Shown here: one piece after another, positions 1 to 64,000 of the stretch
How positions within the stretch are numbered: the stretch's first letter is position 1
How the letters are laid out: each line of letters opens with the position of its first letter
Source: Oceanicaulis sp.
GTDB taxonomy: Bacteria; Pseudomonadota; Alphaproteobacteria; Caulobacterales; Maricaulaceae
Assembly (NCBI RefSeq): GCF_965249665.1
Contig: NZ_OZ252247.1
Coordinates: 2,339,282-2,403,281, forward strand
Reading direction: 5' to 3'
Length of the DNA: 64,000 bases
Made by a program: the position numbers and the translations under genes
The notes under the pieces: generated by a model
Told to the model about the DNA's origin: nothing
What the model saw: only the letters and a program-made list of their open reading frames with translations
Databases searched by the model: none

Positions 1-1003
1 GCCAGCCTGCGTAAACGACCTCGCCCGGCGCAGGCGCCACAATAGGTGCGTTTCTGTAAGCGGCGAAATCCTTGCCGGCGTGCATGGCCAGACGGCGCGT
101 GAACGGGTCAATGCGGGCGCCATATCGGGATGTCTCGCGGAAAGGCCCGTCAATGGGCAGGCCCAGAGGTGCGGCGTTGAGCAGGTTTTCCACCTGTTCG
201 CTTTCCACGATCCGGTTCGCGATGCGGGCGACGCGCGCATTGAACGGGTCATCAAGGTTCAGCGCATCGCTGAACAGCGGCGCCTGATCGAGACTGATCA
301 GAGGTCCGCCCGTGCCGCCGTCTTCACCCTCCAGCGGGCCTTCCTGCATGGCTTCGTCCACCCGCATGCCGGTCAGGCGCAAGACCGCGCGCAAATTCTC
401 GAGGCGGCGCTCGGCGGCGTTCTCGGCTTCGGCCAGGGCGGCTTCCTGATCGGCCAACAGCGCGGCGACGCGCTCTTCAGCCAGGCCGTCAAAGGCTTCT
501 TCCCCGACCGGGTCGAGCAGCGCCTGGCGCGGATCAGGGTCGGCGGGCGAGGCCGCCATCAGGATGCGGCCTTCATCCAGGCTGGGGCTTTCGCGTTCTT
601 CACCGACCGACAAATCGTCGGCGAAATCCAAAAGGCGGCGAAGCGTGTCATGACGCATCTGGAATTCGCCCGCCGTGCGGTCAAAGGCGTCGGTGCGCGA
701 TTCCATATAGGCGATGGCGGCGGCCTCAGCGGCGCGCGCTTCATCAACCTCGTTTTGATATTCGGCTTCGATCTGGGCGAACTGTTGCTTGACGCGCTGA
801 TCGGCTCGACCGTCGAGCAGCATGCCGACGGTGGTCAAAGACAGCCAGACCGCCAGCAGACACACGCCTCCAATTGCCGAGAGTTGCATCTCGGTCGTGA
901 TAGCGAAGTATCTCACCTGACCCTCGGTCCGATGATAGATCTGCCGATCAGGGAAGCGTTGCTTAATCTGCTCCCAAGGCCCGGCCAGTAGTCGTTTCAC
1001 CAT
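1..1003 (-). CDS. M23/LytM-family metallopeptidase (partial; 3' end runs off the window)
   Basis: Absent from the ORF track because there is no stop inside the window. My translation of the minus strand from ATG 1003..1001 gives MVKRLLAGPWEQIKQRF..., then one TM segment (LSAIGGVCLLAVWLSLTTVGML) and a coiled-coil-like middle. It ends with ...RYGARIDPFTRRLAMHAGKDFAAYRNAPIVAPAPGEVVYAGW, a LytM HxxxD region. The opposite-strand ORF 80..991 is an Arg/Ala/Gly-rich shadow. Confidence 0.8.
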   Translation of the reverse strand, partial: MVKRLLAGPWEQIKQRFPDRQIYHRTEGQVRYFAITTEMQLSAIGGVCLLAVWLSLTTVGMLLDGRADQRVKQQFAQIEAEYQNEVDEARAAEAAAIAYMESRTDAFDRTAGEFQMRHDTLRRLLDFADDLSVGEERESPSLDEGRILMAASPADPDPRQALLDPVGEEAFDGLAEERVAALLADQEAALAEAENAAERRLENLRAVLRLTGMRVDEAMQEGPLEGEDGGTGGPLISLDQAPLFSDALNLDDPFNARVARIANRIVESEQVENLLNAAPLGLPIDGPFRETSRYGARIDPFTRRLAMHAGKDFAAYRNAPIVAPAPGEVVYAGW

Positions 1004-1158
1004 CCGACTGCGTTCGCCTCGCTATCCTCGCCCCTCGATGCGCTATCTCGCATGATAACGCATCGTTTATCAACTGATCCGTTGCAAGCCCTGTTCCGGT
1101 CCCTATGGGACTCATATGAAAATGTCCCGTGCGTCGGCGTCAGATGCAAGTCCTGGTT

Positions 1159-2001
1159 TCAGGAAAGCTGTTCCGCCAAAGGCTCGTAGAAACAGCCTGG
1201 CAAGCCCGCCGCCCTTCGGGCGTCGTCATTGAAGGGGCGCTTTAGCGCGCCGCTGAAATAGGTTGAAACCAGCCGATGGAAGCAGTGTTCGGGCGTTTCG
1301 GTCTCATCGCGGCACACATGGTCAAACCAGCGCGCGCCTGCGGCGACATGGCCCACCTCCTCTTCGTAGATCACACTCAGGATGGCGACGCTTTCAGCAT
1401 CGCCCACGCTTGAGAGCTTCTCGATCATGGGTGGGGTGACGTCCAGCCCGCGCGCTTCCAGCACCAGCGGTGCGACGGCAAGACGCGCCGCCAGGTCATG
1501 CGCCGTGTTTTGCGCCGCCTCCCACAGCCCGTCATGGGCGGGCAGATCCCCATAATCGCCGCCCATCTGCTGAAGACGCTTACGCACCATGGTGAAATGA
1601 CGCGCTTCGTCATCTCCGACGCTGATCCAGTCTGACACAAAGGTGGCGCGTTGATCGTCCGCGATTCTGCGGTCGCCTGCGAAACGGGCGACCATGTCAA
1701 AATGCAGATCTATGGCGTTGAACTCGATATGCGCCACGGCGTGCATCAAGGCGAAGCGCCCCTCAAGACTGCCCAAGCGCCGTCGCGGCGTTTGTCCGGG
1801 CGGTTTCAATTCCGGTCGCGGCGGCCGGCCTGGCGCGGCAGGCGCACGCGAGGGGGCGCCGGGTTCGGGCAAGAGGAGGTCGCCTGCTCGCCAGGCGGCG
1901 GCGGTCTCTCGCGCCAATTGGGATTTGGCGTCAGGGGTGGAGGTGGCGACAACGCGGGCCGCCGCCTCCATCACGCACGGTTTGAGGAGGTGTTGCGTCA
2001 C
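1159..2001 (-). CDS. Ferritin-like DUF455 family protein
   Basis: 280 aa ORF with HAVAHIEFNAIDL ... EEEVGHVAAGARWF, the di-iron/ferritin-like pattern typical of DUF455. Overlaps the bcp stop by 4 nt, suggesting an operon. Confidence 0.7.
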   Translation of the reverse strand: MTQHLLKPCVMEAAARVVATSTPDAKSQLARETAAAWRAGDLLLPEPGAPSRAPAAPGRPPRPELKPPGQTPRRRLGSLEGRFALMHAVAHIEFNAIDLHFDMVARFAGDRRIADDQRATFVSDWISVGDDEARHFTMVRKRLQQMGGDYGDLPAHDGLWEAAQNTAHDLAARLAVAPLVLEARGLDVTPPMIEKLSSVGDAESVAILSVIYEEEVGHVAAGARWFDHVCRDETETPEHCFHRLVSTYFSGALKRPFNDDARRAAGLPGCFYEPLAEQLS

Positions 2002-2465
2002 GCAGATTTCACCGCGTCCAGAACCGCCTCCACATGGCCTTTGACTTTCACTTTGCGCCAGACCTTCTGGATCACGCCGTCGGAACCAATCAGATAGGTG
2101 CAGCGTTCAATGCCCATGTATTTGCGCCCGTACATGGTCTTCTCCACCCAAGCGCCATAGGCTTCGGTGACGGAGCCGTCTTCGTCCGAAGCCAGAATGA
2201 CTTTCAGCGCATGCTTGTCGCGAAACTTGTCATGCTTGGCTACGGTGTCCTTGGACAGGCCGATGACCACCGTGTTTTCGGCGTTGAATGCGTCGATATG
2301 CTCAGAGAAGCCGATGGCCTCAGTCGTACAGCCGGGCGTGTCATCCTTGGGATAAAAATACAGGACGACAGATTTGCCCTTCAGCTCATGTAATGACACC
2401 TGTCGGCCGCCATCTGCAGGAAGCGTGAAGTCTGGGGCCTTGTCGCCGGGCTTAAGCTCGCTCAT
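1998..2465 (-). CDS. bcp: Thioredoxin-dependent thiol peroxidase (Bcp-type peroxiredoxin)
   Basis: 155 aa with FYPKDDTPGCTTEA, the peroxidatic Cys motif. Length and the remaining sequence are typical of Bcp/PrxQ. Confidence 0.9.
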   Translation of the reverse strand: MSELKPGDKAPDFTLPADGGRQVSLHELKGKSVVLYFYPKDDTPGCTTEAIGFSEHIDAFNAENTVVIGLSKDTVAKHDKFRDKHALKVILASDEDGSVTEAYGAWVEKTMYGRKYMGIERCTYLIGSDGVIQKVWRKVKVKGHVEAVLDAVKSA

Positions 2466-2559
2466 GAGTGTCGTCCTTGATGATGATTTCCGATACTTCG
2501 GACCGGAAGATTGTCAATTCACCCCGCCACGTCCAGTCGCGACCCGACTTTGAGTTCAC

Positions 2560-5500
2560 ATGCGCCGTATCGCTCGTCTGTCCCTTCTCTATGTGCTTGA
2601 AGCGATCGCCGCCTTGCTGGCGCTGGCTGTGGTGGCGTTCGGCGCGGCGTTGTGGCGTCTTGCAGAGGGGCCGGTCAACGCCGAGATGATCCGCCCTGTC
2701 GTTACGGAAGTCCTGCTGGATGCGGTCAAGGGCGACGCAGCGGCCATTGGCGATCTTGAGATCAGCTTCGATCCCGCGCTCGCCGCCCTTGTGGTGACCG
2801 CGCGTGATGTTCGCATTACGCGTGACACAGGCGATGTCGTCATTTCCTCTGAGCTTATCGAAGCGGGTCTGGCGCTCGATCTGTTGATGACGGGCAGGAT
2901 TGCGCCCGTCAGCCTTGAGGCGCGCGGCGGCACTCTCTGGTTGTACCGAGACGCGCTGGGGCGTCTGACCGGCGGGCTGGGCGCGCTTGATGACCGGTTC
3001 GGCGCCACCCAGGAAAACGACAGCGTCACGCCTGATTTCGATATGGACCAGGCCAGCGCGGTGTTTGCGCGCTTGTTGATGGTGGATGTCTCTGACGTCA
3101 CCTTGCAGGTGCGTGAAGAATTTCATGACTGGACGGGGCTGTTCACGGGCATGGGCGGCGCGATGAACCTGTCGGACGGGGTAGTGTCGCTGCGGGCGGA
3201 AGGCGGGCTGGTCACCTCCGCCGGCATGGCGCCGATCACGCTGGATGTGCAGACGGGCCGGTCGCTCGACAGCGTCTTTGTCGAGGCGCGCCTGTCCAAT
3301 CTCGTGCCTGCAGCGGCTGCGCCCTTGCAAGGCCCGTTTGCGGGGGTGTCCGCTCTGGATGCGCCGTTTGACATGCACCTCGTCTTTGACGCCTCCCGAG
3401 ACGAGGGCCTGCGACAAGCCAGCCTGCAGATGGCGGCGCAGTCCGGCGTTGTGCGCACCGCCAGCGGACAGACCGACATCCGCGACGCCCGCATTGATGC
3501 GGCGCTGGATGTGGAGGCGGGGCGCCTGGACCTTCAGGCTTTGGAAGTGGATTCAGACCTTTTGTCCTTGTCGCTGAGCGGCGCGCTGTTTGACTTTTCC
3601 GATTATGACAACGCCATTCCGGCTCAGGCGCGCTATGAGCTGACGTCTGGTGCAGGACGCCTGGATCTCAATGGCGCCTTTCCAGAGCCTTTGCAGTGGC
3701 GATCGGCCGAGCTGGCGGGAACGCTGGACCTGGAAGAAAGCCTGATCAGCTTTGAAACGCTGAACGCAGTGCTGCCCGCCGCCCGAACAACACTGACAGG
3801 GTCGCTGGCGCTGGAGCCGACCGTTGCGGGTTTGCTGCCCACCGTTAAACTCAACGGTCCGGTTGAGGGCGCGCTGACCAAGGAAGACGTTCTCAACCAT
3901 TGGCCTGTCAATTTCGCGCTCGGCGCCCGGGACTGGGTGCGTGACAGCATTCTGGACGGCCGGGTCACCAGCGCGACGCTTGATCTCAACCTCACCGCCC
4001 AGGCGCTGGCCGCCAAGACGTTGTCAGACGAAGATCTGACCCTCAGTTTCCAGTTCTCCGATGCCGATGTGCGCTATATGAGCACGATGACGCCGCTGCT
4101 GGGGCTGTCGGGAGACGCGGTGCTGCGGGGCAACTCTCTCAGCCTCGAAGGCGCGGGCGGGGCGATCGGTGAGATTAGAGCGACGCAGATCTATGTGGAC
4201 ATTCCGCGTTTGAATCCCAAAGGCGCCGTGGCGCGCTTTGGCGGTACGGGCAGGGGGGAAGTCTCGGACTTCCTGGCGCTTGTCAGTGAACCGCCGCTTA
4301 ATCTGTCGACCGAGTATGGCTTTGATCCCACCGCTTTTGGCGGGCAGGGCGAGCTGGCGTTTGAAATCCGCCGTCCGATGTTGCGCTCCGTACCCGCCGA
4401 GGATCTGGGGTTTGAGATTACGGGACAGTTTGAGGATGTGTCAGGTCCGGCCGGCCCGCCTGGCGTCTCGCTGTCAGACGGTGCGGTCACCCTGACGGTC
4501 AATCCTGAAGGTCTTCGGGCTGAAGGGGATGCGCGGATCGCCTCAGCGGATGCTCAGATCGTCTGGACGGAAACGTTCGGGCTCGAGCCCGAGGTCAATT
4601 CGACAGAGGTGCGCGTGACCTCTGTCATGACCGCACGAGAGCTGGACCAGCTCGGTTTGCCCTTGCGGCGCTTCATGGACGGAGCGGTGGGCGTTGACGC
4701 GACGATTGAAGGCCGGGGTCTCGCCTTCTCGCAAATGGCGGTGGAGCTTGACCTCCAGAACGCCGCTATCGCCCTGCCTGCGGGGCTGTGGGACAAGCCC
4801 GCAGGCGAGTCCGCCGCCGCGTCCTTGCAGGCGGGGGTGACGGAGACCGGCGCGGTTCAGCTGAACCAGCTGCGCCTGACGGGCGAGGGCGTGGCGTTGG
4901 AGACCAGCGCGGACCTGGCGCCGGACGGGCGCTTGCTGGCGGCGCAGGCCTCTCGCGTCTTTGTCCGCGACAGGCTTGATCTGAGTGCAGACATTTCCCG
5001 TCCAGACGGTCCGGAGGGTGTGCTTCAAATCGCGGTCCAGGGCCCGTTCATGGACGCTGAAGATCTGTTCGGCATTGCGGCGCCGTCAGGGGGCGGCATG
5101 ACCTTGGGCGCCTCGGTGAATTTTGAAGGTGTTTTGGATCGGGTTCTGGTGCGGGATCAGCGTTTTACGGATGTCGGACTGGTGCTGAACGTGCGGCCTC
5201 AAGGCGTTGAGCGTTTCGTGCTGGAGGCTGACGCTGCGCAAGGCCCCGTCATTGTCCGGTTTGAACCTGAAGAAGACACCGGCGTGCGCCGGTTGAGCGC
5301 AATGGGGCCGGACGCAGGCCTGTTGCTCTCGGCTTTCGCCGGGTTTGACAATATTTACGGCGGATCTTTGAGGTTAAGTGGACAGGCGCCGCCTCTGGGG
5401 CAGCCCGGCGGGGTTGCTGGCGAGATCGAAGTGGGCGCCTTTACGCTGAACCGCATGCCTTTGCTGGCGCGGGTCCTGGCGGCCGGCTCGCTGGAAGGGC

Positions 5501-6024
5501 TGGGCGGCCTGCTGAGCGGTCAGGGCATCGGCTTTGAACGTTTGCGGAGCGAATTTGTCTGGCAAGACGGCATTATTGAGATGCGTGAGGCGCGCGTCGC
5601 CGGAGCGTCTCTGGGGGCGACGTGGAACGGGCTTGTGGATTTCAGCGATGAACGCATGTCGGTGAACGGCACGCTGTTGCCCTCTTACGGTGTCAATTCC
5701 GTTCTGGGCTCTGTTCCGGTTTTGGGCGAATTGTTGACGTCGCGGCGGGGCGAAGGCGTGATCGGGGTGACCTTCTCGGTCAGCGGCCCGTTCAGTGAAA
5801 CGCGCGTCAGCGCCAATCCGCTTTCCGCGCTCGCGCCAGGAGTGTTCCGGCGCATTTTCGAAGGGACGTCTGCGGAGCGCGAGCTTGAGGCGCTAGAGGC
5901 GGAACGCCGCGAGGAACAGGCTGAGGCCCGTGAAGCGCGCGAGACCCCGGCTGATGACGATGAAACACCGCCGGACGGCCCCGCCGATCCGCCTTCGGAC
6001 ACGCCGCAACAGGATACGCCATGA
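2560..6024 (+). CDS. AsmA/YhdP-like large envelope protein (DUF3971 / AsmA-like C-terminal region)
   Basis: 1154 aa with an N-terminal TM anchor (LSLLYVLEAIAALLALAVVAFGAAL) and a long beta-rich body. The conserved C-terminal block is GTLLPSYGVNSVLGSVPVLGELLTSRRGEGVIGVTFSVSGPF, followed by an acidic Pro-rich tail. Confidence 0.7.
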   Translation: MRRIARLSLLYVLEAIAALLALAVVAFGAALWRLAEGPVNAEMIRPVVTEVLLDAVKGDAAAIGDLEISFDPALAALVVTARDVRITRDTGDVVISSELIEAGLALDLLMTGRIAPVSLEARGGTLWLYRDALGRLTGGLGALDDRFGATQENDSVTPDFDMDQASAVFARLLMVDVSDVTLQVREEFHDWTGLFTGMGGAMNLSDGVVSLRAEGGLVTSAGMAPITLDVQTGRSLDSVFVEARLSNLVPAAAAPLQGPFAGVSALDAPFDMHLVFDASRDEGLRQASLQMAAQSGVVRTASGQTDIRDARIDAALDVEAGRLDLQALEVDSDLLSLSLSGALFDFSDYDNAIPAQARYELTSGAGRLDLNGAFPEPLQWRSAELAGTLDLEESLISFETLNAVLPAARTTLTGSLALEPTVAGLLPTVKLNGPVEGALTKEDVLNHWPVNFALGARDWVRDSILDGRVTSATLDLNLTAQALAAKTLSDEDLTLSFQFSDADVRYMSTMTPLLGLSGDAVLRGNSLSLEGAGGAIGEIRATQIYVDIPRLNPKGAVARFGGTGRGEVSDFLALVSEPPLNLSTEYGFDPTAFGGQGELAFEIRRPMLRSVPAEDLGFEITGQFEDVSGPAGPPGVSLSDGAVTLTVNPEGLRAEGDARIASADAQIVWTETFGLEPEVNSTEVRVTSVMTARELDQLGLPLRRFMDGAVGVDATIEGRGLAFSQMAVELDLQNAAIALPAGLWDKPAGESAAASLQAGVTETGAVQLNQLRLTGEGVALETSADLAPDGRLLAAQASRVFVRDRLDLSADISRPDGPEGVLQIAVQGPFMDAEDLFGIAAPSGGGMTLGASVNFEGVLDRVLVRDQRFTDVGLVLNVRPQGVERFVLEADAAQGPVIVRFEPEEDTGVRRLSAMGPDAGLLLSAFAGFDNIYGGSLRLSGQAPPLGQPGGVAGEIEVGAFTLNRMPLLARVLAAGSLEGLGGLLSGQGIGFERLRSEFVWQDGIIEMREARVAGASLGATWNGLVDFSDERMSVNGTLLPSYGVNSVLGSVPVLGELLTSRRGEGVIGVTFSVSGPFSETRVSANPLSALAPGVFRRIFEGTSAERELEALEAERREEQAEAREARETPADDDETPPDGPADPPSDTPQQDTP

Positions 6025-7127
6025 TCTGCATCGGTTTGATGAGCGGCACCTCGCTGGACGGCGTGGACGCCGCCTTGCTTGAAACGGACGGCGAGACCCT
6101 CACCCGATTTGGTCCGGGGGCGGAAACCGCCTTTACCGCCCGGGAGCGCGCCGTGTTGAAAGCAGCGGTCGAGGCTGCGCTCGACTGGCGTTTTGAAGGG
6201 GCGGAGCCTGAGATTTTCAGGCAGGCTGAAGACGTTCTGACCCAGACCCATCAACGCGCTGTGGAGGCTGTCGCCGCGCGCGCTGGGCTGACACTGGCGG
6301 AGATTGACCTTGTCGGCTTTCATGGTCAGACGGTCATTCATGTCCCGCCGCAAGCCGGACGACCGGGCCGCACTCGCCAACTGGGTGACGGAACCGCGCT
6401 GGCGCAGCGTCTCGGCGTGCCTGTGGCGTATGATTTTCGCTCCGCTGACATGGATGCTGGCGGGCACGGCGCGCCGCTGGCCCCGGTTTATCACGAGGTG
6501 TTGGCGCGGTGGTCGGGTCTTGAGCGGCCTTTGGGCGTTCTCAATATCGGCGGCGTCGCCAATCTGACCCTGATCCGCTCAGACGGATCGCTCGACGCCT
6601 TTGACACCGGGCCCGGCAACGGGCTGATCGACGCCTGGGTTGAGGAGCGCACGGGGCAGGCCATGGACCGCGACGGCGCCTTGGCGGCTGAAGGACGCGT
6701 GCATGAAGCGGGGCTCGCGGAATTGCTGGCGCACCCTCACTTTGCGCTGGAAGGCCCCAAATCCCTCGATCGTTGGGACTTCTCCCTGGATGCGGCGCGC
6801 AATCTGAGGGTGGAAGATGGTGCGGCGACTTTGAGCCAGTTCACCGCTGAAGCCATTGGCCAAGGCTTGGCGGCCTGTCTTGAGCGCCCTGAGCGTCTGA
6901 TCGTCTGCGGCGGCGGACGCAAGAATGCGGATCTTTTGCGCCGGATCAGTGCTGTGACCGGGATTAAGGTCTGCAGCGCGGAAGCGGTCGGTTGGCGTGG
7001 CGATCTGATTGAAGCGGAAGCCTTTGCGGTGCTTGCGGCGCGAACACTGCGCGGCTTGCCCCTCAGCTTTCCAGGCACTACGGGGGTTGCGAAACCGATC
7101 ACGGGCGGCCTTATCGCGCGGCCTTGA
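6021..7127 (+). CDS. anmK: Anhydro-N-acetylmuramic acid kinase
   Basis: 368 aa. The N-terminus IGLMSGTSLDGVDAALLETDG is the AnmK signature. Overlaps the upstream stop by 4 nt. Confidence 0.9.
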   Translation: MICIGLMSGTSLDGVDAALLETDGETLTRFGPGAETAFTARERAVLKAAVEAALDWRFEGAEPEIFRQAEDVLTQTHQRAVEAVAARAGLTLAEIDLVGFHGQTVIHVPPQAGRPGRTRQLGDGTALAQRLGVPVAYDFRSADMDAGGHGAPLAPVYHEVLARWSGLERPLGVLNIGGVANLTLIRSDGSLDAFDTGPGNGLIDAWVEERTGQAMDRDGALAAEGRVHEAGLAELLAHPHFALEGPKSLDRWDFSLDAARNLRVEDGAATLSQFTAEAIGQGLAACLERPERLIVCGGGRKNADLLRRISAVTGIKVCSAEAVGWRGDLIEAEAFAVLAARTLRGLPLSFPGTTGVAKPITGGLIARP

Positions 7128-7150
7128 GCGTTTGAGCTATGGGTGCAATT

Positions 7151-7180
7151 AAAAACCCCGGCGCAGAACGCCGGGGTTTT
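7151..7180. terminator. Bidirectional intrinsic terminator between convergent anmK and the hydrolase gene
   Basis: aaaaa-ccccggcg-cagaa-cgccgggg-tttt: 8 bp GC stem flanked by an A-run and a T-run. Confidence 0.75.
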
Positions 7181-7208
7181 GTCATGAGCAGGCGATGTGT
7201 CTGACGGC

Positions 7209-7892
7209 TTAGCGCTTGCCGGTGTTCGCCATTTCAGCGCGCTCGACTTCCACTTGCGGAAGACGATTGTCGAGATAGGTTTTCACCGACGCTTCGAGCG
7301 GATCAAGGTGATCGGTGAACAAATGGCCTGCGCCCTTGATGATGTCATGGGTCATGATGATGCCCTTCTGGGTGCGCACCTTGCTCATGGCGCGCTCCAT
7401 CTCATCATGAGGCACGATCGCGTCCGCTTCCCCGTGTGCAATCAGACCAGATGCCGGGCAGGGCGCCAGGAAGCTGAAATCATACATGTTTGTGGGCGGC
7501 GACACAGAGATGAAGCCGGCGATCTCCGGGCGGCGCATCAAGAGCTGCATGGCGATCCAGGCGCCGAAGGAATGACCGGCGACCCAGCAATAGGATGCAT
7601 TGGGATTATGCGCCTGCGCCCAGTCGAGCGCGGTCGCAGCGTCTGACAGCTCACCCAGGCCCTGATCATAGGTTCCCTGGCTGCGGCCGACGCCGCGGAA
7701 ATTGAACCGCAGCACGGAAAACCCGCGCTCCTTGAACTCGTCATACATCATGGTGCTGACCGGCGTGTCCATATGACCGCCGCCCCGCGGGTGAGCATGC
7801 AGGATCAGCGCTACCGGAGCGCCAGGAGTCTTGGACGGGCTGTATTTGCCTTCAAGGCGGCCGGCCGGGCCGGGAATGATAACGTCGGGCAT
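7209..7892 (-). CDS. Alpha/beta hydrolase fold protein
   Basis: 227 aa with a nucleophile elbow GHSFGAW. The overall pattern matches COG2945-type serine hydrolases. Confidence 0.8.
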   Translation of the reverse strand: MPDVIIPGPAGRLEGKYSPSKTPGAPVALILHAHPRGGGHMDTPVSTMMYDEFKERGFSVLRFNFRGVGRSQGTYDQGLGELSDAATALDWAQAHNPNASYCWVAGHSFGAWIAMQLLMRRPEIAGFISVSPPTNMYDFSFLAPCPASGLIAHGEADAIVPHDEMERAMSKVRTQKGIIMTHDIIKGAGHLFTDHLDPLEASVKTYLDNRLPQVEVERAEMANTGKR

Positions 7893-8125
7893 GGAAAGCT
7901 TACGGGTCCTGCTTCAATTTCCCTAGCTCTGCACTCAGGAATTGATTTCCAGGTGGTGCAAGGGGTATGCGAAAACCAAGTCCTAATACTTGACTCTCGC
8001 GCTGGGGATACTAGCTCCCTAATGCGCGAGCGATGTCAGACAAACGGATCGGCCTCTTAACACGGTCGGGCCGCACAATGCGAGCGCATCGCGCTTATTT
8101 GTACGGGTTAGCCAAGGATAATGTC

Positions 8126-8590
8126 ATGAAGCTGAGCACCAAGGGGCGTTATGCAGTGATGGCCATGGTCGATCTCGCCCAGGCCAGCCTAGAGCGTCCT
8201 GTGCCGCTGGGTGACATCGCCTCGCGCCAGGAAATTTCGCTCTCCTATCTTGAGCAATTGTTCGCAAAACTGCGCCGTGCGGGCGTCGTCAAGTCCGTGC
8301 GCGGCCCGGGCGGCGGTTACAAGTTGGGGCGGGGGCTGAATGAAACTCGCATCGCCGACATCATGCTGGCGGTTGAAGAGCCGGTGGACGTAACCCGGTG
8401 CCAGGGCAAGGCGGCGGGATGTCTGGAAAGCGGTCGCCGCTGCGTCACCCATGACCTGTGGGATGAGCTGAGCCGGCATATCCATCTGTTCCTCAGCGAT
8501 GTGACCCTGGAAGACGTGCTGGAGCGCCGTGTAATGGGGCTGTCCATGGGGCGCCGTACGGCGGCGACTCTGGAGGCGGTGGCGGAGTGA
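8126..8590 (+). CDS. iscR: Rrf2-family transcriptional regulator, IscR-like
   Basis: The track ORF starts at 8033, but the conserved Rrf2 N-terminus MKLSTKGRYAVMAMVDLA begins at ATG 8126. A Cys-x6-Cys-x6-Cys-x2-His cluster-ligand pattern is present (CQGKAAGCLESGRRCVTH). The gene sits directly upstream of the suf genes. Confidence 0.8.
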   Translation: MKLSTKGRYAVMAMVDLAQASLERPVPLGDIASRQEISLSYLEQLFAKLRRAGVVKSVRGPGGGYKLGRGLNETRIADIMLAVEEPVDVTRCQGKAAGCLESGRRCVTHDLWDELSRHIHLFLSDVTLEDVLERRVMGLSMGRRTAATLEAVAE

Positions 8591-9726
8591 CGGTCTATCT
8601 CGATCATAACGCTACGGCGCCGATCCGGCCTGAAGCGCGTGACAGCGTGATCGAGGCCTTGGACACCGTCGGCAATCCGTCTTCGGTTCACGGGGCCGGA
8701 CGAGCGGCGCGTGCGTGTATCGAAGCGGCGCGTAGCGTGATCGCAAAGGCGCTCTGTGCGCGGGTCGAAGACCTGGTCTTCACCTCGGGCGGGACCGAAG
8801 CGAACAATCTGGGTCTGAAGGCTGGCATCGCGGCTGGCGCGAACCGCGTGGTCATGTCCGCGATCGAGCATGAAGCCATAGGCGCTGCGGCGCAGACATT
8901 GGGCGTGCCCTGTGAAGTCTGGCCGGTGACCGCTGACGGAATTGCGGACATCCAATGGCTTCACGATCGCCTGCAACGGGCTGAACGAGAAAGCGAAACG
9001 CCAATCCTTTTCGCGCTTATGGCGGCCAATAACGAAACCGGCGTGATCCAGCCCTATGAACAGACGGGACGGATGATCCGCGAGGCAGGGCATCTCTATC
9101 ACATTGACGCTGTCCAGATGCTGGGCAAGGCGAGCTTTGATTTTGCTGGCTCCATGGCTCATTTCGCCGCGCTGTCCTCTCACAAGGTCGGCGGCCCTCA
9201 AGGCGTCGGCGCACTGGCTGTGTCGTGCGAGGCGGGCGTCGCAGCGCAAATCATTGGCGGCGGTCAGGAAAAAGGCCGACGCGCGGGCACGGAAAACGTG
9301 GCTGGTATCGCTGGTTTCGGCGCGGCTGTCGGTGCAGCTGGATCTGAGGAAGAGCGTATCCGGATCAAGGGTTTGCGCGATGCTTTGCAAGCACGGCTTC
9401 AGGCGGGCGCTCCCGAATTGACGGTTTGGGGTGAGCGCGAGCCCCGGCTCGATAACACGCTGTGCCTGTCCGCGCCGGGCTGGCCCAGCGAGATCCAGGT
9501 CATCGCGCTTGATTTGAACGGTTTTGCCGTCAGCGCCGGATCGGCCTGCTCATCGGGCAAGGTGCGCAAGTCCAAAGTGCTGGAAGCCATGGGGGCGTCG
9601 TCTGCAGATGCGGAGAGCGCACTGCGCATCTCTTTAGGCTGGACGACGACTGAAGACGATATCGAGGCGTTCGCGAACGCCTGGCTGAGTGAATATGCCC
9701 GCCTGCGCCCTCGCGCGGCGGTCTGA
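8587..9726 (+). CDS. Cysteine desulfurase, NifS/IscS-type (class V aminotransferase)
   Basis: 379 aa with a PLP-lysine region [10 protein letters not shown] and the active-site loop SAGSACSSG. Confidence 0.85.
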
Positions 9727-9746
9727 GAGTAAAAAGGAAGCGGCTG

Positions 9747-11258
9747 ATGCCTGCGGTCAAGGAAACCATCGAAGACGTCCGTCAGCTGGAATCTGACAAG
9801 TATAAGTACGGCTTCACCACCGAGATCGAGCAAGAGCGTGCGCCCAAGGGGCTGAGCGAAGACACTGTGCGCTTCATCTCGGCCAAGAAGGGCGAGCCGG
9901 ACTGGCTGCTGGAATGGCGTCTTGAAGCGTTCAAACGCTGGACGCAGATGGCTGAGCCTGATTGGGCGAAGGTCGGTTATCCGCCCATCGACTATCAGGA
10001 CGCGTACTATTACGCTGAGCCTAAAGACGCTAAAAAGTACAAAAGCTTGGATGATGTTCCTCAGGAGTTGCTAGACACCTACAAGAAGCTTGGCATTCCG
10101 CTGAAAGAGGCGGAAGTCCTCCTCGGCGTGGAGGGCGCGGACGCCAGCGCCGCCGATGCGCGCACAGAAGGCTCGCAGCGTAAGGTGGCCGTGGATGCGG
10201 TGTTTGACTCTGTCTCCGTGGTGACGACCTTCAAGGAAGAGCTGTCCAAAGCTGGCGTAATCTTCATGCCTATCTCTGAGGCGGTTCACGAATACCCCGA
10301 GCTTGTGAAGAAGTATCTCGGCTCGGTCGTGCCGGTGACGGACAATTTCTTCGCCACGCTCAACAGCGCGGTCTTCTCTGACGGCTCTTTCGTCTATGTG
10401 CCCAAGGGCGTGCGCTGCCCGATGGAGCTGTCGACCTACTTCCGGATCAACGCCGAAGGCACCGGCCAGTTCGAACGCACGCTGATTATAGCGGATGAGG
10501 GCGCCTATGTGTCCTATCTTGAAGGCTGCACCGCGCCCATGCGCGATGAAAACCAGCTGCACGCCGCCGTGGTGGAGCTCGTCGTGCTCGATGACGCCGA
10601 GATCAAATACTCCACAGTTCAGAACTGGTGGCCCGGCGACGCAGATGGCAAGGGCGGGGTCTATAACTTTGTCACCAAGCGCGCCGATTGCCGCGGACGG
10701 AACTCCAAGGTCAGCTGGACCCAGGTCGAGACGGGTTCCGCGATCACCTGGAAATATCCGTCCTGCGTGCTGAAGGGGGATAACAGCCAGGGTGAGTTTT
10801 ATTCTATCGCCGTGACCAATGGCCGTCAGCAGGCCGATACCGGCACCAAGATGATCCATCTGGGTCGCAATACGAAGTCGCGCATCATTTCCAAAGGCAT
10901 TTCGGCGGGCAAGTCCGACCAGACCTATCGCGGGCTTGTCTCCGTGCATGGCAAGGCCGAAGGGTCGCGCAACTTCACCCAGTGCGACAGCTTGCTGATC
11001 GGCGATACCTGCGGCGCACACACTGTGCCTTATATCGAGTGCAAGACGCCCAAGGCGACGCTGGAGCATGAGGCGACCACCTCCAAGCTCTCAGAAGAAC
11101 AGCTCTTCTATGCGCGCCAGCGCGGACTTGATGAAGAAAGCGCTGTGGCGCTTCTCGTGAACGGCTTCTGCCGCGAAGTGCTGCAGGAGCTGCCCATGGA
11201 ATTCGCCGTGGAAGCCCAGGCGCTCCTGAAAGTCTCGCTTGAGGGGAGTGTGGGTTAA
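9747..11258 (+). CDS. sufB: Fe-S cluster assembly scaffold SufB
   Basis: 503 aa, highly conserved SufB sequence (YKYGF, ...KYSTVQNWW..., HEATTSK...). Confidence 0.95.
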
Positions 11259-11261
11259 GCG

Positions 11262-11579
11262 ATGACGCAGTACTGGTTTGCACGCCGCCGCGCTGAAGAT
11301 ATCGGCAAGCCTGCCTTCAAGGGGCGGTTCTATCCTATCGCCTGGCAGGGCTGGGCTGTCGTGGGCGTCTTTCTGGGCGCGATGGCTCTGGGCGTACTGT
11401 TATGGATTGAGAGTGCGAGCGTTGGCGCCGGTCTGGTGATGAGCTTGGTCCCCTTTGTCATGCTGACGGCGTTTGGCGCGGGCATGATCATGCTGGCGAC
11501 CGTCAGCAAGGGCGACCCGAACCATACCGTGGCGCAGTACCGCTCGGGTGAAGTCAGACAGGGTGGCGAGCATGGCTAG
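11262..11579 (+). CDS. Hypothetical small membrane protein inserted in the suf operon
   Basis: 105 aa with two clear hydrophobic helices. Starts 4 nt after the sufB stop and overlaps the next gene's ATG by 8 nt. Confidence 0.55.
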   Translation: MTQYWFARRRAEDIGKPAFKGRFYPIAWQGWAVVGVFLGAMALGVLLWIESASVGAGLVMSLVPFVMLTAFGAGMIMLATVSKGDPNHTVAQYRSGEVRQGGEHG

Positions 11580-12198
11580 GCGTCTTTTAGCCATTGCCGC
11601 GCCCCTGACGCTTGCTCTTGCCGCGTCGGCCTGCGCCCCTCAGTCGACTGTTGATAAGGGCTTGCCCCTCTGTGACGGCGCTTTGGAGGAAGGCTGCGTC
11701 GCCGCGGTCAGCGATATGCTGGGGCTAACGTACGCGGCGCGCGAGGACGGCTATGATTTCACGCTGCTGGCGCTGGAAGACGGCGAAGCTCTGCAGAGCT
11801 TTGATGAAGAGCGTGGCAACGCCTTGTCTGGACCGTATCTCGAAGATCTTGATCAGGACGGCGATCCCGAACTGATCGTCCCGGACTTCACCGGCAATGT
11901 GAACACGGCCTATCGCATCCGGCAGCTGATTGACGGGCGTTTCGAGCCTGCGGGCGAGGTGAGTGGTCTGGGGCTTGAGCGCGATGAGGAAAGCGGCCTT
12001 CTGGGCATTTCCTCGCGCAGCTCGGCTGTCAGCTATGGCTACCACGCCTATGTGCTGTCTGACGACGGCCTCGTTCTGGTCTATGCGCTGGAAAGCGATC
12101 TGGCGGATCGCGCCTGTGTTTTGACCCCGGGCCCGGCGTTTGACGCTGCGGGACAGACTGCGGACGCCTTGCTGAGCGTCTGTGAGGCGGGCCTGTAA
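11572..12198 (+). CDS. Hypothetical lipoprotein inserted in the suf operon
   Basis: The preferred start MARRLLAIAAPLTLALAASAC gives a signal peptide plus lipobox. Contains a Dx(D/N)xDG-like stretch (EDLDQDGDPELIVPDF). No family recognised. Confidence 0.6.
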   Translation: MARRLLAIAAPLTLALAASACAPQSTVDKGLPLCDGALEEGCVAAVSDMLGLTYAAREDGYDFTLLALEDGEALQSFDEERGNALSGPYLEDLDQDGDPELIVPDFTGNVNTAYRIRQLIDGRFEPAGEVSGLGLERDEESGLLGISSRSSAVSYGYHAYVLSDDGLVLVYALESDLADRACVLTPGPAFDAAGQTADALLSVCEAGL

Positions 12199-12301
12199 GA
12201 CAAGATGACATGGCGCCCGCCATGCGGGGGGCGCCGAAGACGGATAAGGGTTCGAGCCGGCCTCCCTCTCATGCGCCGGTGCGACGATAAGGAAGACGAC
12301 C

Positions 12302-13066
12302 ATGTTGGTGATTGACGATCTCAAAGCGCGTGTGGATGCAGAAGACGGCGACGGCCGTGAAATTCTCAAAGGCGTGAGCCTTGAGGTCCCGGCTGGCGAG
12401 GTCCACGCGATCATGGGACCCAATGGCTGCGGCAAGTCCACGCTGTCTTATGTGCTGTCGGGCCGCGACGGCTACGAGATCACGGGCGGCTCGATGCGCT
12501 TTGAGGGTGAAGACCTGGCCGAGATGGAGCCTGAAGAGCGCGCCGCGGCGGGTGTTTTCCTGTCTTTCCAGTATCCGGTGGAAATCCCCGGCGTGCCTAC
12601 CCTGACCTTTGTGAAGGAAGCGCTGAACGCTCAGAAGCGCTTGCGCGGCGAGGATGAAGTGCCGGCCCCGGCCTTCATGAAGCTGGCGCGCGAAGCCGCC
12701 GCTCAGCTGGGCATCAGCAATGACATGCTCAAGCGCCCGGTGAATGTCGGCTTTTCGGGCGGCGAGAAGAAGCGCATGGAGATTTTCCAGGCGCTGATGT
12801 TGCAGCCGAAATTCCTGATCCTTGATGAGACGGATTCAGGGCTCGACATCGACGCGCTGAAAGTCGTGGCGGACGGCGTGAACGCCCTGCGCAATGAAGA
12901 ACGCGGCATGCTGGTGATCACCCACTATCAGCGCCTGCTCGATTACCTGAAACCGGACGTCGTCCATGTGATGGCGGCAGGCCGTATCCAAGAGACCGGC
13001 GGGCCTGAGCTGGCGCACAAGCTCGAAAAAGAAGGCTATGACAAATACGCAGGCGAGGCGGCGTAA
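12302..13066 (+). CDS. sufC: Fe-S cluster assembly ATPase SufC
   Basis: 254 aa with Walker A GPNGCGKST, the ABC signature FSGGEKKR and Walker B LILDETDSGLD. Confidence 0.95.
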   Translation: MLVIDDLKARVDAEDGDGREILKGVSLEVPAGEVHAIMGPNGCGKSTLSYVLSGRDGYEITGGSMRFEGEDLAEMEPEERAAAGVFLSFQYPVEIPGVPTLTFVKEALNAQKRLRGEDEVPAPAFMKLAREAAAQLGISNDMLKRPVNVGFSGGEKKRMEIFQALMLQPKFLILDETDSGLDIDALKVVADGVNALRNEERGMLVITHYQRLLDYLKPDVVHVMAAGRIQETGGPELAHKLEKEGYDKYAGEAA

Positions 13067-14163
13067 TGAGTGCAGCTTTCAAACTGACGGACATGGAAAC
13101 GGCGTTGATCGGGCAACTGCCCGAAGACGCGCCCTTGCGCACGCTGCTGAGTGAACAGGGCCTGCCTCATCGCCGCGTGGAAGAGTGGAAATGGACTGAT
13201 CTGCGTACGGTGGTGGGCAAGCTGCCCGCCGATCCGGGCGTACTCACCTTCACCATCTCGCGCGAGCCGGACGCCTGGGCCGAGCAGGACGAGGAGCCGG
13301 GCCTCCTGATGCCGCGTCTGGCTTCGGCTCTGGGCGAGGACATTCAGGTTTACACCCTGCAAGACGGCGAGCGTCTGGAGTTGGGCGTTGAAGCAAGCTC
13401 TGGCGTCTCCAACCAGCAGGTTCTGGTGCTTGTGCCTGAAGACGTGAAGGCGGAGCTGATTGAAAGCTACGCCGTGGAAGCGGGCGGTTTCGCCAATTTG
13501 ACGCTCGTGATCGTCGTGATGCCGGGCGCGGTGCTGGACCGGGTCATCGAGCAGGATGCCTCGCCTGACGGCGCCCTGGTGGTGACGAGCCTTGTTGATC
13601 TGGCGCCGGGCGCGACATTGAACCAGACCACTTTGGGTTTTGGCGCCAAGCTGGCGCGGCTTGAAACCCATGTGAACCATGCGGGCGAGGGCGCCGAGCT
13701 GCGGCTCGACGGCGCCTATGTGCTGGGCGAAGGCCTGCATCTCGATCAGACTTCGGTCGTGCGCCATGTGGGTCCGAACGGCGTGACCCAGGAGCTCTTC
13801 AAAGGCGCGGCCGCGAAGGGCGGCAAGGGTGTGTTTCAGGGCAAGATCCATGTGGAGCAGGCGGCGCAAAAGACCGACGCCCAGATGCAGCATCGCGGTT
13901 TGTTGCTGGAGGACAAAGCCGAGATCGACGCCAAGCCCGAGCTGGAAATCTATGCCGACGACGTGGTCTGCGCTCATGGCAACGCCTTTGGCGCTCTGGA
14001 TGAGGACGCCCTGTTTTACATGCGCCAGCGCGGCCTGCCGGATGGGAAAGCGCGCGCGCTCTTAACGCAAAGCTTTCTGGCCGAACCGATTGAACGGATA
14101 CGCGACGACGATGACCGCGAGCGCCTGATGACGCGCTTGTTGGCGGCGCTGGAGGCGCTCTGA
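13066..14163 (+). CDS. sufD: Fe-S cluster assembly protein SufD
   Basis: 365 aa. The conserved C-terminal block is ...HVGPN...F.GKI.V...AQKTDA.Q....LLL...AEIDAKPELEIYADDV.C.HG. Start overlaps the sufC stop. Confidence 0.9.
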   Translation: MSAAFKLTDMETALIGQLPEDAPLRTLLSEQGLPHRRVEEWKWTDLRTVVGKLPADPGVLTFTISREPDAWAEQDEEPGLLMPRLASALGEDIQVYTLQDGERLELGVEASSGVSNQQVLVLVPEDVKAELIESYAVEAGGFANLTLVIVVMPGAVLDRVIEQDASPDGALVVTSLVDLAPGATLNQTTLGFGAKLARLETHVNHAGEGAELRLDGAYVLGEGLHLDQTSVVRHVGPNGVTQELFKGAAAKGGKGVFQGKIHVEQAAQKTDAQMQHRGLLLEDKAEIDAKPELEIYADDVVCAHGNAFGALDEDALFYMRQRGLPDGKARALLTQSFLAEPIERIRDDDDRERLMTRLLAALEAL

Positions 14164-15404
14164 TGTCTGCTGAACGCAAACCTGTCAGCGGTCTGGATGT
14201 GGCGCAAATCCGCGCCCAGTTCCCGATCCTCAGCCGTGAGGTGAACGGCAAGCCGCTGGTCTATCTCGACAGCGCCGCATCCGCGCAGAAGCCCGAAGCC
14301 GTGATCGAGGCGGTGGCCGATGTGTGGCGTCAATCCTACGCCAATGTGCACCGCGGGCTGCATACGCTGGCCAATGAGGCGACAGAAGCCTTTGAAGCGA
14401 GCCGGGGCAAGTTGGCGCGCTTTCTGGGGGCGGATCGCGCCGATCAGATCGTTTTCACGAAAGGGGCGACCGAAGCGATCAATCTGGTCGCGGACAGCTT
14501 TGGCGCCATGCTGGGTGAGGGCGATGAAATCATCCTCAGCCAGATGGAGCATCATTCCAACATTGTCCCCTGGCACTTCTTGCGGGAGCGCAAGGGCGTG
14601 GTGCTCAAATGGGCGCCGGTCACCGATGACGGCGCGCTCGATATGGCGGCGTTTGATGCGCTTGTGACCGAGCGCACCAAGCTGGTCGCCATCACCCATA
14701 TGTCCAATGTGCTGGGCACCATTTCGCCGATCGAAACGATCGTGAAAAAGGCCCATGCCGTGGGCGCGGCGGTGCTGGTGGACGGCTCTCAGGGCGCGGT
14801 TCACATGCCAGTCGACGTCAAGGCGCTAGGCTGTGACTTCTACGTCGTGACGGGCCACAAGCTCTATGGCCCCAACGGCGCTGGCGCGCTCTATGCGGCG
14901 GGGGACTGGCTGGACCGGTTGCGCCCCTATCAGGGCGGCGGCGAGATGATCGCAGAAGTGCGTGAGGACGGCGTGGTCTACGCCGATGTGCCGCACAAGT
15001 TCGAAGCGGGCACGCCGGTGATCGCCGAGGTGATCGGGCTGGGCGCAGCGCTCGACTGGATGACGGCTCTCGATCGGATCGCCTTGATGGAGCATGAGCG
15101 CCAGCTTATGGACCGGTTCGAGGCAGGGCTCGCCGAGTTTGAGGGCGCGACCATATATGGCCGCACTCAGGACAAGGGCGCGATTACATCATTCAGTCTT
15201 GAGGGCGCGCACCCGCATGACCTGGCGCAGCTCATGGACAAATACGGCGTCGCGGTTCGCGCGGGCCATCACTGCGCCCACCCGCTGATGCAGCGCTTTG
15301 GCGTTCCAGGCACGCTACGCGCCAGCTTCGCCGCCTATAACACCGAGGCGGATGTGGATGCGGCGCTCGAGGCGTTGCGAAAAGCCAAGAGCTTTCTCAT
15401 CTAG
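14163..15404 (+). CDS. sufS: Cysteine desulfurase SufS (group II)
   Basis: 413 aa with PLP-Lys TGHKLYGP and the active-site RAGHHCAHP. Start overlaps the sufD stop. Confidence 0.9.
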   Translation: MSAERKPVSGLDVAQIRAQFPILSREVNGKPLVYLDSAASAQKPEAVIEAVADVWRQSYANVHRGLHTLANEATEAFEASRGKLARFLGADRADQIVFTKGATEAINLVADSFGAMLGEGDEIILSQMEHHSNIVPWHFLRERKGVVLKWAPVTDDGALDMAAFDALVTERTKLVAITHMSNVLGTISPIETIVKKAHAVGAAVLVDGSQGAVHMPVDVKALGCDFYVVTGHKLYGPNGAGALYAAGDWLDRLRPYQGGGEMIAEVREDGVVYADVPHKFEAGTPVIAEVIGLGAALDWMTALDRIALMEHERQLMDRFEAGLAEFEGATIYGRTQDKGAITSFSLEGAHPHDLAQLMDKYGVAVRAGHHCAHPLMQRFGVPGTLRASFAAYNTEADVDAALEALRKAKSFLI

Positions 15405-15409
15405 AGAGT

Positions 15410-15865
15410 ATGACGAGCATGGATACTGACAACAAACGCTCTGAACGCGACATGATGGATCTGGGCGCCGCCCCGTCCATGACCCTGGACGCGCCAACTC
15501 CGGCTGAGCCGGAAACCTCAGCGGACGCCGCGTCGGATCACGATATTCCGCAAGAAGAGATCGAGCGCATCACCCATGATGTGATCGAGGCTCTGAAGAC
15601 GGTGTTTGACCCGGAAATCCCGGTCGACATTTACGAGCTGGGCTTGATCTACCAGGTTGATCTGGAGCCCGACCATAGTCTGAAGGTCGAAATGACCCTG
15701 ACGGCGCCGGGCTGCCCGGTGGCCGGTGAAATGCCGGGCTGGGTGCGCGATGCGTGTGAGACGGTCAAAGGGGTGGAGCGCGCCGACGTAACCTTGACCT
15801 TTGATCCGCCTTGGACGCCGGACCGCATGTCTGACGAAGCCAAGCTGACGCTGAACATGTTTTAA
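15410..15865 (+). CDS. sufT: SUF-system Fe-S assembly protein, DUF59/SufT family
   Basis: 151 aa with the DUF59 core VFDPEIPVDIYELGLIY...TLTAPGCP. Confidence 0.8.
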   Translation: MTSMDTDNKRSERDMMDLGAAPSMTLDAPTPAEPETSADAASDHDIPQEEIERITHDVIEALKTVFDPEIPVDIYELGLIYQVDLEPDHSLKVEMTLTAPGCPVAGEMPGWVRDACETVKGVERADVTLTFDPPWTPDRMSDEAKLTLNMF

Positions 15866-15875
15866 GGAGCCGATC

Positions 15876-16235
15876 ATGGCCCGACACAGACCCAAAGCCG
15901 TCACCCTGACCGAAGCCGCCGCAGAGCGCGTCAAAAAACTGATGGCGGATCGCGACGCCGGCTTCTTGCGCGTCGGCGTCAAAAACGGCGGCTGCGCCGG
16001 CATGGAATACGTGATGGATTACGTATCAGAGCCGGATGCGCTGGACGAAAGGGTTGAGGATCAAGGCGTGGAGATTGTGGTGGATTCCAAATCCTTGCTC
16101 TTCATGCTGGGAGCGCAGATTGACTATGAAATCACGCCCTTGCACGCCAAATTCGTGTTCCGCAATCCTAACGAAACCGATGCCTGTGGTTGCGGTGAGA
16201 GTGTGACTCTGGCGCCCGCACAGCTCATCGAGTAG
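15876..16235 (+). CDS. sufA: A-type Fe-S carrier (SufA/IscA/HesB family)
   Basis: 119 aa with GGCAGMEY and the C-terminal CGCGES motif. Confidence 0.85.
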   Translation: MARHRPKAVTLTEAAAERVKKLMADRDAGFLRVGVKNGGCAGMEYVMDYVSEPDALDERVEDQGVEIVVDSKSLLFMLGAQIDYEITPLHAKFVFRNPNETDACGCGESVTLAPAQLIE

Positions 16236-16310
16236 TTTGGGCCTGCATCCTTCACTTGCCTTTCAACGGGCAGCACGTCCACATGCCGATCCCAATAGAG
16301 GACTGGCGCT

Positions 16311-16916
16311 GTGAAATTGTATGTCTCTCCCACTTCGCCCTATGCACGGAAATGCCGGGCGCTGATCATCGAGAAAAGCCTCGAGCGCAAGATCGAAGTG
16401 ATCGAGTGCGATCCGCGGAGTGATCCAGAAGATCTTTTGGCCATTAATCCGCTCGGCAAAGTGCCGGCGCTGGAGCGCGATGGCGCGCCGGCTCTGATGG
16501 ATTCTCCGCTGATCTGCGAGTTCGTCGACAGTATGGATGAGGAGAACTGGATCCCGCGTCGCGGCGAGAGTCGGATCCTGGTCATGCGACAGCAGGCGCT
16601 GGCGGACGGGCTGATCGATCTGACCATCGGTCGCCGGATCGAGATGCAGCGTGACGCGGACAAGCAATGGGATTTCTGGTCAGAGCGATGGGAACGCGGC
16701 ATCCGGCGGACTTTGGATGCGCTTAATGATGGCCGCGCGCAATATGAGCGATCGGTTGATTTGGGCGCCTTGAGCGTCGCTATCGCGCTTCATTATCTCG
16801 ATCTGAGATTTGCGGAGCTGAACTGGCGGGAGCGTTATCCTGATCTGGCGGTGTTCGCTGCGCGATGGGATCAGCGCGCCAGTTTTGAACAGACCCGTCC
16901 GCCATCTGGCGCCTAG
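16311..16916 (+). CDS. Glutathione S-transferase family protein
   Basis: 201 aa, GTG start. N-terminal thioredoxin-like GST fold (SPYARKCRALIIEK...INPLGKVPALE). Confidence 0.8.
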   Translation: MKLYVSPTSPYARKCRALIIEKSLERKIEVIECDPRSDPEDLLAINPLGKVPALERDGAPALMDSPLICEFVDSMDEENWIPRRGESRILVMRQQALADGLIDLTIGRRIEMQRDADKQWDFWSERWERGIRRTLDALNDGRAQYERSVDLGALSVAIALHYLDLRFAELNWRERYPDLAVFAARWDQRASFEQTRPPSGA

Positions 16917-17626
16917 GCGCCAGCGCGTTTCAAACGGGATTCAGCGCGGGCGCCGCAGATCCAAGCCACGAGACCCATCAGGCTGTAGGCCATGCCGACA
17001 TAGGGCGACAGGATTGTGGGCAGCACGAATGCGGAAACAATGATCACCACTGACAACGTCAGTACGCCGAGCGCAAATTCAACCTCATAGCGCGTGTAAA
17101 CCCGTTCGCGCTCGTTCAGCCCAATATCGTCTGCATGGCGCAAGGCATGGGCGTAGAGCAGGGCGAACAGACCGAATACGGATGCGAAAAAGCCCCCGTA
17201 AATTAGGTACAGCCACTTGATCTGAGCATAGGCGAGAACGTCTCCCGGCGGCTGTTCCTGGGAGAATCCACCCGTGTAGAGGTTCACGACAAAGTCAGTC
17301 ATGAACATGAGCGGGTAGATGTAAGCCAATAAAAGAAATAGCAAAACGGCGTTCAGCGTGCTCACCACCGAGTCTTGCAAGTCATACCGCCGAAAAAAGA
17401 CGTGATGCGTTCGCCAGAGAAAAATGATCAGTCCAAAGCAAGCGGCCAGGGACAAGGCGTCTCGCCACAGCCCGGTGAGTTCTTCAAAGGATTGAGGAAT
17501 GGATTGGGTGGCGGCGAGAGCGAGGACGAGCGCGAACACAATGTCGGACAAATTTTCAATGCGCGACACATCCATTCCGCGCCACTGAAAGTTCTTCTCG
17601 CCGTGCAATTTATATGACCGAGACAT
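16913..17626 (-). CDS. TMEM175/DUF1211-family membrane protein (putative K+ channel)
   Basis: Start preferred at MSRSYKL (ATG 17626). The motif R(I/L)ENLSDIVFALVLAL matches the TMEM175 RxxxFSD helix-1 signature. Six predicted TM helices. Confidence 0.75.
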   Translation of the reverse strand: MSRSYKLHGEKNFQWRGMDVSRIENLSDIVFALVLALAATQSIPQSFEELTGLWRDALSLAACFGLIIFLWRTHHVFFRRYDLQDSVVSTLNAVLLFLLLAYIYPLMFMTDFVVNLYTGGFSQEQPPGDVLAYAQIKWLYLIYGGFFASVFGLFALLYAHALRHADDIGLNERERVYTRYEVEFALGVLTLSVVIIVSAFVLPTILSPYVGMAYSLMGLVAWICGARAESRLKRAGA

Positions 17627-17709
17627 GCTCTGAACCTCGCCAGCTGTGGTGGCGCAGAGCATGCCTGAGTCAGGATGACAACAATAGCTGACAAATGTCA
17701 GGGCGCGGC

Positions 17710-18771
17710 TCAGGCGGCGGCGATACCCTGGCGGTTGGGCAATGAGTCGCCATCGACGGTGACCTTATTGCGGCCTTGCTGCTTGGATTTGTACAGATTG
17801 GCGTCGCAACGCTCGATCAGGCACTCCACCACTTCAGACGGTCTGAATTGTGACACACCCATGGAGATCGTGATATTGCCCAGATCTTCATTAGTGGATT
17901 TGCGCAAGAGGCGTTTGCTTTCAACAACCTGACGGATTTTCTCGGCGATCTCAGTGGCGTCCTGCAGCGAGGTGTTCGGCATGACAATCCCGAACTCTTC
18001 ACCGCCATAGCGGGCCACCACATGATGCTCTGACGCATAGCGGGCCAGACATGCGGAGACAAAGCGGATGATCTGATCACCCGTCTGATGGCCCCAGGTG
18101 TCGTTGAAGCGTTTGAAATGGTCGATATCGCACAGCACCAGTGAGAACGGCGTGCCGTTCAGGTCTGCATCCCGGCGCGACTTGCGCATGGATTCGTCAA
18201 ACCGTTTGCGATTGGCGATCCCGGTCAGTGCGTCCGTCATCGCTTCTTCGCGCACTTTTTCCAGATTGCTGCGCAGCTGATTGACTTCCTGGCTGGTCTC
18301 CTGGAGGCGGCGTTCCAGATCGCGGGACCGACGTTGCATCCGAGCTGTCGCCGCGACCAGGCCTTCAACCATCTGTTTGATTCCAGAGGCGTCTGTAACC
18401 TTGTCCAGGCGGCCCGTGGCGCCGGCGAGTTCCGCGCCATAGGCGGCGGTGTCGCGTTCAGCATCCTGCAGGGTTTGAACGACGGAACCCAGCTCACGGC
18501 TCATGGCGCCACCCGCATCCAGGACAGCGCTCTGGATGCGTTTGAAGCTGAAATGCGTGTCGTAGAGATCCTCTAGAAGTTCAGAGGACAAGGGCTCGTC
18601 CCGATCAATATGCCTTTGAATGACTGAGCATAATTCGGGAATTGTGTCAGATACATATGCTGTAAAGACCGCATAGTTATGCGGCGTGGGTACAAGTCCG
18701 AGACTCGCCATCAAATCCAGCGCCTTGCGCCCGATTTCGATCCCTTCAGCAGCGTGTGCACGACCGTTCAA
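17710..18771 (-). CDS. Diguanylate cyclase (GGDEF domain) with coiled-coil N-terminal region
   Basis: 353 aa with the active-site RYGGEEFGIV, an upstream DALTGIANRKRF, and an RxxD-like I-site region. Confidence 0.85.
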   Translation of the reverse strand: MNGRAHAAEGIEIGRKALDLMASLGLVPTPHNYAVFTAYVSDTIPELCSVIQRHIDRDEPLSSELLEDLYDTHFSFKRIQSAVLDAGGAMSRELGSVVQTLQDAERDTAAYGAELAGATGRLDKVTDASGIKQMVEGLVAATARMQRRSRDLERRLQETSQEVNQLRSNLEKVREEAMTDALTGIANRKRFDESMRKSRRDADLNGTPFSLVLCDIDHFKRFNDTWGHQTGDQIIRFVSACLARYASEHHVVARYGGEEFGIVMPNTSLQDATEIAEKIRQVVESKRLLRKSTNEDLGNITISMGVSQFRPSEVVECLIERCDANLYKSKQQGRNKVTVDGDSLPNRQGIAAA

Positions 18772-18866
18772 AGCATACCCCTGACCTTAGACCGCTATTG
18801 AGCGGTTCTTGGCGGAAAGTATGTCCTGTGAATCAAAAGATCGGGTAAACGCAGACTATTTTTTGC

Positions 18867-20372
18867 CTAGGGAAAGGCGGGACGAAGCAAAAATTCTGGA
18901 ACATGGTCGCCAAAACCAACCGGAGAGGCGTCCCGTTCATGACGGTCCTGTCGCGAAGACCGGTCCTGACGCGAGGCGCGCTGTGACCGCGAAGAACGCT
19001 CTCTGGGCGCCGGATGCTCTTTGGGCTGGGACTCTTCATGAGCGCGTGCTTCAATCGGGGCTTCCGCCATGGCGGGCGCGTCCTCAGACGCGGCTGCATC
19101 AGAGGTCTCGGAGGCGTCGGCCTTCGCTTTGCTGGCGTCGGCTTTGTTGCGCGAGCGCGTCCGACGACGAGGCTTGGGCTTGTCGTCGCTGGCAGCTTCA
19201 GATGAGACAGGGTTTGCAGAGGGCGTGCCGGACGCTTGTTTGGCCGCGCCGTCAAGCTTGAGCTCTTCAGGTTCCTTGCCGATCAGCTTGACGACCTTGG
19301 CGAGCGCCTTGGCGTCTTCAGCCGAGACCAGGGTCACTGCTTCGCCTTTCAGGCCGGCGCGACCGGTGCGTCCGATACGGTGGACGTAATCATCGGCATT
19401 GCGCGGAATGTCCACATTGAAAACGTGGCTCACCGCCGGAATGTCCAGGCCTCGAGCGGCGACATCAGAGGCGACCAGCAGACGCAGATCGCCAGACTTG
19501 AAATCGGCGAGGGTCTTCATCCGCTGGCTCTGGTCCAGATCGCCGTGGATCGGTGCAGCTGAGAAGCCGTGACGTTGCAGCGAGCGGGCGACAATATCCA
19601 CATCGCGCTTGCGATTGCAGAAGATGATGCCGTTTTTCACGCCGTCACGATTGATCGCAGCGCGCAGAGCTTCGCGCTTGGTGCGCGCCTGATTGTCCGA
19701 CACCCGCAGAATGTACTGGGTGATGGTTTCAGCGGTCTGGGCCGGGCGCGTCACTTCAACCCGCTCGGGATCACGCAGGAATGTGTCGACCAGCTTTTTG
19801 ATTTCCGCCGGCATGGTGGCTGAGAAAAACAGAGTCTGACGACGCGGCGGCAGCAGTTTGAGAATGCGTTCGATATCGGGAATGAATCCCATGTCCAGCA
19901 TGCGGTCGGCTTCGTCGATAACGAGGATTTCGACGCCGGTCAGCAACAGGCCGCCGCGTTCGAAATGGTCCAGAAGCCGTCCCGGCGTGGCGATCAGGAT
20001 GTCGGCGCCCTGATCGAGAATGCGCTTTTGCGGCTCAAACGAGACGCCGCCAATCAGGAGCGCCATGTTGAGCTTGTGGTTCTTGGCGTACAGCTTGACG
20101 TTATCGGCCACCTGCGCCGCCAGCTCGCGCGTCGGCGCCAGCACCAGAGAGCGCGGCATGCGAGCGCGGGCGCGGCCGCGCGACAGGCGCTCGATCATGG
20201 GCAAGGTGAAGGATGCGGTTTTGCCTGTGCCGGTCTGAGCGATGCCCAGCACGTCGCGTCCGGTGAGCGCTACGGGAATAGCGCCCGCCTGGATCGGGGT
20301 GGGCTTTTCGTAACCAGCGTCAGCAATAGCTGAAAGGAGTGCGGGGCTCAGCCCGAGGTCTTCAAACGTCAT
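18867..20372 (-). CDS. rhlE: DEAD-box ATP-dependent RNA helicase (RhlE-like) with a basic/acidic C-terminal tail
   Basis: 501 aa with Q-motif, AQTGTGKT, DEAD, SAT and HRIGRTGRAG motifs all present. Confidence 0.9.
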   Translation of the reverse strand: MTFEDLGLSPALLSAIADAGYEKPTPIQAGAIPVALTGRDVLGIAQTGTGKTASFTLPMIERLSRGRARARMPRSLVLAPTRELAAQVADNVKLYAKNHKLNMALLIGGVSFEPQKRILDQGADILIATPGRLLDHFERGGLLLTGVEILVIDEADRMLDMGFIPDIERILKLLPPRRQTLFFSATMPAEIKKLVDTFLRDPERVEVTRPAQTAETITQYILRVSDNQARTKREALRAAINRDGVKNGIIFCNRKRDVDIVARSLQRHGFSAAPIHGDLDQSQRMKTLADFKSGDLRLLVASDVAARGLDIPAVSHVFNVDIPRNADDYVHRIGRTGRAGLKGEAVTLVSAEDAKALAKVVKLIGKEPEELKLDGAAKQASGTPSANPVSSEAASDDKPKPRRRTRSRNKADASKAKADASETSDAAASEDAPAMAEAPIEARAHEESQPKEHPAPRERSSRSQRASRQDRSSRQDRHERDASPVGFGDHVPEFLLRPAFP

Positions 20373-20544
20373 GCGCCTCTGAAGTCGCTTAATCGGCCAA
20401 GATCGGGGTCGATCTCGTCATACCGGCGCCGATCACTCCGGCGCATCTGCGTGGCGCGAACATAAAAGGCCGGCGCGCGCTGTCAACGCGGCCGACCCTT
20501 TTCTGTGACTAAATCGCCCTAGTGTGGTGTTTTAGGGACGCGAT

Positions 20545-21819
20545 TTAGTGCTCATAGGCGTAGGCGTGATCATCCGCCACCTGGGCGTAGCGGTCCCGCA
20601 GACGTGTCTGACGGGTCTCAAGGCTTTGAGTTTCGCCGTTGATGATCACATGAGTCGGCGCGCTCATGACCTCGAGCGGATCACCATCCCAGACCACGAC
20701 ATCCGCCACATATCCCGTCGCCAGCGCGCCATACTGGTCGCCGACGCCGTAGATTTCAGCCGGTGTCAGGGTGATCGCCCGGAAAGCGTCAGCCCAGTCC
20801 GCCCCGTGCGCGACAGCGATGCCGGCGTGTTGGGCCAGGAGGCGCGGGTTGAAGTACAGATCCGACCCCACCGTGGTATAGGCCAGCTGGACGCCCGCGG
20901 CATGCATGATCGCCGCGCCTTCATTGGTGGAGGCGAGGGTGTCAAAGCTGTCGGGCAGGTTGCGCATGGGGTCATAGATGACCGGAATGTCCGCCGCCGC
21001 CAGCTCATCGGCCACCAGATGCGCTTCCGCGCCGCCGGCGATGATGATGTTGAAGGCGGGGTATTGGGCGGCGAAGGTGATCGCGCGGCGGATATCCGCC
21101 GCCCGGTCCATGATCATCACCAGCGGGATCTCCCCCCGCACAGCGCTCACCAGGGCGGCCGCGTCATAGCGGTCAATGGCGTCGCCCTCATGGTGCGACA
21201 TGTAACGTCCCGGGTAGAACCGGGCGTCTTCGATGGCGGCGCGCAGAAAGGCCCAGGCCGCCGTGCGTGATCCGCCAGCCGTGCGAGCGCCCGACTGGGA
21301 CATGTCCACCAGCATGAACCGGCGCGTGGCGAACAGGCTGTCCGGCTCGCCGCTGGCGTCCGCCAGCGCCCCGCGACCGGCCAGGATGGCCGAACCGGTG
21401 TTGGGGTGAACCGCAAACCGGGTCAAACCTTCGATACGGGCGGAATCAATATGCGTGCCGGACGGGTTGAAGCCGTCCGCCACATCGATCGCTGCGGTGA
21501 AGCTCGACTCGTCCGCCGCATCGTCATGGGTGGAGGGCTCGGCGCCCACCTCGATCAGTCCCAGCTGGGTGTGCGGGTGGAACAGGCCCGGCGTGATCCA
21601 GCCGCCCTGGGCGTCGATGACGGTCACGGACTCATCTTGAAATTCGCCGGACTCGCCGACGGATACGATGACGCCGTCACGAACGACCACTGCGCCGTTC
21701 TCAATCACGCCTAGGCTGGTATTGGTCACCACGCGGCCATTGTGGATCAGTGTCGTTTGTGCGCTGGCGGGGGCCATGACGGCGGCGGCCAGCATTAAGG
21801 ATGTCAGGAGCTTTTTCAT
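20545..21819 (-). CDS. Secreted amidohydrolase-family metallohydrolase
   Basis: 424 aa with a signal peptide MKKLLTSLMLAAAVMAPASA and the amidohydrolase fold pattern. The ATG overlaps the upstream TAA (TAATG). Confidence 0.8.
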   Translation of the reverse strand: MKKLLTSLMLAAAVMAPASAQTTLIHNGRVVTNTSLGVIENGAVVVRDGVIVSVGESGEFQDESVTVIDAQGGWITPGLFHPHTQLGLIEVGAEPSTHDDAADESSFTAAIDVADGFNPSGTHIDSARIEGLTRFAVHPNTGSAILAGRGALADASGEPDSLFATRRFMLVDMSQSGARTAGGSRTAAWAFLRAAIEDARFYPGRYMSHHEGDAIDRYDAAALVSAVRGEIPLVMIMDRAADIRRAITFAAQYPAFNIIIAGGAEAHLVADELAAADIPVIYDPMRNLPDSFDTLASTNEGAAIMHAAGVQLAYTTVGSDLYFNPRLLAQHAGIAVAHGADWADAFRAITLTPAEIYGVGDQYGALATGYVADVVVWDGDPLEVMSAPTHVIINGETQSLETRQTRLRDRYAQVADDHAYAYEH

Positions 21820-23246
21820 TAGTAGTCTCCTTCACCGGGCTGACCCAGCATGAAGTCGCGAATGGTGCGACGTTCGGGATCAGCGCGGTCGTACATGAGG
21901 GCGCCGTCAATATAGACAGTGTCCGCCAGCGCGTAGCTGGAGAAGGGATGACCTGACCACAGCACGATATCGGCGCGTTTGCCTTCCTCGATGGATCCGG
22001 TCTCTTCAAAAATACCAAGCGCACGGGCCGGCGCCGAAGTGAACCAGCTCACCGCCTCCGCGTCTGTGATGTCCAGGCCCATCCGGCGACCATCAGAGAG
22101 CGCCTTGGCGACTTCGTGATTGAGACGCTGTATCCCCAGATCACTGTCGGAGTGGATCATGGCGCACGCGCCGCCGGCATGGGTGAGCGGCAGGTTCTCG
22201 CGTATGGAGTCATAGGCTTCCATTTTGAAGCCGCCCCAGTCCGCCCAGACCGCCGCACAGGTGTTGTGCTCGGCCAGGATGTCAGGAATTTTGTAGGCCT
22301 CGACGGCGTGGTGGAAGGTTGTGACCTGATAGCCGAACTCGTCGGCCATATCGAGGATCTGCACCATTTCGTCCGCGCGATAGCAGTGCATCTGCACCAG
22401 GATCTCGCCGTCCAGCACGCCCATCAGGGTGTCCAGCTCGAGATTGCGGGTGGGCGGATTGGCGTCTTCACCGTTTTCAGCTGCGTCCCAATAGGCGTTC
22501 CAGGACCGGCGATACTCCGTCGCGCGCTGCCAGGCCTCACGATAGCCCGCCACATTGCCCATGCGTGAGCCCGGCGCCTGGCCGCGATTGCCGTAAACGC
22601 GCTTGGGGTTTTCGCCACACGCCATTTTGAGCGTGTAGGGCGCATCGGGGAATTTCATGCCTTGCGCCGAGCGAGACGGCACATTGCGCAGGGTGACGCC
22701 GCGTCCGCCAAAGAGGTTTGCGGACCCCGGAAGGATATGCAGCGTCGTCACGCCTGCCGCTAGGGCCGTATCAAAACCGGGATCTTGCGGCCAGATGGCG
22801 TGCTCGGCCCAAACTTCAGCCGTGACCGGGCTCGTAACTTCATTGCCGTCTGAATGCGCATTCACAGACGGCGAAGGGTACACGCCCAGATGCGAGTGAA
22901 TATCGACCACGCCGGGCGTGATAAAGCGGCCCTGTGCGTCGATCACACTCGCGCCGTCAGGCGCTTGCAGTCCCTGGCCGATTGCGGCGATGCGACCGTT
23001 CTCGATCAGGATGTCGGTATTATCCAGCTCCCCGCCGACGCCGTCAAACACGGTTGCGCCTGTGATCAGGGTGACGCCGGACGGAATGGGTTCATAGGTG
23101 CTGGGATATGGGTTGGCGTCAAAGCGGACGACGTCGACATCGCCGCTGGATCCTGAACCGGATCCGGTTTCAGACGAGCACGCGGCGAGGCCGAAAGCGG
23201 ACAAAGCCGCAATCGACGCGCCTAGCGCTTTGAGTGTTCTGTGCAC
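21819..23246 (-). CDS. Amidohydrolase-family metallohydrolase, lipoprotein-type signal
   Basis: 475 aa with lipobox LAAC and the HxH metal motif (VDIHSHLG). Confidence 0.85.
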   Translation of the reverse strand: MHRTLKALGASIAALSAFGLAACSSETGSGSGSSGDVDVVRFDANPYPSTYEPIPSGVTLITGATVFDGVGGELDNTDILIENGRIAAIGQGLQAPDGASVIDAQGRFITPGVVDIHSHLGVYPSPSVNAHSDGNEVTSPVTAEVWAEHAIWPQDPGFDTALAAGVTTLHILPGSANLFGGRGVTLRNVPSRSAQGMKFPDAPYTLKMACGENPKRVYGNRGQAPGSRMGNVAGYREAWQRATEYRRSWNAYWDAAENGEDANPPTRNLELDTLMGVLDGEILVQMHCYRADEMVQILDMADEFGYQVTTFHHAVEAYKIPDILAEHNTCAAVWADWGGFKMEAYDSIRENLPLTHAGGACAMIHSDSDLGIQRLNHEVAKALSDGRRMGLDITDAEAVSWFTSAPARALGIFEETGSIEEGKRADIVLWSGHPFSSYALADTVYIDGALMYDRADPERRTIRDFMLGQPGEGDY

Positions 23247-23454
23247 AGAAGTCTCCCCTTATTGTCGCGTCATTGGCGAGACGCGGATCGCGTAGGGGCG
23301 CAGACTGGCTCAATTCCACGGGCTGAGGGAAGAGGTTACTTGATAACGTCAGCTGGGGGCGGAAGCGCGTTTTCCTTGTAAAAGCGCCAGTTTGGTCCTG
23401 TCTTCGCCTTGATGCCTCCGTACCCGGGATGCAAGTGAGGAGGAGAGTAGAGAC

Positions 23455-24291
23455 ATGAACGCACTCGTATGCCGTCTGGGCGTGCTTATCGCGCTTGGAT
23501 TCAGCGGTTCTGCGCTGGCGCAGTCTGAAGTCGAACTTGATCGTGCGCCACATGCTGAAGAGATTGGCGACCGGCAGGTCAGCTTCATGGCGCGCGATCT
23601 GGAGACCGGCACGGATTATGTGCTGGAGGCAAGCGCGGTTGATGAGCGCCGCACGCCCTGGTCGACCTTCAAAATTCCCAATTTGATCATCGCGCTCGAG
23701 AGCGGCGTGGCGGAGAGCCTGGAGATGGACCTGGTGTGGGATCCCACACGTCGTCCTGCCTCCGACTTTTGGCCGCAAGACTGGCGGCGGGATCAAACCG
23801 TGCGAACCGCGTTTGAGCGCTCCGCCGCCTGGGCCTTTCGCGACCTGGCGGTCGAGATCGGAACACAGACCTATCGTGAGACGCTATCGGACTGGGCGTA
23901 TGGCGATGCTGATGTCGCGGACGGCTCGGACCTGTTCTGGCTCGATCACACGCTTGAGGTTTCGCCAGCCGAACAGGTCAGCTTTCTCGACCGTCTCCTG
24001 AGCCGCGAGCTGGACGTCAGCGAAACCAGCCTTGAAGCGTTGGAAGAGGTCTCATTCGCCGGTGACCGTGCGGACGGCGCGCTGCACGGCAAGACCGGTT
24101 CCGGACCTGTTGACCTGGGCAATATGCAGGGCCGGTTCGAGGGTTGGTATGTGGGCTATCTGGTCCGACAGGACCGCGCCCCCATCGTCTTTGCGCTGCA
24201 TGCAGAAGCACTCAGTTACGGCGGCATTCGCACCTTCAGGCGCGAGATGGCGGAACGTCTGCTCAGCGATGTGACGGCACAAATTGACTGA
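23455..24291 (+). CDS. Class D (OXA-like) beta-lactamase / penicillin-binding transpeptidase-fold protein
   Basis: 278 aa with a signal peptide. Motifs present: S-T-F-K (PWSTFKIPNLIIALESG), YGD (for YGN), FWLDHTLEVSPAEQVSFL, KTG (HGKTGSG) and GWYVGY. The SxV box reads SAA. Confidence 0.8.
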   Translation: MNALVCRLGVLIALGFSGSALAQSEVELDRAPHAEEIGDRQVSFMARDLETGTDYVLEASAVDERRTPWSTFKIPNLIIALESGVAESLEMDLVWDPTRRPASDFWPQDWRRDQTVRTAFERSAAWAFRDLAVEIGTQTYRETLSDWAYGDADVADGSDLFWLDHTLEVSPAEQVSFLDRLLSRELDVSETSLEALEEVSFAGDRADGALHGKTGSGPVDLGNMQGRFEGWYVGYLVRQDRAPIVFALHAEALSYGGIRTFRREMAERLLSDVTAQID

Positions 24292-24314
24292 TTAGAACGT
24301 GTGGACGTCTGTGC

Positions 24315-26477
24315 TCAGACGTCCACGTCTTCCACAAAGGGGGCATTGTCCTGAATGAACTGAAAGCGCAGCTCTGGCTTCTTGCCCATCAGGGTTTCCA
24401 CCAGCGCGTCTGCGCTTTCGCGCATTTCTGGCGTCACCACCACACGAGCCAGTGAACGGCTTTCGGGAAGCATGGTGGTGGATTTGAGCTGAGGCGGGGT
24501 CATCTCGCCCAGACCTTTAAACCGGCCCACCTCGACCTTGCCCTTCTTGAAGGCGGTCTCCAGCAGGTGATCCTTTTCTGCGTCATCCTGAGCGTAGAGT
24601 GTCTTGCCGCCCTGGGTCAGGCGATAGAGCGGCGGCTGCGCCATGAACAGGCGACCAGATTCAATGAGCCCGGGAAGGAATTTGTAAAAGAAGGTCGCGA
24701 GCAAGGCCGCGATATGGGCGCCGTCCACATCGGCGTCACACATGATGATCACGCGCTCATAGCGCAGATCCTCAAGATCAAACTTCTTGCCGGGCTGTAC
24801 GCCCAGGGCCAATAGCAGGTCAGAGATTTCCTGGTTTGCTGCGATCTTGTCGGCGGTGGCGGAAGCGACGTTCAGGATCTTGCCGCGCAGGGGCAGGATG
24901 GCCTGGGTCTTCCGGTCGCGCGCCTGCTTGGCCGATCCGCCTGCAGAATCGCCCTCCACCAGGAAGAGCTCGGCGCCGTCTGCTGAGTTTTGCGAACAGT
25001 CGGCCAGTTTGCCCGGCAGGCGCAGTTTGCGCGTCGCAGACTGGCGTTTGACTTCTTTTTCGCGCTTGCGCTTGAGACGATCCTCGGCGCGCTCCACCGC
25101 CCATTCCACCAGACGGGCCGCGTCTTTGGGACGACCGGCGAGCCAGTGATCAAACTGGTCGCGTATGGCCTGTTCCACAAGGCGCCCGGCCTCGGCGGTC
25201 GAAAGACGGTCCTTGGTCTGGCCCTGAAATTCAGGGTCCTTGATAAAGACCGACACCAGAATGCCCGCGCCGCCCATGACGTCGTCGGCGGTGATCTGGG
25301 CGGCTTTTTTCACATTGGCCAGCTCGCCATAGGCACGCAGCCCTTTGGATAGCGCCGCGCGCAGACCTTGTTCATGGGTTCCGCCCATGGGTGTGGGAAC
25401 GGTGTTGCAATAGCTCTGGCAAAAGCTGTCATCGGGGCCGAAGCCGTTTTCGGAAAAGGCGACCGCCCATTCCACGGCGCCCATGCGGCCGTCTCGCTCC
25501 ACGCGTCCTGAGAACTGCTCGGTGACGAGCGCGGAAGTCGGCGTCAGCTCGGTCAGCCGGTCGGCGAGGCCGCCCGGGAAGGCGAGGGTGGTCTCGGCTG
25601 GAATTTCGGTGCCTTCGACCAGAGTTTCGGGACATTTCCAGCGAATCTGAACGCCGCGGCGCAAGAAGGCCTTGGCGCGCGCCATGTTGAAAATGCGCGG
25701 CGCTTTCAAGACGGCGCGCGGCCCGAATATCTCGGCATCGGGTTTGAACCGGACTGTGGTGCCACGGCGATTGGGGGCGGCGCCGACTCTTTCCACCGGG
25801 CCTTGCGGTAAGCCACGCACGTAAATCTGACGCCATAGCGTCTTGTCGCGCGCGACTTCCACCTCGACCCGTTCAGACAACGCGTTGACCACAGAAATGC
25901 CGACGCCATGCAGGCCGCCGGCGGTCTGGTACGCCTTGTCAGAGAACTTGCCGCCCGCGTGGAGCGTGGTCATCACCACTTCGAGCGCGGATTTGTCGGG
26001 AAATTTCGGGTGCGGATCGACCGGAATGCCGCGGCCATTATCGCTGACCGAGACAAAGCCGTCTTCGTCCATGATGACTTCGATACGGTCGGCATGACCC
26101 GCCACCGCTTCGTCCATGGAGTTGTCGAGTATTTCTGCGAACAGATGGTGCAGCGCGCGCTCATCCGTGCCGCCGATATACATGCCTGGGCGTTTGCGGA
26201 CCGGCTCCAGCCCTTCCAGCACTTCGATGGAGGAGGCGTCATACCCCTTGTTCTCAGCGGACGCTGCAGGCGGCGGGCTGGCGGGTTTGGGAGCGGGCTT
26301 TAACGCCGGCTTCTGTGCTGCCGCTACAGGCTCTTGCGAAGGCGCACTGGGCGGCTCTGAAGGCTGTTGTGACTTGGGCGCAGGCGCAGGCGCCGTCTCG
26401 CGCGGGGCGGACGGCGTCGCGGGCCCTTTGGGCGCCGACGGAGCGGAAAACAGATCGTCTTGCGAATCATCAGCCAT
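24315..26477 (-). CDS. parE: DNA topoisomerase IV subunit B with a Pro/Ala-rich N-terminal extension
   Basis: GHKL ATPase, TOPRIM (EGDSAGG) and the C-terminal ParE tail are present. Start set at MADDSQ (ATG 26477), because the longer track ORF would overlap the divergent ACT gene. Confidence 0.9.
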   Translation of the reverse strand: MADDSQDDLFSAPSAPKGPATPSAPRETAPAPAPKSQQPSEPPSAPSQEPVAAAQKPALKPAPKPASPPPAASAENKGYDASSIEVLEGLEPVRKRPGMYIGGTDERALHHLFAEILDNSMDEAVAGHADRIEVIMDEDGFVSVSDNGRGIPVDPHPKFPDKSALEVVMTTLHAGGKFSDKAYQTAGGLHGVGISVVNALSERVEVEVARDKTLWRQIYVRGLPQGPVERVGAAPNRRGTTVRFKPDAEIFGPRAVLKAPRIFNMARAKAFLRRGVQIRWKCPETLVEGTEIPAETTLAFPGGLADRLTELTPTSALVTEQFSGRVERDGRMGAVEWAVAFSENGFGPDDSFCQSYCNTVPTPMGGTHEQGLRAALSKGLRAYGELANVKKAAQITADDVMGGAGILVSVFIKDPEFQGQTKDRLSTAEAGRLVEQAIRDQFDHWLAGRPKDAARLVEWAVERAEDRLKRKREKEVKRQSATRKLRLPGKLADCSQNSADGAELFLVEGDSAGGSAKQARDRKTQAILPLRGKILNVASATADKIAANQEISDLLLALGVQPGKKFDLEDLRYERVIIMCDADVDGAHIAALLATFFYKFLPGLIESGRLFMAQPPLYRLTQGGKTLYAQDDAEKDHLLETAFKKGKVEVGRFKGLGEMTPPQLKSTTMLPESRSLARVVVTPEMRESADALVETLMGKKPELRFQFIQDNAPFVEDVDV

Positions 26478-26559
26478 CACAGCGTAATCTGCCCTAGCGT
26501 CGGCCCATCGTGTAGTGGGGGACGCAGCCCGGGCCGCATTGCCATGTGGAAAGTCGATC

Positions 26560-26964
26560 ATGACGCCTATCACCGATCTGGACGTGTTATTGCGCCAATT
26601 GAGCCCAAGGCTTGATCCTGAGCGCTACGCCTATGCCGCACTGCCAAGCTCGCAGCCGCTAGGCGCGTTAACGCCCATCGCGATCTTTGAAGAGTCGGAG
26701 GGGCGTTCGGTGATTGCGCCGCTCACGCGGCTCAAAGACCAAGGGATCGAACCTGTCTTCATCTGCCGCCGCATCACCCTGGACGTAAACTCGGCGCTGC
26801 AGGCCGTGGGATTGACGGCGGCGGTCAGTCAGGCGCTGGCTGAGGCAGGGGTGAGCGCGAACATCGTCGCTGCGCTACACCATGACCATGTGTTTGTGCC
26901 AGAGGAGCGAGCGGACGACGCACTGTGTGTGCTCAAGAAGCTTTCAGACCGGGGCAGGGCCTAG
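26560..26964 (+). CDS. ACT-domain-containing protein (DUF2241-like)
   Basis: Start preferred at MTPITDLDVLL. The roughly 134 aa pattern is typical of small ACT_7 proteins. Confidence 0.65.
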   Translation: MTPITDLDVLLRQLSPRLDPERYAYAALPSSQPLGALTPIAIFEESEGRSVIAPLTRLKDQGIEPVFICRRITLDVNSALQAVGLTAAVSQALAEAGVSANIVAALHHDHVFVPEERADDALCVLKKLSDRGRA

Positions 26965-27569
26965 AAGAACGGGATCAGCCTGCGCCCAAGCCGTCGTTCG
27001 CAACGGCTGATCTGTCGATCATAGCGCGCCGCATCGGTCTGGACGGTGCGCGCGGCGCGCAACAGCCAGTCCTTGCTGCGATAGGTGCGCCGGTTATACC
27101 CGCCATGCCCCTCATGATAGGCGAGATAAAGCGAATACGGGTCATCGAGAGAAATCCCCGACAGGCGTTGGGATTTGTTGGCGTACCAGCCGATGAAATC
27201 CACCGCATCGCCAAAATCGTTCCGGTCCGCGCCGCGCCGTCCCGTGTCTTCGCGATACCAGTCCCAGGTGCCGTCCAGAGCCTGAGCGTAGCCAAAAGCC
27301 GAAGAGGGGCGCGCGCCGGGAATGACCCCCAGCAGACGCCGCCGCGCCGGGCGCGCGTTGCGGTTGAAACTTGATTCTTTTTTCAAAAAAGCGAGCTGGG
27401 TTCCAGGCGAAACACCCCAGCGGCGCTCGGTGCGCTGCAGGTCGCGCCACCAGCTGCGATTGTCTTCCAGGATCAGGCAGGCGTCATGGACCTGGTCAGG
27501 CGGCCCGGAGGCGCAACCCGACAGCAGTACAAGGCCCAGAACGCCGATGATGAGTGACCTGATGACCAT
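26961..27569 (-). CDS. Lipoprotein with lytic-transglycosylase (SLT-like) motif
   Basis: Start preferred at MVIRSLIIGVLGLVLLSGC (lipobox). Contains the catalytic-type KKESSF and a downstream GYAQ motif. The stop overlaps the convergent ACT gene stop by 4 nt. Confidence 0.7.
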   Translation of the reverse strand: MVIRSLIIGVLGLVLLSGCASGPPDQVHDACLILEDNRSWWRDLQRTERRWGVSPGTQLAFLKKESSFNRNARPARRRLLGVIPGARPSSAFGYAQALDGTWDWYREDTGRRGADRNDFGDAVDFIGWYANKSQRLSGISLDDPYSLYLAYHEGHGGYNRRTYRSKDWLLRAARTVQTDAARYDRQISRCERRLGRRLIPFF

Positions 27570-27610
27570 GAGTACAGTCTCGCCGGACACGGTTAACCGG
27601 CGATGAAACA

Positions 27611-27736
27611 CGCCCGCAGCTTCAGCGAGGATCACCTGAGCGAAGTGATGGTCCCATGAGGCCCGAACCGACCCGGTTCGCAAGGCCAAAGGCCGCCCGC
27701 AGCTTCAGTGAGGATCAGCTGAGCGAAGCGATGGTC
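27611..27736. repeat. Two 43 bp direct repeats (40/43 identical), 83 bp period, with a 7 bp hairpin between them
   Basis: 27611-27653 reads cgcccgcagcttcagcgaggatcacctgagcgaagtgatggtc. 27694-27736 reads cgcccgcagcttcagtgaggatcagctgagcgaagcgatggtc. The hairpin cgaaccg-acc-cggttcg lies at 27664-27680. Confidence 0.8.
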
Positions 27737-27738
27737 AT

Positions 27739-27777
27739 AAAAAAGGGTCGGCGCGCCTGCGTCGCACGCGCCGACCC
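27739..27777 (-). terminator. Intrinsic terminator of the autotransporter gene
   Basis: On the minus strand: gggtcggcgcg-11 nt loop-cgcgccgaccc followed by tttttt. Confidence 0.75.
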
Positions 27778-27875
27778 GTGTCTTCGCCGTCAATGCATGG
27801 GGTCAGGACAGGAAGACCAATCAAGCTCTACCAGATTCCCCTGTGACGTGCAAACGGCCTATGTGTGGTTGTTGC

Positions 27876-30800
27876 CTAGAAGGTCAGGCGAATGACCAGC
27901 CGGGCCACATGGCGAACAAAATCGTCCCGAATATCGGCGTCGTAGGCAAAGGTGAACGTCGAGTAGTTGGACCCGGCGCTTAATCCGAAGCCGACAAGTG
28001 CGCCGGAATTGGAGAGCTGTTGGGAGCGCAGGGTGAAGGGATTGCCGTCCTGGCCGAACTGCGCAGTGGTCTCACCGCCCGAGCTTGAGAATTCACCGCG
28101 ATAACCGACGCGGATTGACGGCGCCCACCAGGACATGTCGGTTCCGAAGTGGCGCGCCAGCGATACCGTACCCGATCCCAAGAGGATCGAGGAATCGCGG
28201 TCATCCACAGTCAGCGCAAGGTCGCTGACCGCATCCGCATTGCTGCCAGAGGTAGCCTCGGTATAGCCGCTTTCAAACAAGGACAGATAAGTCACGGACG
28301 CTTCAGGACGCAGCACCCACGCGCCAAAGGCGAAATCGCGACCGGCCTGCACGCTTGCGGTGGCGTGCCAGCCGCTCCAGTCGGCGCTGGTCAGAGCGCT
28401 GAAATCACCAATTCGGATTTCACGGTCGATTTCAAAGTAATCATAACCGATGCCGATATTGCCCGAGACATCAAACCCGCCAAGATCCATCGCGGCATAG
28501 CCGCCGATCTGACCGGTCAGAGACACCATGGGCTGATCAAAGCCGTGTGTTTCTTCGATCTCGCTGGCGGCGCCCACAAGTTGAACGCCGACGGCGTAGA
28601 ACGGACCCACTGGACGATCCAGGCCGACGGCGAGGCCGACGCCCTGACCGCGATAGCCGGGGCCGAGAGCGGAGCCGGAGCGGTCAGCATAATAACCAAA
28701 CTCTTGAATCCAGACGCCTGCCAGATTGTCGGGCGCAAGACGTGCATTGCTCAAGCGGCCCTGAAGCGCGCCGGCCGCCGCATCATTTGAGGCGAGGGCG
28801 AACTGGATGGCGCTGGCGGCGTATTCAGGCAGCAGCTGATCGTACGCGCCATAGAACTGCTCAGCGCTACGCAGGCTCGCAAAGGCTGCGCCCAGGCTTT
28901 CAATGGTTTCGAAAGCGGCGAGGGCTTCGTCATAGGCCGCCGCCTGGTTGGCGTGCATGCCCAGTTCATCGGCGGTCTTGAGCGCAAGCGTCAGAACGAT
29001 CTTGTTCTGGTCTGTGCTGGAACGCTCCAGCGACGCGTTGTAGAGGAAGGGAGACCCTGAGGTGGTCAGCGTGCCAGCTTCATCCGCCAGCGTCAGATCG
29101 CCTGCGGAGACGATCTCGAACACGCCGCCTTCGCCGATCATGTTATCAAGTCCGACAGACAGCGAAGAGCCTTCTTCAAAAGTGACCGAGCCGGACGCGT
29201 TCAGAAAGGCGTTGGAACGGTCAGCAGTGTCGATGGTGACTTCCAAGACGCCGCCATTGCGGAAAATCGCGTCGCGCAATGCTAGCGCATCCGTGCCCGT
29301 CAGGCCGATCTGGCCATTGGTGACGTCCACAACCAGATCACCGTCCGCATCGGTCAAAGCGCCGTTCAGCGTGGAGTTGTCGATGATCAGGACATCAGCG
29401 CCCAGACCGAAGGAAATGTCGCCGTTTACTGCGCCGGCCATGAGTTCGACACGGTCGTCGCCATCGCCCAGCAAAATGTCGCCATTGATGGCAGGCGCGG
29501 CCAACGCTTCCCCGTCATCATCAAAGCCTTGCTCCTGGATGATGCTGAGCCCGCCATGATTATTGCGCGCGTCAATGGCGATGAGGTCAATGTCGTCTGT
29601 GGAAAATGCGTCGTCGATATTGCTGACGAATGTCGAGATATTGCCCGTATTGCGAATTTCTTCAAGACTATCGTCGTTTGAGCGGATGGCAGTAGCGCTC
29701 AAGCCTCCGCCGGTCAGTGAAGCCGAAATGACGCCGGTCTCATTAAGAATTTTGCGGATTTGCGAGTTCTCATCGAGATCAATAGCGATGGCTTCAGCCG
29801 TGCCATACGCATCGTCGGCGAAGCCGTCTTCGGCATGTCCCAAACCAGACACAGCCTGTATCGAGCCGGTATTGTTCAACGTCTCTGCCTGGGCGCCTTC
29901 GCCAAAGCGCATTGCGACGGCGCGCCCGTCAAAAGTGGTGGCCGTGACCCGGCCCACATTTGACAGCCCCCCCGCGCCCAAGATCACGGAACGCAGGACG
30001 CCATTATCGTTGCGACCAACAACGAGGAACGCTGTGACGTCTTTGCCGTCGAATACGCCGCCACTGTTGATTGAACCCTCATTGACCACGCCATAGCCTA
30101 GCGCGTCGCGATCGTCGTCATCATCGATCCGATCGCTGGTGAAATCGTCGGGCAAGGTGACTTCGCCAATGACAAGATCGCCGGCGCCCGTGTCATCGGG
30201 TCGGATTTCCAGTGCTGCACCGCCCCCCGTGAACGCTTGGATGCTCCCGCCGGAGGATACAAAGACGCCATCAGTTACGGACCCTGCAATCAGAAACGCG
30301 GAGCCGGAATCAAGATTGTCCGCGACATCTCCGCGTTCAGCAGCTTCCGCCTCGCTTTCAAACAAGGCCATGAGCGTTTCATTGTAACGGGTTGAGGTGC
30401 GGTAGCCTGAGGCTTGAATAGTCCCGGTCGCACGGATGCCGCCGCCGACATCTCCTTCAATGGCGACACCTTCTCCGCCTGGAGACACAGATGTGACGAT
30501 GCTTATTTCTACGTCACCGCTGACATCTCCTTCCAAAGAGACGCCGCGACTGTCTTCGCCAGTGACGCTGATTGTGCCTTGAGAGAGAAAATCGCCGTTA
30601 ATATCAGTGACCGCTCTCACGCCGAAACTGTTCTGGCCCTGCACAATAACAGAACCCGTGCCGGTGATGTTCACAGTCCCGGTGACGGCGGCCTGATTGT
30701 CAAGCGGATTGAAATCGGCGTCGACAGCCCCGATCAGAATGCCGGTCTTGTTCTGGTCCTGAGCGAAGGGACCGTCAGCTTCTTGATCCGGATCATCTTC

Positions 30801-31223
30801 CTGTCCGTCACCATCTGAGTCGATCAGATCGTCGGTGCCGCTGTCCACTCCCGTATCCGTGTCATTGAGCAGGATGCGACCATTATGAACGAAATTGCTG
30901 TCTACGCCTGGATCCATCTGAACGCCGACCGCGCCGTCTACATTGACGGCTTCGCCGTCGGAGTCGCGGTCATTGATCCGGATGACCGAACCATTGTTCG
31001 TGGTCAGGTCATTGTTGGAATTGACGTGCACGGCGGGCCCCGGAACGCCTATCAACGTCACGCGTCCGTTCGCGCCAATGACGATGTCATCGGCGTTGCC
31101 GGACCCGTCTGCATCAGCAGTCTGGACCGGTTCGGTGCGTTCGTCATTGATCGTGACTTGCGCCCAGGATGGCGACGCGATGAGGGCGGTCAGGGAAACG
31201 GCGGCGAAAAGGCTGCGGCGCAT
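27876..31223 (-). CDS. Autotransporter outer-membrane protein (large passenger + C-terminal beta-barrel)
   Basis: Start preferred at MRRSLFAAVSLTALIASPSWAQ (signal peptide). The Gly/Asp/Thr-rich passenger has acidic DSDGDGQEDDPDQEADG stretches. The C-terminal roughly 280 aa show an alternating beta-strand pattern ending ...RLVIRLTF (terminal Phe). Confidence 0.85.
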   Translation of the reverse strand: MRRSLFAAVSLTALIASPSWAQVTINDERTEPVQTADADGSGNADDIVIGANGRVTLIGVPGPAVHVNSNNDLTTNNGSVIRINDRDSDGEAVNVDGAVGVQMDPGVDSNFVHNGRILLNDTDTGVDSGTDDLIDSDGDGQEDDPDQEADGPFAQDQNKTGILIGAVDADFNPLDNQAAVTGTVNITGTGSVIVQGQNSFGVRAVTDINGDFLSQGTISVTGEDSRGVSLEGDVSGDVEISIVTSVSPGGEGVAIEGDVGGGIRATGTIQASGYRTSTRYNETLMALFESEAEAAERGDVADNLDSGSAFLIAGSVTDGVFVSSGGSIQAFTGGGAALEIRPDDTGAGDLVIGEVTLPDDFTSDRIDDDDDRDALGYGVVNEGSINSGGVFDGKDVTAFLVVGRNDNGVLRSVILGAGGLSNVGRVTATTFDGRAVAMRFGEGAQAETLNNTGSIQAVSGLGHAEDGFADDAYGTAEAIAIDLDENSQIRKILNETGVISASLTGGGLSATAIRSNDDSLEEIRNTGNISTFVSNIDDAFSTDDIDLIAIDARNNHGGLSIIQEQGFDDDGEALAAPAINGDILLGDGDDRVELMAGAVNGDISFGLGADVLIIDNSTLNGALTDADGDLVVDVTNGQIGLTGTDALALRDAIFRNGGVLEVTIDTADRSNAFLNASGSVTFEEGSSLSVGLDNMIGEGGVFEIVSAGDLTLADEAGTLTTSGSPFLYNASLERSSTDQNKIVLTLALKTADELGMHANQAAAYDEALAAFETIESLGAAFASLRSAEQFYGAYDQLLPEYAASAIQFALASNDAAAGALQGRLSNARLAPDNLAGVWIQEFGYYADRSGSALGPGYRGQGVGLAVGLDRPVGPFYAVGVQLVGAASEIEETHGFDQPMVSLTGQIGGYAAMDLGGFDVSGNIGIGYDYFEIDREIRIGDFSALTSADWSGWHATASVQAGRDFAFGAWVLRPEASVTYLSLFESGYTEATSGSNADAVSDLALTVDDRDSSILLGSGTVSLARHFGTDMSWWAPSIRVGYRGEFSSSGGETTAQFGQDGNPFTLRSQQLSNSGALVGFGLSAGSNYSTFTFAYDADIRDDFVRHVARLVIRLTF

Positions 31224-31246
31224 GCGTCGGTCTCCGGTCAGGCGCA

Positions 31247-31265
31247 GGTTCACAACTTGTGAACC
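31247..31265. promoter_or_regulatory. Perfect 9-N1-9 palindrome GGTTCACAA-C-TTGTGAACC upstream of the autotransporter start
   Basis: Read directly. It lies 24-42 nt upstream of ATG 31223. Candidate dimeric-regulator operator or 5'-leader hairpin. Confidence 0.3.
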
Positions 31266-31380
31266 AAACGTGCGTCATCCCGTCTTTCTAGCCCATGGTT
31301 TTGCGCACGTCGACCATTGCAAGCCCGCGCGCCGCAGCCATTTTTCGCGCTTTCCCTGAAACCGCTTCCCAAATGAGAAC

Positions 31381-31408
31381 GGCCGCCCCGGAGATATCCG
31401 GGGCGGCC
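31381..31408 (-). terminator. Hairpin terminator downstream of glnA
   Basis: ggccgccccgg-agatat-ccggggcggcc, followed on the minus strand by gttctcattt (a weak T tract). Confidence 0.5.
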
Positions 31409-31434
31409 GATTGCCGCGAAGTGTAAGCCTGAGC

Positions 31435-32841
31435 CTAGACTTTGTAATACAGGTCGAACTCAACCGGGTGCGGATGATGCTCAATACGGGTGACCTCTTC
31501 CATCTTCAGATCGATATAGGCGTCGATCTGGTCATCATCCATGACGCCGCCCTTCTTGAGAAAGTCGCGATCTGCGTCGAGTGATTCCAGCGCCTGGCGC
31601 AGGGACGAGCAAACGGTCGGGATATCCTGGAGCTCTTCGGCCGGCAGGTCGTAGAGGTCCTTGTCCATCGCGTCGCCGGGATGGATCTGGTTTTCGATAC
31701 CGTCCAGGCCCGCCATCAGCAATGAGGCGAAGGTCAGATACGGGTTGCCCGCCGGATCAGGGAAACGGGTTTCCAGACGCTTGCCCTTTGCGGACGGCAC
31801 ATGCGGGATGCGGATGGACGCCGAACGGTTGCGCGCCGAATAGGCGAGCAGAACCGGCGCTTCAAAGCCCGGCACGAGACGTTTGTAGGAATTCGTCGAG
31901 GCGTTGGCGAACGCGTTGATGGCGCGGGCATGCTTGATGATGCCGCCGATATAATACAGGCAGGTGTCGGACAGGCCGGCGTATTTATCCCCTGCGAACA
32001 GCGGATTGCCGTCTTTCCAGATCGACTGGTGCACGTGCATGCCAGAGCCGTTGTCGTTATGGACGGGCTTGGGCATGAAGGTCGCGGTTTTTCCGTAAAC
32101 GGCGGCGACATTGTGCACGATGTATTTATAGGTCTGCATGCGGTCGGCCATCTCGGTGAGGGTGGAGAATTTCATCCCCAGCTCATGCTGCGACGGCGCC
32201 ACTTCGTGGTGATGTTTTTCTGGCTGCAGGCCCAGCTCTTTCATCACCGACAGCATTTCAGAGCGCATGTCCTGTAGCGAATCGATCGGCGGGACCGGGA
32301 AATATCCGCCCTTCGGGCCAGGGCGGTGGGCGAGATTGCCGCCGTCCATTTTGACGCCGGAATTGTAAGGGCCTTCATCGGAATCCAGCGCGTAAAAGGT
32401 GTTGTTCTGCGCGGTGGACCAGCGCACATCGTCAAACACGAAGAATTCGGCTTCCGGACCGAAGAACGCCTTGTCGCCTATGCCGGAGGCGGCGAGAAAA
32501 TTCTCGGCTTTTTTCGCCGTGGTGCGCGGATCGCGATTATAGGCTTCGCCTGAATCCGGCTCCAGAATGTCACAGACGATGGACAGGGTGGTTTGCTGGA
32601 AAAACGGGTCGATATACGCACTGCTTGTATCGGGCATCAGAACCATGTCGGACTCGTTGATGGCCTTCCAGCCGCCAATGGAAGAGCCGTCAAACATGGA
32701 GCCTTCTTCAAAGAAGTCCTCATCCACCATGTCCACGTCGAAGGTGACATGTTGCAGCTTGCCGCGCGGGTCGGTGAACCGCAGATCGACGAACTCGACG
32801 TCTTCGTCCTTGATTTGCTTGAGAATCTTTTCAGCAGACAT
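31435..32841 (-). CDS. glnA: Glutamine synthetase type I
   Basis: 468 aa, canonical GSI sequence including the adenylylation-site region (...NLYDLP...). Confidence 0.95.
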
Positions 32842-32894
32842 GGTTAGGTCCTTATGGCTGGCTTTGGGTGCTGGCGGGCGTTGTCTTGCGGGGG

Positions 32895-33260
<366 letters not shown>

Positions 33261-33381
33261 CTAGCCCACGTGTCCAACGCTGCAAGCCGGAGCCACGTAC
33301 AGGGGTGCGTATACTCCTTGTTGCTCGATTATGAGGCGCGGATGCTCGATACTAATGCGAATTGCAAGGATGTCTTTGATC

Positions 33382-34914
33382 ATGTCTGAGCAGCCCCATG
33401 CCATCCTGACCACTTCCGCGATGGGAGAGGCGGATTCCTATGCGGTTTTGCACGGGGTGTCGGGCCAGGTGTTGATGAAAAATGCGGGGGAGGCCGCCGC
33501 CCACACCATCACGCAAAACTGGGCGCCGCGTGAGGCGGCGGTGCTTTGCGGGCCAGGCAATAATGGTGGCGATGGCTGGATCATCGCCCAGTGCTTACGC
33601 GATAAGGGCTGGCCGGTCCGCGTTTTCACGCTCGCGCACGTTTCAGGCCTCAGCGGAGACGCCGCTTGGGCTGCGTCGGGCTGGAGCGGACCTGTTCACC
33701 CGCTAAGCGCCTGCCGTCTGAGCGATCACGGCTTGATCGTTGACGCCTTGTTCGGCGCAGGACTGAGTCGGCCCCTAGAGGGGGAAGCCGCACGGTTGGC
33801 GCAAGAGAGCCAAGGCTATGCTGGCGTATGTGTGGCTGTGGATACGCCCAGCGGCCTGTCAGGCGATAGGGCTGCGGGGCAGGGGCCAGTCTTTCGTGCG
33901 GACCTGACCGTCACCTTCCATCGCTTCAAGCCTGCGCATCTGTTGTCGCCGGGACGTGCGCTATGCGGGAAGGTCGTCTTGTGCGGCATTGGGATACCCG
34001 ACGGTTGGAGCCAACAGGCCGCTCCTTGTGCGACGCTCAACCATCCCGATCTGTGGCGCGTGCCGGGCGCGTCAGTTGATCAAGATGCGCACAAGCACAG
34101 CCGGGGGCGGCTCTGTGTTTTGGCGGGCGGGCGCGGCGCGACCGGTGCGGCGCGTCTGGCGGCTCGCGCGGGTCAGATTGGCGGCGCCGGTTTTGTCACT
34201 GTCCTGTCCGGGCAGGGCGCGCTCAACGAGATCGCGTCCTCCTCTGAAAGCCTTGTAGCGCGACAGTATGAGGCTGACGCACCGTTCAGCGACGTGCTCG
34301 AACATCACCGGGCCAGCGCGGCTGTTATCGGTCCGGGAGCCGGGATCAGCGCGCGTCTGAAAGCGCAAGTGCGCTCAGCTTGTGATCTTAAAATCCCCCT
34401 TGTGCTCGACGCTGATGCACTCAGCGTCTTTGAGGATGTGCCGGAAGCTTTGTTTGAGCGCCTTCATGAGACCTGCGTTCTGACCCCGCATGGCGGAGAA
34501 TTCGCACGGCTCTTTCCCGACCTCACTGAGGCGGCGCATGCAGGCAACAAAATTGAGCGCACAAGAGAAGCCTCCCGGCGCTGTGGGGCAGTGGTGGTGT
34601 TCAAGGGCGCGGATACGGTGATCGCTGCGCCAGATGGCTCGGCTTGGGTCAATGTGCACGCCAGCGCGCGTCTGGCGACGGCGGGTACGGGCGATGTCCT
34701 GGCCGGGCTGATCGGCGCTTTTCTGGCCCAGGGCGCACCGGCGCAGGAGGCGGCCTGCGCGGCGGTCTATATACATGGCGATGCAGGACGGCGCCTGGGG
34801 CCGGGCGGTACGGCGGACACGGTGCTTACGCAATTACCCCAAGCGCTTGACGCTGTTTCACAGGCGCAATTTCGCAAGGCGGCTCTGCAGCGATTGAACC
34901 CACACATGGTGTAG
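33382..34914 (+). CDS. nnr: Bifunctional NAD(P)H-hydrate epimerase / ADP-dependent dehydratase
   Basis: YjeF_N (GPGNNGGDG) and YjeF_C carbohydrate-kinase (GTGDVLAG) domains. Start preferred at ATG 33382 (MSEQPHAIL). Confidence 0.85.
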   Translation: MSEQPHAILTTSAMGEADSYAVLHGVSGQVLMKNAGEAAAHTITQNWAPREAAVLCGPGNNGGDGWIIAQCLRDKGWPVRVFTLAHVSGLSGDAAWAASGWSGPVHPLSACRLSDHGLIVDALFGAGLSRPLEGEAARLAQESQGYAGVCVAVDTPSGLSGDRAAGQGPVFRADLTVTFHRFKPAHLLSPGRALCGKVVLCGIGIPDGWSQQAAPCATLNHPDLWRVPGASVDQDAHKHSRGRLCVLAGGRGATGAARLAARAGQIGGAGFVTVLSGQGALNEIASSSESLVARQYEADAPFSDVLEHHRASAAVIGPGAGISARLKAQVRSACDLKIPLVLDADALSVFEDVPEALFERLHETCVLTPHGGEFARLFPDLTEAAHAGNKIERTREASRRCGAVVVFKGADTVIAAPDGSAWVNVHASARLATAGTGDVLAGLIGAFLAQGAPAQEAACAAVYIHGDAGRRLGPGGTADTVLTQLPQALDAVSQAQFRKAALQRLNPHMV

Positions 34915-34981
34915 CAAGCGGGCGCGCAGACGCGTATAGCTCATTCACGACTTTCCCAGAGCAGATAGATCCATCATCGCC

Positions 34982-37267
34982 ATGTCCGACACAGAAAAGC
35001 TTTCCTCGACCGACGCAGACGCGCTGGAATTTCACCGCGCGAGCCCGCCGGGCAAGGTGGCGATGATTCCAACCAAGCCGATGGCGACCCAGCGCGATTT
35101 GGCCCTGGCCTATTCGCCGGGGGTTGCAGCGCCGGTCCGGGCCATCGCGGAGAACCCGGACGCAGTCTATGATTACACCTCCAAGGGCAACACCGTGGCG
35201 GTGGTGTCCAACGGCACGGCGATCCTGGGGCTGGGCAATCTGGGGGCGGCCGCATCAAAGCCTGTGATGGAAGGCAAGGCGGTCCTGTTCAAACGCTTTG
35301 CAGACATTGACGGCTTTGATCTGGAGATCAATTACACCGATCCTGACAAGTTCGTGGATTGCGTCGCCGGTTTCGGTGACAGCTTTGGCGGCATCAATCT
35401 CGAAGACATCAAAAGCCCGGAATGCTTCGAGATCGAGGCGCGCCTGCGCGAGAAGCTTGATATCCCGGTCTTTCATGATGACCAGCACGGCACAGCAATC
35501 ATCGCCGCAGCAGGTTTGATCAACGCCTGCCATCTGACCAATCGCAAGTTTGAAGACATCAAGCTGGTGCTGTGCGGCGCCGGGGCGGCAGGCCTGTCCG
35601 TGCTGGAGCTGGTGAAATCGCTCGGCGTTCAGCACGACAATGTCACCGTGGTGGACGTGAACGGCGTGGTTCATACCGGCCGCAACGATCTGCACGACCG
35701 ACTGGCGCAACATGCCCGCGAAACGGATCTGCGCACGCTCAAAGAGGCGATGGTGGACGCGGATGTGTTCCTGGGATTGTCAGCGGGCGGCATAGTCAGT
35801 CAGGACATGGTGAAGTCCATGGCGGCGGATCCGATACTCTTCGCCATGGCGAACCCGACGCCGGAAATCATGCCCGACGAAGTCCGCGCGGCGCGCTCGG
35901 ATGCTATCGTGGCTACAGGGCGGTCTGATTTCCCTAATCAGGTCAATAATGTACTTGGCTTTCCCTATATTTTCCGCGGCGCTCTGGACGTGCGCGCACG
36001 GACAATCAATGAGGAAATGAAGCTCGCCGCTGCTCGCGCCCTGGCCGATCTCGCCCGTCAGGACGTGCCAGACGAGGTGTCCACCGCCAACAAGTCTGAC
36101 AGCGGGTTGCGGTTTGGTCGCGATTACATCATCCCGTCGCCCTTTGATCCGCGCCTGATCAGCTTTGTGCCGCCTTATGTGGCGCGGGCGGCGATTGAAA
36201 CCGGCGTGGCGCGCATTCCGATCGAGGATGAAGAGAAATACCGGCAGTCGCTGGCGCGTCGCCTTGATCCGACCGCAGCCTTGCAGCAACGCGTCACCCA
36301 GGCGATTTCCGGATCTGACAAGCGTATCGTTTTCGCTGAAGGCGAAGAGCCGAGTGTCATCCGCGCCGCCTTCGCCTTCCAGTCCCAGGGATTGGGCAAG
36401 GCGGTGCTGGTGGCGCGTGAAGAGATCGCCCGCGCCAATATGCGCGAGTTGGGACTGCCCGAAGATGTACTGGAAATCCAGAACGCGCGTCTGTCTGATC
36501 GCAATGCTGACTATGCGGACTGGCTCTACAAGCGGCTTCAGCGTCAGGGCTATCTGCGCCGCGACGTCCAGCGCCTGGTCAATAATGATCGCAATGTCTT
36601 CTCCGCCTGCATGCTCAAATTCGGCGATGCGGACGGCATGGTCACGGGCGTCACCCGCCATTTCACAAACACAATGAGCGATATTCGGCTGGTGCTGGAT
36701 CCGGCGCCGGGGGGGCGCGTAATTGGCCTGACTGTGGCGTTGGCGCGCGGAAAGATGCTGGTCATCGCGGACACAAACGTCACCGAATTCCCCGATTCTG
36801 ACGGCCTGGCCGAGATCGCCGTCGGCGCCGCCCACGCCGCCCGCCGGCTGGGGCTCGATCCCCGTGTGGCCTTCATGAGTTATTCCACTTTCGGCAACCC
36901 GCCCGGCGAACGGACGACCAAGGTCCAGAGCGCGGTCAGCAAGCTGGATAAGCTTGATCTCGATTTTGAGTATGAAGGCGAGATGGCGGTCGATATCGCG
37001 CTCGACCCCAATCATCGCGAGCGCTATCCGTTCTCGCGCCTGTCTGACGCTGCGAATGTTCTGGTAATGCCGGCGGTGCATTCCGCGTCCATTGCGGCGC
37101 GCTTGTTGAAGTCTGCGGGCGGGGCGACCGTGATCGAGGGGCTGTTGATCGGGCTGGAGCAATCGGTCCAGGTGGCGCGTGTGGGCTCGAACGTGTCCGA
37201 CATCGTCAATCTGGCGGGGCTGGCGGCCTACGATCTCAATCATACGCCATCGCAGAAAGCGACATAG
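34982..37267 (+). CDS. maeB: NADP-dependent malic enzyme with C-terminal phosphotransacetylase-like domain
   Basis: 761 aa. N-terminal malic-enzyme motifs ([27 protein letters not shown]) plus a PTA-like C-terminal half. Confidence 0.9.
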
Positions 37268-37325
37268 GGCAGAGCCTTAATCCCTGCGTGCAAGAGTGCC
37301 CTCTGTTTTCAGGGGAGGGGCGCTC

Positions 37326-37823
37326 ATGCGTATGTTGACCATAACACTCGTTGCTTCAGGTTTTGGAGTGCTCGGCTGTGGACACGCGACCGCGCTCTCT
37401 GACGATGATCCGATGCGAGGCCAGGTCTGGGAGGTGGTGATCTCTTCAAATGCCGCCGCCTATGGTCAGGACTATATGATCGAGTTTGAATTCACCGGCA
37501 ATTGCATCGCGATGAGCAGCTCTGATGCGGATGTGCAGTATGAGCATTGCGCATCGCAATTTGCGCTCACAGAGGCCGGTGAAGGCGCCTTTACTTACGC
37601 CTTCAGCTATGACTTTCCATTCGCCTATATCTATCCAGTCAGCACAGGGCTATCGACGTCGACAATCCATGAGACCGGCCGGGCGCAAGGCGAAGCAGAT
37701 TGCGCGAGGTTTGAGCTGATGGAGGTCGGCGAGACGCGGTCAGAGGTGTGTGGTCTGCCTGAGCTGTCGGTCGAGCATAGTTCGGCCCGCATTCGCTACA
37801 CATCCATCACTCGCACCCAGTAA
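37326..37823 (+). CDS. Hypothetical lipoprotein
   Basis: Start preferred at MRMLTITLVASGFGVLGC (lipobox VLGC). No family recognised. Confidence 0.5.
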   Translation: MRMLTITLVASGFGVLGCGHATALSDDDPMRGQVWEVVISSNAAAYGQDYMIEFEFTGNCIAMSSSDADVQYEHCASQFALTEAGEGAFTYAFSYDFPFAYIYPVSTGLSTSTIHETGRAQGEADCARFELMEVGETRSEVCGLPELSVEHSSARIRYTSITRTQ

Positions 37824-37952
37824 CAGGGCAGGGTGGCGGATCGGCGCCGACAGCAGATGTGAACAGAGCTTTTCCATGAAAGACATGGAACAGCGCCATA
37901 GGGCGCCCTACCTATGGCGCTGTTTGATTTTCTGATTCCTGAAAGCGCTTTC

Positions 37953-39317
37953 ATGGCTTCCACTCGCGCCTCCAATGATCTGACGCAGGGGCCGGTCTTC
38001 GGCCATATCCTGCGCCTTGTCGCCCCGATGAGCTTTGGCATCCTCGCCATGATGCTGGTGGGGGTGATCGACGCTTATTGGGTCGGCAAGCTTGGAACGG
38101 ACCAGCTGGCCGCCGTCCAGTTTGTCTTCCCCGTCGCCATGCTGGTCATGAGCGTTTCCATCGGTCTGGGCGCGGGGGCTGTGTCTGTGGTGGCGCGCGC
38201 CGCCGGGCGCGGCGATGGCGAGTCCACCCGCCGCGTGGCGACAGACGCCATCACCTTGTCCTTCATCGTGGTTCTGCTGGTCAGCGTGATGGGCATTCCG
38301 CTGATCGGTCCGGTTTTCAGGGCGATGGGCGCGACAGAGTCTATGATGCCCTACGTGCGTGAGTACATGACGATCTGGTTTGCCGGCGCAGTCTTCATGG
38401 TCGGCCCCATGGTGGCCAGCAATCTGCTCAGGGCCATGGGCGACGCCATCGTGCCCAGCGTGATCATGATCATCGCCGCAGTAATCAATATGGTGCTGGA
38501 CCCGATCCTGATCTTTGGCCTGGGTCCCATTCCGGCCATGGAAGTGACGGGCGCCGCGCTGGCGACGCTAATCGCGAATATGGCGGTGTTCCTTATCGCT
38601 ATGGGCGTTCTGATCTTTCGCGAGAAACTGATCGATTTCAGCTGGCCCGGTGTCGACACCCTGTTGTGGAACTGGCGCGAGATCGCCCGGATCGGCGCCC
38701 CGGCTTCGGGCTCCAACATGATCGGGCCATTGGCCAATACGCTGGTCTTCGCGGCCATCGCGCCCTATGGCGAACCCGCAGTGGCGGGGCTCGGCGTGGG
38801 GATGCGGGTGGAGGCGCTGGCGCTGATCCCGCTCTTCGCCCTGTCAGGCTCAATCGGTCCCATCACCGGTCAGAACGGAGGCGCCGGGCTGGATCACCGA
38901 GTCCGCGAAGCTTTTGTGAAGTCCTTCATCTTTTGCTGGGGCTGGGGCGCGTCGATGGCGGTCTTGCTTCTGCTGGCTGGGAGTTTCCTGGCGCCGGTCT
39001 TCCTGCCGTCCGAGGACGGGCAGGCCATGGCCGTGGCGTATTGGGCGATCGCGCCGTTCGCCATGGGCGGTTATGGCGTGGCGATGGCGGCCGCGGCGGG
39101 CTTTAACGGCCTGGGTCGACCCTTGCTGGGCGTGGCCTGCAATGCCTTCCGGGGGCTGGTGTTGATCATCCCCTTGAGCTGGCTTGGCGGGTTTCTGGGC
39201 GGCGCAGGCGGCGTCATCTGGGGCTTGTTCGCCGCCAATCTGATCTCTGGTCTGCTGATCGGGTTCCTGGTGCTCAGATATGCGCCTTTGACGGCGAAAG
39301 AGGGCGGCAAGCGCTAG
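37953..39317 (+). CDS. MATE-family efflux transporter
   Basis: 12-TM pattern. The N-terminus ...LTQGPVFGHILRLVAPMSFG is typical of MATE. The track ORF starts at 37914, but Met-14 (37953) gives the usual N-terminal length. Confidence 0.85.
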   Translation: MASTRASNDLTQGPVFGHILRLVAPMSFGILAMMLVGVIDAYWVGKLGTDQLAAVQFVFPVAMLVMSVSIGLGAGAVSVVARAAGRGDGESTRRVATDAITLSFIVVLLVSVMGIPLIGPVFRAMGATESMMPYVREYMTIWFAGAVFMVGPMVASNLLRAMGDAIVPSVIMIIAAVINMVLDPILIFGLGPIPAMEVTGAALATLIANMAVFLIAMGVLIFREKLIDFSWPGVDTLLWNWREIARIGAPASGSNMIGPLANTLVFAAIAPYGEPAVAGLGVGMRVEALALIPLFALSGSIGPITGQNGGAGLDHRVREAFVKSFIFCWGWGASMAVLLLLAGSFLAPVFLPSEDGQAMAVAYWAIAPFAMGGYGVAMAAAAGFNGLGRPLLGVACNAFRGLVLIIPLSWLGGFLGGAGGVIWGLFAANLISGLLIGFLVLRYAPLTAKEGGKR

Positions 39318-39988
39318 AGCTGCGTCAGCACCATGCCCAGTTCAGCCTTGTCGTTCAGCCCGCCATGGGGGTAGGGGCGCGGGTCGGCCTCGGGCCAGCG
39401 CCAGCGGTCTTCGGTGAACAGGGCGCGCATGGCGTTAAGGCCGCAGCCATAGGGCGGACCGCCGCGCTCGGATTTCTGCATGAACAAAGCCAGAAACAGC
39501 CCGCCCGGTTTCAAACTGGCATGGGCCATGGCTTCATAGTCTTCGCGCTTTTGGGGGTGGATGGCGCACAGAAATGTCTGCTCGTACAGCACATCAACCG
39601 GCGTTTCCGGACGCCAGGCGAGAGCGTCTGTTTCAAACGCCTGAGCGGTGACGCCTGCACTGTCAAAGCGCGCCTTTTGCCAGGCGATGGCGCTGGGCGC
39701 GATATCTGTGGCGATGACGCTCAGCCCATGCTGCGCCAGGTATGCCGGCTCTTGGCTGCGCCCGCAGCCGGGGGTCAGGACAGTCTGACCCGGTTTCAAA
39801 ACGCCTGAATCCAGCCAGTCGATCAAGGCGGGGTGCAGGCCTTGACGCTCCCAGGGCGCGTCATCGGCCTGAAACCGCGCTTCCCAGTCAATGCCGCTAC
39901 GGTCTTCTGACGGGGGAGTGTCTGAAGGGGGTGGTGCGGGGCGATCCGACGTCATGATGCGATCTCTCATGGTGAAAGCTGCAGACAT
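39314..39988 (-). CDS. SAM-dependent methyltransferase, thiopurine S-methyltransferase (TPMT) family
   Basis: WEARFQADDAPWE ... VLTPGCGRSQEPAYLAQHG.SVIATDI is the TPMT-like motif I. The exact start is uncertain (39988 or 39955). Confidence 0.8.
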   Translation of the reverse strand: MSAAFTMRDRIMTSDRPAPPPSDTPPSEDRSGIDWEARFQADDAPWERQGLHPALIDWLDSGVLKPGQTVLTPGCGRSQEPAYLAQHGLSVIATDIAPSAIAWQKARFDSAGVTAQAFETDALAWRPETPVDVLYEQTFLCAIHPQKREDYEAMAHASLKPGGLFLALFMQKSERGGPPYGCGLNAMRALFTEDRWRWPEADPRPYPHGGLNDKAELGMVLTQL

Positions 39989-40071
39989 GATGAAGCGCTG
40001 GCATCTAAGGTCCAGATGCAGTTACAGGTCTGGCGCGCGGCTTTGGGATGTCTCGCCACCGCAAAGGCAGA

Positions 40072-40100
40072 TTGACCGCGGCATAGCCTAAGAGCTAATT
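40072..40100 (+). promoter_or_regulatory. Candidate sigma70-type promoter for tRNA-Leu
   Basis: TTGACC-N17-CTAATT, ending about 20 nt before the tRNA 5' end. Confidence 0.3.
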
Positions 40101-40120
40101 CTCCGGCCTGCCTTGCCTGT

Positions 40121-40205
40121 GCGGGTGTGGCGGAATTGGTAGACGCGCTGGTTTTAGGTACCAGTGTCTTATGACGTGGAAGTTCGAGTCTTCTCACCCG
40201 CACCA
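40121..40205 (+). tRNA. tRNA-Leu (anticodon UAG), type II with long variable arm, encoded CCA
   Basis: The acceptor GCGGGTG pairs with CACCCGC. The anticodon stem is CTGGT/ACCAG with loop TT-TAG-GT. The T-arm is GTTCGAGTC and the 3' end is ACCA. Confidence 0.9.
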
Positions 40206-40337
40206 TTTCTTCTTTGTCTCCCTCGCCTCCGTTCGGTCAGTCCTCGCTAAAGCTGCGGGCGGGCGTTAGCCCATGCGAACCCGTTGGGTTCGGGTTTGCG
40301 TATTATGAGGGGGGTGGGCCGAAGCCAGACAGACTTC

Positions 40338-40367
40338 GGGCGCTGGAGGGGGAAAGCTCCAGCGCCC
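40338..40367 (-). terminator. 11 bp GC-rich hairpin downstream of the pmp3-like gene
   Basis: gggcgctggag-8 nt-ctccagcgccc. There is no clear U-tract. Confidence 0.4.
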
Positions 40368-40393
40368 GATGATCAGTTTGGCGATGTGCCGGT

Positions 40394-40582
40394 CTAGCGG
40401 CGGGTGGCGATGATCCAGACGGCGTGAATGATGCCGGGAACATAGCCGAACAGGGTCAGGACAATGTTCAGCCAGAAATGAAGGCCAAGGCCGACCTGGA
40501 AGAACACGCCGAGCGGCGGCAGAAGAATGGCCAGGATCAGGCGCAGAATGTCGCCGCCAGTCGCAGTGGATTGAGCACTCAT
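40394..40582 (-). CDS. YqaE/Pmp3-family stress proteolipid
   Basis: 62 aa, ...ILAILLPPLGVFFQVGLGLHFWLNIVLTLFGYVPGIIHAVWII, the canonical Pmp3/UPF0057 motif. Confidence 0.85.
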   Translation of the reverse strand: MSAQSTATGGDILRLILAILLPPLGVFFQVGLGLHFWLNIVLTLFGYVPGIIHAVWIIATRR

Positions 40583-40611
40583 AGTGGGTCTCCTTTGTAT
40601 GGATTAGCGGA

Positions 40612-41319
40612 TCAGGACGCGTTGGACGCACTCAGAAACAACGAGGTGTCGCGGCCCGCCAACGCGTTGATCTGTGCGTCATTCACAGTCGTGGCGACGC
40701 TCCAGCCTTGAGGGGCCTCATAGTCAAAGTGCAGGGCGTTCACCGGAATGCGGCCGTCCAGCGCATCAAAGGCGAGCCAGCCGCTGTCTTCAAAATGCAC
40801 GGCCATGACGGCGCCGCCCTGACTGATTTCAAGGTCGTCAATCGCGATATCGGGCGCAGTGGCGCTGACCTGAATGGATTGCCCCAATAGGGCGCGCGCC
40901 GAATTCGCCTCACGATATTCAGCCGCCCAGCTCAAACCGATAGGTTCGTATCCGCCGCCCTGAGCGAGCATCTGGAACTCTTCGCGCGTGATGTCGGCGC
41001 GCAGTGTCTCAACGCCGGGCGCGCCGGCCAGATAGACGAGGTCGGCTGCGATCGCGGCATCGCCGTCCAGCCAATTGGGATGATCAACGACGATGGCGTG
41101 CAGATTGCCGGCTTCATCCACCAGCAAGTCCTTGATGGGGAGCTCCCCGTCAGTAAACGCCAGGCGCGATTGCAAGAGCGTGGAGGCCAGATAGAACGCC
41201 TTGCCGTCAGCCGTTTCGTTGACCAGGGTATTCTGTGGGGCGTCAAGATTTTGGGTGAAGGCGGTCGCTGACAATCCGGCCAGAGCCACGATCGCAGTCA
41301 AGGTCATAGCGGTCTTCAT
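40612..41319 (-). CDS. Secreted protein with two PRC-barrel-like repeats
   Basis: Start set at ATG 41319 (MKTAMTLTAIVALAGLSATAFTQ), which has a strong SD GAAGGAGG 8 nt upstream. Two segments resemble PRC-barrel domains. An EcfG-type promoter lies upstream. Confidence 0.65.
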   Translation of the reverse strand: MKTAMTLTAIVALAGLSATAFTQNLDAPQNTLVNETADGKAFYLASTLLQSRLAFTDGELPIKDLLVDEAGNLHAIVVDHPNWLDGDAAIAADLVYLAGAPGVETLRADITREEFQMLAQGGGYEPIGLSWAAEYREANSARALLGQSIQVSATAPDIAIDDLEISQGGAVMAVHFEDSGWLAFDALDGRIPVNALHFDYEAPQGWSVATTVNDAQINALAGRDTSLFLSASNAS

Positions 41320-41359
41320 CGTCAGGGCCTCCTTCATGTATGTTCAGGCTTGGTTTAGA

Positions 41360-41384
41360 AACGTGCCATGGGACGTCCGGTTCC
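41360..41384 (-). promoter_or_regulatory. EcfG (sigma-ECF15) type promoter GGAAC-N16-CGTT
   Basis: Minus strand reads GGAAC cggacgtcccatggca CGTT. Confidence 0.7.
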
Positions 41385-41404
41385 CGGTTTTTCAGGGAAT
41401 CACA

Positions 41405-41770
41405 ATGACCGTCGCCAAGACCGAACTTGCTGAAGAGCGGACAAACTTTGCGGAAGACCGCACGCTGATGGCCAGCGAGCGCACCTTCGCCAGCTGGCTG
41501 CGCACAGCGCTGGCCGCCATCGGCGTTGGGCTGGGGATGCAGGTGGTTTTTGACAGCTTTGAGCCCACCTGGATCGCCAAGATGATCTCCAGCCTGTTCA
41601 TGATGCTGGCGGTGGGGTTGATCGTGATGGGTCGGTTGCGGGACCGGGCCGTCGCACGATCGCTGAGCGCCCATTGTCTTGAAGGGCGCTCAAACTGGCT
41701 GGGAGATGTAGTGTCTGCAGGATTGTGCCTGGGCGCCCTGGGGGCGGTCCTGGTGATCTGGCTGGTCTAG
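41405..41770 (+). CDS. DUF202 (YidH) family membrane protein
   Basis: Start preferred at MTVAKTELAEERTNFAEDRTLMASERTFASWLRTALA, the DUF202 signature. Three TM helices. Confidence 0.75.
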   Translation: MTVAKTELAEERTNFAEDRTLMASERTFASWLRTALAAIGVGLGMQVVFDSFEPTWIAKMISSLFMMLAVGLIVMGRLRDRAVARSLSAHCLEGRSNWLGDVVSAGLCLGALGAVLVIWLV

Positions 41771-41771
41771 A

Positions 41772-42308
41772 TCACCACGCCTGGCGATAGCTCAGGCCGA
41801 TAAAATCAGATCGCGCGTTCCAACTGTTTTCGCCAAACCGTATTTCCCGGTTCTGACGAATATACCCTGCGGTGACTGCGCCATGATCATTCAGTGACAT
41901 GCCAACGCCCGCAAATCCGTCCGCCACGCCGACTTCGCCTGCCACGCGGGTCAGAGCGCTGATACCGCCGCCGCCCGGACGCATGATGACCGTCTCCTCA
42001 TCATAGGACACGATCAGGCTCAAACGTGAGATGGACCCAAAGGCGAGCGGACTCGTCTCCAGCTCCAGGCCGAGTCCGAAAGCGGACAGCTCGTCACTGT
42101 CAGCACGGCTTTCATTCTGAGCAGAAATAGTCGGGATCAACGCCGCGCTGTCCGCGCCGCCCAACGGGATGGACCAGGCGCTGTCGCTTGGGCCCTGGAA
42201 CTCAGCCTGTAATTGCGCGACAAACGTGCTTAGGACGGGACCGCGAACTTGCGCGTCCGGAGCCTGCGCAGCTTGCATAGCAATCAAAACGGCAGTAGTT
42301 GCGAACAT
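41772..42308 (-). CDS. Hypothetical secreted beta-rich protein (possible small OM beta-barrel)
   Basis: 178 aa with a signal-like N-terminus ending AQA and a C-terminal aromatic (…SYRQAW). SD gggagga lies upstream, and so does an EcfG-type promoter. Confidence 0.55.
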   Translation of the reverse strand: MFATTAVLIAMQAAQAPDAQVRGPVLSTFVAQLQAEFQGPSDSAWSIPLGGADSAALIPTISAQNESRADSDELSAFGLGLELETSPLAFGSISRLSLIVSYDEETVIMRPGGGGISALTRVAGEVGVADGFAGVGMSLNDHGAVTAGYIRQNREIRFGENSWNARSDFIGLSYRQAW

Positions 42309-42337
42309 GGCGTCCTCCCGATTTTGTATGAAAGACT

Positions 42338-42362
42338 AACGTCAGGGAGGCGAAACAGTTCC
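42338..42362 (-). promoter_or_regulatory. EcfG-type promoter GGAAC-N16-CGTT
   Basis: Minus strand reads GGAAC tgtttcgcctccctga CGTT. Confidence 0.7.
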
Positions 42363-42393
42363 CTTCAGAGAAGAGCTGAAGTGTTCAGGGCGG

Positions 42394-42660
42394 CTATTGG
42401 CCGTCGCGCAGCGCCTTGATCAGCTCGCTCTTGGTCATGCTCGAGCGCCCGTCGATGCCGATCTCCTGGGCGCGGTCGTACAACGCATCTTTCGTCCAGT
42501 CTTCATAGGCGTCGTGGGCGCCCCCTTTTGCAGCGGCGTCGCTGTCATCGGACGCCTGGGCGTTGGCGATGCGGGCGGCTTTGGATTTGGACGCGCCCTC
42601 CTCGCGCAGGGCTTCATAGGTTTCGTCATCCTTCACGGACGGACCATGATCCTTTGTCAT
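42394..42660 (-). CDS. Small hydrophilic stress protein with C-terminal Rho_N-like (SAP-like) motif
   Basis: 88 aa with ...WTKDALYDRAQEIGIDGRSSMTKSELIKALR. Its start overlaps the mscS stop. Confidence 0.7.
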   Translation of the reverse strand: MTKDHGPSVKDDETYEALREEGASKSKAARIANAQASDDSDAAAKGGAHDAYEDWTKDALYDRAQEIGIDGRSSMTKSELIKALRDGQ

Positions 42661-43859
42661 TATTCGTCTCCGTTTGCTGGGGGCTGTGGCGTTGTGGCGG
42701 GATCGACGACCGAGCCGTCATCGCGAGCGAGCATCAAGGTGCGCGTGGGGTAGGCGAACTCCACGCCCTCATCTGCGAACTTGCGCACGAGGGCGAGATT
42801 CACGGCGTGACGCACGTCCATGTAAACAGCGTAGTCCAGACTCTGGGCGTGACAGACAATCTCAAACTCCATTGCGCTGTCGGCGAAGCGGGCGAAATGA
42901 GCGCGTTCAAAACGGGCCTGGTCGGTCTCGTCGATAATGGCTTTGATCCAGTCCGGGATCTGCTCCAGCTGATCCGCGGCGGTCTGATAGGTCACACCGA
43001 TCTGAAACAGCCAGCGCCGCTCTTCGAGCCGTTGAAAATTGCGGATCGTCATGTCGAGCAGATTGGTGTTGCGGATGACGATCTCTTCGCCGGACAAGGA
43101 ACGCAGGCGTGTGGTTTTCAGTCCAATCTTGCTGACCGTGCCCAGACATTCGCCAAACTCGATCAAGTCATTGCGTTTGAAGGGTTTGTCGAACAGGATC
43201 GAGATGCCGGCGAACAGGTCGCTGAACAATCCCTGAGCCGCCAGGCCGATAGCGATGCCGCCAATGCCGAGACCTGCAATCAGGGCGGTGATGTCCACGC
43301 CGGCGTTATCGAGCAGGACCAGAAAAGCCGCTGACCAGATAAAGGTGCTGATCGCCCATTTGATGATGGCGATGCCGTTCCAGACAGCGCTGCGGCTGTC
43401 TGCGCGCTGTAAGGCGCGACGCTGCACCAGATCGACAGCCAAACCGCGAAAGATCGCTGCGACCTGTATGATCAACACCAGGCCCAGGATATACCAGATG
43501 GCGTCCAGAACGCTTTGAGGCGAGGATGTTACGCTCAGTCCGATAGCGGCGCCGATGATCAAAAAGGTCATGGCGGACAGCCGCTCTGCCGTTCCCAACA
43601 TAACGTGGGCCAGACTGCTTTGATCCAGGCGCTGGCGCGCAAACGACACGCCCCATTTTATCAAGAGCGCGGTGATGGTCACTGCCAGGGTGAGTGAAAG
43701 CGCCAGGGTCACCGATTGAGTATCCTCGGCGATCCAGTCCAGAAGTTCAGTAAAGGCCATGCGCCCTTGCTCGACGACGCCCTGAACGTTTTCCTCGACA
43801 GCGTTGAGGGTGTTTGAAGCTTCTGTATCCGGAGCTTGGGTCATGACAGGTCCCCGCAT
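42660..43859 (-). CDS. Mechanosensitive ion channel (MscS family)
   Basis: 399 aa with multiple N-terminal TM helices and the MscS beta-domain pattern (FDKPFKRNDLIEFGECLGTVSKIGLKTTRLRSLSGEEIVIRN). The start may instead be 43844. Confidence 0.85.
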   Translation of the reverse strand: MRGPVMTQAPDTEASNTLNAVEENVQGVVEQGRMAFTELLDWIAEDTQSVTLALSLTLAVTITALLIKWGVSFARQRLDQSSLAHVMLGTAERLSAMTFLIIGAAIGLSVTSSPQSVLDAIWYILGLVLIIQVAAIFRGLAVDLVQRRALQRADSRSAVWNGIAIIKWAISTFIWSAAFLVLLDNAGVDITALIAGLGIGGIAIGLAAQGLFSDLFAGISILFDKPFKRNDLIEFGECLGTVSKIGLKTTRLRSLSGEEIVIRNTNLLDMTIRNFQRLEERRWLFQIGVTYQTAADQLEQIPDWIKAIIDETDQARFERAHFARFADSAMEFEIVCHAQSLDYAVYMDVRHAVNLALVRKFADEGVEFAYPTRTLMLARDDGSVVDPATTPQPPANGDE

Positions 43860-43862
43860 ATG

Positions 43863-43890
43863 AAAAAGCGGACCCGCAGGCCCGCTTTTG
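43863..43890 (-). terminator. Hairpin with flanking A/T runs between dps and mscS
   Basis: aaaagcgg-acccgcaggc-ccgctttt. On the minus strand the stem is followed by ttttt. Confidence 0.5.
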
Positions 43891-43907
43891 CAAAGTCAAA
43901 AATGATC

Positions 43908-44417
43908 TTATTGCTTTGCGATGATGGCGTTGAGCATCCAGATCGCCTCTTCGTGCCAGCTCATGCGCTCGATCAGCATGTCGGCAGTGACGAAATCTTT
44001 CTTGTCTTCGCACCATTCGATGGCGTCGCGCATGGATTTGACCGCGGTGCGGTGGTCGTCCACCAGCATGCGCACATGCGCGTCAGCAGATTGTTCCAGA
44101 TCGTAATCGCGGATCTCTGACAGCTCGCCGTACTTGCGATAGGAAGCCGGGGCTTTTTCTCCCAAGGCGCGGATCCGCTCGGCCAGCTCGTCAATGGCGT
44201 GATAGAGATTCTCGTAATGCTCTTCAGTCAACTTGTGCAGGCTGTAGAAGGTTGGGCCGACCACATTCCAGTGCACGCCTTGGGTCTTGATAAACAGCAT
44301 GTAGCTGTCGGCGAGCACCTTGCCCAGTGCGCCAGCAATCTGGGTGCGATCTTCGGCTTCGATGCCGGATTTCGGGGCGAATGCGGCGGACTTGGACGCG
44401 AGAGCGGTGCTGCTCAT
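43908..44417 (-). CDS. dps: Dps-family DNA-protection/ferritin-like protein
   Basis: 169 aa with LADSYMLFIKTQGVHWNVVGPTFYSLHKLTEEHY...DELAERIRALG, the Dps ferroxidase-centre pattern. Confidence 0.9.
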   Translation of the reverse strand: MSSTALASKSAAFAPKSGIEAEDRTQIAGALGKVLADSYMLFIKTQGVHWNVVGPTFYSLHKLTEEHYENLYHAIDELAERIRALGEKAPASYRKYGELSEIRDYDLEQSADAHVRMLVDDHRTAVKSMRDAIEWCEDKKDFVTADMLIERMSWHEEAIWMLNAIIAKQ

Positions 44418-44447
44418 CTCAGTTCTCCATCAGTTGCGGACCCTTTC

Positions 44448-44473
44448 AACGCGGGTCGTGACGGATGGGTTCC
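44448..44473 (-). promoter_or_regulatory. EcfG-type promoter GGAAC-N17-CGTT upstream of dps
   Basis: Minus strand reads GGAAC ccatccgtcacgacccg CGTT. Confidence 0.7.
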
Positions 44474-44612
44474 AAAAATTGACAGTAAACCTGCCGCATT
44501 CGACACGTCTCACAAAAACACATCTATTGAAAAGGGCCAGCGCGGACCCTCAGGCAAAAACTATGCTTTATTATACGAGCTGAAACTGTAGTGGTTTTTT
44601 CTGAAAATTTTG

Positions 44613-44637
44613 GGAACCGGATATGGGCGAGGGCGTT
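44613..44637 (+). promoter_or_regulatory. EcfG-type promoter GGAAC-N16-CGTT upstream of the DUF1328 operon
   Basis: Reads GGAAC cggatatgggcgaggg CGTT. Confidence 0.7.
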
Positions 44638-44673
44638 GATTGGGGGACTGTTTAATGTTGAAGGAGCTACACC

Positions 44674-44850
44674 ATGTTGAGACTGGCCCTTGGATTTTTC
44701 GTCGTCGCCCTGATCGCGGCCCTCTTCGGTTTTGGCGGCATTGCAGCCGGCGCGGCCTCAATCGCGCAAGTTCTGTTCTTTGTCTTTCTGGTGCTGTTTG
44801 TGGTGTCGCTGCTGTTTGGCGCCCTGCGTGGACGCTCACCCCGAGCCTGA
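44674..44850 (+). CDS. DUF1328 (UPF0391/YtjA-like) small membrane protein
   Basis: 58 aa, below the ORF-track cutoff. My translation is [60 protein letters not shown] aaggag lies 8 nt upstream. Confidence 0.85.
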
Positions 44851-44867
44851 ACGTAGAGCCTTTATGA

Positions 44868-44899
44868 GAAGTCTGGCGGCGTAACAGTCGCCAGACTTC
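44868..44899 (+). terminator. 11 bp hairpin after the DUF1328 gene (attenuator/terminator, no U-tract)
   Basis: gaagtctggcg-10 nt-cgccagacttc. Confidence 0.35.
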
Positions 44900-44933
44900 A
44901 TCTGACAGACTTCAACAAAAAAGGATGTTGATC

Positions 44934-45155
44934 ATGAAACAGTTTGCCCCGCTGTTTATCGCCCCGTTTTTTATGGCTGCTGCGGCCTGCTCAGACGGTC
45001 CGGCTGAAAACGCTGGCGAAGACGTTGATGAGGCGATCGAGGACGTAACTGGCGAAGAGCAAGGTACGTTCGAGGAAGCTGGTGAAAACCTGGATGACGC
45101 GGCTGATGACGCCGAAGACGCCATCGAGGACGCGACCGACGAACCGCCTCGCTAA
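44934..45155 (+). CDS. Small highly acidic lipoprotein, entericidin-like N-terminus
   Basis: MKQFAPLFIAPFFMAAAAC (lipobox) is followed by AGEDVDEAIED...AEDAIEDATDE. The second ATG is preferred because of SD spacing. Confidence 0.6.
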   Translation: MKQFAPLFIAPFFMAAAACSDGPAENAGEDVDEAIEDVTGEEQGTFEEAGENLDDAADDAEDAIEDATDEPPR

Positions 45156-45203
45156 ATTTGGTTTTGCGACCATCATCCCCTTCAAAACACAAAGGAGAGC
45201 GAC

Positions 45204-45488
45204 ATGGCACGCGCCACTGCTAAGTCCGATGTTACGACTGAAGAGCTGAAATCTGATCTGGATGCGCTGCGTGCGGATATGGATCAGTTGGTCGGCGACT
45301 TGTCCAAGATCGTCCAGCAAAGCGGGGAATCGGGTGTCAAAGCCGGACGTTCCGCAATCGAGGACGGCTTGGACGCTGCAGAAGAAGCGCCTGACCAATT
45401 GCGTGAGCTCATTCGTGAGAACCCGCTTGGCGCCTGCGGCGCCGCGATTGGCGCAGGGTTTCTCGGCGCCCTGTTGATGCGTCGCTAG
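45204..45488 (+). CDS. DUF883 (ElaB/YqjD-like) membrane-anchored stress protein
   Basis: 94 aa with LKSDLDALRADMDQLVGDL, and a C-terminal ENPLGACGAAIGAGFLGALLMRR anchor. SD aaaggaga upstream. Confidence 0.8.
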   Translation: MARATAKSDVTTEELKSDLDALRADMDQLVGDLSKIVQQSGESGVKAGRSAIEDGLDAAEEAPDQLRELIRENPLGACGAAIGAGFLGALLMRR

Positions 45489-45498
45489 GAGACGCACT

Positions 45499-45861
45499 GT
45501 GAACGCGCTTCTGATAGCTATCGCGCTCATCGGGCCTGTACTCGGCGCAGTATTCGCCACCCATGCGGGATGGAGCTGGGCGTCAAACCAGTACTCCCCA
45601 TGGGTGGCCAGCGCCCTGGTCGGCTCTATTTATGCATGCCTGGGTTCAATCGCCGCGGCGACACTGTTGTGGAGAGCCAAGGCGAGCAAACCACCGGCTC
45701 AAGCGCCCTCGGGCGCCGCGTCGCCTCTGACGCTGGTTGAGACCGCTATGAAACGTAAACCGCTGCAAACCACGGCAGCCTTGATGGGTTTGGGCGCGCT
45801 TTTGGCTCGAAAGCCAAAACTGGCTCTAACAGCCCTCTCAAAGTTTGCGGCCTCCAGCTGA
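45499..45861 (+). CDS. Hypothetical membrane protein downstream of the DUF883 gene
   Basis: 120 aa, GTG start, 2-3 hydrophobic helices. It sits where YqjE/YqjK-type partners usually sit, but I see no clear motif. Confidence 0.5.
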   Translation: MNALLIAIALIGPVLGAVFATHAGWSWASNQYSPWVASALVGSIYACLGSIAAATLLWRAKASKPPAQAPSGAASPLTLVETAMKRKPLQTTAALMGLGALLARKPKLALTALSKFAASS

Positions 45862-45872
45862 AGGGTCTTCCC

Positions 45873-46676
45873 TTGTCAAAAAAGAATGATCAGGAGCTGC
45901 GCGCCAAGCGATTAGCGGCGCGCAGCGAAATTGCGTCTAAAACGCTTTATTCCATCATTGCTGAGACGGGCAAAGAGGAGCTTCTGCGCCCCTCCAGCTC
46001 TTTATTGTATTCCGCGTTGACAGCCGGACTCGCCATGGGCGCGTCCGTTTTGCTGATGGGCGCAATCGAGCGCGCTGTCGGAGATGCTGACTGGAGCTAT
46101 CTGGCGATTGCTGCCGGATACCCGGCGGGCTTTTTGCTGATCGCAATGGCGCGCATGCAATTGTTCACGGAAAACACGCTGACGGCGGTTCTGCCTGTGA
46201 CCAAGCATCGGCGCTGGAGATCTGTACGCTTGTTGATGCGGCTTTGGGCAATTGTCTTGTTCGGCAATCTGGTGGGGGCCGTCGTGATCGGTTCAGTGCT
46301 CAGTCATGTGACCGACCCAGAGCTGTTTGACGCGATGGTCACGGCATCCTCTCACATCATGCATCGCGACATAGCGGGCAATTTCATTGCTGCGTTGCCA
46401 GCCGGCTTCCTGATCGGGCTGATGGCCTGGTCATTACCCGGCCTGCCCTATGAAAAGCTCGGGACGGTGTTCATTGTGACTTATCTGGTGGGCGCTGGCG
46501 GCTTTCCGCACATCGTAGCCGGCACCGTGGAAGCGACCGTCCTGATCGTCGCGGGCAGTTGGGGCGTTGGCGACGCAATCAGCTTCATCATTCCCGTTCT
46601 CATCGGCAATACTTTGGGCGGTGCGGCGCTGTTTGCAGGCTTGGCGTACGGCCAGGTGCACGAAGAAATCGAATAG
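45873..46676 (+). CDS. Formate/nitrite transporter (FNT) family protein
   Basis: 267 aa, TTG start. Six TM helices with LFTENT and ...GGFPHIVAG... FNT-like loops. Confidence 0.75.
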   Translation: MSKKNDQELRAKRLAARSEIASKTLYSIIAETGKEELLRPSSSLLYSALTAGLAMGASVLLMGAIERAVGDADWSYLAIAAGYPAGFLLIAMARMQLFTENTLTAVLPVTKHRRWRSVRLLMRLWAIVLFGNLVGAVVIGSVLSHVTDPELFDAMVTASSHIMHRDIAGNFIAALPAGFLIGLMAWSLPGLPYEKLGTVFIVTYLVGAGGFPHIVAGTVEATVLIVAGSWGVGDAISFIIPVLIGNTLGGAALFAGLAYGQVHEEIE

Positions 46677-46689
46677 ACGGGTTCAGGTC

Positions 46690-46714
46690 GGAACGTATTG
46701 CGACCTGAGGCGTT
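46690..46714 (+). promoter_or_regulatory. EcfG-type promoter GGAAC-N16-CGTT with no downstream ORF
   Basis: Reads GGAAC gtattgcgacctgagg CGTT, starting 14 nt after the FNT stop codon. Confidence 0.7.
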
Positions 46715-46720
46715 GTTTCG

Positions 46721-46832
46721 ATGTCCCTGGCCTAAAGGGACGCCAAGAGTGTGTTGCGAGGTTGATCCTCCCCCTGACCGAACCTCGCACAACGCAAATA
46801 GAGCCGTCCTCTTCTTGAGGGCGGCTTTTGCG
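46721..46832 (+). ncRNA. Candidate EcfG-dependent small RNA (GsrN-like architecture)
   Basis: Three elements follow the promoter. Hairpin 1 is gtccct-ggcctaa-agggac (46723-46741). Hairpin 2 is tgcgaggtt-[gatcctccccctgaccg]-aacctcgca (46755-46789), with a C-rich 17 nt loop. The terminator is gccgtcct-cttcttg-agggcggc-tttt (46803-46829). No credible ORF. Confidence 0.55.
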
Positions 46833-47063
46833 TTTCTGCTGATAGCGCCAACTGTGTTCTCGCGCTGATGCGCTCAGATGCGGTGTTCAGCTTGGCTTCA
46901 GGGTTGGCCAGGGGATCTAACTCGCTCACCCTTGCTCAAGCCTCGCAAGCGTCAAAGCATCGATCGCTCTCACAGCGACCCAATTCATCTTGCAAGAGCA
47001 AGGAGGCCGATGGCTCCTGGCGGCGTCACTCAGCAACTGTTGCAGATCATGGCGGTGAGCACA

Positions 47064-47093
47064 CAAAAAAAGGGGCGCGCCGAAGCGCGCCCC
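47064..47093 (-). terminator. Intrinsic terminator of the PRC-barrel gene
   Basis: Minus strand reads ggggcgcgc-ttcg-gcgcgcccc followed by tttttttg. Confidence 0.8.
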
Positions 47094-47123
47094 CAGATAA
47101 AAGGTTGGTCAGACCTTAGAGAC

Positions 47124-47849
47124 TTAGCGGCCGTCAAGATAGGCGCCGGCGTTGACCGGAGTCTCTTCGAGCATCTCGACATCTTCCGACGTCAGATCGG
47201 CTGAGACAGTCCAGCCAGCTTCAGTGGTGTAACCAAGCTCAAGAGCGTCAAAGTCAACGCGGCCGACATTGCCGCCGAAGCCGATGAACCCGCCATCACG
47301 GATGATGGCGTACTCGGTGTCGCCTTGCGCAGTGAACTCCACGTCTTCGATATGGGCGATGGTTTCGCCCTGGGCGTTCACGATGGCAGATCCGGTCAGA
47401 TCGCTGTAAAACAGATCGCCGTCTTCACGTTGGTCTTCGACAGAGACGGTAAACGGGCTGTTCTCAATGACCTCGGCGTCATCCAGCTGATCGTCTGTGA
47501 TGGACGCGGTCACGACTAGCTCGCCTTCCGCACCATAAGACAGGTTTGCAGCGATTGTGGACACTGCAACTTCCTCGTCAAACAGTCCCAGGAAGCCGCC
47601 GCGGGAGATAATCAGCGCTTCGGGGTCGCCTGCATCGCTCATCCGGATGTCCGTGATGGCGGAGGCGCCGTCTGCGTATTCGAGATCCGCGCCGACAACG
47701 TCGGACGCCTTGATGGTGTCCGCCATCATGGCGGCTTCGACATGGGACTCCGTTTCCATGTGTGCTGTCGCATCCTGGGCTTGCGCCGTTGCGAGAGCGG
47801 TGGTGGAAACCAGAGCGATCGAGGTGGTCAGCATCAGCTTGTTCAACAT
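47124..47849 (-). CDS. Secreted PRC-barrel domain protein (two repeats)
   Basis: 241 aa with a signal peptide ...ALATAQAQ. Two PRC-barrel-like segments are present (...VVGADLEYADGASAITDIRMSDAGDPEALIISRGGFLGL... and ...LTGSAIVNAQGETIAHIEDVEF...AIIRDGGFIGFGG...). SD aaggaga upstream. Confidence 0.75.
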   Translation of the reverse strand: MLNKLMLTTSIALVSTTALATAQAQDATAHMETESHVEAAMMADTIKASDVVGADLEYADGASAITDIRMSDAGDPEALIISRGGFLGLFDEEVAVSTIAANLSYGAEGELVVTASITDDQLDDAEVIENSPFTVSVEDQREDGDLFYSDLTGSAIVNAQGETIAHIEDVEFTAQGDTEYAIIRDGGFIGFGGNVGRVDFDALELGYTTEAGWTVSADLTSEDVEMLEETPVNAGAYLDGR

Positions 47850-47892
47850 AACTGTCTCCTTTTGCTAGCGATCAATTCGAACGCAATTAGGA

Positions 47893-47917
47893 AACGTCGT
47901 GAGCTTGCGCTGGTTCC
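47893..47917 (-). promoter_or_regulatory. EcfG-type promoter GGAAC-N16-CGTT
   Basis: Minus strand reads GGAAC cagcgcaagctcacga CGTT. Confidence 0.7.
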
Positions 47918-47985
47918 ATAATACAGTTGGGCGATTTCGCGAAACTATTGTGTCGAATCCTCTTGATTCTGACACATTGTCTGAC

Positions 47986-48029
47986 GCATATAAAAACGCC
48001 GGGATTTTTATCCCGGCGTTTTTATATGC
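47986..48029. terminator. Perfect 44 bp palindrome / bidirectional terminator 3' of phyR
   Basis: gcatataaaaacgccggga-ttttta-tcccggcgtttttatatgc. The GC core stem is flanked by A/T runs on both sides. Confidence 0.65.
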
Positions 48030-48051
48030 GTATCTTGCTTGTGCTTGCTTT

Positions 48052-48825
48052 TTATTCAGCCGCAACAGCTTCCTTGTCGAAGAAGAACAGCGCCTGGCTC
48101 ATTGTGGCTGTGACGGTTTCGGGCATGAAGGGCTTGGTCACCAGATAGGTCGGTTCCGGTTTCTCGCCGGTCAGCAAGCGTTCGGGATAGGCGGTGATGA
48201 AGATCACCGGCAGGTTCATCTCGCCCAGTATATCTTTCACGGCGTCGATGCCCGAGCTGTCGTCCGCCAACTGAATATCAGCGAGAACGAGCCCGGGCGG
48301 GGATTTTTGGGCCAGCTCCACGGCCTGGTCGCGGGTTCGAGCCACGCCGGTGACCGTATGGCCGGCATTCTCCACGATAGCTCGCAGATCAAGGGCGATC
48401 ACAGGTTCGTCCTCAATGATCATCACGCGAGTGGCGAGCCCGGCGTTCAGCTCTTGTTGTGCTGAGACCAGCAGAGCCTGAGCCTCATCGTCGCCGATGC
48501 GCAGAATGGAGGCCACATCCTCGATGGAGAACCCTTCGACGGACGTGAGCAGCATGACTTGTCGGGCTTTGGGTGTGACATGCGACAGCGGGTTTTGGCT
48601 GTCTGAGGGATCGGTGACGTCAAGCTGGCTGTTCCAGCACGCGTGGAACAACTGGAAGAGTGCGACATGAGGCGGTAAATCCCGTCCCAGTTCCTCATTG
48701 CCTTCAACAGCCGCCTCCAGACAGGCGCGCACATGGGCGTCACCGCTTTGTTGTGATCCCGTCAGGATGCGCGCATACCGGCGCAGGTAGGGAATATGTG
48801 ACCGTATCGCTGTAACAAAACTCAT
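48052..48825 (-). CDS. phyR: Anti-anti-sigma response regulator PhyR (sigma-like N-domain + receiver)
   Basis: Start preferred at MSFVTAIRSHIPYLRRYARILTG (EcfG-like sigma region). The C-terminal receiver is VMIIEDEPVIALDL...LVLADIQLADDSSGIDAV...KPF. Confidence 0.9.
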   Translation of the reverse strand: MSFVTAIRSHIPYLRRYARILTGSQQSGDAHVRACLEAAVEGNEELGRDLPPHVALFQLFHACWNSQLDVTDPSDSQNPLSHVTPKARQVMLLTSVEGFSIEDVASILRIGDDEAQALLVSAQQELNAGLATRVMIIEDEPVIALDLRAIVENAGHTVTGVARTRDQAVELAQKSPPGLVLADIQLADDSSGIDAVKDILGEMNLPVIFITAYPERLLTGEKPEPTYLVTKPFMPETVTATMSQALFFFDKEAVAAE

Positions 48826-48860
48826 AGTCGGGCTCTCCCCACAAAAAATACCAAGCAACA

Positions 48861-48885
48861 AACGAACAACGATCCAAACGGTTCC
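48861..48885 (-). promoter_or_regulatory. EcfG-type promoter GGAAC-N16-CGTT for phyR
   Basis: Minus strand reads GGAAC cgtttggatcgttgtt CGTT. Confidence 0.75.
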
Positions 48886-48904
48886 AAAAAAATTCAGTTT
48901 TTTG

Positions 48905-48929
48905 GGAACCCGATCCCAGTTTGCTCGTT
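48905..48929 (+). promoter_or_regulatory. EcfG-type autoregulated promoter GGAAC-N16-CGTT for nepR-ecfG
   Basis: Reads GGAAC ccgatcccagtttgct CGTT, 59 nt upstream of the nepR ATG. Confidence 0.8.
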
Positions 48930-48987
48930 CCTCTTATACGGCAGATGTATTCTGTAAGATCTATCTATGTGAGAATGGCGAATATTA

Positions 48988-49206
48988 ATGGCAATGTCTG
49001 AGGATAAAAACAGGGCTGCCGCCAAGCTAGACCCTGCGCTGCTGCAGCGGACTCGCAAGCAGCAGGAAAACCTTGGCGCTGGATTGCGCAAGATGTTTGA
49101 TTCCGTGGTCGAAGAGGGCGTGCCGGACGCTTTTGAAGACCTTCTTGACCGGCTGGAACAAGGCGAGTCCGAGCGCGCCGACGGCAAGGATGACTCTCAT
49201 GAGTAA
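48988..49206 (+). CDS. nepR: Anti-sigma factor NepR
   Basis: 72 aa with ...LGAGLRKMFDSVVEEGVPDAFEDLLDRLE, the NepR signature. The stop overlaps the ecfG start. Confidence 0.8.
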   Translation: MAMSEDKNRAAAKLDPALLQRTRKQQENLGAGLRKMFDSVVEEGVPDAFEDLLDRLEQGESERADGKDDSHE

Positions 49207-49825
49207 GTCCGGTTCAGACGGCGCTGGCCTAACGGCCTCCGAACTCATGCCTCAGGCGGAGTTTCGAAAAGAACTAACCGAAGCCATTCCTCACATGCGC
49301 GCCTTTTCACGAAGTCTGACAGGCGATGCAGCAAGCGCGGACGATCTGGCTCAAGACGCCATGATGAAAGCCTGGTCTGCACGCGACAAATTCAAAGCTG
49401 GAACGAACTTTCGCGCTTGGGTCCTGACCATCGTGCGCAATCAGTTCTACTCCAACAAACGTCGATCCTGGCGCCAGGCGGATTGGGATCAGGAGCTTGC
49501 GGAGCGAACTTTGCCGGCTGTCGACAACCAGGAACAGGTTGTAGCTCTGGACGAATTAAGACGTGGTCTTGCTGAATTGCCCGAAGATCAGCGTGAAGCG
49601 CTCATACTGGTCGGAGCGGGCGGCTATTCCTATGATGAAGCGGCGGAGATTTGCGGTTGCGCGACAGGAACCGTGAAAAGTCGTGTTTCGCGGGCGCGTC
49701 TGGCTTTGGAAGGCATCATGAAAGCCGGACCGGCCGCTAAGGCAAACGCAGATGGCGTCGCCGCCTCTGACGCGGTGGACACGCTGCTTGGTCATGTCAG
49801 CGACCTGGCAGAGCAGGCGCGCTGA
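49199..49825 (+). CDS. ecfG: ECF sigma factor EcfG (SigT-type, ECF15)
   Basis: Start preferred at MSKSGSDG (ATG 49199). Region 2 is DDLAQDAMMKAWSARDKFKAGTNFRAWVLTIVRNQFYS and region 4 is YDEAAEICGCATGTVKSRVSRAR. Confidence 0.9.
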   Translation: MSKSGSDGAGLTASELMPQAEFRKELTEAIPHMRAFSRSLTGDAASADDLAQDAMMKAWSARDKFKAGTNFRAWVLTIVRNQFYSNKRRSWRQADWDQELAERTLPAVDNQEQVVALDELRRGLAELPEDQREALILVGAGGYSYDEAAEICGCATGTVKSRVSRARLALEGIMKAGPAAKANADGVAASDAVDTLLGHVSDLAEQAR

Positions 49826-49827
49826 CC

Positions 49828-51426
49828 ATGCCTTTCAACCCTGGGGGCGCCATGACCGGGCGATTACGTTTCGTACTCGCCCTGGTCCTTGCTGTTGCGC
49901 TGTTCCCGCTCTTGTTAATCGCCATGGCGCAAACCTGGAGCGAAGCGCGTGAAGAGCAACGCGTGCAGAGTGATCGCATGATCATTCTGGGCGCTTTGGC
50001 GGCGTCCGAGCTCAATGAATCCATCGCGCGGGCGCAAGGCGTAGTCGATGCTGTCTCCACGCGGGGGTTCGCTTTCATGAGCGCGCCGGGGGGATGCAGC
50101 CGGGCCATGGCGCAAATCGCCCGCGGCGATTCCGTCCTGACCAACATTGCTCTGACGGATGCGAATGGCGAAATCATTTGCACCGGTCTTGAAGAAGCCC
50201 AGGACCTGAATATGGCGTCAGAGGAGTGGCACGCGGCGCTGAGTAGCGGTGAGCAGCAAACCGTGTCCGGTGTTTTGATGGGACCGGTCTCCAGAACCCC
50301 CATTCTCGTGGTCGCGAACCGTCTTGGAGACGGGCCTGATTTCAGAGGCACGGCGGCAGCTGCCATTGATGTGCTGCGCGCCTCAAGAATCCTCATCGAC
50401 AACGCCATGGCGGATGGCAGTCAGGTCCTGCTCGTCACGCCGACTGAGGCGCGCGAAGTGGACCGTTCGCGTACGCTCATGCCAGCGAGCATCGAAATTC
50501 AGGACGATTTGCTTCAAAGCGTCCAACTGATCGATGAGCCCCAACCGACACGTATTCGGTTTGAAGGCGAAGACAGACCCGCTGTGCTCGCCCCCCTTGT
50601 CGGGGGACAGCTCGCCTTGCTGCTGATCTCACCCACACCGACGACGCAATGGGGGCTGGTGTCAGTCGCCGTGACCTTTCTGGTGCCTTTGTTGATGTAC
50701 GCTTTGGCGCTTGTGAGTGTATGGTTGGCCGTCGACCATTACGTCCTGCGCTGGTTGGGATATTTACGCCGGATCGCTGCGGTGTATGGCGGCGGACGTC
50801 TGGACGTCGTGCCGGTCCGGGCGCGCAATGCACCGAGCGAAATCCGGGAGCTGGCGAACACCATGGGCGAGATGGCGTCGTCCCTGGACAAGCAGCAAAG
50901 CGAGCTTGAAGCGTCGGTCGAGCAGCGTGGCGCATTGCTTCGCGAAATTCACCACCGGGTCAAAAACAACCTGCAGATCATCGTTAGCCTGCTCAATCTT
51001 CAGGCGGGGCGGATGACAGACGGGGAGGCCCGCATGGCGTTAATGGAGGCGCGCCGCCGCATCAACGCTTTGTCGCTCGTCCACCGCAGCCTGTATGAGG
51101 CGGATGATCTGAGAGCGGTTTACATGCCGGGTTTCCTCAGGGAGCTTGCGCTAAATCTCCAGCAGGCCAGCGATGACGGATCGCGTGCTGTCAGCGTGCA
51201 GGCGGAGTGCGATGAAGTGTCCTTTGAACCGGATACAGCAGTGCCGATCGCACTCTTCGTGGCGGAGGCTGTCACCAACGCCTACAAGCACGCCTTCACC
51301 CAGCGCACCCAGGGGCGCATTCTGATCTCCTTGAGCGCCACCGAGCCTGAAGCCCTGATCTTGCGGGTCTCTGATGACGGCGAGGGCATGGGGAGCATGC
51401 ATCACAGGGCACGGGCTCGTCATTGA
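49828..51426 (+). CDS. HisKA_2-type sensor histidine kinase (PhyK-like); ORF truncated before the G2 box
   Basis: Two TM helices flank a roughly 270 aa periplasmic domain. The H-box is EIHHRVKNNLQIIVSLLNLQ, followed by an N-box and a G1 box VSDDGEGMG. A stop follows at 51424-51426. The expected G2 box and tail (QGTGSSLMEAFAMQLDGRTWSEPNADGGMDFVLQVGEEND*) are readable in the -1 frame, which is open from 51378 to the stop at 51525-51527. Confidence 0.8.
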   Translation: MPFNPGGAMTGRLRFVLALVLAVALFPLLLIAMAQTWSEAREEQRVQSDRMIILGALAASELNESIARAQGVVDAVSTRGFAFMSAPGGCSRAMAQIARGDSVLTNIALTDANGEIICTGLEEAQDLNMASEEWHAALSSGEQQTVSGVLMGPVSRTPILVVANRLGDGPDFRGTAAAAIDVLRASRILIDNAMADGSQVLLVTPTEAREVDRSRTLMPASIEIQDDLLQSVQLIDEPQPTRIRFEGEDRPAVLAPLVGGQLALLLISPTPTTQWGLVSVAVTFLVPLLMYALALVSVWLAVDHYVLRWLGYLRRIAAVYGGGRLDVVPVRARNAPSEIRELANTMGEMASSLDKQQSELEASVEQRGALLREIHHRVKNNLQIIVSLLNLQAGRMTDGEARMALMEARRRINALSLVHRSLYEADDLRAVYMPGFLRELALNLQQASDDGSRAVSVQAECDEVSFEPDTAVPIALFVAEAVTNAYKHAFTQRTQGRILISLSATEPEALILRVSDDGEGMGSMHHRARARH

Positions 51427-51534
51427 TGGAGGCGTTCGCCATGCAGCTGGACGGCCGGACCTGGTCTGAACCCAATGCAGATGGCGGCATGGATTTTGTT
51501 CTGCAGGTGGGCGAAGAAAACGACTGACATTAAG

Positions 51535-51559
51535 GGAACGCCTTGTGTGCTGGCGCGTT
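51535..51559 (+). promoter_or_regulatory. EcfG-type promoter GGAAC-N16-CGTT
   Basis: Reads GGAAC gccttgtgtgctggcg CGTT, 30 nt upstream of the entericidin-like ATG. Confidence 0.7.
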
Positions 51560-51588
51560 TTATTGAGGCCATAACCCAGGAGGTTTCT

Positions 51589-51726
51589 ATGAAATACGTT
51601 GTTCTTTGTGCTTTTGCTGTCGCTACGCTTTTGTTGACCGGATGCAACACTATTGCAGGTGCAGGTCGCGATATCGAAGAAGCTGGCGATGCTATTGAAG
51701 ACACGGCAGAAGAAAACCGAAACTAG
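51589..51726 (+). CDS. Entericidin EcnA/B-family small lipoprotein
   Basis: 45 aa, below the track cutoff in this frame. My translation is MKYVVLCAFAVATLLLTGCNTIAGAGRDIEEAGDAIEDTAEENRN. SD aggagg lies upstream. Confidence 0.8.
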   Translation: MKYVVLCAFAVATLLLTGCNTIAGAGRDIEEAGDAIEDTAEENRN

Positions 51727-51742
51727 GCTCAGTCCTGTTTTG

Positions 51743-51773
51743 AAAAGGCCCCGTCATTTGACGGGGCCTTTTT
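51743..51773. terminator. Bidirectional intrinsic terminator
   Basis: aaaa-ggccccgtc-attt-gacggggcc-ttttt, shared by the convergent entericidin-like and amidotransferase-like genes. Confidence 0.8.
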
Positions 51774-52447
51774 CATTGGCATTGCTTGATGAAAGTCCTG
51801 AATAGACGTCTCATATCACGTCTGTATACAAGTAATTCGGGGTGGAATTGAACGCCTAGCCGCAAGGGTGCAGTGTCTGCCTGAATGGCCTGAACGCCGC
51901 CTCGCTCTCCGCAGGCGACCGCGTGAAATCCTGGTGCAACCTTGCGCACGGCCCGGCGGTGAAGACTGTTCACCCGAACGCTCTCGTGAGGCGCAACACA
52001 GTCAGCCAGAAGGCTTTCCCCGATCAGCGTGATCGGCTTTCTGAAAAAGGTGTAGCCGATCGGGCCGTTCGGCCAGTCGCGCGTCATGTCGGGGTCCAGC
52101 GTCTGGTGCAGATCTCCACCATAAAAGACGTTGAGCATTTGCAGGCCGCGACAAACGCCCATGACCGGCAGATCGTGATCTTTCGCATGTTGAAGCCAGC
52201 TGATTTCAAGTGCGTCCCGATCGGGATCAAACTGGCTCTCAACTTCAACGGAGGCGTCATACTGGCTCGGATGGATGTCCAGGCCGCCCATCAGGATCAG
52301 GCCGTCTAACCGGCGCTTCCCCGAAGTGGGCGCGTTCTTCACCCGCACCGGCTTGCCGCCGGACAGGCGGATCACGGCGTCCACAAGTACAGACAACAAT
52401 ATGTCGCCCTTGGGGGCGGTCACATAGCCAATGACAGGACGTGTCAT
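51773..52447 (-). CDS. Class I glutamine amidotransferase-like / peptidase C26 (gamma-glutamyl hydrolase) family protein
   Basis: 224 aa with LDGLILMGGLDIHP, the nucleophile VMGVCRGLQMLNV and a His region LGVQFHPE. Overlaps the upstream ATP-grasp stop by 4 nt. Confidence 0.8.
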   Translation of the reverse strand: MTRPVIGYVTAPKGDILLSVLVDAVIRLSGGKPVRVKNAPTSGKRRLDGLILMGGLDIHPSQYDASVEVESQFDPDRDALEISWLQHAKDHDLPVMGVCRGLQMLNVFYGGDLHQTLDPDMTRDWPNGPIGYTFFRKPITLIGESLLADCVAPHESVRVNSLHRRAVRKVAPGFHAVACGERGGVQAIQADTAPLRLGVQFHPELLVYRRDMRRLFRTFIKQCQ

Positions 52448-53739
52448 GATCCAACCGAGTCAAAGCTGATTTCTGGCGGCAGCTCGCCGTACTTGGCCAG
52501 ATGCGACACAATGAACAGAGCGCCGAGCGCCGCGGCTGGGTCATCCTTGGCCAAAAGGTCCACATCCAGATGAGACCGGTCCATCACGCGAAGCGTCACA
52601 TCCTCAAGGGCTTCTTTCGCGGCTTTCGCATCTGATAGAGACGCGAGCACGCGTCCAAACTTTTTCAGACTGAAGCCTTTGGAATTCTTAAGTCGCTTCC
52701 AGCTCTCAGACAGCTGATTGGCGTACTCGCTCGCGCTGAAAGCCCCGTCTATCGCGGAGGGAAGCCAGGCGAGCGGGACTTGGGACCGAAAGCCGATCTC
52801 CGGCGTGCCCGGCTCAGAGCGCAAGGCGCCGTGCAAGGTCAGCTCCGCCAGCAAGCGCGCATAGTCGACGCCGCTCAGCGTGGAGTGACGCAATCCAGCC
52901 CAGAACCGCGCATTCACCTCAATGGCAGAAGGGGCGTCGTCTTCCTCTCCGGTCCACATGAAATCGGCTTCGAAGACACCTGTCCAATTGGTGGCCTTGG
53001 CGATCTTGCGCACATCCGCTTCGAAGGGAGCGGTGCTGACGGTTTCACGCACAACGCCGGCGCCCGCTTCGCGCGGTTGGTTTTCGAGATTGGTGTAGGC
53101 TGACATCACCAAGACGTCTCCTTCATGCACCAACGCGCTGACACAGTAATCATCGCCATCCGCCAGTGATTGCGCCAGCAGCGGATAGTCGTTTTCGTGA
53201 GCTTTGAGATAGGCCTCGTATTCATCCTGTGAGGCGATCTTGGAAATCCCGCGACCGCCTGCGCCCCGGCTCGGCTTCATCAAGATCGGGAACGGCGTCT
53301 CCGGTCCTTCTTGCGCTTCTGTCTCGGTCTCAAAGATCTGGGTTTTCGGGGCGTTGATATCGTTGTCCCAGATCAAAGCCGCAAAATGGTGTTTGGGCGT
53401 GACTTTTTCGATGGATGAGCAATCCGGGGCGGCCAGTCTGGCGTTGGTCGGCAGCAGGGATTTGTGGCGCGCCAGCGCTTCCATATCTTCAAACCCTGGC
53501 AGGATCAGGACCGTATCGTCTGCAAACTCCTCACAGATATCCGCGATGTCCCGAGTGTAGGCCTCCTCATCTGAAGGCTCGCTCACCGTCCGCGTTTCAT
53601 CGCAATATTTCGAGAAGGACAGGGCGGTCAGCCCGATCGTGTCCAGGCCGATAACATGGTCGACCATAGGCCGGACCGACTCTGCAATGGTCAAAGCCAT
53701 CAGGCTGCGTCCATAGGTGATCAATGCGCATGTCTTCAT
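52444..53739 (-). CDS. ATP-grasp domain ligase, function unknown
   Basis: Start preferred at MKTCALITYG. Contains PILMKPSRGAGGRGI (phosphate loop) and IEVNARFW (the E-x-N Mg site). The roughly 120 aa C-terminal extension matches no family I recognise. Confidence 0.8.
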   Translation of the reverse strand: MKTCALITYGRSLMALTIAESVRPMVDHVIGLDTIGLTALSFSKYCDETRTVSEPSDEEAYTRDIADICEEFADDTVLILPGFEDMEALARHKSLLPTNARLAAPDCSSIEKVTPKHHFAALIWDNDINAPKTQIFETETEAQEGPETPFPILMKPSRGAGGRGISKIASQDEYEAYLKAHENDYPLLAQSLADGDDYCVSALVHEGDVLVMSAYTNLENQPREAGAGVVRETVSTAPFEADVRKIAKATNWTGVFEADFMWTGEEDDAPSAIEVNARFWAGLRHSTLSGVDYARLLAELTLHGALRSEPGTPEIGFRSQVPLAWLPSAIDGAFSASEYANQLSESWKRLKNSKGFSLKKFGRVLASLSDAKAAKEALEDVTLRVMDRSHLDVDLLAKDDPAAALGALFIVSHLAKYGELPPEISFDSVGS

Positions 53740-53748
53740 GATTGTCGT

Positions 53749-53774
53749 AACGCGCGGACCGCACATGTCGTTCC
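53749..53774 (-). promoter_or_regulatory. EcfG-type promoter GGAAC-N17-CGTT for the ATP-grasp operon (near-leaderless)
   Basis: Minus strand reads GGAAC gacatgtgcggtccgcg CGTT. Only 9 nt separate CGTT from ATG 53739. Confidence 0.6.
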
Positions 53775-53787
53775 CGGCAGTTCTTTT

Positions 53788-53813
53788 GGAACGCTTTCTC
53801 GGTTACGTGCGTT
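53788..53813 (+). promoter_or_regulatory. EcfG-type promoter GGAAC-N17-CGTT
   Basis: Reads GGAAC gctttctcggttacgtg CGTT, 16 nt upstream of ATG 53830. Confidence 0.65.
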
Positions 53814-53829
53814 TCAGAGGCCTACAACC

Positions 53830-54006
53830 ATGGAGCAGGTGATGAAAAACCAAAAACCGAGTCCTGTCGTTCTGGTCGCCGTCGCCCTCGTTCTTGTGCT
53901 GATTGGCACGCTTGGCACGTTGGTCTGGCAGGAATCTCAAGACGACACGGTCGAAATCCAGTTCGGGGATGGAAGCGTTCGCTTTGAAACCGGCGGGCTG
54001 GAGTAA
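53830..54006 (+). CDS. Hypothetical 58 aa single-pass membrane protein
   Basis: My preferred start inside track ORF 53656..54006 gives MEQVMKNQKPSPVVLVAVALVLVLIGTLGTLVWQESQDDTVEIQFGDGSVRFETGGLE. A T-rich hairpin follows at about 54064-54096. Confidence 0.5.
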   Translation: MEQVMKNQKPSPVVLVAVALVLVLIGTLGTLVWQESQDDTVEIQFGDGSVRFETGGLE

Positions 54007-54113
54007 TTTTCGGCCCTTCCGGCTGCTTTTTGGCCACACTTGTTTCCGATAGGATGCATGACTGGCGAGGCTGAGGCCCCGCCTTTCTTTTTTGACGGAC
54101 GATTGCGGAACCC

Positions 54114-55823
54114 GTGCTGATGACTGTGCTTCGCGCACTTGCCTTGATTGCGTGCATCGCCCTGACCGCTGAAGCCCGTGGGCAAACTGTGTCGGTAATT
54201 GGAGAGGACAGCGCCGAGTTGTCCGCTGCACTGCAGTCCCTCCTTGAGGAGCGGGCGAAGAGCGGCTCGTCAGATGCCCAGGCGAGCGCGAACACCCTGC
54301 TGCGGTATCTTCGGTCCGAGGGCTATTACACAGCCCGCGTGATCATTGATCAAAGCGATGAGGCCCCAAGCTTTCAGGTGACGCCGGGAGAAAAGTTTCG
54401 CTTTTCCACCCTGGACGTTGTGGCGCATGGGCATGAAGGCGCGCGGTCAGTCGCGCGCAACGCCATCGCGCTAGATGAAGGGGATCCGGTTCGAGCAGCG
54501 GACGTGCTGGCTGCAGAGACAAGCGGGCTACGCGCTCTGCGTGTTTCGGGATGGCCGGATGCGCGTCTGGAGAACCGCGTGGTCACGGTCGATCACGCAG
54601 ACGCCAGCGGTGATGCTGTTTTCACGTATGATCCTGGCGCAGAAAGCCTTTACGGCGACATCTTACTCGATACCGATCGGTGGCGCGCCAGTTTCGTGCG
54701 CCGCTTGGCGCCGTTCACTCCCGGTGAGCGGGTCAGTCTGGCCAAGCTACGGAGTTTTGAAAGCCGACTTGAGGCGCTTGAAAGCATATCGGGCGCGGCT
54801 GTGACTTTGTCGCCGCCGAATGAGGTGGAAGGCCCGCAAAGCCGCGATGTCAACGTTTCGGCGATGCCGTCGCCCCGGCATGTTGCTGAGGCTGGGTTCA
54901 GCCTATCCACCAGCGAAGGCGGCGGCGTGAGCGGCGGGTATAAACGGCGCAATCTGTTCGGGGGTGACGAAACCCTCAACGTCACACTGAATCTGGCGAC
55001 CGTGCAGAGTGGTCTGCACTTGGAGCTGACCGCCCCGCATTGGCGGAGGCTTGGGCAGGCGTTGACGTTGGAAGCGCGCGCCGAGCGTGAAGAAACAGAC
55101 GCCTACGATCTGGCTGAGGCCGGTGTTGGCGCGCGGGTATCGCGCCCCATAAACGATAAGCTTAATGTGTCGATAGGTGGTGATCTCAGCATTGCCAATA
55201 GCGAGACCGAAACCCTTGATCTCAATGTCTACACAAGTTCGGTTTCGCTGGGCGCCGTTTGGGATAGCCGCGACAGCGCGATCATCCCCACTGATGGTGA
55301 ATTGTTTTCGGTGGATGTCTCGCCCACCCTGTTGAGCGGCGACGCATCTTCGTCCTATCTCAGGACTGTGGGGGAAGCCCGCACCTATCAGCGCCTGTCT
55401 TCATCCTTGATCCTCGCGGGGCGTTTGCGCGCCGGTGCGTTGATCGGGGCGCCGTTACAGTCCTTGCCGCCCGAACAACGTTTCTTCGCGGGCGGCGGCG
55501 GGTCGGCTCGGGGCTATGATTATCAGTCGCTTTCGCCCCGCGATGATGAAGGGGATTTGGTCGGCGGACGCTCCATAATTGAATCCAGCATTGAGCTCAG
55601 ATGGCGCCAATCACGGCGCTGGGGCGCCGTGATGTTCGTGGATTCTGCGGCGGCGGGACGCGATGAAACTCCTGATTTTGGGGCGGCCCGCAGCGCGATC
55701 GGCGCCGGGCTTCGATATTATCTCGATTTCGCGCCGCTGCGCTTTGACATCGCAACGCCACTCGACCCCATTTCCGGCGATCCTCAAATCCAGCTTTACA
55801 TCGGGCTTGGGGAGGCGTTCTGA
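54114..55823 (+). CDS. tamA: Translocation and assembly module outer-membrane subunit TamA (Omp85 family)
   Basis: 569 aa with a signal peptide, POTRA-like N-terminus and an Omp85 barrel ending ...LYIGLGEAF. The start may be ATG 54120. Confidence 0.85.
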   Translation: MLMTVLRALALIACIALTAEARGQTVSVIGEDSAELSAALQSLLEERAKSGSSDAQASANTLLRYLRSEGYYTARVIIDQSDEAPSFQVTPGEKFRFSTLDVVAHGHEGARSVARNAIALDEGDPVRAADVLAAETSGLRALRVSGWPDARLENRVVTVDHADASGDAVFTYDPGAESLYGDILLDTDRWRASFVRRLAPFTPGERVSLAKLRSFESRLEALESISGAAVTLSPPNEVEGPQSRDVNVSAMPSPRHVAEAGFSLSTSEGGGVSGGYKRRNLFGGDETLNVTLNLATVQSGLHLELTAPHWRRLGQALTLEARAEREETDAYDLAEAGVGARVSRPINDKLNVSIGGDLSIANSETETLDLNVYTSSVSLGAVWDSRDSAIIPTDGELFSVDVSPTLLSGDASSSYLRTVGEARTYQRLSSSLILAGRLRAGALIGAPLQSLPPEQRFFAGGGGSARGYDYQSLSPRDDEGDLVGGRSIIESSIELRWRQSRRWGAVMFVDSAAAGRDETPDFGAARSAIGAGLRYYLDFAPLRFDIATPLDPISGDPQIQLYIGLGEAF

Positions 55824-55825
55824 CG

Positions 55826-58800
55826 ATGCGCGCTTCAACGCTCCTGAAAGCTCTCGCCGCGCTGGTCACGGGGGTGGCCGTTCTGGGCCTCGTGGCTTTG
55901 GTCAGTCTCAGTCATGCGCCAGGCCGTGCTCTGGTCTCGCAGCTCGTGGACGGGCGGCGGATCAACGCAGTGGGCGTTGTGAATGTGTCAGGTCTGCAAG
56001 GCGACGTGTTGTCAGATTTCACTCTTGAGCGTTTGACGCTGTCAGACGATCAGGGCGTATGGCTAGAAGCGGACAATGTACATCTGGAGTGGCGTGCGCG
56101 GTCCTTGCTCGGCTCCGCAGTGACAATCAACGCCATACAGGCGGACCGTGTCGAAGTGTTCCGCCGTCCCGCGCTCGAGCGCGAACCCGCTTCGGGCGGG
56201 GGCGGCTCACGCGGAGTCAGGCTCAATCGTCTATCCATTGCGCAGCTCTTGCTTGATGCGCCTGTTCTGGGCGAACGCGTTGCACTACAGGCGAACGCCC
56301 AGATCAGCGCCGACCCGCAACAGGGACAGAGCCTGTCCGCTGAGATCGTGCGCATTGACGGCGCGTCTGACCGCCTTGTTGCGAATCTGACTCGCAATCG
56401 TCAGGGCGTGATCGAGGGACGAGTGTCTGCGCAGGCTGAGGCGAGCAGTCCGCTCGCAGGGCTGGTCTACGCCAGCGGACGTGGTTTTGTGCTGGAAGCG
56501 ACCGTGAGCGGAACGCCGGAGACCGGGCGCGCGAATTACAGTTTTGAGGTTGGTGAGACGGTCGGCCTTGAAGGGCGCGGGTCTTGGGCTGATGGCGCGT
56601 GGCGAATTGAAGGGGTGACGGACGCCGAAGCCTGGCCCGATTTGCCGGCTGACATTCGTGCGCTTCTGGCGGGAGGCGAGCTGTCAGGCGAGGGCGCGCT
56701 TGACCCGCTGACCGGGCGAATGGTCTTCTCGAGCGAAGCTGGCGAAATGTCGGTGAGCAAGGCTGAAACGTCGTTGATCAACCTCTCAGGTGAGCTCTCG
56801 GCTCAGGGTATGTCACTGTTTTTGCCAGAGACTATGACCCTGCAAAGCGCACGGTTTCAGGCGCAGCTTGATCGCGCCGATTCTGAAATCTGGTTGTCAG
56901 GAGATCTTCAGGCGCAAGGCGTCGCGCACCCCCAGATGCGCATGGACGAGATGAGCGCCCGTTTTGTGCTGGGGCGTGCGGAGGACGCATTTGCGTTCGA
57001 TGTGACGGGTTCTTTGCAGGCTTTGCGCTGGGCGAATGCGCGGGCCGGGGCGGTGCTAGGAGACCAAGTCCAGTTTTCCGCCATAGGTGTTTATGAACAA
57101 GGCGGCCAGGACATCCGGTTTGAGACCGCGCAACTGAGCGCTGAAGGCCTGTCCGCTAGCGGTATGGGGGAGGTGTCCCTGACACCGCTGGATTTTCAAG
57201 GGCGGTTTTCCCTTTCCCTTGATGATGCGGGGCGAATTCAGGAGGGGCTGTCCGGTCCAGTGGAGCTGGAAGGCATTGGTGACGCCAATGGTGTCGCCCT
57301 GACCCTTCTCGGCGAAGACCTGGCCGGAGACGGCGCGCCCTACGCGCTCGCCACGGGGCTGAGCGGGCAGGGGCGGCTGGACTTTAGTGACGGGATCGCC
57401 GTTTCTGATCTGGATATTGAAGGGCGGTATGCCCGTCTGAGCGGCGATATGGAGCGCAGTGATGAAAGCCAGGGCTGGCGGGGCGCTCTGGATTACGCGG
57501 TCGACGCCGAGGCGCTGAACGTTGCAGGCTTGACCGGCGTCATCGCTGGCGCTGCGGAGCTTGATCAGGAAGAAGGCGGTCTGTCCGCTCGCATTCAGGC
57601 GCAGGCCGACACCCTGTCCGCGGGCGGCGTCGCGCTTGAACAGCCCGTACTGCGCGTTGAGATCATGCCATCAAACGCCGGGCTGTCGGGCAATTGGCGC
57701 TTTGACGCCATGAACGGTGACACGACCATGTTGCTGCAGGGCGAGATCGCCTGGGCGGATGGTGCGGGGCGTATGGGAGTGCGCTCAGGACGATACGCCG
57801 ATATCCTGGCCCAAGGCGAGGCGCGGCTAAGCGATGAGGCTTTGATACTTGATTTTACAGCCTCCCAGGACGGCGCGATTGAGCTGTGGTCTGCGTCGCT
57901 GGAGTATCGCGCGTCACGCGCTGACATGCTTGCGGGCGAGCTGGACCTTAACGGTGTGCTTGAGGGATACCGCGTCTCGGGCATGACCTTGAATACGGCT
58001 CGTGCGCGTTTGTCGGGGCCTTTGGAAGCGCTGACGTTTGAGTTGAATGCAGACGGGGCGTTCACCGAGCCGTTCACTCTCTCAGTCGCCGGGCCGGTCG
58101 GGTATGAATCCGGTAGCGCGGACGCCGTTCTGGATTTTTCCGGTGAGATTTCCGGGCGGCGTTTGGCGTCGCCGGGGCCGCTCTCATTTGTCTATGACAG
58201 TGATGAATTGGCGGTGGACGCACAGTTGGCGCTGGAGGGTGCGGGCATGGCGTTTACGCTGCGGCGTGATGCGCAACGCACGGCGCTGTCCTATGACCTG
58301 AGCGCACTTCCCGCTGATCTGGTCATGGGGGTGCTCAGCCTGCCGCAGGCGCAAGGCGAGCTTGAGCTGGACGGTGATTTCACGCGCGCAAACGACCGCT
58401 GGACAGGCCGTTCCAATCTGACTGTGTCAGACCTGTCCTCGGCGACGGATCATGAGCTGGGCGCTCTGAATGGCGCGATCCGTCTTGAGTTGCAGGCTGA
58501 ACAGGCCCGATTGAACGGGCAGCTCGCCGACACGGATTTAGATATCGCGATAGATCTGGACTTGCCGGGCGCGGTGACAGGGTTCGCAGCGCTGACGCGT
58601 CCCGATTGGCGTGGGGATCTGAGCGTCTATGGTGATGTGGCGGTGCTCGCCGGGCTCTATCTGCCGGAAGGCGAGATCTTGCGCGGTGTTTTGTCGGTCA
58701 ACGCCACCATCGAAGGCCAGGATACGTCTGGCAACGTCAGCTTTCGAGATGGCGCGCTCGACTCCTCGCTCGCGGGGCGCAGCTTTGAGCCGATCAATGC

Positions 58801-59854
58801 CGAAGGCGGCTGGCGCAATGGCGCGCTCGTCATCGAATCGCTTCGCGTCGGTGGAGATGAAAAAAGCGGCGCCAATGCGCAGGCCGAGTTTCGCATGACA
58901 GACGATGGCCTGGAGGGGGAAGGACGGATCGAGCTGAACCGCTTGTATCTGGTGGATCGTCCCGAATTATCAGGCGGGGCGTCAGGTCATGCCGATTTCA
59001 CTCTCAGCGAGCGGGTTCTGACGGTGACAGGCGAAGCGGATGTGCAACGGCTGGATGTGCGGCCGACATCGGGCGGCAATGGTCCTTCCATCCCCCAGAT
59101 CGAGGTCGTCGAGCTGAACCGGCCCGATGTACTGGATCGCGCCTATCGTCGTCCTATCCGGATCGAGCTCGATTATCATCTGCGCGCGGATGACCGGCTG
59201 TTCGTCTCCAGCCGTGCGTTTACCTCCGAATGGTCCGCTGACGTGCATGTGACCGGGACGGCGAACAGGCCAACTCTGTCAGGGCAGGCGACGCTGATGT
59301 CGGGACAGGCGTCCTTGCTCACGGCGCCTTTTGACCTGACTTCGGGACGAGTGACCTTTGACGGCCCAGTCAATCAAAGCCGCGTTGCGATCGAAGCCCG
59401 GCACGAAACCAGTGAATTGCTTGTCATCGGACGTGTTGAAGGCTCGGTGCGCGCGCCTGAAGTCTCCTTTGAAAGCACGCCAAGCCTGCCGGAAGACGAA
59501 ATTCTGTCACGCCTTCTCTTCGGGTCTGGCGTTTCAGACCTTAGCCCTTTGCAGGCGTCTCAGCTCGCCGCCCAGCTGTCGGGCGCGGGGTGGCTGGACG
59601 CCATGGCGGGGGTTCGCGCCGTGTTGGGCATGGACCGGCTGGATGTTCGCCAGAACGGCAATGGCGCCGTCACGCTTCTGGGCGCGCGGCAGCTGACCGA
59701 AGATGTCTATCTGGAGCTTGAGACAGGCGTGGGACAGGCGCTGGGCGCCGCTCGTATCGAATGGCGGCTGACCCCGTCTTTCGTTCTGGCGTCGGAAGTC
59801 AGTGGTGATTCCAGCAATGAAATCTCGCTCAGCTGGCGTCGAAGCTTTGATTGA
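55826..59854 (+). CDS. tamB: Translocation and assembly module inner-membrane subunit TamB (DUF490)
   Basis: 1342 aa with an N-terminal anchor, a long beta-helical body and a DUF490-like C-terminus (...SRLLFG...LSPLQA.QLA...). Immediately follows tamA. Confidence 0.85.
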   Translation: MRASTLLKALAALVTGVAVLGLVALVSLSHAPGRALVSQLVDGRRINAVGVVNVSGLQGDVLSDFTLERLTLSDDQGVWLEADNVHLEWRARSLLGSAVTINAIQADRVEVFRRPALEREPASGGGGSRGVRLNRLSIAQLLLDAPVLGERVALQANAQISADPQQGQSLSAEIVRIDGASDRLVANLTRNRQGVIEGRVSAQAEASSPLAGLVYASGRGFVLEATVSGTPETGRANYSFEVGETVGLEGRGSWADGAWRIEGVTDAEAWPDLPADIRALLAGGELSGEGALDPLTGRMVFSSEAGEMSVSKAETSLINLSGELSAQGMSLFLPETMTLQSARFQAQLDRADSEIWLSGDLQAQGVAHPQMRMDEMSARFVLGRAEDAFAFDVTGSLQALRWANARAGAVLGDQVQFSAIGVYEQGGQDIRFETAQLSAEGLSASGMGEVSLTPLDFQGRFSLSLDDAGRIQEGLSGPVELEGIGDANGVALTLLGEDLAGDGAPYALATGLSGQGRLDFSDGIAVSDLDIEGRYARLSGDMERSDESQGWRGALDYAVDAEALNVAGLTGVIAGAAELDQEEGGLSARIQAQADTLSAGGVALEQPVLRVEIMPSNAGLSGNWRFDAMNGDTTMLLQGEIAWADGAGRMGVRSGRYADILAQGEARLSDEALILDFTASQDGAIELWSASLEYRASRADMLAGELDLNGVLEGYRVSGMTLNTARARLSGPLEALTFELNADGAFTEPFTLSVAGPVGYESGSADAVLDFSGEISGRRLASPGPLSFVYDSDELAVDAQLALEGAGMAFTLRRDAQRTALSYDLSALPADLVMGVLSLPQAQGELELDGDFTRANDRWTGRSNLTVSDLSSATDHELGALNGAIRLELQAEQARLNGQLADTDLDIAIDLDLPGAVTGFAALTRPDWRGDLSVYGDVAVLAGLYLPEGEILRGVLSVNATIEGQDTSGNVSFRDGALDSSLAGRSFEPINAEGGWRNGALVIESLRVGGDEKSGANAQAEFRMTDDGLEGEGRIELNRLYLVDRPELSGGASGHADFTLSERVLTVTGEADVQRLDVRPTSGGNGPSIPQIEVVELNRPDVLDRAYRRPIRIELDYHLRADDRLFVSSRAFTSEWSADVHVTGTANRPTLSGQATLMSGQASLLTAPFDLTSGRVTFDGPVNQSRVAIEARHETSELLVIGRVEGSVRAPEVSFESTPSLPEDEILSRLLFGSGVSDLSPLQASQLAAQLSGAGWLDAMAGVRAVLGMDRLDVRQNGNGAVTLLGARQLTEDVYLELETGVGQALGAARIEWRLTPSFVLASEVSGDSSNEISLSWRRSFD

Positions 59855-60071
59855 GTCCGGGGCGCGGGCATGCTGTTTATGACATTCCTGCACCCTTCAG
59901 GCGCCCCCGATATCTCAGCGTGGGAGCCCCGGCTGCACACATTCACCGCCGCTGGGCGTTGCGTCTACAAATTCTGCGTGACATAACGCGCGCTCATTCC
60001 CGGCCGCCGCCCCGCGTGCATCTGCACGTTTGAGCAAGGCGGCGACCGCATTCTAACAAGGCCTCGCCAAG

Positions 60072-61502
60072 ATGAACGTAGTTGAAAAATCCGCTGAAGG
60101 GCTCTCGCGCACGTTTGAGGTTGTCGTGCCCGCGTCGGAGCTCGAAGCGAAACTGACCGCCAAGATCGAAGAGATTCGTCCTGAAGTGCGCCTGAAGGGC
60201 TTCCGCCCCGGCAAGGTGCCCGCCAACCACATCCGCAAGATGTTCGGTGCGTCCATCATGGGCGACATCCTTCAGGAGCTGGTCCCGCAAGCCACCCAGG
60301 AAACTCTGGATGAGCGCAAGATCCGCCCGGCCTCTCAGCCGGCTGTGGATGTAAAATCCGATGCGGAAGACGTTCTGAAGAGCGGCGCTGATTTCGCGTT
60401 CGAGATCAGCCTCGAGATCATGCCGGAATTCGACACTGTCGATCCCAAAACGCTCAAGCTGACCCGCCCGGTCGCCAAAGTGGCTGACGCACAGGTCGAT
60501 GAGGCGCTCGAAGAGCTGGCCAAGCAGTCTGTCTCTTATGAAGACAAGGACGGCAAGGCGGCGGACGGCGACAAGGTCGTGATCGACTTCGTTGGCTCCA
60601 TCGATGGCGAGGAATTCCAGGGCGGCGCCGCTGAAGGCGCTGAGCTGGTCATCGGCTCTGGCCAGTTCATCCCCGGTTTTGAAGATCAGCTGATCGGCGC
60701 CAAGTCGGGCGACAAGGTCGAGATCAAAGTCACCTTCCCCGAAGACTATCAGGCAGAACACCTGGCCGGCAAAGACGCTGTCTTCGCCACCGAGGTGAAG
60801 ACTGTTCAGGCGCCTGGCGAAACCACGATTGATGATTCGCTGGCCGAACGTCTGGGACTGTCAGATCTGGAAGCGCTCAAGGACGCGCTGATCAAGCGTT
60901 TCGAAGGCGAGCACAGCCAGGCTTCCCGCATGAAGGTCAAGCGCACCTTGCTGGACGCGCTGGACGCCGAGCACGGCTCTGTCGAGCTGCCTGAGAAAAT
61001 GGTCGAGCAGGAGTTCGAGCAGATCTGGCGCGAAGTCCAGAACGCGATCGAAAACGACCAGCTTGACGATGAAGACAAGGGCAAGTCCGAGGACGAGCTG
61101 AAGGACGACTACCGCAAGATCGCCGCGCGCCGCGTGCGTCTGGGCCTGGTGTTGGCGGAAATCGGCCGTAAAGCCAATGTGGACGTCACTCAGGAAGAGC
61201 TGTCACGCGCCGTGAACCAGGAAGCTGTCCGCTTCCAGGGTCGTGAGCGTGAAGTGGTCGAGTTCTATCAAAAGAACCCTGGCGCCATTCAGGCTTTGCG
61301 CGCTCCGATCTACGAAGAGAAAGTCGTCGACTACATTCTCGAACTGGCTGAGGTGACCGACGAGGAAGTCGATCGCGAAACCCTGTTCGCTGAAGACGAC
61401 GAAGCGCCGGTCGCTGAAAAGAAAAAGCCTGCCAAAAAGAAGGCTCCGGCCAAGAAGAAGGCGGCTCCGAAGAAAAAGGCTGCAAAGTCCGACGAGGACT
61501 AA
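60072..61502 (+). CDS. tig: Trigger factor with Lys/Ala-rich C-terminal tail
   Basis: 476 aa with an N-terminal ribosome-binding GFRPGKVP motif and an FKBP PPIase domain. The tail is KKKPAKKKAPAKKKAAPKKKAAKSDED. Confidence 0.95.
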   Translation: MNVVEKSAEGLSRTFEVVVPASELEAKLTAKIEEIRPEVRLKGFRPGKVPANHIRKMFGASIMGDILQELVPQATQETLDERKIRPASQPAVDVKSDAEDVLKSGADFAFEISLEIMPEFDTVDPKTLKLTRPVAKVADAQVDEALEELAKQSVSYEDKDGKAADGDKVVIDFVGSIDGEEFQGGAAEGAELVIGSGQFIPGFEDQLIGAKSGDKVEIKVTFPEDYQAEHLAGKDAVFATEVKTVQAPGETTIDDSLAERLGLSDLEALKDALIKRFEGEHSQASRMKVKRTLLDALDAEHGSVELPEKMVEQEFEQIWREVQNAIENDQLDDEDKGKSEDELKDDYRKIAARRVRLGLVLAEIGRKANVDVTQEELSRAVNQEAVRFQGREREVVEFYQKNPGAIQALRAPIYEEKVVDYILELAEVTDEEVDRETLFAEDDEAPVAEKKKPAKKKAPAKKKAAPKKKAAKSDED

Positions 61503-61611
61503 TCCAGTCTTAACCCTGACGGGACCATCAAGGCCTGGGTCGGTTTCTTCTCTGCTGAGAGGAAAAAGGCCCGGGCCTTGTGCATTTGAGGGTTTGCGCG
61601 CAGCCGCGCGG

Positions 61612-61640
61612 CTTGTCACAGTGCGGGTCCATGGCCATAT
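61612..61640 (+). promoter_or_regulatory. Candidate RpoH (sigma32)-type promoter upstream of clpP
   Basis: CTTGTC-N15-GGCCATAT resembles CTTGAA-N13-17-CCCCATNT. It ends 44 nt upstream of the clpP ATG. Confidence 0.35.
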
Positions 61641-61683
61641 CGGGCCGATCTAGACGAACACTGCTTTCCTTGAGGAGCTGGCT

Positions 61684-62307
61684 ATGCGTGAGCCGCAGGA
61701 TGTGATGATGAACCTCGTTCCCATGGTGGTCGAGCAAAGTGCGCGGGGCGAACGCGCCTATGACATCTATTCGCGCCTGCTGAAGGAACGCATTGTGTTC
61801 GTCACCGGGCCGATCGAAGACCATATGGCGAGCCTCATGGTGGCTCAGCTCCTGTTCCTCGAATCGGAAAATCCGAAAAAAGAGATCGCCATGTACATCA
61901 ACTCGCCTGGCGGGTCGGTGAGCGCGGGTCTCGCGATCTATGACACCATGCAGTACATCAGCTGCCCGGTGGCCACGGCTTGCGTCGGTATGGCGGCGTC
62001 CATGGGCTCGCTGCTGCTGACCGCGGGCGACAAGGACATGCGCTTTGCGACGCCGAACGCCCGCATCATGCTGCACCAGCCCTCTGGCGGGTTCCGCGGC
62101 ACGGCGGCGGATATCGAACGCCATGGCGAGGATATCCTCAAGATCAAGCGCCGGATGAACGAGATCTACGTCAAACACACCGGCCAACCACTCGAAAAAG
62201 TCGAGAAAACGCTGGACCGGGACTTCTACATGGACGCGATGGAAGCCAAGGATTTTGGTTTGATCGACCATGTTTACGAGAAGCGCGGCGGACCCGAAGC
62301 GTCCTGA
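61684..62307 (+). CDS. clpP: ATP-dependent Clp protease proteolytic subunit
   Basis: 207 aa, canonical ClpP (GMAASMGS active Ser, HQPSGG). Confidence 0.95.
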
Positions 62308-62540
62308 TTCAAGTCAGGTCTGTCTCGGTTCTGAGCACCCAAGCCGCGCTGCGCCAGATCAGGCCAGCGCGGTTTTGCATGCTTGATCACCCCCCTCTGG
62401 CTGTGATCACATGCGCTTTAGAAACGTTTCGCTAAGGTCCGGCCTTGATCTTGCAGGTGTGGGCCGAGTCACTTTTGACGATTTAGGCCAAAGCGAACCA
62501 ACCGCGCCAAGAGCGCACAGCGGGACCGACGGGAGCAGCC

Positions 62541-63812
62541 ATGACCAAGGCGACCACAGGCGACGGAAAGAGCACTCTGTATTGCTCATTCTGCGGCAAG
62601 AGCCAGCATGAGGTCCGCAAGCTCATCGCAGGGCCTACGGTTTTTATCTGCGATGAATGCGTTGAACTTTGCATGGACATCATCCGCGAGGAGAACAAGA
62701 CCTCGCTCGTGAAGTCCAATGAGGGCGTGCCCAGCCCGCAGGAAATCTTCCAGGTCCTGCAAGATTATGTGATCGGCCAGGCCAAGGCCAAGCGCGTGCT
62801 CTCGGTCGCCGTTCACAACCATTACAAGCGCCTCAACCATGCCGGCCAAAACGGCGAGGTGGAGCTGTCGAAATCCAACATCCTGCTGATCGGCCCGACG
62901 GGTTGCGGCAAGACTTTGCTGGCGCAGACGCTGGCGCGCATTTTGGACGTGCCCTTCACCATGGCTGACGCCACGACGCTGACCGAAGCCGGGTATGTGG
63001 GCGAGGATGTGGAGAACATCGTTCTCAAACTGCTGCAATCTGCGGACTACAATGTCGAACGCGCTCAGCGCGGCATCGTCTACATCGATGAAATCGACAA
63101 GATCAGCCGTAAATCCGACAACCCCTCGATCACCCGCGACGTGTCGGGCGAGGGCGTGCAACAGGCGCTTCTGAAAATCATGGAAGGCACGGTGGCTTCA
63201 GTCCCGCCCCAGGGCGGCCGCAAGCATCCCCAGCAGGAATTCCTGCAAGTGGACACCACCAACATCCTGTTCATCGTGGGCGGCGCCTTCGCCGGCCTCG
63301 AAAACATCATCTCCCAACGGGGCAAAGGCTCGGCTGTGGGCTTCGGCGCTGATGTGCGCGATCCTGACGCCCGCCGTCAGGGTGAAGTTCTGTCTGAAGT
63401 CGAACCGGACGATCTGACCAAGTTTGGCCTGATCCCCGAATTCGTCGGCCGTCTGCCCGTGATCGCAACGCTGGAAGATCTGGATGTGGACGCCCTGGTG
63501 CAGATCCTGACCGAGCCGAAGAACGCTCTGGTCAAGCAGTATCAGCGCCTGTTCGAGATGGAAGGCGTCGGCCTGTCCTTCACCGAGGATGCGCTGACCG
63601 CCATCGCCAACAAGGCGATTGAACGCAAGACGGGCGCCCGGGGCCTGCGCTCGATCATGGAGGGCATTCTGCTCGACACCATGTTCGACCTGCCAAGCCT
63701 GGAGGGTGTCGAGGAAGTGGTGGTCAACGCCGAAGTCGTCACCGGCGACGCGACCCCGCTTTACATCTACGCCAAGTCCAAAGGCGAGGCTGCGCCAAAG
63801 CAGGGGGCTTAA
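62541..63812 (+). CDS. clpX: ATP-dependent Clp protease ATP-binding subunit ClpX
   Basis: 423 aa with a zinc-binding [11 protein letters not shown]...CDEC and Walker A GPTGCGKT. Confidence 0.95.
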
Positions 63813-63855
63813 GCCTGACTGAGGCTCGGTGATCCACTGAGGCTGCGTCCTGACC

Positions 63856-63886
63856 AAAAGGCTGCACCCCGGGTGCAGCCTTTTTT
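63856..63886 (+). terminator. Intrinsic terminator after clpX
   Basis: aaaa-ggctgcaccc/gggtgcagcc-tttttt. Confidence 0.8.
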
Positions 63887-64000
63887 ACGTGGATCAAGCG
63901 GCCTACGCCTTTGCTGTATCAGTTTTTTCATCCCCTTATGAGATGATCCGGGTGAGAAAGCCCCGCGTCCTGCATTGAGGTGCGCGCCAATCCGGCCTTC

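Follow-up and report, generated by a model that had tools for sequence, protein, structure and literature searches.

Gene content of the locus

The window analyzed here is a 64-kb stretch of an Oceanicaulis sp. genome, and positions 40206-54006 of it form a gene block that lies between a tRNA-Leu gene and tamA (Table 1). Near its center, phyR is divergent from nepR-ecfG and a HisKA_2 kinase gene, a layout of regulators that has been described as autoregulated (PMC4814048). EcfG is single in this genome; four further ECF sigma genes are present at 27-31% identity, so that even the closest is only 31% identical. The kinase is likewise the one HWE/HisKA_2 kinase of the genome. Relative to four relatives, its gene carries a 1-nt deletion near 51391, causing a frameshift before the G2 box.

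Table 1. Features of the block and its borders in window coordinates. Promoters (P) are exact matches to GGAAC-N16/17-CGTT, and the units listed beside them are those they are predicted to drive.
Feature	Position	Strand	-10 box to ATG (nt)	Relatives keeping site (of six)	Product or unit	Remarks
tRNA-Leu	40121..40205	+			anticodon TAG	left border; ARAGORN, Rfam tRNA 55 bits
P1	41360..41384	-	22	6	PRC-barrel-like 241-aa gene (40612-41337), pmp3 (40394-40582)	Pmp3 2.9e-22 (Pfam)
DUF202 gene	41405..41770	+			membrane protein	DUF202 7.6e-14 (Pfam)
P2	42338..42362	-	29	6	178-aa secreted protein (41772-42308)	spacer diverged
P3	44448..44473	-	30 (dps)	5	dps (43908-44417), mscS (42660-43859), DUF7218/Rho_N gene (42394-42660)	N17; Ferritin 1.5e-27 (Dps), MS_channel 3e-18, DUF7218 2.8e-21 (Pfam)
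P4	44613..44637	+	36	6	DUF1328 (44674-44850), 76-aa lipoprotein (44925-45155), DUF883 (45204-45488), 120-aa membrane protein (45499-45861), formate/nitrite-transporter family gene (45873-46676)	one operon
P5	46690..46714	+		5	no ORF downstream	
Candidate sRNA	46720..46833	+			GsrN-like, ~115 nt	three hairpins
P6	47893..47917	-	43	6	secreted PRC-barrel protein (47124-47849)	PRC 1.2e-11 (Pfam)
P7	48861..48885	-	35		phyR (48052-48825)	PhyR_sigma2 4.5e-23, PhyR_sigma-like 3.5e-14, Response_reg 1.7e-13 (Pfam)
P8	48905..48929	+	58 (nepR)		nepR (48988-49206), ecfG (49199-49825), HisKA_2 kinase (49828-51426, continuing in another frame to 51527)	NepR 1.5e-13, Sigma70_r2/r4_2 about 1e-17, HisKA_2 1.6e-24 (Pfam)
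P9	51535..51559	+	29		entericidin-family lipoprotein (51589-51726)	entericidin 4.1e-8 (Pfam)
P10	53749..53774	-	9		ATP-grasp ligase (52444-53739), peptidase C26 / class-I amidotransferase-like gene (51773-52447)	N17; ATP-grasp_3 1.5e-9, Peptidase_C26 4.6e-38 (Pfam)
P11	53788..53813	+	16 or 28	6	54-58-aa membrane protein (53830 or 53842 to 54006)	N17; two candidate ATGs; right edge of block
tamA	54114..55823				TamA	NCBIfam TamA 1e-48; next to block in all clade members

Around these regulators lies cargo that the original prediction had called typical of the general stress response (GSR). Domain searches bore this out for Pmp3, DUF202, DUF7218/Rho_N, MscS, Dps, DUF1328, the PRC barrel, and entericidin, while the DUF883_C match was weak; Pfam also matched the formate/nitrite transporter. 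The 241-aa protein behind P1 is a paralogue of the PRC-barrel protein behind P6 (27% identity, E=5e-11), and the 178-aa secreted protein had no Pfam or NCBIfam match. Only the DUF202 gene, which is missing in one related genome (G013), has no EcfG-type site in this interval: even with 1 mismatch allowed, none points toward it. To the right of the kinase, the ATP-grasp ligase is apparently leaderless, judging from the short distance between CGTT and ATG, which is 8-9 nt in five species. In other families of the order, too, the entericidin gene adjoins the kinase gene and has its site. Next to phyR, the second PhyR clade of the genus also has the DUF1328-DUF883-membrane trio.

Behind P5 lies a candidate small RNA (sRNA) gene, single-copy in the genome, whose middle hairpin shows a conserved loop (CCUCCCCCUGAC) and whose last hairpin is an intrinsic terminator. 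Its predicted minimum free energy is -53 kcal/mol (z = -5.7 vs. shuffles), and compensatory changes occur at 8 of the 30 pairs in a six-species alignment. We found no matching Rfam family, and a covariance model run against 72 other phyR loci returned terminator-driven matches only; within the genus, only one clade has the sRNA, and G015, a member of that clade, has lost it. It resembles GsrN-like sRNAs in its consensus EcfG promoter, its proximity to phyR/ecfG, and its exposed C-rich loop (Tien et al. 2018, eLife, PMC5869019), the three features that served as criteria outside Caulobacteraceae in that study. However, the C-rich loop sits in the second hairpin rather than at the 5' end as in GsrN, and neither sequence nor covariance model linked the two in the Caulobacter, Phenylobacterium, and Brevundimonas phyR loci searched.

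Distribution of the promoter motif

Scanning both strands of the window for the exact motif GGAAC-N16/17-CGTT returned 12 matches. Eleven of these were the sites that had been read by eye in the block, each recovered at the same position and strand; the twelfth, at 2082(+), is antisense within a gene. All 11 block sites lie outside coding sequence, with starts as placed here, and all are correctly oriented. Ten face a start codon 9-58 nt away, in keeping with the 9-60 nt first proposed, and the eleventh faces the terminator-ended structured RNA, which contains no ORF. The intergenic regions of the block yielded no sigma-70-like promoter.

By contrast, 100 dinucleotide-preserving shuffles of the window gave a mean of 0.91 matches and a maximum of 4, close to the single chance match that had been anticipated. 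The whole genome (2,921,753 bp) holds 51 exact sites vs. ~44 expected from base composition, indicating that the background of the motif is about what chance would give. Even so, 11 of these sites fall within the 13.8-kb block, or 0.47% of the genome, where a Poisson expectation is ~0.2 sites (P of order 1e-15). Other 14-kb bins hold at most about 3 exact sites, and the next-densest bins merely overlap the block.

The enrichment was limited to the exact consensus, and spacers of N15 and N18 showed no excess. Using crude gene calls to classify promoter zones genome-wide, we placed 16/51 exact sites in such zones, compared to 11/196 controls with one altered box base and 8/159 relaxed variants. 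Outside the block, ~10 more promoter-placed exact sites precede further genes typical of stress regulons (DUF892, an OmpA/glycine-zipper lipoprotein, SIMPL, and a GST). Approximately half of the promoter-placed exact sites of the genome are therefore in the block (11 of roughly 21-25).

Conservation, descent, and alternative readings

Across six related species, the exact site was retained at 64/66 orthologous positions; it is absent at P3 in G042, and P5 was kept in G024, G014, G013, G042, and G041 but lost in G015. The sequence around the boxes has turned over far more, with spacers 46% identical, upstream flanks 48%, and downstream flanks 59% (checked in G014 and G013). The leader behind P4 (GATTGGGGGACTGTT) is likewise conserved. 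Because exact sites were kept despite spacer turnover, the 11 sites are, on this comparison, real and selected promoters of putative EcfG type. Together with the domain matches of the core, this agrees with the original view of a stress regulon around phyR, nepR-ecfG, and the kinase.

The arrangement of the block is conserved as well. The order methyltransferase, tRNA-Leu, block, tamAB is fully syntenic in G024, G015, G014, and G013, with the tRNA-Leu flanking the block in each, and the order of sites in G042 and G041 is identical. Block order and flanks are the same in all seven species of what we call clade A, down to 55-89% protein identity.

This conservation bears on the proposal that the block arrived horizontally as a genomic island, integrated at tRNA-Leu and carrying a ready-made stress regulon with its regulators. 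The block does start 189 nt past the tRNA gene, and its GC content is 57-60% vs. a genome mean of 61.7%. PhyR occurs in only 13 of the 27 species of the genus, and in its second PhyR clade the locus sits in a different context, with tRNA, tamA, and MATE genes all absent within 10 kb. Moreover, orthologues of the Dps and ATP-grasp proteins of the block (78% identity or more) are confined to clade A. However, no integrase or recombinase ORF was present among the annotated genes, the 3' end of the tRNA has no direct repeat in the 64-kb window, and the GC deficit is only 2-5 points, owing in part to the many intergenic regions. PhyR is ~70% identical between the two clades, similar to a housekeeping-type flanking marker (the MATE transporter, ~71%); PhyR proteins from outside the genus are all more distant, at 59% or less. 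This match with the marker fits descent with losses, an argument based on one marker-gene tree. The original description of an "island" at tRNA-Leu thus stands as to the cluster and its two borders but not as to acquisition, which we consider unlikely. By these comparisons, the block is a vertically inherited cluster of a predicted regulon rather than a mobile island.

It is less probable still that the motifs are real promoters read by another ECF sigma factor, or by several, in which case the block would be something other than one GSR regulon. The genome does encode the four further ECF sigmas, other ECF groups share GGAAC as a -35 box, and a -35 box containing AAC is a general trait of ECF sigmas (PMC8103513). 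Congeners that lack PhyR also have EcfG-like sigmas (44-47% identity) adjacent to the same motif. Nevertheless, the same 9-base consensus precedes both nepR-ecfG and phyR, a hallmark of EcfG autoregulation (PMC4814048), the motif and its 16/17-nt spacer fit the published EcfG consensus, and the cargo overlaps with experimentally defined EcfG regulons. As for a chance or compositional artifact, such as a short degenerate motif might give in GC-rich DNA, the near-expected genome count does suggest that the majority of the sites elsewhere are noise, but the shuffles, the genome scan, and the conservation of orthologous sites refute this explanation of the clustering. We conclude that 40206-54006 is very probably the GSR locus of an Oceanicaulis-type alphaproteobacterium, a vertically inherited cluster of EcfG-promoted genes.

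Comparison with known stress loci and a proposed mechanism

The core matches the canonical GSR locus (Caulobacter sigT-nepR-phyR-phyK; the Erythrobacter litoralis "GSR locus," bioRxiv 10.1101/641647; M. extorquens, PMC4814048) in its four regulators, its divergent layout, and the EcfG-type promoters, of the same consensus, on both divergent units. In the literature, however, "GSR locus" refers to the regulators only, whereas here ten extra EcfG-promoted units (~17 cargo genes and the sRNA) are packed around them. Other species are also described as relying on an ensemble of HWE/HisKA_2 kinases (10.1101/641647), unlike the one frameshifted kinase here. The EcfG regulon of Sphingomonas melonis Fr1 (PMC6599016) shares MscS, ferritin-like/Dps, PRC-barrel, and many small hypothetical proteins with the block, and the MscS, ferritin-like, and PRC-barrel genes were EcfG-dependent there. 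Motifs in that strain (GGAAC...CGTT or GGTT) lie 8-90 nt from the CDS, and many are degenerate. The transcript IDs in Table 1 of that study range between #0072 and #3509, suggesting widely scattered members, in contrast to the single block that holds about half of the exact sites here.

In contrast to the original prediction, such concentration around a phyR core is not unusual. As a baseline, we counted exact sites per 20 kb at 53 other alphaproteobacterial phyR loci; the median was 2, but 11 of the 53, from Phenylobacterium, Caulobacter, Bosea, Roseibium, and Pelagibius, hold 8-10, placing the present block (11 in 14 kb) at the top of the range. One metagenome-assembled locus (L088) also has Pmp3, DUF1328, MscS, DUF7218, Dps, and a formate/nitrite-transporter gene beside phyR. 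Still, the present block has its own gene order compared to other dense clusters, and its ATP-grasp/C26 operon and two PRC paralogues had no tblastn match in 21 loci outside clade A. The block is a dense example of an arrangement that is common around the PhyR switch; it is neither a novel element nor a mobile one.

By analogy with the known system, the locus would combine a partner-switch core (phyR on one side, nepR-ecfG and then the HisKA_2 kinase on the divergent side) with ten further units under their own EcfG promoters. Stress would lead to PhyR phosphorylation, phospho-PhyR would sequester NepR and free EcfG, and EcfG-RNA polymerase would then fire the 11 promoters. This would raise the locus's own regulators and switch on ~20 protective genes and one small RNA. 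Among these, Dps would serve in DNA and iron protection, and MscS would act as an osmotic release valve. The protective set would further comprise the small membrane proteins Pmp3, DUF1328, DUF883, and entericidin, two secreted PRC-barrel paralogues, a formate/nitrite-transporter-family channel, and an ATP-grasp ligase paired with an amidohydrolase-like protein. If the kinase frameshift is real, the proposed activation step may be impaired in this strain.

EcfG-type sites in the block between tRNA-Leu and tamA

By pattern search, we found 12 exact matches to GGAAC-N16/17-CGTT in the 64-kb window, 11 of them inside the block (40206-54006) and each on the position and strand originally predicted. 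Dinucleotide-preserving shuffles of the window averaged 0.91 exact sites and never exceeded 4, in line with the predicted background of about one. The 12th site, which lies antisense within a gene and has no gene downstream, is the single expected chance match. Across the genome (a single contig of 2,921,753 bp, 61.7% GC), we counted 51 exact sites compared to ~44 expected from base composition, indicating that the motif is at background level outside the block. Yet 11 of these 51 fall within 13.8 kb, where ~0.2 would be expected, and no other 14-kb bin comes near this density.

The sites were also predicted to lie 9-60 nt before start codons, with one preceding a structured RNA. We measured 9-58 nt for 10 units plus the one RNA, reading distances from the -10 box to the start codon in the sequence and picking start codons by Shine-Dalgarno context and Pfam coverage. 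Genome-wide, 16 of the 51 exact sites were located in promoter zones (defined with crude codon-usage gene calls), compared to 11 of 196 sites for five controls that each differed from the consensus in a single box base. Relaxed motifs (HGAAC...CGTT and GGAAC...GGTT) fell in promoter zones in 8 of 159 cases, and spacers of 15 and 18 nt yielded one site each. Taken together, these counts indicate that only the exact consensus with a 16- or 17-nt spacer acts promoter-like in this genome. The relaxed motifs were rejected as a means of widening the regulon because they showed no promoter-zone enrichment. Most one-mismatch matches inside the block were the near-palindromic motif read on the other strand, and a simple scan found no sigma-70 candidate in any intergenic region there.

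The genus of the window is that of Oceanicaulis sp. HTCC2633 (G013). The block is wholly syntenic, from the methyltransferase and tRNA-Leu to tamAB, in G024, G015, G014, and G013, whose PhyR proteins are 99%, 98%, 93%, and 89% identical to that of the window, respectively. Two further relatives (G042 and G041) were compared by sites only and have them in the same order on the same strands. Across these six relatives and 11 sites, an exact 9/9 site was present at 64 of 66 orthologous positions, the exceptions being the small RNA (sRNA) promoter in G015 and the dps promoter in G042. By contrast, the surrounding DNA of the two more distant species G014 and G013 has diverged from the window, with 46% spacer identity and 48% and 59% identity over the 15 nt on the upstream and downstream sides, respectively. 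The boxes are thus under purifying selection. Experiments in Sphingomonas melonis have shown that MscS channels, ferritin-like proteins, and a PRC-barrel protein depend on EcfG (PMC6599016). With footprinting as the best evidence, the 11 sites are almost certainly real promoters, and they are very probably read by EcfG.

At most of the 11 sites, a T run (an A run at the PRC-like/pmp3 site) stands immediately 5' of GGAAC and is kept in relatives; it may be an UP-like element. G024 has an additional exact site that faces a bidirectional terminator behind phyR and could give another short transcript, and its counterpart in the window has decayed to GAAAC...CTTG.

Coordinates of features in the block and in related genomes (window positions unless a genome or locus handle is given; distance, -10 box end to start codon)
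Feature	Position	Strand	Distance (nt)	Remark
PRC-like/pmp3 unit, site	41360-41384	-	22	
178-aa secreted protein unit, site			29	
dps unit, site			30	
DUF1328 unit, site			36	
sRNA promoter	46690-46714	+		no downstream ORF; precedes three-hairpin RNA ending in intrinsic terminator
PRC barrel unit, site			43	
phyR unit, site	48861-48885	-	35	
nepR unit, site	48905-48929	+	58	
entericidin-like unit, site			29	
ATP-grasp unit, site			9	
Small membrane protein unit, site			16 or 28	
12th site	2082	+		outside the block
T runs upstream of -35 boxes (examples)	44605-44612, 48886-48904, 53780-53787			
241-aa protein	40612-41337			
DUF202 gene	41405-41770			upstream region 41338-41404
DUF1328-operon leader	44638-44652			
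sRNA candidate	46720-46833			terminator ~46800-46833; 1.2 kb from phyR 3' end
PRC protein	47124-47849			
phyR	48052-48825			257 aa
nepR	48988-49206			
ecfG	49199-49825			
Kinase	49828-51426			
ATP-grasp CGTT to start codon	53739-53752			
Extra site in G024	L031:9542-9566			window counterpart ~47937-47961
ecfG pieces in G024	G024:C1:113800-114427			locus L031
sRNA remnant in G015	L032:11521-11714			
EcfG-like sigma loci, G020	G020:C1:791478-792049, 2531111-2534795			
EcfG-like sigma locus, G022	G022:C1:65528-66097			
Tandem repeat, G008	G008:C1:2380870-2381567			

Regulators, cargo genes, and a candidate small RNA

The original prediction of a general stress response (GSR) regulon cluster around phyR, nepR-ecfG, and a kinase was supported by the Pfam assignments of this core, together with site conservation and cargo. 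PhyR matches PhyR_sigma2 (4.5e-23), PhyR_sigma-like (3.5e-14), and Response_reg (1.7e-13), with the N-terminal sigma-like and C-terminal receiver domains that the GSR system requires. NepR (1.5e-13) is encoded directly upstream of the ECF sigma gene with an 8-nt overlap, and the sigma factor shows Sigma70_r2, Sigma70_r4_2, and PhyR_sigma2 similarity. It is the single EcfG of the genome, the next ECF sigma being 31% identical. phyR is divergent from nepR-ecfG with an EcfG-type site before both units, matching the usual layout in which both are autoregulated through such promoters (PMC4814048).

The kinase (HisKA_2, 1.6e-24), which would be the one to phosphorylate PhyR, is the sole HisKA_2/HWE kinase of the genome. 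Relative to G024, G015, G014, and G013, its gene lacks one G from a G-run near 51391, and the G2 box and C-terminus continue in another frame, to 51527. Such indels are typical of long-read assembly errors, and the frameshift could be either such an error or real decay. If it is real, this strain may be impaired in activating the pathway. In G024, the closest relative and also a one-contig assembly, the ecfG match is broken in two, with residues 1-140 read in one frame and residues 134-208 in another, which suggests a frameshift there as well.

Behind the 11 sites are 20 protein-coding genes and one sRNA candidate. Pfam agreed with the predicted stress cargo of Dps (Ferritin domain), MscS, Pmp3, DUF1328, DUF202, PRC-barrel, and entericidin-family proteins, although DUF883_C was weak and the Rho_N motif, in a DUF7218 protein, was sub-threshold. 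Formate/nitrite-transporter, peptidase C26, and ATP-grasp families were also assigned. The 241-aa protein had no family match and is a paralogue of the PRC protein (27% identity, E=5e-11). The DUF202 gene alone in the block has no EcfG-type site, even when one mismatch is tolerated, and G013 lacks this gene. The block is flanked by a MATE transporter and the methyltransferase on the left and by TamA/TamB on the right.

Two units have distinctive 5' ends. The ATP-grasp start codon follows CGTT so closely, with 8-9 nt kept in five species, that a conserved leaderless mRNA is implied. In the DUF1328 operon, four species share exactly the same 15 nt directly behind the -10 box (GATTGGGGGACTGTT) and G013 has nearly the same, making this leader far more conserved than those of the other units.

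Outside the block, ~10 exact sites are promoter-placed and up to four more are possible. The genes behind the ~10 sites encode a GST-like protein, DUF892, an OmpA/glycine-zipper lipoprotein, SIMPL/DUF541, an OmpA-type porin, an EamA transporter, DUF4126, and three small family-less proteins. The block would therefore hold 11 of roughly 21-25 recognizable direct EcfG promoters, a proportion that depends on crude gene calls.

The predicted sRNA transcript folds at -53 kcal/mol (z = -5.7). A six-species alignment yields three hairpins in which 8 of 30 pairs have changed in a compensatory way, and CCUCCCCCUGAC, invariant in five of the six species, is predicted to occupy the loop of the consensus second hairpin. 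Tien et al. (2018) recognized GsrN-like RNAs by three features: an EcfG promoter, a position near the GSR locus, and an exposed C-rich loop (PMC5869019). Our candidate has all three, the C-rich loop by prediction. We found no homology to the GsrN of Caulobacteraceae, a comparison made by running a covariance model (R1) on phyR loci. In 72 other phyR loci, including those of Caulobacter, Phenylobacterium, and Brevundimonas, this model returned terminator-driven matches only. Rfam contained no family for the candidate, and the genome holds no second copy. Because the model found no relative and there is no second copy, the candidate is GsrN-like by analogy and not a demonstrated homologue.

A feed-forward role, in which the C-rich loop pairs with the G5 leader of the DUF1328 operon or with other 5' regions of the block, was rejected because RNAduplex energies fell within the genome-wide bulk. 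The best block gene, DUF1328, ranked at the 15th percentile genome-wide, and by this simple prediction of duplexes no block gene stood out as a convincing target. In G015, the sRNA promoter and first two hairpins, including the C-rich loop, have been lost, leaving only the terminator hairpin.

Origin of the block and PhyR in the genus

The position of the block directly 3' of a tRNA gene had been read as that of a tRNA-linked island. Its GC content (57-60%) is indeed below that of the genome, partly because it contains many intergenic regions. Nevertheless, an island in the mobile sense was not supported. All ORFs in 40206-54114 are accounted for, with no integrase or recombinase among them, and no second copy of the tRNA-Leu 3' end (28 nt) turned up in the window when 3 mismatches were allowed. 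Nor did we see variable presence among relatives sharing the flanks, as gene order and flanks are identical in the four fully compared and site order is the same in all seven species of the clade. The tamA and MATE-transporter flanks lie hundreds of kb from each other in PhyR-less congeners, which leaves no empty site to compare. The Dps gene close to tamB in G008 and G012 was considered as a block remnant and rejected.

Of the 27 species in the genus, only 13 have true PhyR. Complete genomes that lack it include G008, G012, G020, and G022, and several sister families of the order gave no PhyR match. Seven of the PhyR species form clade A, which has the full block (genes compared in four relatives). 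In the five species of clade B, a mini-cluster with 3-8 sites lies in a different genomic context with no tRNA, and G023 is an isolated case. A tree of the MATE transporter, a single flanking marker (sequences extracted by tblastn), needs at least three changes to account for this pattern. Clades A and B are ~70% identical in PhyR and ~71% in the marker, whereas PhyR outside the genus reaches at most 59%. PhyR has thus diverged to about the same degree as the marker and is closer within the genus than to any outside, and on this single-gene tree, descent with several losses seems more likely than acquisition.

Two PhyR-less species, G020 and G022, encode EcfG-like sigma factors (44-45% identity) with exact GGAAC-N16-CGTT sites adjoining, and may run a PhyR-independent EcfG-like system. 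G011 has a similar sigma factor (47% identity), and the motif evidence is limited to the other two. Raw motif counts in PhyR-bearing and PhyR-less congeners are confounded by composition, leaving only clustering informative, and a genome-level motif excess was rejected for this reason. In PhyR-less G008, what looks like a cluster is an 84-bp tandem repeat (at least 8 copies) that contains the motif by chance.

Density among phyR loci and implications

The physical concentration of the sites had been considered unusual. As a baseline, we gathered 20-kb loci around phyR from other Alphaproteobacteria through PhyR alignment and counted exact sites in the 54 full-length loci, which contained 0-11 (median 2). 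The only locus at 11 was that of G013, from the same clade as the window. However, 11 of the remaining 53 loci hold 8-10 sites, including Roseibium, Bosea, several Phenylobacterium and Caulobacter, and Pelagibius. The same cargo families adjoin phyR in several of these loci; one metagenome-assembled locus (L088) carries Pmp3, DUF1328, MscS, DUF7218, Dps, and a formate/nitrite-transporter gene beside phyR. The published "GSR locus" concept covers regulators only (10.1101/641647), and we found no literature description of EcfG regulon clustering as such. Clustering is evidently widespread, and the block is a dense instance of it rather than an outlier.

These results leave the picture of the GSR mechanism unchanged, and clustering itself is common. 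What the block offers is 11 EcfG promoters, cleanly marked out by phylogenetic footprinting, with ~20 target genes in a small marine genome, amounting to a compact predicted core GSR regulon. Several of its units have no assigned function and are suited to direct testing: the two secreted PRC-barrel paralogues, the leaderless ATP-grasp/C26 pair, the 178-aa secreted protein, and the C-rich-loop sRNA.

The more interesting lead is the patchy distribution of PhyR, which about half of the genus and several sister families lack, together with EcfG-like sigma factors that share the motif in some PhyR-less species. A speculative and rather doubtful joint reading is that the GSR here would be a compact, nearly self-contained module, with the single EcfG and HWE/HisKA_2 kinase of the genome, a C-rich-loop sRNA specific to the lineage, and about half of all direct EcfG promoters gathered in one 14-kb block. 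The block or its PhyR switch would be kept or lost whole, and PhyR-less species would run a PhyR-independent EcfG-like sigma factor. If this were true, the genus would be a natural experiment in how the alphaproteobacterial GSR can be dispensed with and rewired.

Follow-up and report, generated by a model that had tools for sequence, protein, structure and literature searches.

A conserved candidate EcfG-driven small RNA with an exposed C-rich loop in the general stress response locus of Oceanicaulis

The general stress response (GSR) island of an Oceanicaulis species (Maricaulaceae, Maricaulales) is likely to contain the gene of a trans-acting, base-pairing small RNA (sRNA) of about 110 nt, which would depend on the sigma factor EcfG and would be like GsrN of Caulobacter in its logic. 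This island makes up the stretch of DNA analysed here, which is 64 kb long and is called the window. The element has the features of trans-acting sRNA genes in general, namely a promoter of its own, no ORF, a structure that covaries and an intrinsic terminator hairpin, the U-tract of which is interrupted. A previous reading of the DNA letters (the sequence-only reading) had proposed a GsrN-like logic of EcfG promoter, exposed C-loop, terminator and GSR location; all of these were found, and the promoter boxes, the three helices and the C-tract are conserved in seven sequences. GSR-linked, EcfG-driven sRNAs with C-rich loops are a known kind of RNA, and the sequence family described here is new.

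The genes near the element, as identified by Pfam, include phyR, nepR and ecfG, which agrees with the earlier placement inside a GSR locus. The window PhyR is 87–88% identical to the PhyR of three Oceanicaulis genomes. Before the element the order is MscS, Dps (- strand), an EcfG box at 44613 ahead of a DUF1328 gene, that gene, a 73-aa ORF, DUF883, a 120-aa membrane protein and an FNT-family transporter (+ strand). The FNT gene (45873–46676, + strand; Pfam PF01226, E = 4.6e-39) is the last gene of this upstream operon, the layout of which is also seen in loci L201–L205. After the element come a PRC-barrel gene (- strand), phyR (- strand), nepR-ecfG (+ strand) and the gene of an HWE kinase (+ strand). 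The phyR gene (48052–48861; Pfam PhyR_sigma2, PhyR_sigma-like and Response_reg) encodes the anti-anti-sigma response regulator of the GSR. It is convergent with the element, and its 3' end is 1.2 kb off. The ecfG gene (49073–49825; Pfam Sigma70_r2 and Sigma70_r4_2), 2.3 kb from the element, encodes the ECF sigma factor that is presumed to activate the sRNA promoter. The listed ecfG ORF probably starts inside nepR; in L203 and L205 the corresponding site has calls for NepR and for a sigma factor of 208 aa.

The EcfG-type promoter occupies 46690–46714 on the + strand and is comprised of a -35 element, GGAAC (46690–46694), a 16-nt spacer and a -10 element, CGTT (46711–46714). It begins 14 nt past the stop codon of the FNT gene (TAG, 46674–46676), with 13 nt in between, and is the perfect GGAAC-N16-CGTT that the sequence-only reading had described there. 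The gsrN gene of C. crescentus (CCNA_R0081) has a σT/EcfG promoter of the type GGAAC-N16-CGTT (PMC5869019). The sequences of this promoter and of gsrN were taken from the supplement of that paper, and comparison shows that the promoter of the element and that of gsrN have the same layout. Across the window, GGAAC-N15-17-CGTT occurs 14 times against 1.28 expected, a number that none of 100 shuffles gets to. Most of the EcfG boxes in the window stand ahead of ORFs and in the correct orientation, which indicates that the motif is functionally used in this region.

The predicted transcript runs from 46721 to 46832 on the + strand, with a 5' end estimated at about 46721 ± 3 and a 3' end in the U-rich tail. 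It folds into the three parts proposed earlier, which are a 6-bp hairpin, a 9-bp stem with a 17-nt loop and a GC-rich terminator. The first hairpin (46723–46728/46736–46741), with a loop of 7 nt, is predicted at the extreme 5' end. The second stem-loop (46749–46795) has a 9-bp core (46755–46763/46781–46789) and an outer extension (46749–46752/46792–46795). Its 17-nt apical loop, GAUCCUCCCCCUGACCG (46764–46780), contains the C-tract CCUCCCCC (46767–46774), which is the putative seed. The third part is a terminator hairpin of 12 bp (46800–46811/46817–46828), which reaches 46836 when its U-rich tail UUUUGCGUUU is included. The minimum free energy of 46721–46832 is -50.7 kcal/mol compared with -31.9 ± 3.7 kcal/mol in 200 dinucleotide shuffles (z = -5.09), none of which is as stable, and the C-tract loop of the window copy has a probability of 0.78 of being unpaired. 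A strict terminator scan did not call the + strand hairpin at 46800–46828, because the U-run is interrupted.

Syntenic copies of the element are present in Oceanicaulis sp. HTCC2633, LC35 and MMSF_3324 (L001–L003) and in metagenomic contigs that were reached via homologs of the FNT protein (L201/L202, L203 and L205). Together with the window copy these make up a family of seven distinct sequences. With the Oceanicaulis covariance model (R1), the window copy obtains 84.5 bits (E = 1e-17), and the scores of the six relatives lie between 70 and 126 bits. Each of the seven sequences independently folds into the three hairpins, with z-scores from -4.2 to -7.75. Both promoter boxes and the N16 spacing are constant in all seven, the spacers having no sequence in common, and the first hairpin constantly starts 8 nt past CGTT.

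The structure itself is supported by compensatory changes. In the alignment of the seven sequences (A9), 95.5% of cells are in standard pairs, and both sides have changed in 8 of the 29 pairs; 0 of 500 shuffles reach the observed values, and when the 3' partners are slid only 42–54% of cells are paired, with no more than two two-sided pairs, statistics that are modest in power because the seven sequences are closely related. Covariance-model alignments were used; MAFFT alone misaligned the first hairpin. Covariation was also computed in a four-sequence version. By part, the first hairpin has 97.6% of its cells paired and two-sided changes in 2 of its 6 pairs, the second stem has two-sided changes in 5 of 11 modelled pairs across the seven sequences, and all 12 pairs of the terminator are formed in every member. 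The G-U pairs are consistent with the + strand only, and this strand is supported by the promoter and the U-tail as well as by these pairs.

Conservation extends to the loop. The sequence CCUCCCCC(C)UGAC is constant in six of the seven members, the exception being L203, in which GCCCCUGACC forms a shortened C-tract. The mean probability that the C-tract is unpaired lies between 0.74 and 0.89 across the family. The loop of the first hairpin is also C-rich in six members, and here the window copy is the exception. Conservation of both stems and of the C-tract in relatives, on which the sequence-only reading had staked its proposal, is therefore seen. Outside this group, FNT homologs at 53–60% identity (L206–L208) are not in GSR loci and have no such RNA next to them, and in Maricaulis (L007) every EcfG box near phyR precedes an ORF.

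Could the region instead encode a small protein, or serve a downstream gene as its leader or attenuator? An ORF of 4 codons begins with the ATG at 46721, and mechanically called ORFs overlap the region. However, no ORF is conserved. The ATG of the window is missing in L001, L002, L003 and L203, and the indels of the relatives are not multiples of three, so a coding role is excluded. As for a leader, the two + strand ORFs that lie 3' of the element (46868–47119 and 46878–47204) have no Pfam match, and the sequence that holds them is not conserved in relatives and leads into the PRC-barrel gene, which is convergent. In L203, phyR itself comes next and is likewise convergent. The earlier statement that no credible ORF lies 3' of the promoter agrees with these results, and we regard a small protein gene or a leader as very improbable.

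The relationship of the element to the operon upstream is closer than had been thought. The DNA from the FNT stop codon to the element contains no terminator, so the upstream operon uses the terminator of the sRNA. As EcfG drives this operon too, its 3' UTR could be a second source of the RNA segment. The promoter had been called an orphan, and this stands in that no credible ORF follows it, but the element is not fully orphan since its terminator is shared with an EcfG-driven operon. Locus L204, whose FNT protein is the closest (97% identity) and whose PRC-barrel neighbour is the same, lacks the -35 box, the first hairpin and the C-loop and has kept the terminator alone. It follows that the terminator also serves the FNT operon, and that the RNA is dispensable in at least one lineage. 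Promoter, hairpin and seed form a module that can be separated from the terminator and is not retained universally.

Does the element then serve the FNT operon merely as 3' UTR and terminator, with an inactive box and a structure that acts in cis, for example in mRNA stabilisation? The lack of an intervening terminator, the terminator-only state of L204 and the EcfG box of the operon itself would all fit. This reading does not explain, however, why GGAAC and CGTT are kept at exactly N16 in seven sequences with unrelated spacers. A first hairpin fixed at 8 nt past CGTT is what would be expected of a promoter and transcription start site in use, not of a UTR, and a role in termination leaves the invariant unpaired C-tract unexplained. 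An element that is only a 3' UTR is for these reasons improbable.

The known RNA closest in design is GsrN. In C. crescentus it is EcfG-dependent, is processed endonucleolytically to a stable 5' isoform and shows an effect of Hfq; it activates katG and osrP, represses other targets and forms coherent feed-forward loops with σT (PMC5869019; bioRxiv 10.1101/344820). Its C-rich loop is required for function and pairs with G-tracts of the katG and osrP leaders, and its gene usually adjoins the GSR locus (PMC5869019; bioRxiv 10.1101/344820). The Oceanicaulis element shares with GsrN the type of promoter, a length of about 100–110 nt, an intrinsic terminator, an exposed C-rich loop in the 5' half and a location downstream of phyR. 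The two differ in the placement of the C-tract, which in the element is apical in the second hairpin, after a separate 5' hairpin, whereas GsrN carries it in a loop internal to a long 5' stem, within which a small hairpin is also enclosed. They also differ in orientation. Of 40 metagenomic gsrN homologs examined, 24 have phyR within the fetched locus, and genuine gsrN is typically 0.5–0.9 kb downstream of phyR and co-directional with it in the cases read. The Oceanicaulis element, in contrast, is convergent with phyR and lies within the 3' end of an operon.

Homology between the two can be detected in neither sequence nor structure. BLASTN and nhmmer searches with GsrN, run on the window and 80 loci, did not match the element, and neither did a single-sequence GsrN model (R2) with default filters. 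With filters off, R2 gives the element 7.9 bits in the window (E = 4.6, rank 27 of 56). For a family model (R3), 68 GsrN homologs (31–115 bits) were collected by a metagenome scan with the gsrN promoter and loop pattern. With filters off, R3 gives the element 11.5 bits in the window (E = 1.3, rank 10 of 45, below chance matches), and a sub-threshold 17.0 bits in L001 (E = 0.13), exactly on the element. In a second Oceanicaulis clade R3 reaches about 9.5 bits. In the reciprocal search, the best score of R1 on 80 gsrN loci is 17.6 bits (E = 0.13). Homology to GsrN by BLASTN or covariance model, a matter that the sequence-only reading had left to such searches, was thus not detected in either direction.

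The structural comparison points the same way. The 5' domain of GsrN is a stem, GGAGGCGGCG/CGCCGCCUCC, around GACGCCCCCCCGACUUGAG and a small internal hairpin. This domain (GGAGGCGGCGACGCCCCCCCGACUUGAG) and its internal hairpin are almost invariant in the 68 homologs, although for the loop this invariance was imposed by the search pattern. It was looked for in the Oceanicaulis RNA and is absent; there the stem is UGCGA(A)GG/CCU(U)CGCA, with no internal hairpin and with an extra 5' hairpin. A 'UGCGAAGG' stem shared with GsrN was considered and rejected, as the UGC of GsrN lies upstream of nucleotide 1 in the published probe numbering and the family consensus there is GGAGG.

These results bear on whether the element is a true ortholog of Caulobacter GsrN that has diverged beyond detection and been rearranged, with its C-loop now apical, a 5' hairpin added and its orientation to phyR inverted. 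The promoter type, the site downstream of phyR and the similar length and terminator are common to both, and the C-loop is flanked by GAC in both (GACGCCCCCCCGAC in GsrN, GA(C/U)CCUCCCCCUGAC here). Maricaulales and Caulobacterales are neighbouring orders, and the weak R3 scores do fall on the element in L001 and in the window. Against this, BLASTN, nhmmer, R2, R3 and reciprocal R1 are all negative, the near-invariant 5' domain with its internal hairpin is missing and the orientation to phyR is opposite. Further, even the second Oceanicaulis clade has a different element, which suggests turnover over slow divergence. We therefore consider orthology unlikely. The element appears to be an analogue of GsrN or a relative diverged beyond recognition, and strict membership of the GsrN family is not supported by these comparisons.

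No other known family accounts for the element. At the gathering threshold of Rfam 15 the sole match in the window is a tRNA. When matches to E ≤ 10 were considered in 46500–47150, only Scr6925, a Streptomyces sRNA, fell on the element, with 21.4 bits where the threshold is 50. The matches of SorY, sbrA and suhB were set aside because they represent the terminator of the PRC-barrel gene on the - strand. The relatives, and the elements of other lineages described below, gave no Rfam match. On the basis of sequence, then, the element is a new family.

Several known systems resemble it in part. The 'cuckoo'/CcsR1-4 RNAs of Rhodobacter, alpha-r14 (NfeR1) and alpha-r8 (MmgR/SuhB) are linked to stress and carry C/U-rich anti-Shine-Dalgarno motifs of the CCUCCUCCC type in hairpin loops, often more than one, with which they are presumed to act at ribosome-binding sites. 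They differ from the element in having other promoters (RpoHI/HII or LysR-type), and they are not known to be linked to phyR. DapZ and MicL of enterobacteria are Type-I sRNAs, embedded in a 3' UTR and transcribed from a promoter of their own. Like them, the element has a dedicated promoter at the end of the upstream coding region and a terminator in common with the upstream mRNA. Here, however, the promoter is just past the stop codon rather than in the coding sequence and another sigma factor is used, so that the likeness is architectural only. Nearest in kind are the GsrN-like RNAs of Rhizobiaceae, Brucella, Rhodopseudomonas and Bradyrhizobium, which were predicted from their position and promoter (Tien et al. 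2018, Figure 9; PMC5869019). The element matches those predictions in being intergenic and near the GSR locus, with an EcfG site close to consensus and a C-rich loop that is exposed. It is distinct from them in belonging to another sequence family, in coming from Maricaulales, an order outside that study, and in having covariation support.

Similar elements are present in other phyR loci. In 80 such loci, 41 of 273 EcfG boxes (15%) have a C-rich 8-mer in the 150 nt after them, compared with 4.3% of random windows, and these cases form lineage-specific families. In the second Oceanicaulis clade (L004–L006), an element of about 165 nt lies directly downstream of phyR and is convergent with it; it has a 5' hairpin, a 16-bp stem with the loop CUCUCCGUCAGCCCCGCCCCCGGA and further C-rich stretches. 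In 23 Sphingomonas loci there is a two-hairpin RNA with a poly-C tract in both loops and clear compensatory changes. EcfG-driven elements with a C-rich tract in two Rhizobium loci (L078 and L080) probably correspond to the 'GsrN-like' RNA that Tien et al. predicted in Rhizobiaceae. Further cases were found in Kiloniellaceae (L023 and L024), Bauldia (L062) and a Sphingomonadaceae genome (L066). The R1 model did not convincingly find any of the elements of other lineages, the sole hint being L019 (21.7 bits, E = 0.04), which coincides with an EcfG-driven element; the other weak R1 matches are in coding sequence and were discarded as chance. We found no paper describing the Oceanicaulis, Sphingomonas or other lineage RNAs reported here.

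It is possible, and we suggest it tentatively, that EcfG-driven sRNAs with C-rich, anti-Shine-Dalgarno-like loops are a fourth, near-universal component of the PhyR-NepR-EcfG system. Such sRNAs would lie beside phyR across the Alphaproteobacteria, in Caulobacteraceae (GsrN), the two Oceanicaulis clades, Sphingomonas, Rhizobium and Kiloniellaceae. Rapid turnover of their sequences would have left lineage-specific families, whether from one ancestor or through repeated reinvention. As such a component they might also feed back on the translation of GSR regulators.

How might the Oceanicaulis RNA act? If it is an sRNA as proposed, stress would lead PhyR to release σEcfG, which would then fire the promoter at 46690–46714. 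The transcript would begin about 7 nt past CGTT, directly with a protective 5' hairpin, and the apical loop of its second stem would display the conserved C-rich CCUCCCCCUGAC. It would end at the intrinsic terminator that also ends the DUF1328-DUF883-FNT operon, and the same RNA segment could be present as the 3' UTR of that operon. The C-tract seed would pair with G-rich, Shine-Dalgarno-like stretches of mRNA leaders, altering translation or stability, and the terminator with an A/U-rich linker could bind Hfq. As CCUCC is an anti-Shine-Dalgarno core, occlusion of ribosome-binding sites is favoured. A post-transcriptional layer, probably with feed-forward loops, would in this way be added to the EcfG regulon, as by GsrN in Caulobacter. 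The GsrN logic, with activation and repression as well as feed-forward, is our best guess for the element, by analogy.

A search for targets in the 64-kb window gave no specific target, the best non-self site being at 57154, inside a 1342-aa ORF. The leaders of EcfG-driven genes have generic complementarity at their ribosome-binding sites only, as in phyR (GGGGAGAG, -13.6 kcal/mol). With regard to possible feedback on GSR regulators, this ribosome-binding site of phyR is complementary to the seed, and the nepR-sigT mRNA of Caulobacter co-purified with GsrN.

An RNA with such a loop might also act without pairing to particular mRNAs, either by titrating a protein or the ribosome as a mimic of the anti-Shine-Dalgarno sequence or, in cis, by read-through into RNA antisense to the PRC-barrel gene and phyR. 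The loop GAUCCUCCCCC resembles the 3' end of 16S rRNA, which makes its complementarity to ribosome-binding sites generic and would suit a mimic; no repeated protein-binding motif is evident, which argues against titration of a protein. Read-through would be helped by the imperfect U-tract, and in L203 and the second Oceanicaulis clade the element does abut the 3' end of phyR in convergent orientation. The terminator is nevertheless strong, with its 12 pairs complete in each member, and an antisense overlap is not conserved, as the spacer to phyR ranges from 90 nt to 1.2 kb and has another gene inside it in some genomes. We give little credence to action of either sort, and the trans-acting, base-pairing sRNA is the reading that we prefer.

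Should expression of this sRNA bear out the prediction, the GSR would have a post-transcriptional arm in the marine stalked bacteria of the Maricaulales as well; experimental proof of this arm has so far come only from GsrN in Caulobacter. EcfG-regulated sRNAs had already been predicted to be widespread (Tien et al. 2018; PMC5869019), so the finding is incremental for the field; that prediction is extended here to Maricaulales and Sphingomonas. The seven-member alignment can be used for comparative target prediction with the genome sequences of the relatives, and the natural absence of the RNA from L204 provides a ready comparison with relatives that bear the element. On the same condition of expression, what is kept where the sequence is not would be a design, comprised of an EcfG promoter, at least one exposed C-rich loop, a terminator and a place beside phyR. 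Where searches by homology fail, this design offers a way to annotate such RNAs.

Candidate stress-regulated RNAs lie near the general stress response (GSR) genes of several alphaproteobacterial lineages, each element with an EcfG-type promoter. In a second Oceanicaulis clade (phyR loci L004, L005 and L006; PhyR identity 68-69%), an element of ~165 nt with such a promoter lies immediately 3' of phyR and convergent with it, at ~11140-11300(-), ~11400-11575(-) and ~11160-11329(-), respectively. It differs from the element of clade 1, the window's own Oceanicaulis clade. Its parts are a hairpin at the 5' end, a GC stem of 16 bp whose loop reads CUCUCCGUCAGCCCCGCCCCCGGA, additional stretches rich in C, and a terminator. 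The clade-1 covariance model did not detect it, and nor did the GsrN models.

A strongly conserved element of ~100 nt with an EcfG promoter is present at 23 Sphingomonas loci. In four of them the EcfG boxes, on the minus strand and ~2 kb from phyR, start at ~7830-7937 (L008), 7849 (L013), 7761-7922 (L019) and 7937 (L025); the other 19 loci are also from Sphingomonas. The element has two hairpins with a poly-C tract in each loop, CCUUUUGCCCCCCCGCUC and AACCCUCCCCCCCCCGGU, the second tract varying from 6 to 12 C, and both stems show compensatory changes. It has no match in Rfam. For Erythrobacter litoralis, the sole Sphingomonadales genome in the study of Tien et al., no gsrN-like gene was reported (PMC5869019). 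Four further groups carry an EcfG box followed by a C-rich loop and terminator less than ~2 kb from phyR, again on the minus strand: Rhizobium (L078 12162, L080 12160), Kiloniellaceae/Denitrobaculum (L023 12129, L024 7332), Bauldia (L062 11277) and a Sphingomonadaceae genome (L066 4572). Their sequences are each distinct. From metagenome contigs (L081-L160), 68 GsrN homologs were recovered, with a near-invariant 5' domain and a variable linker and terminator; in the model alignment several copies (L106, L110, L123, L127 and L147) apparently lack the canonical 3' half.

The sRNA module of the window is naturally polymorphic for presence and absence. The absence case is L204, the window's nearest relative by FNT identity (97%), where only the terminator hairpin is left at the site equivalent to window 46677-46832 (L204 3230-3404); the -35 box and hairpin 1 are missing, as is the C-rich loop. 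The operon 5' of the sRNA (44613-46676(+)) encodes DUF1328, a 73-aa ORF, DUF883, a membrane protein of 120 aa and FNT, and it is conserved in all clade-1 contigs. The EcfG box at 44613 indicates that this operon is EcfG-driven. This would make an FNT channel a member of the general-stress regulon.

Weak Rfam matches, all far below threshold, pile up at 47065-47116(-) and include SorY, sbrA, suhB and TarB. These identities were rejected: what lies there is the PRC-barrel gene's intrinsic terminator, a strong one in which U7 follows GGGGGCGCGCUUCGGCGCGCCCC.

Across the window GGAAC-N15-17-CGTT occurs 14 times versus 1.28 expected, at 2082, 29988, 44613, 46690, 48905, 51535 and 53788 on the plus strand and 41384, 42362, 44473, 47917, 48885, 53774 and 58414 on the minus strand. 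Between 41 and 54 kb the majority lie upstream of ORFs. These comprise a PRC-barrel paralog and a 178-aa ORF; Dps, the DUF1328 operon and the PRC-barrel gene; the GSR genes phyR and nepR-ecfG; and genes for a small lipoprotein, an ATP-grasp-like protein and a small membrane protein. As predicted from these promoter motifs, this region is a dense EcfG regulon island.
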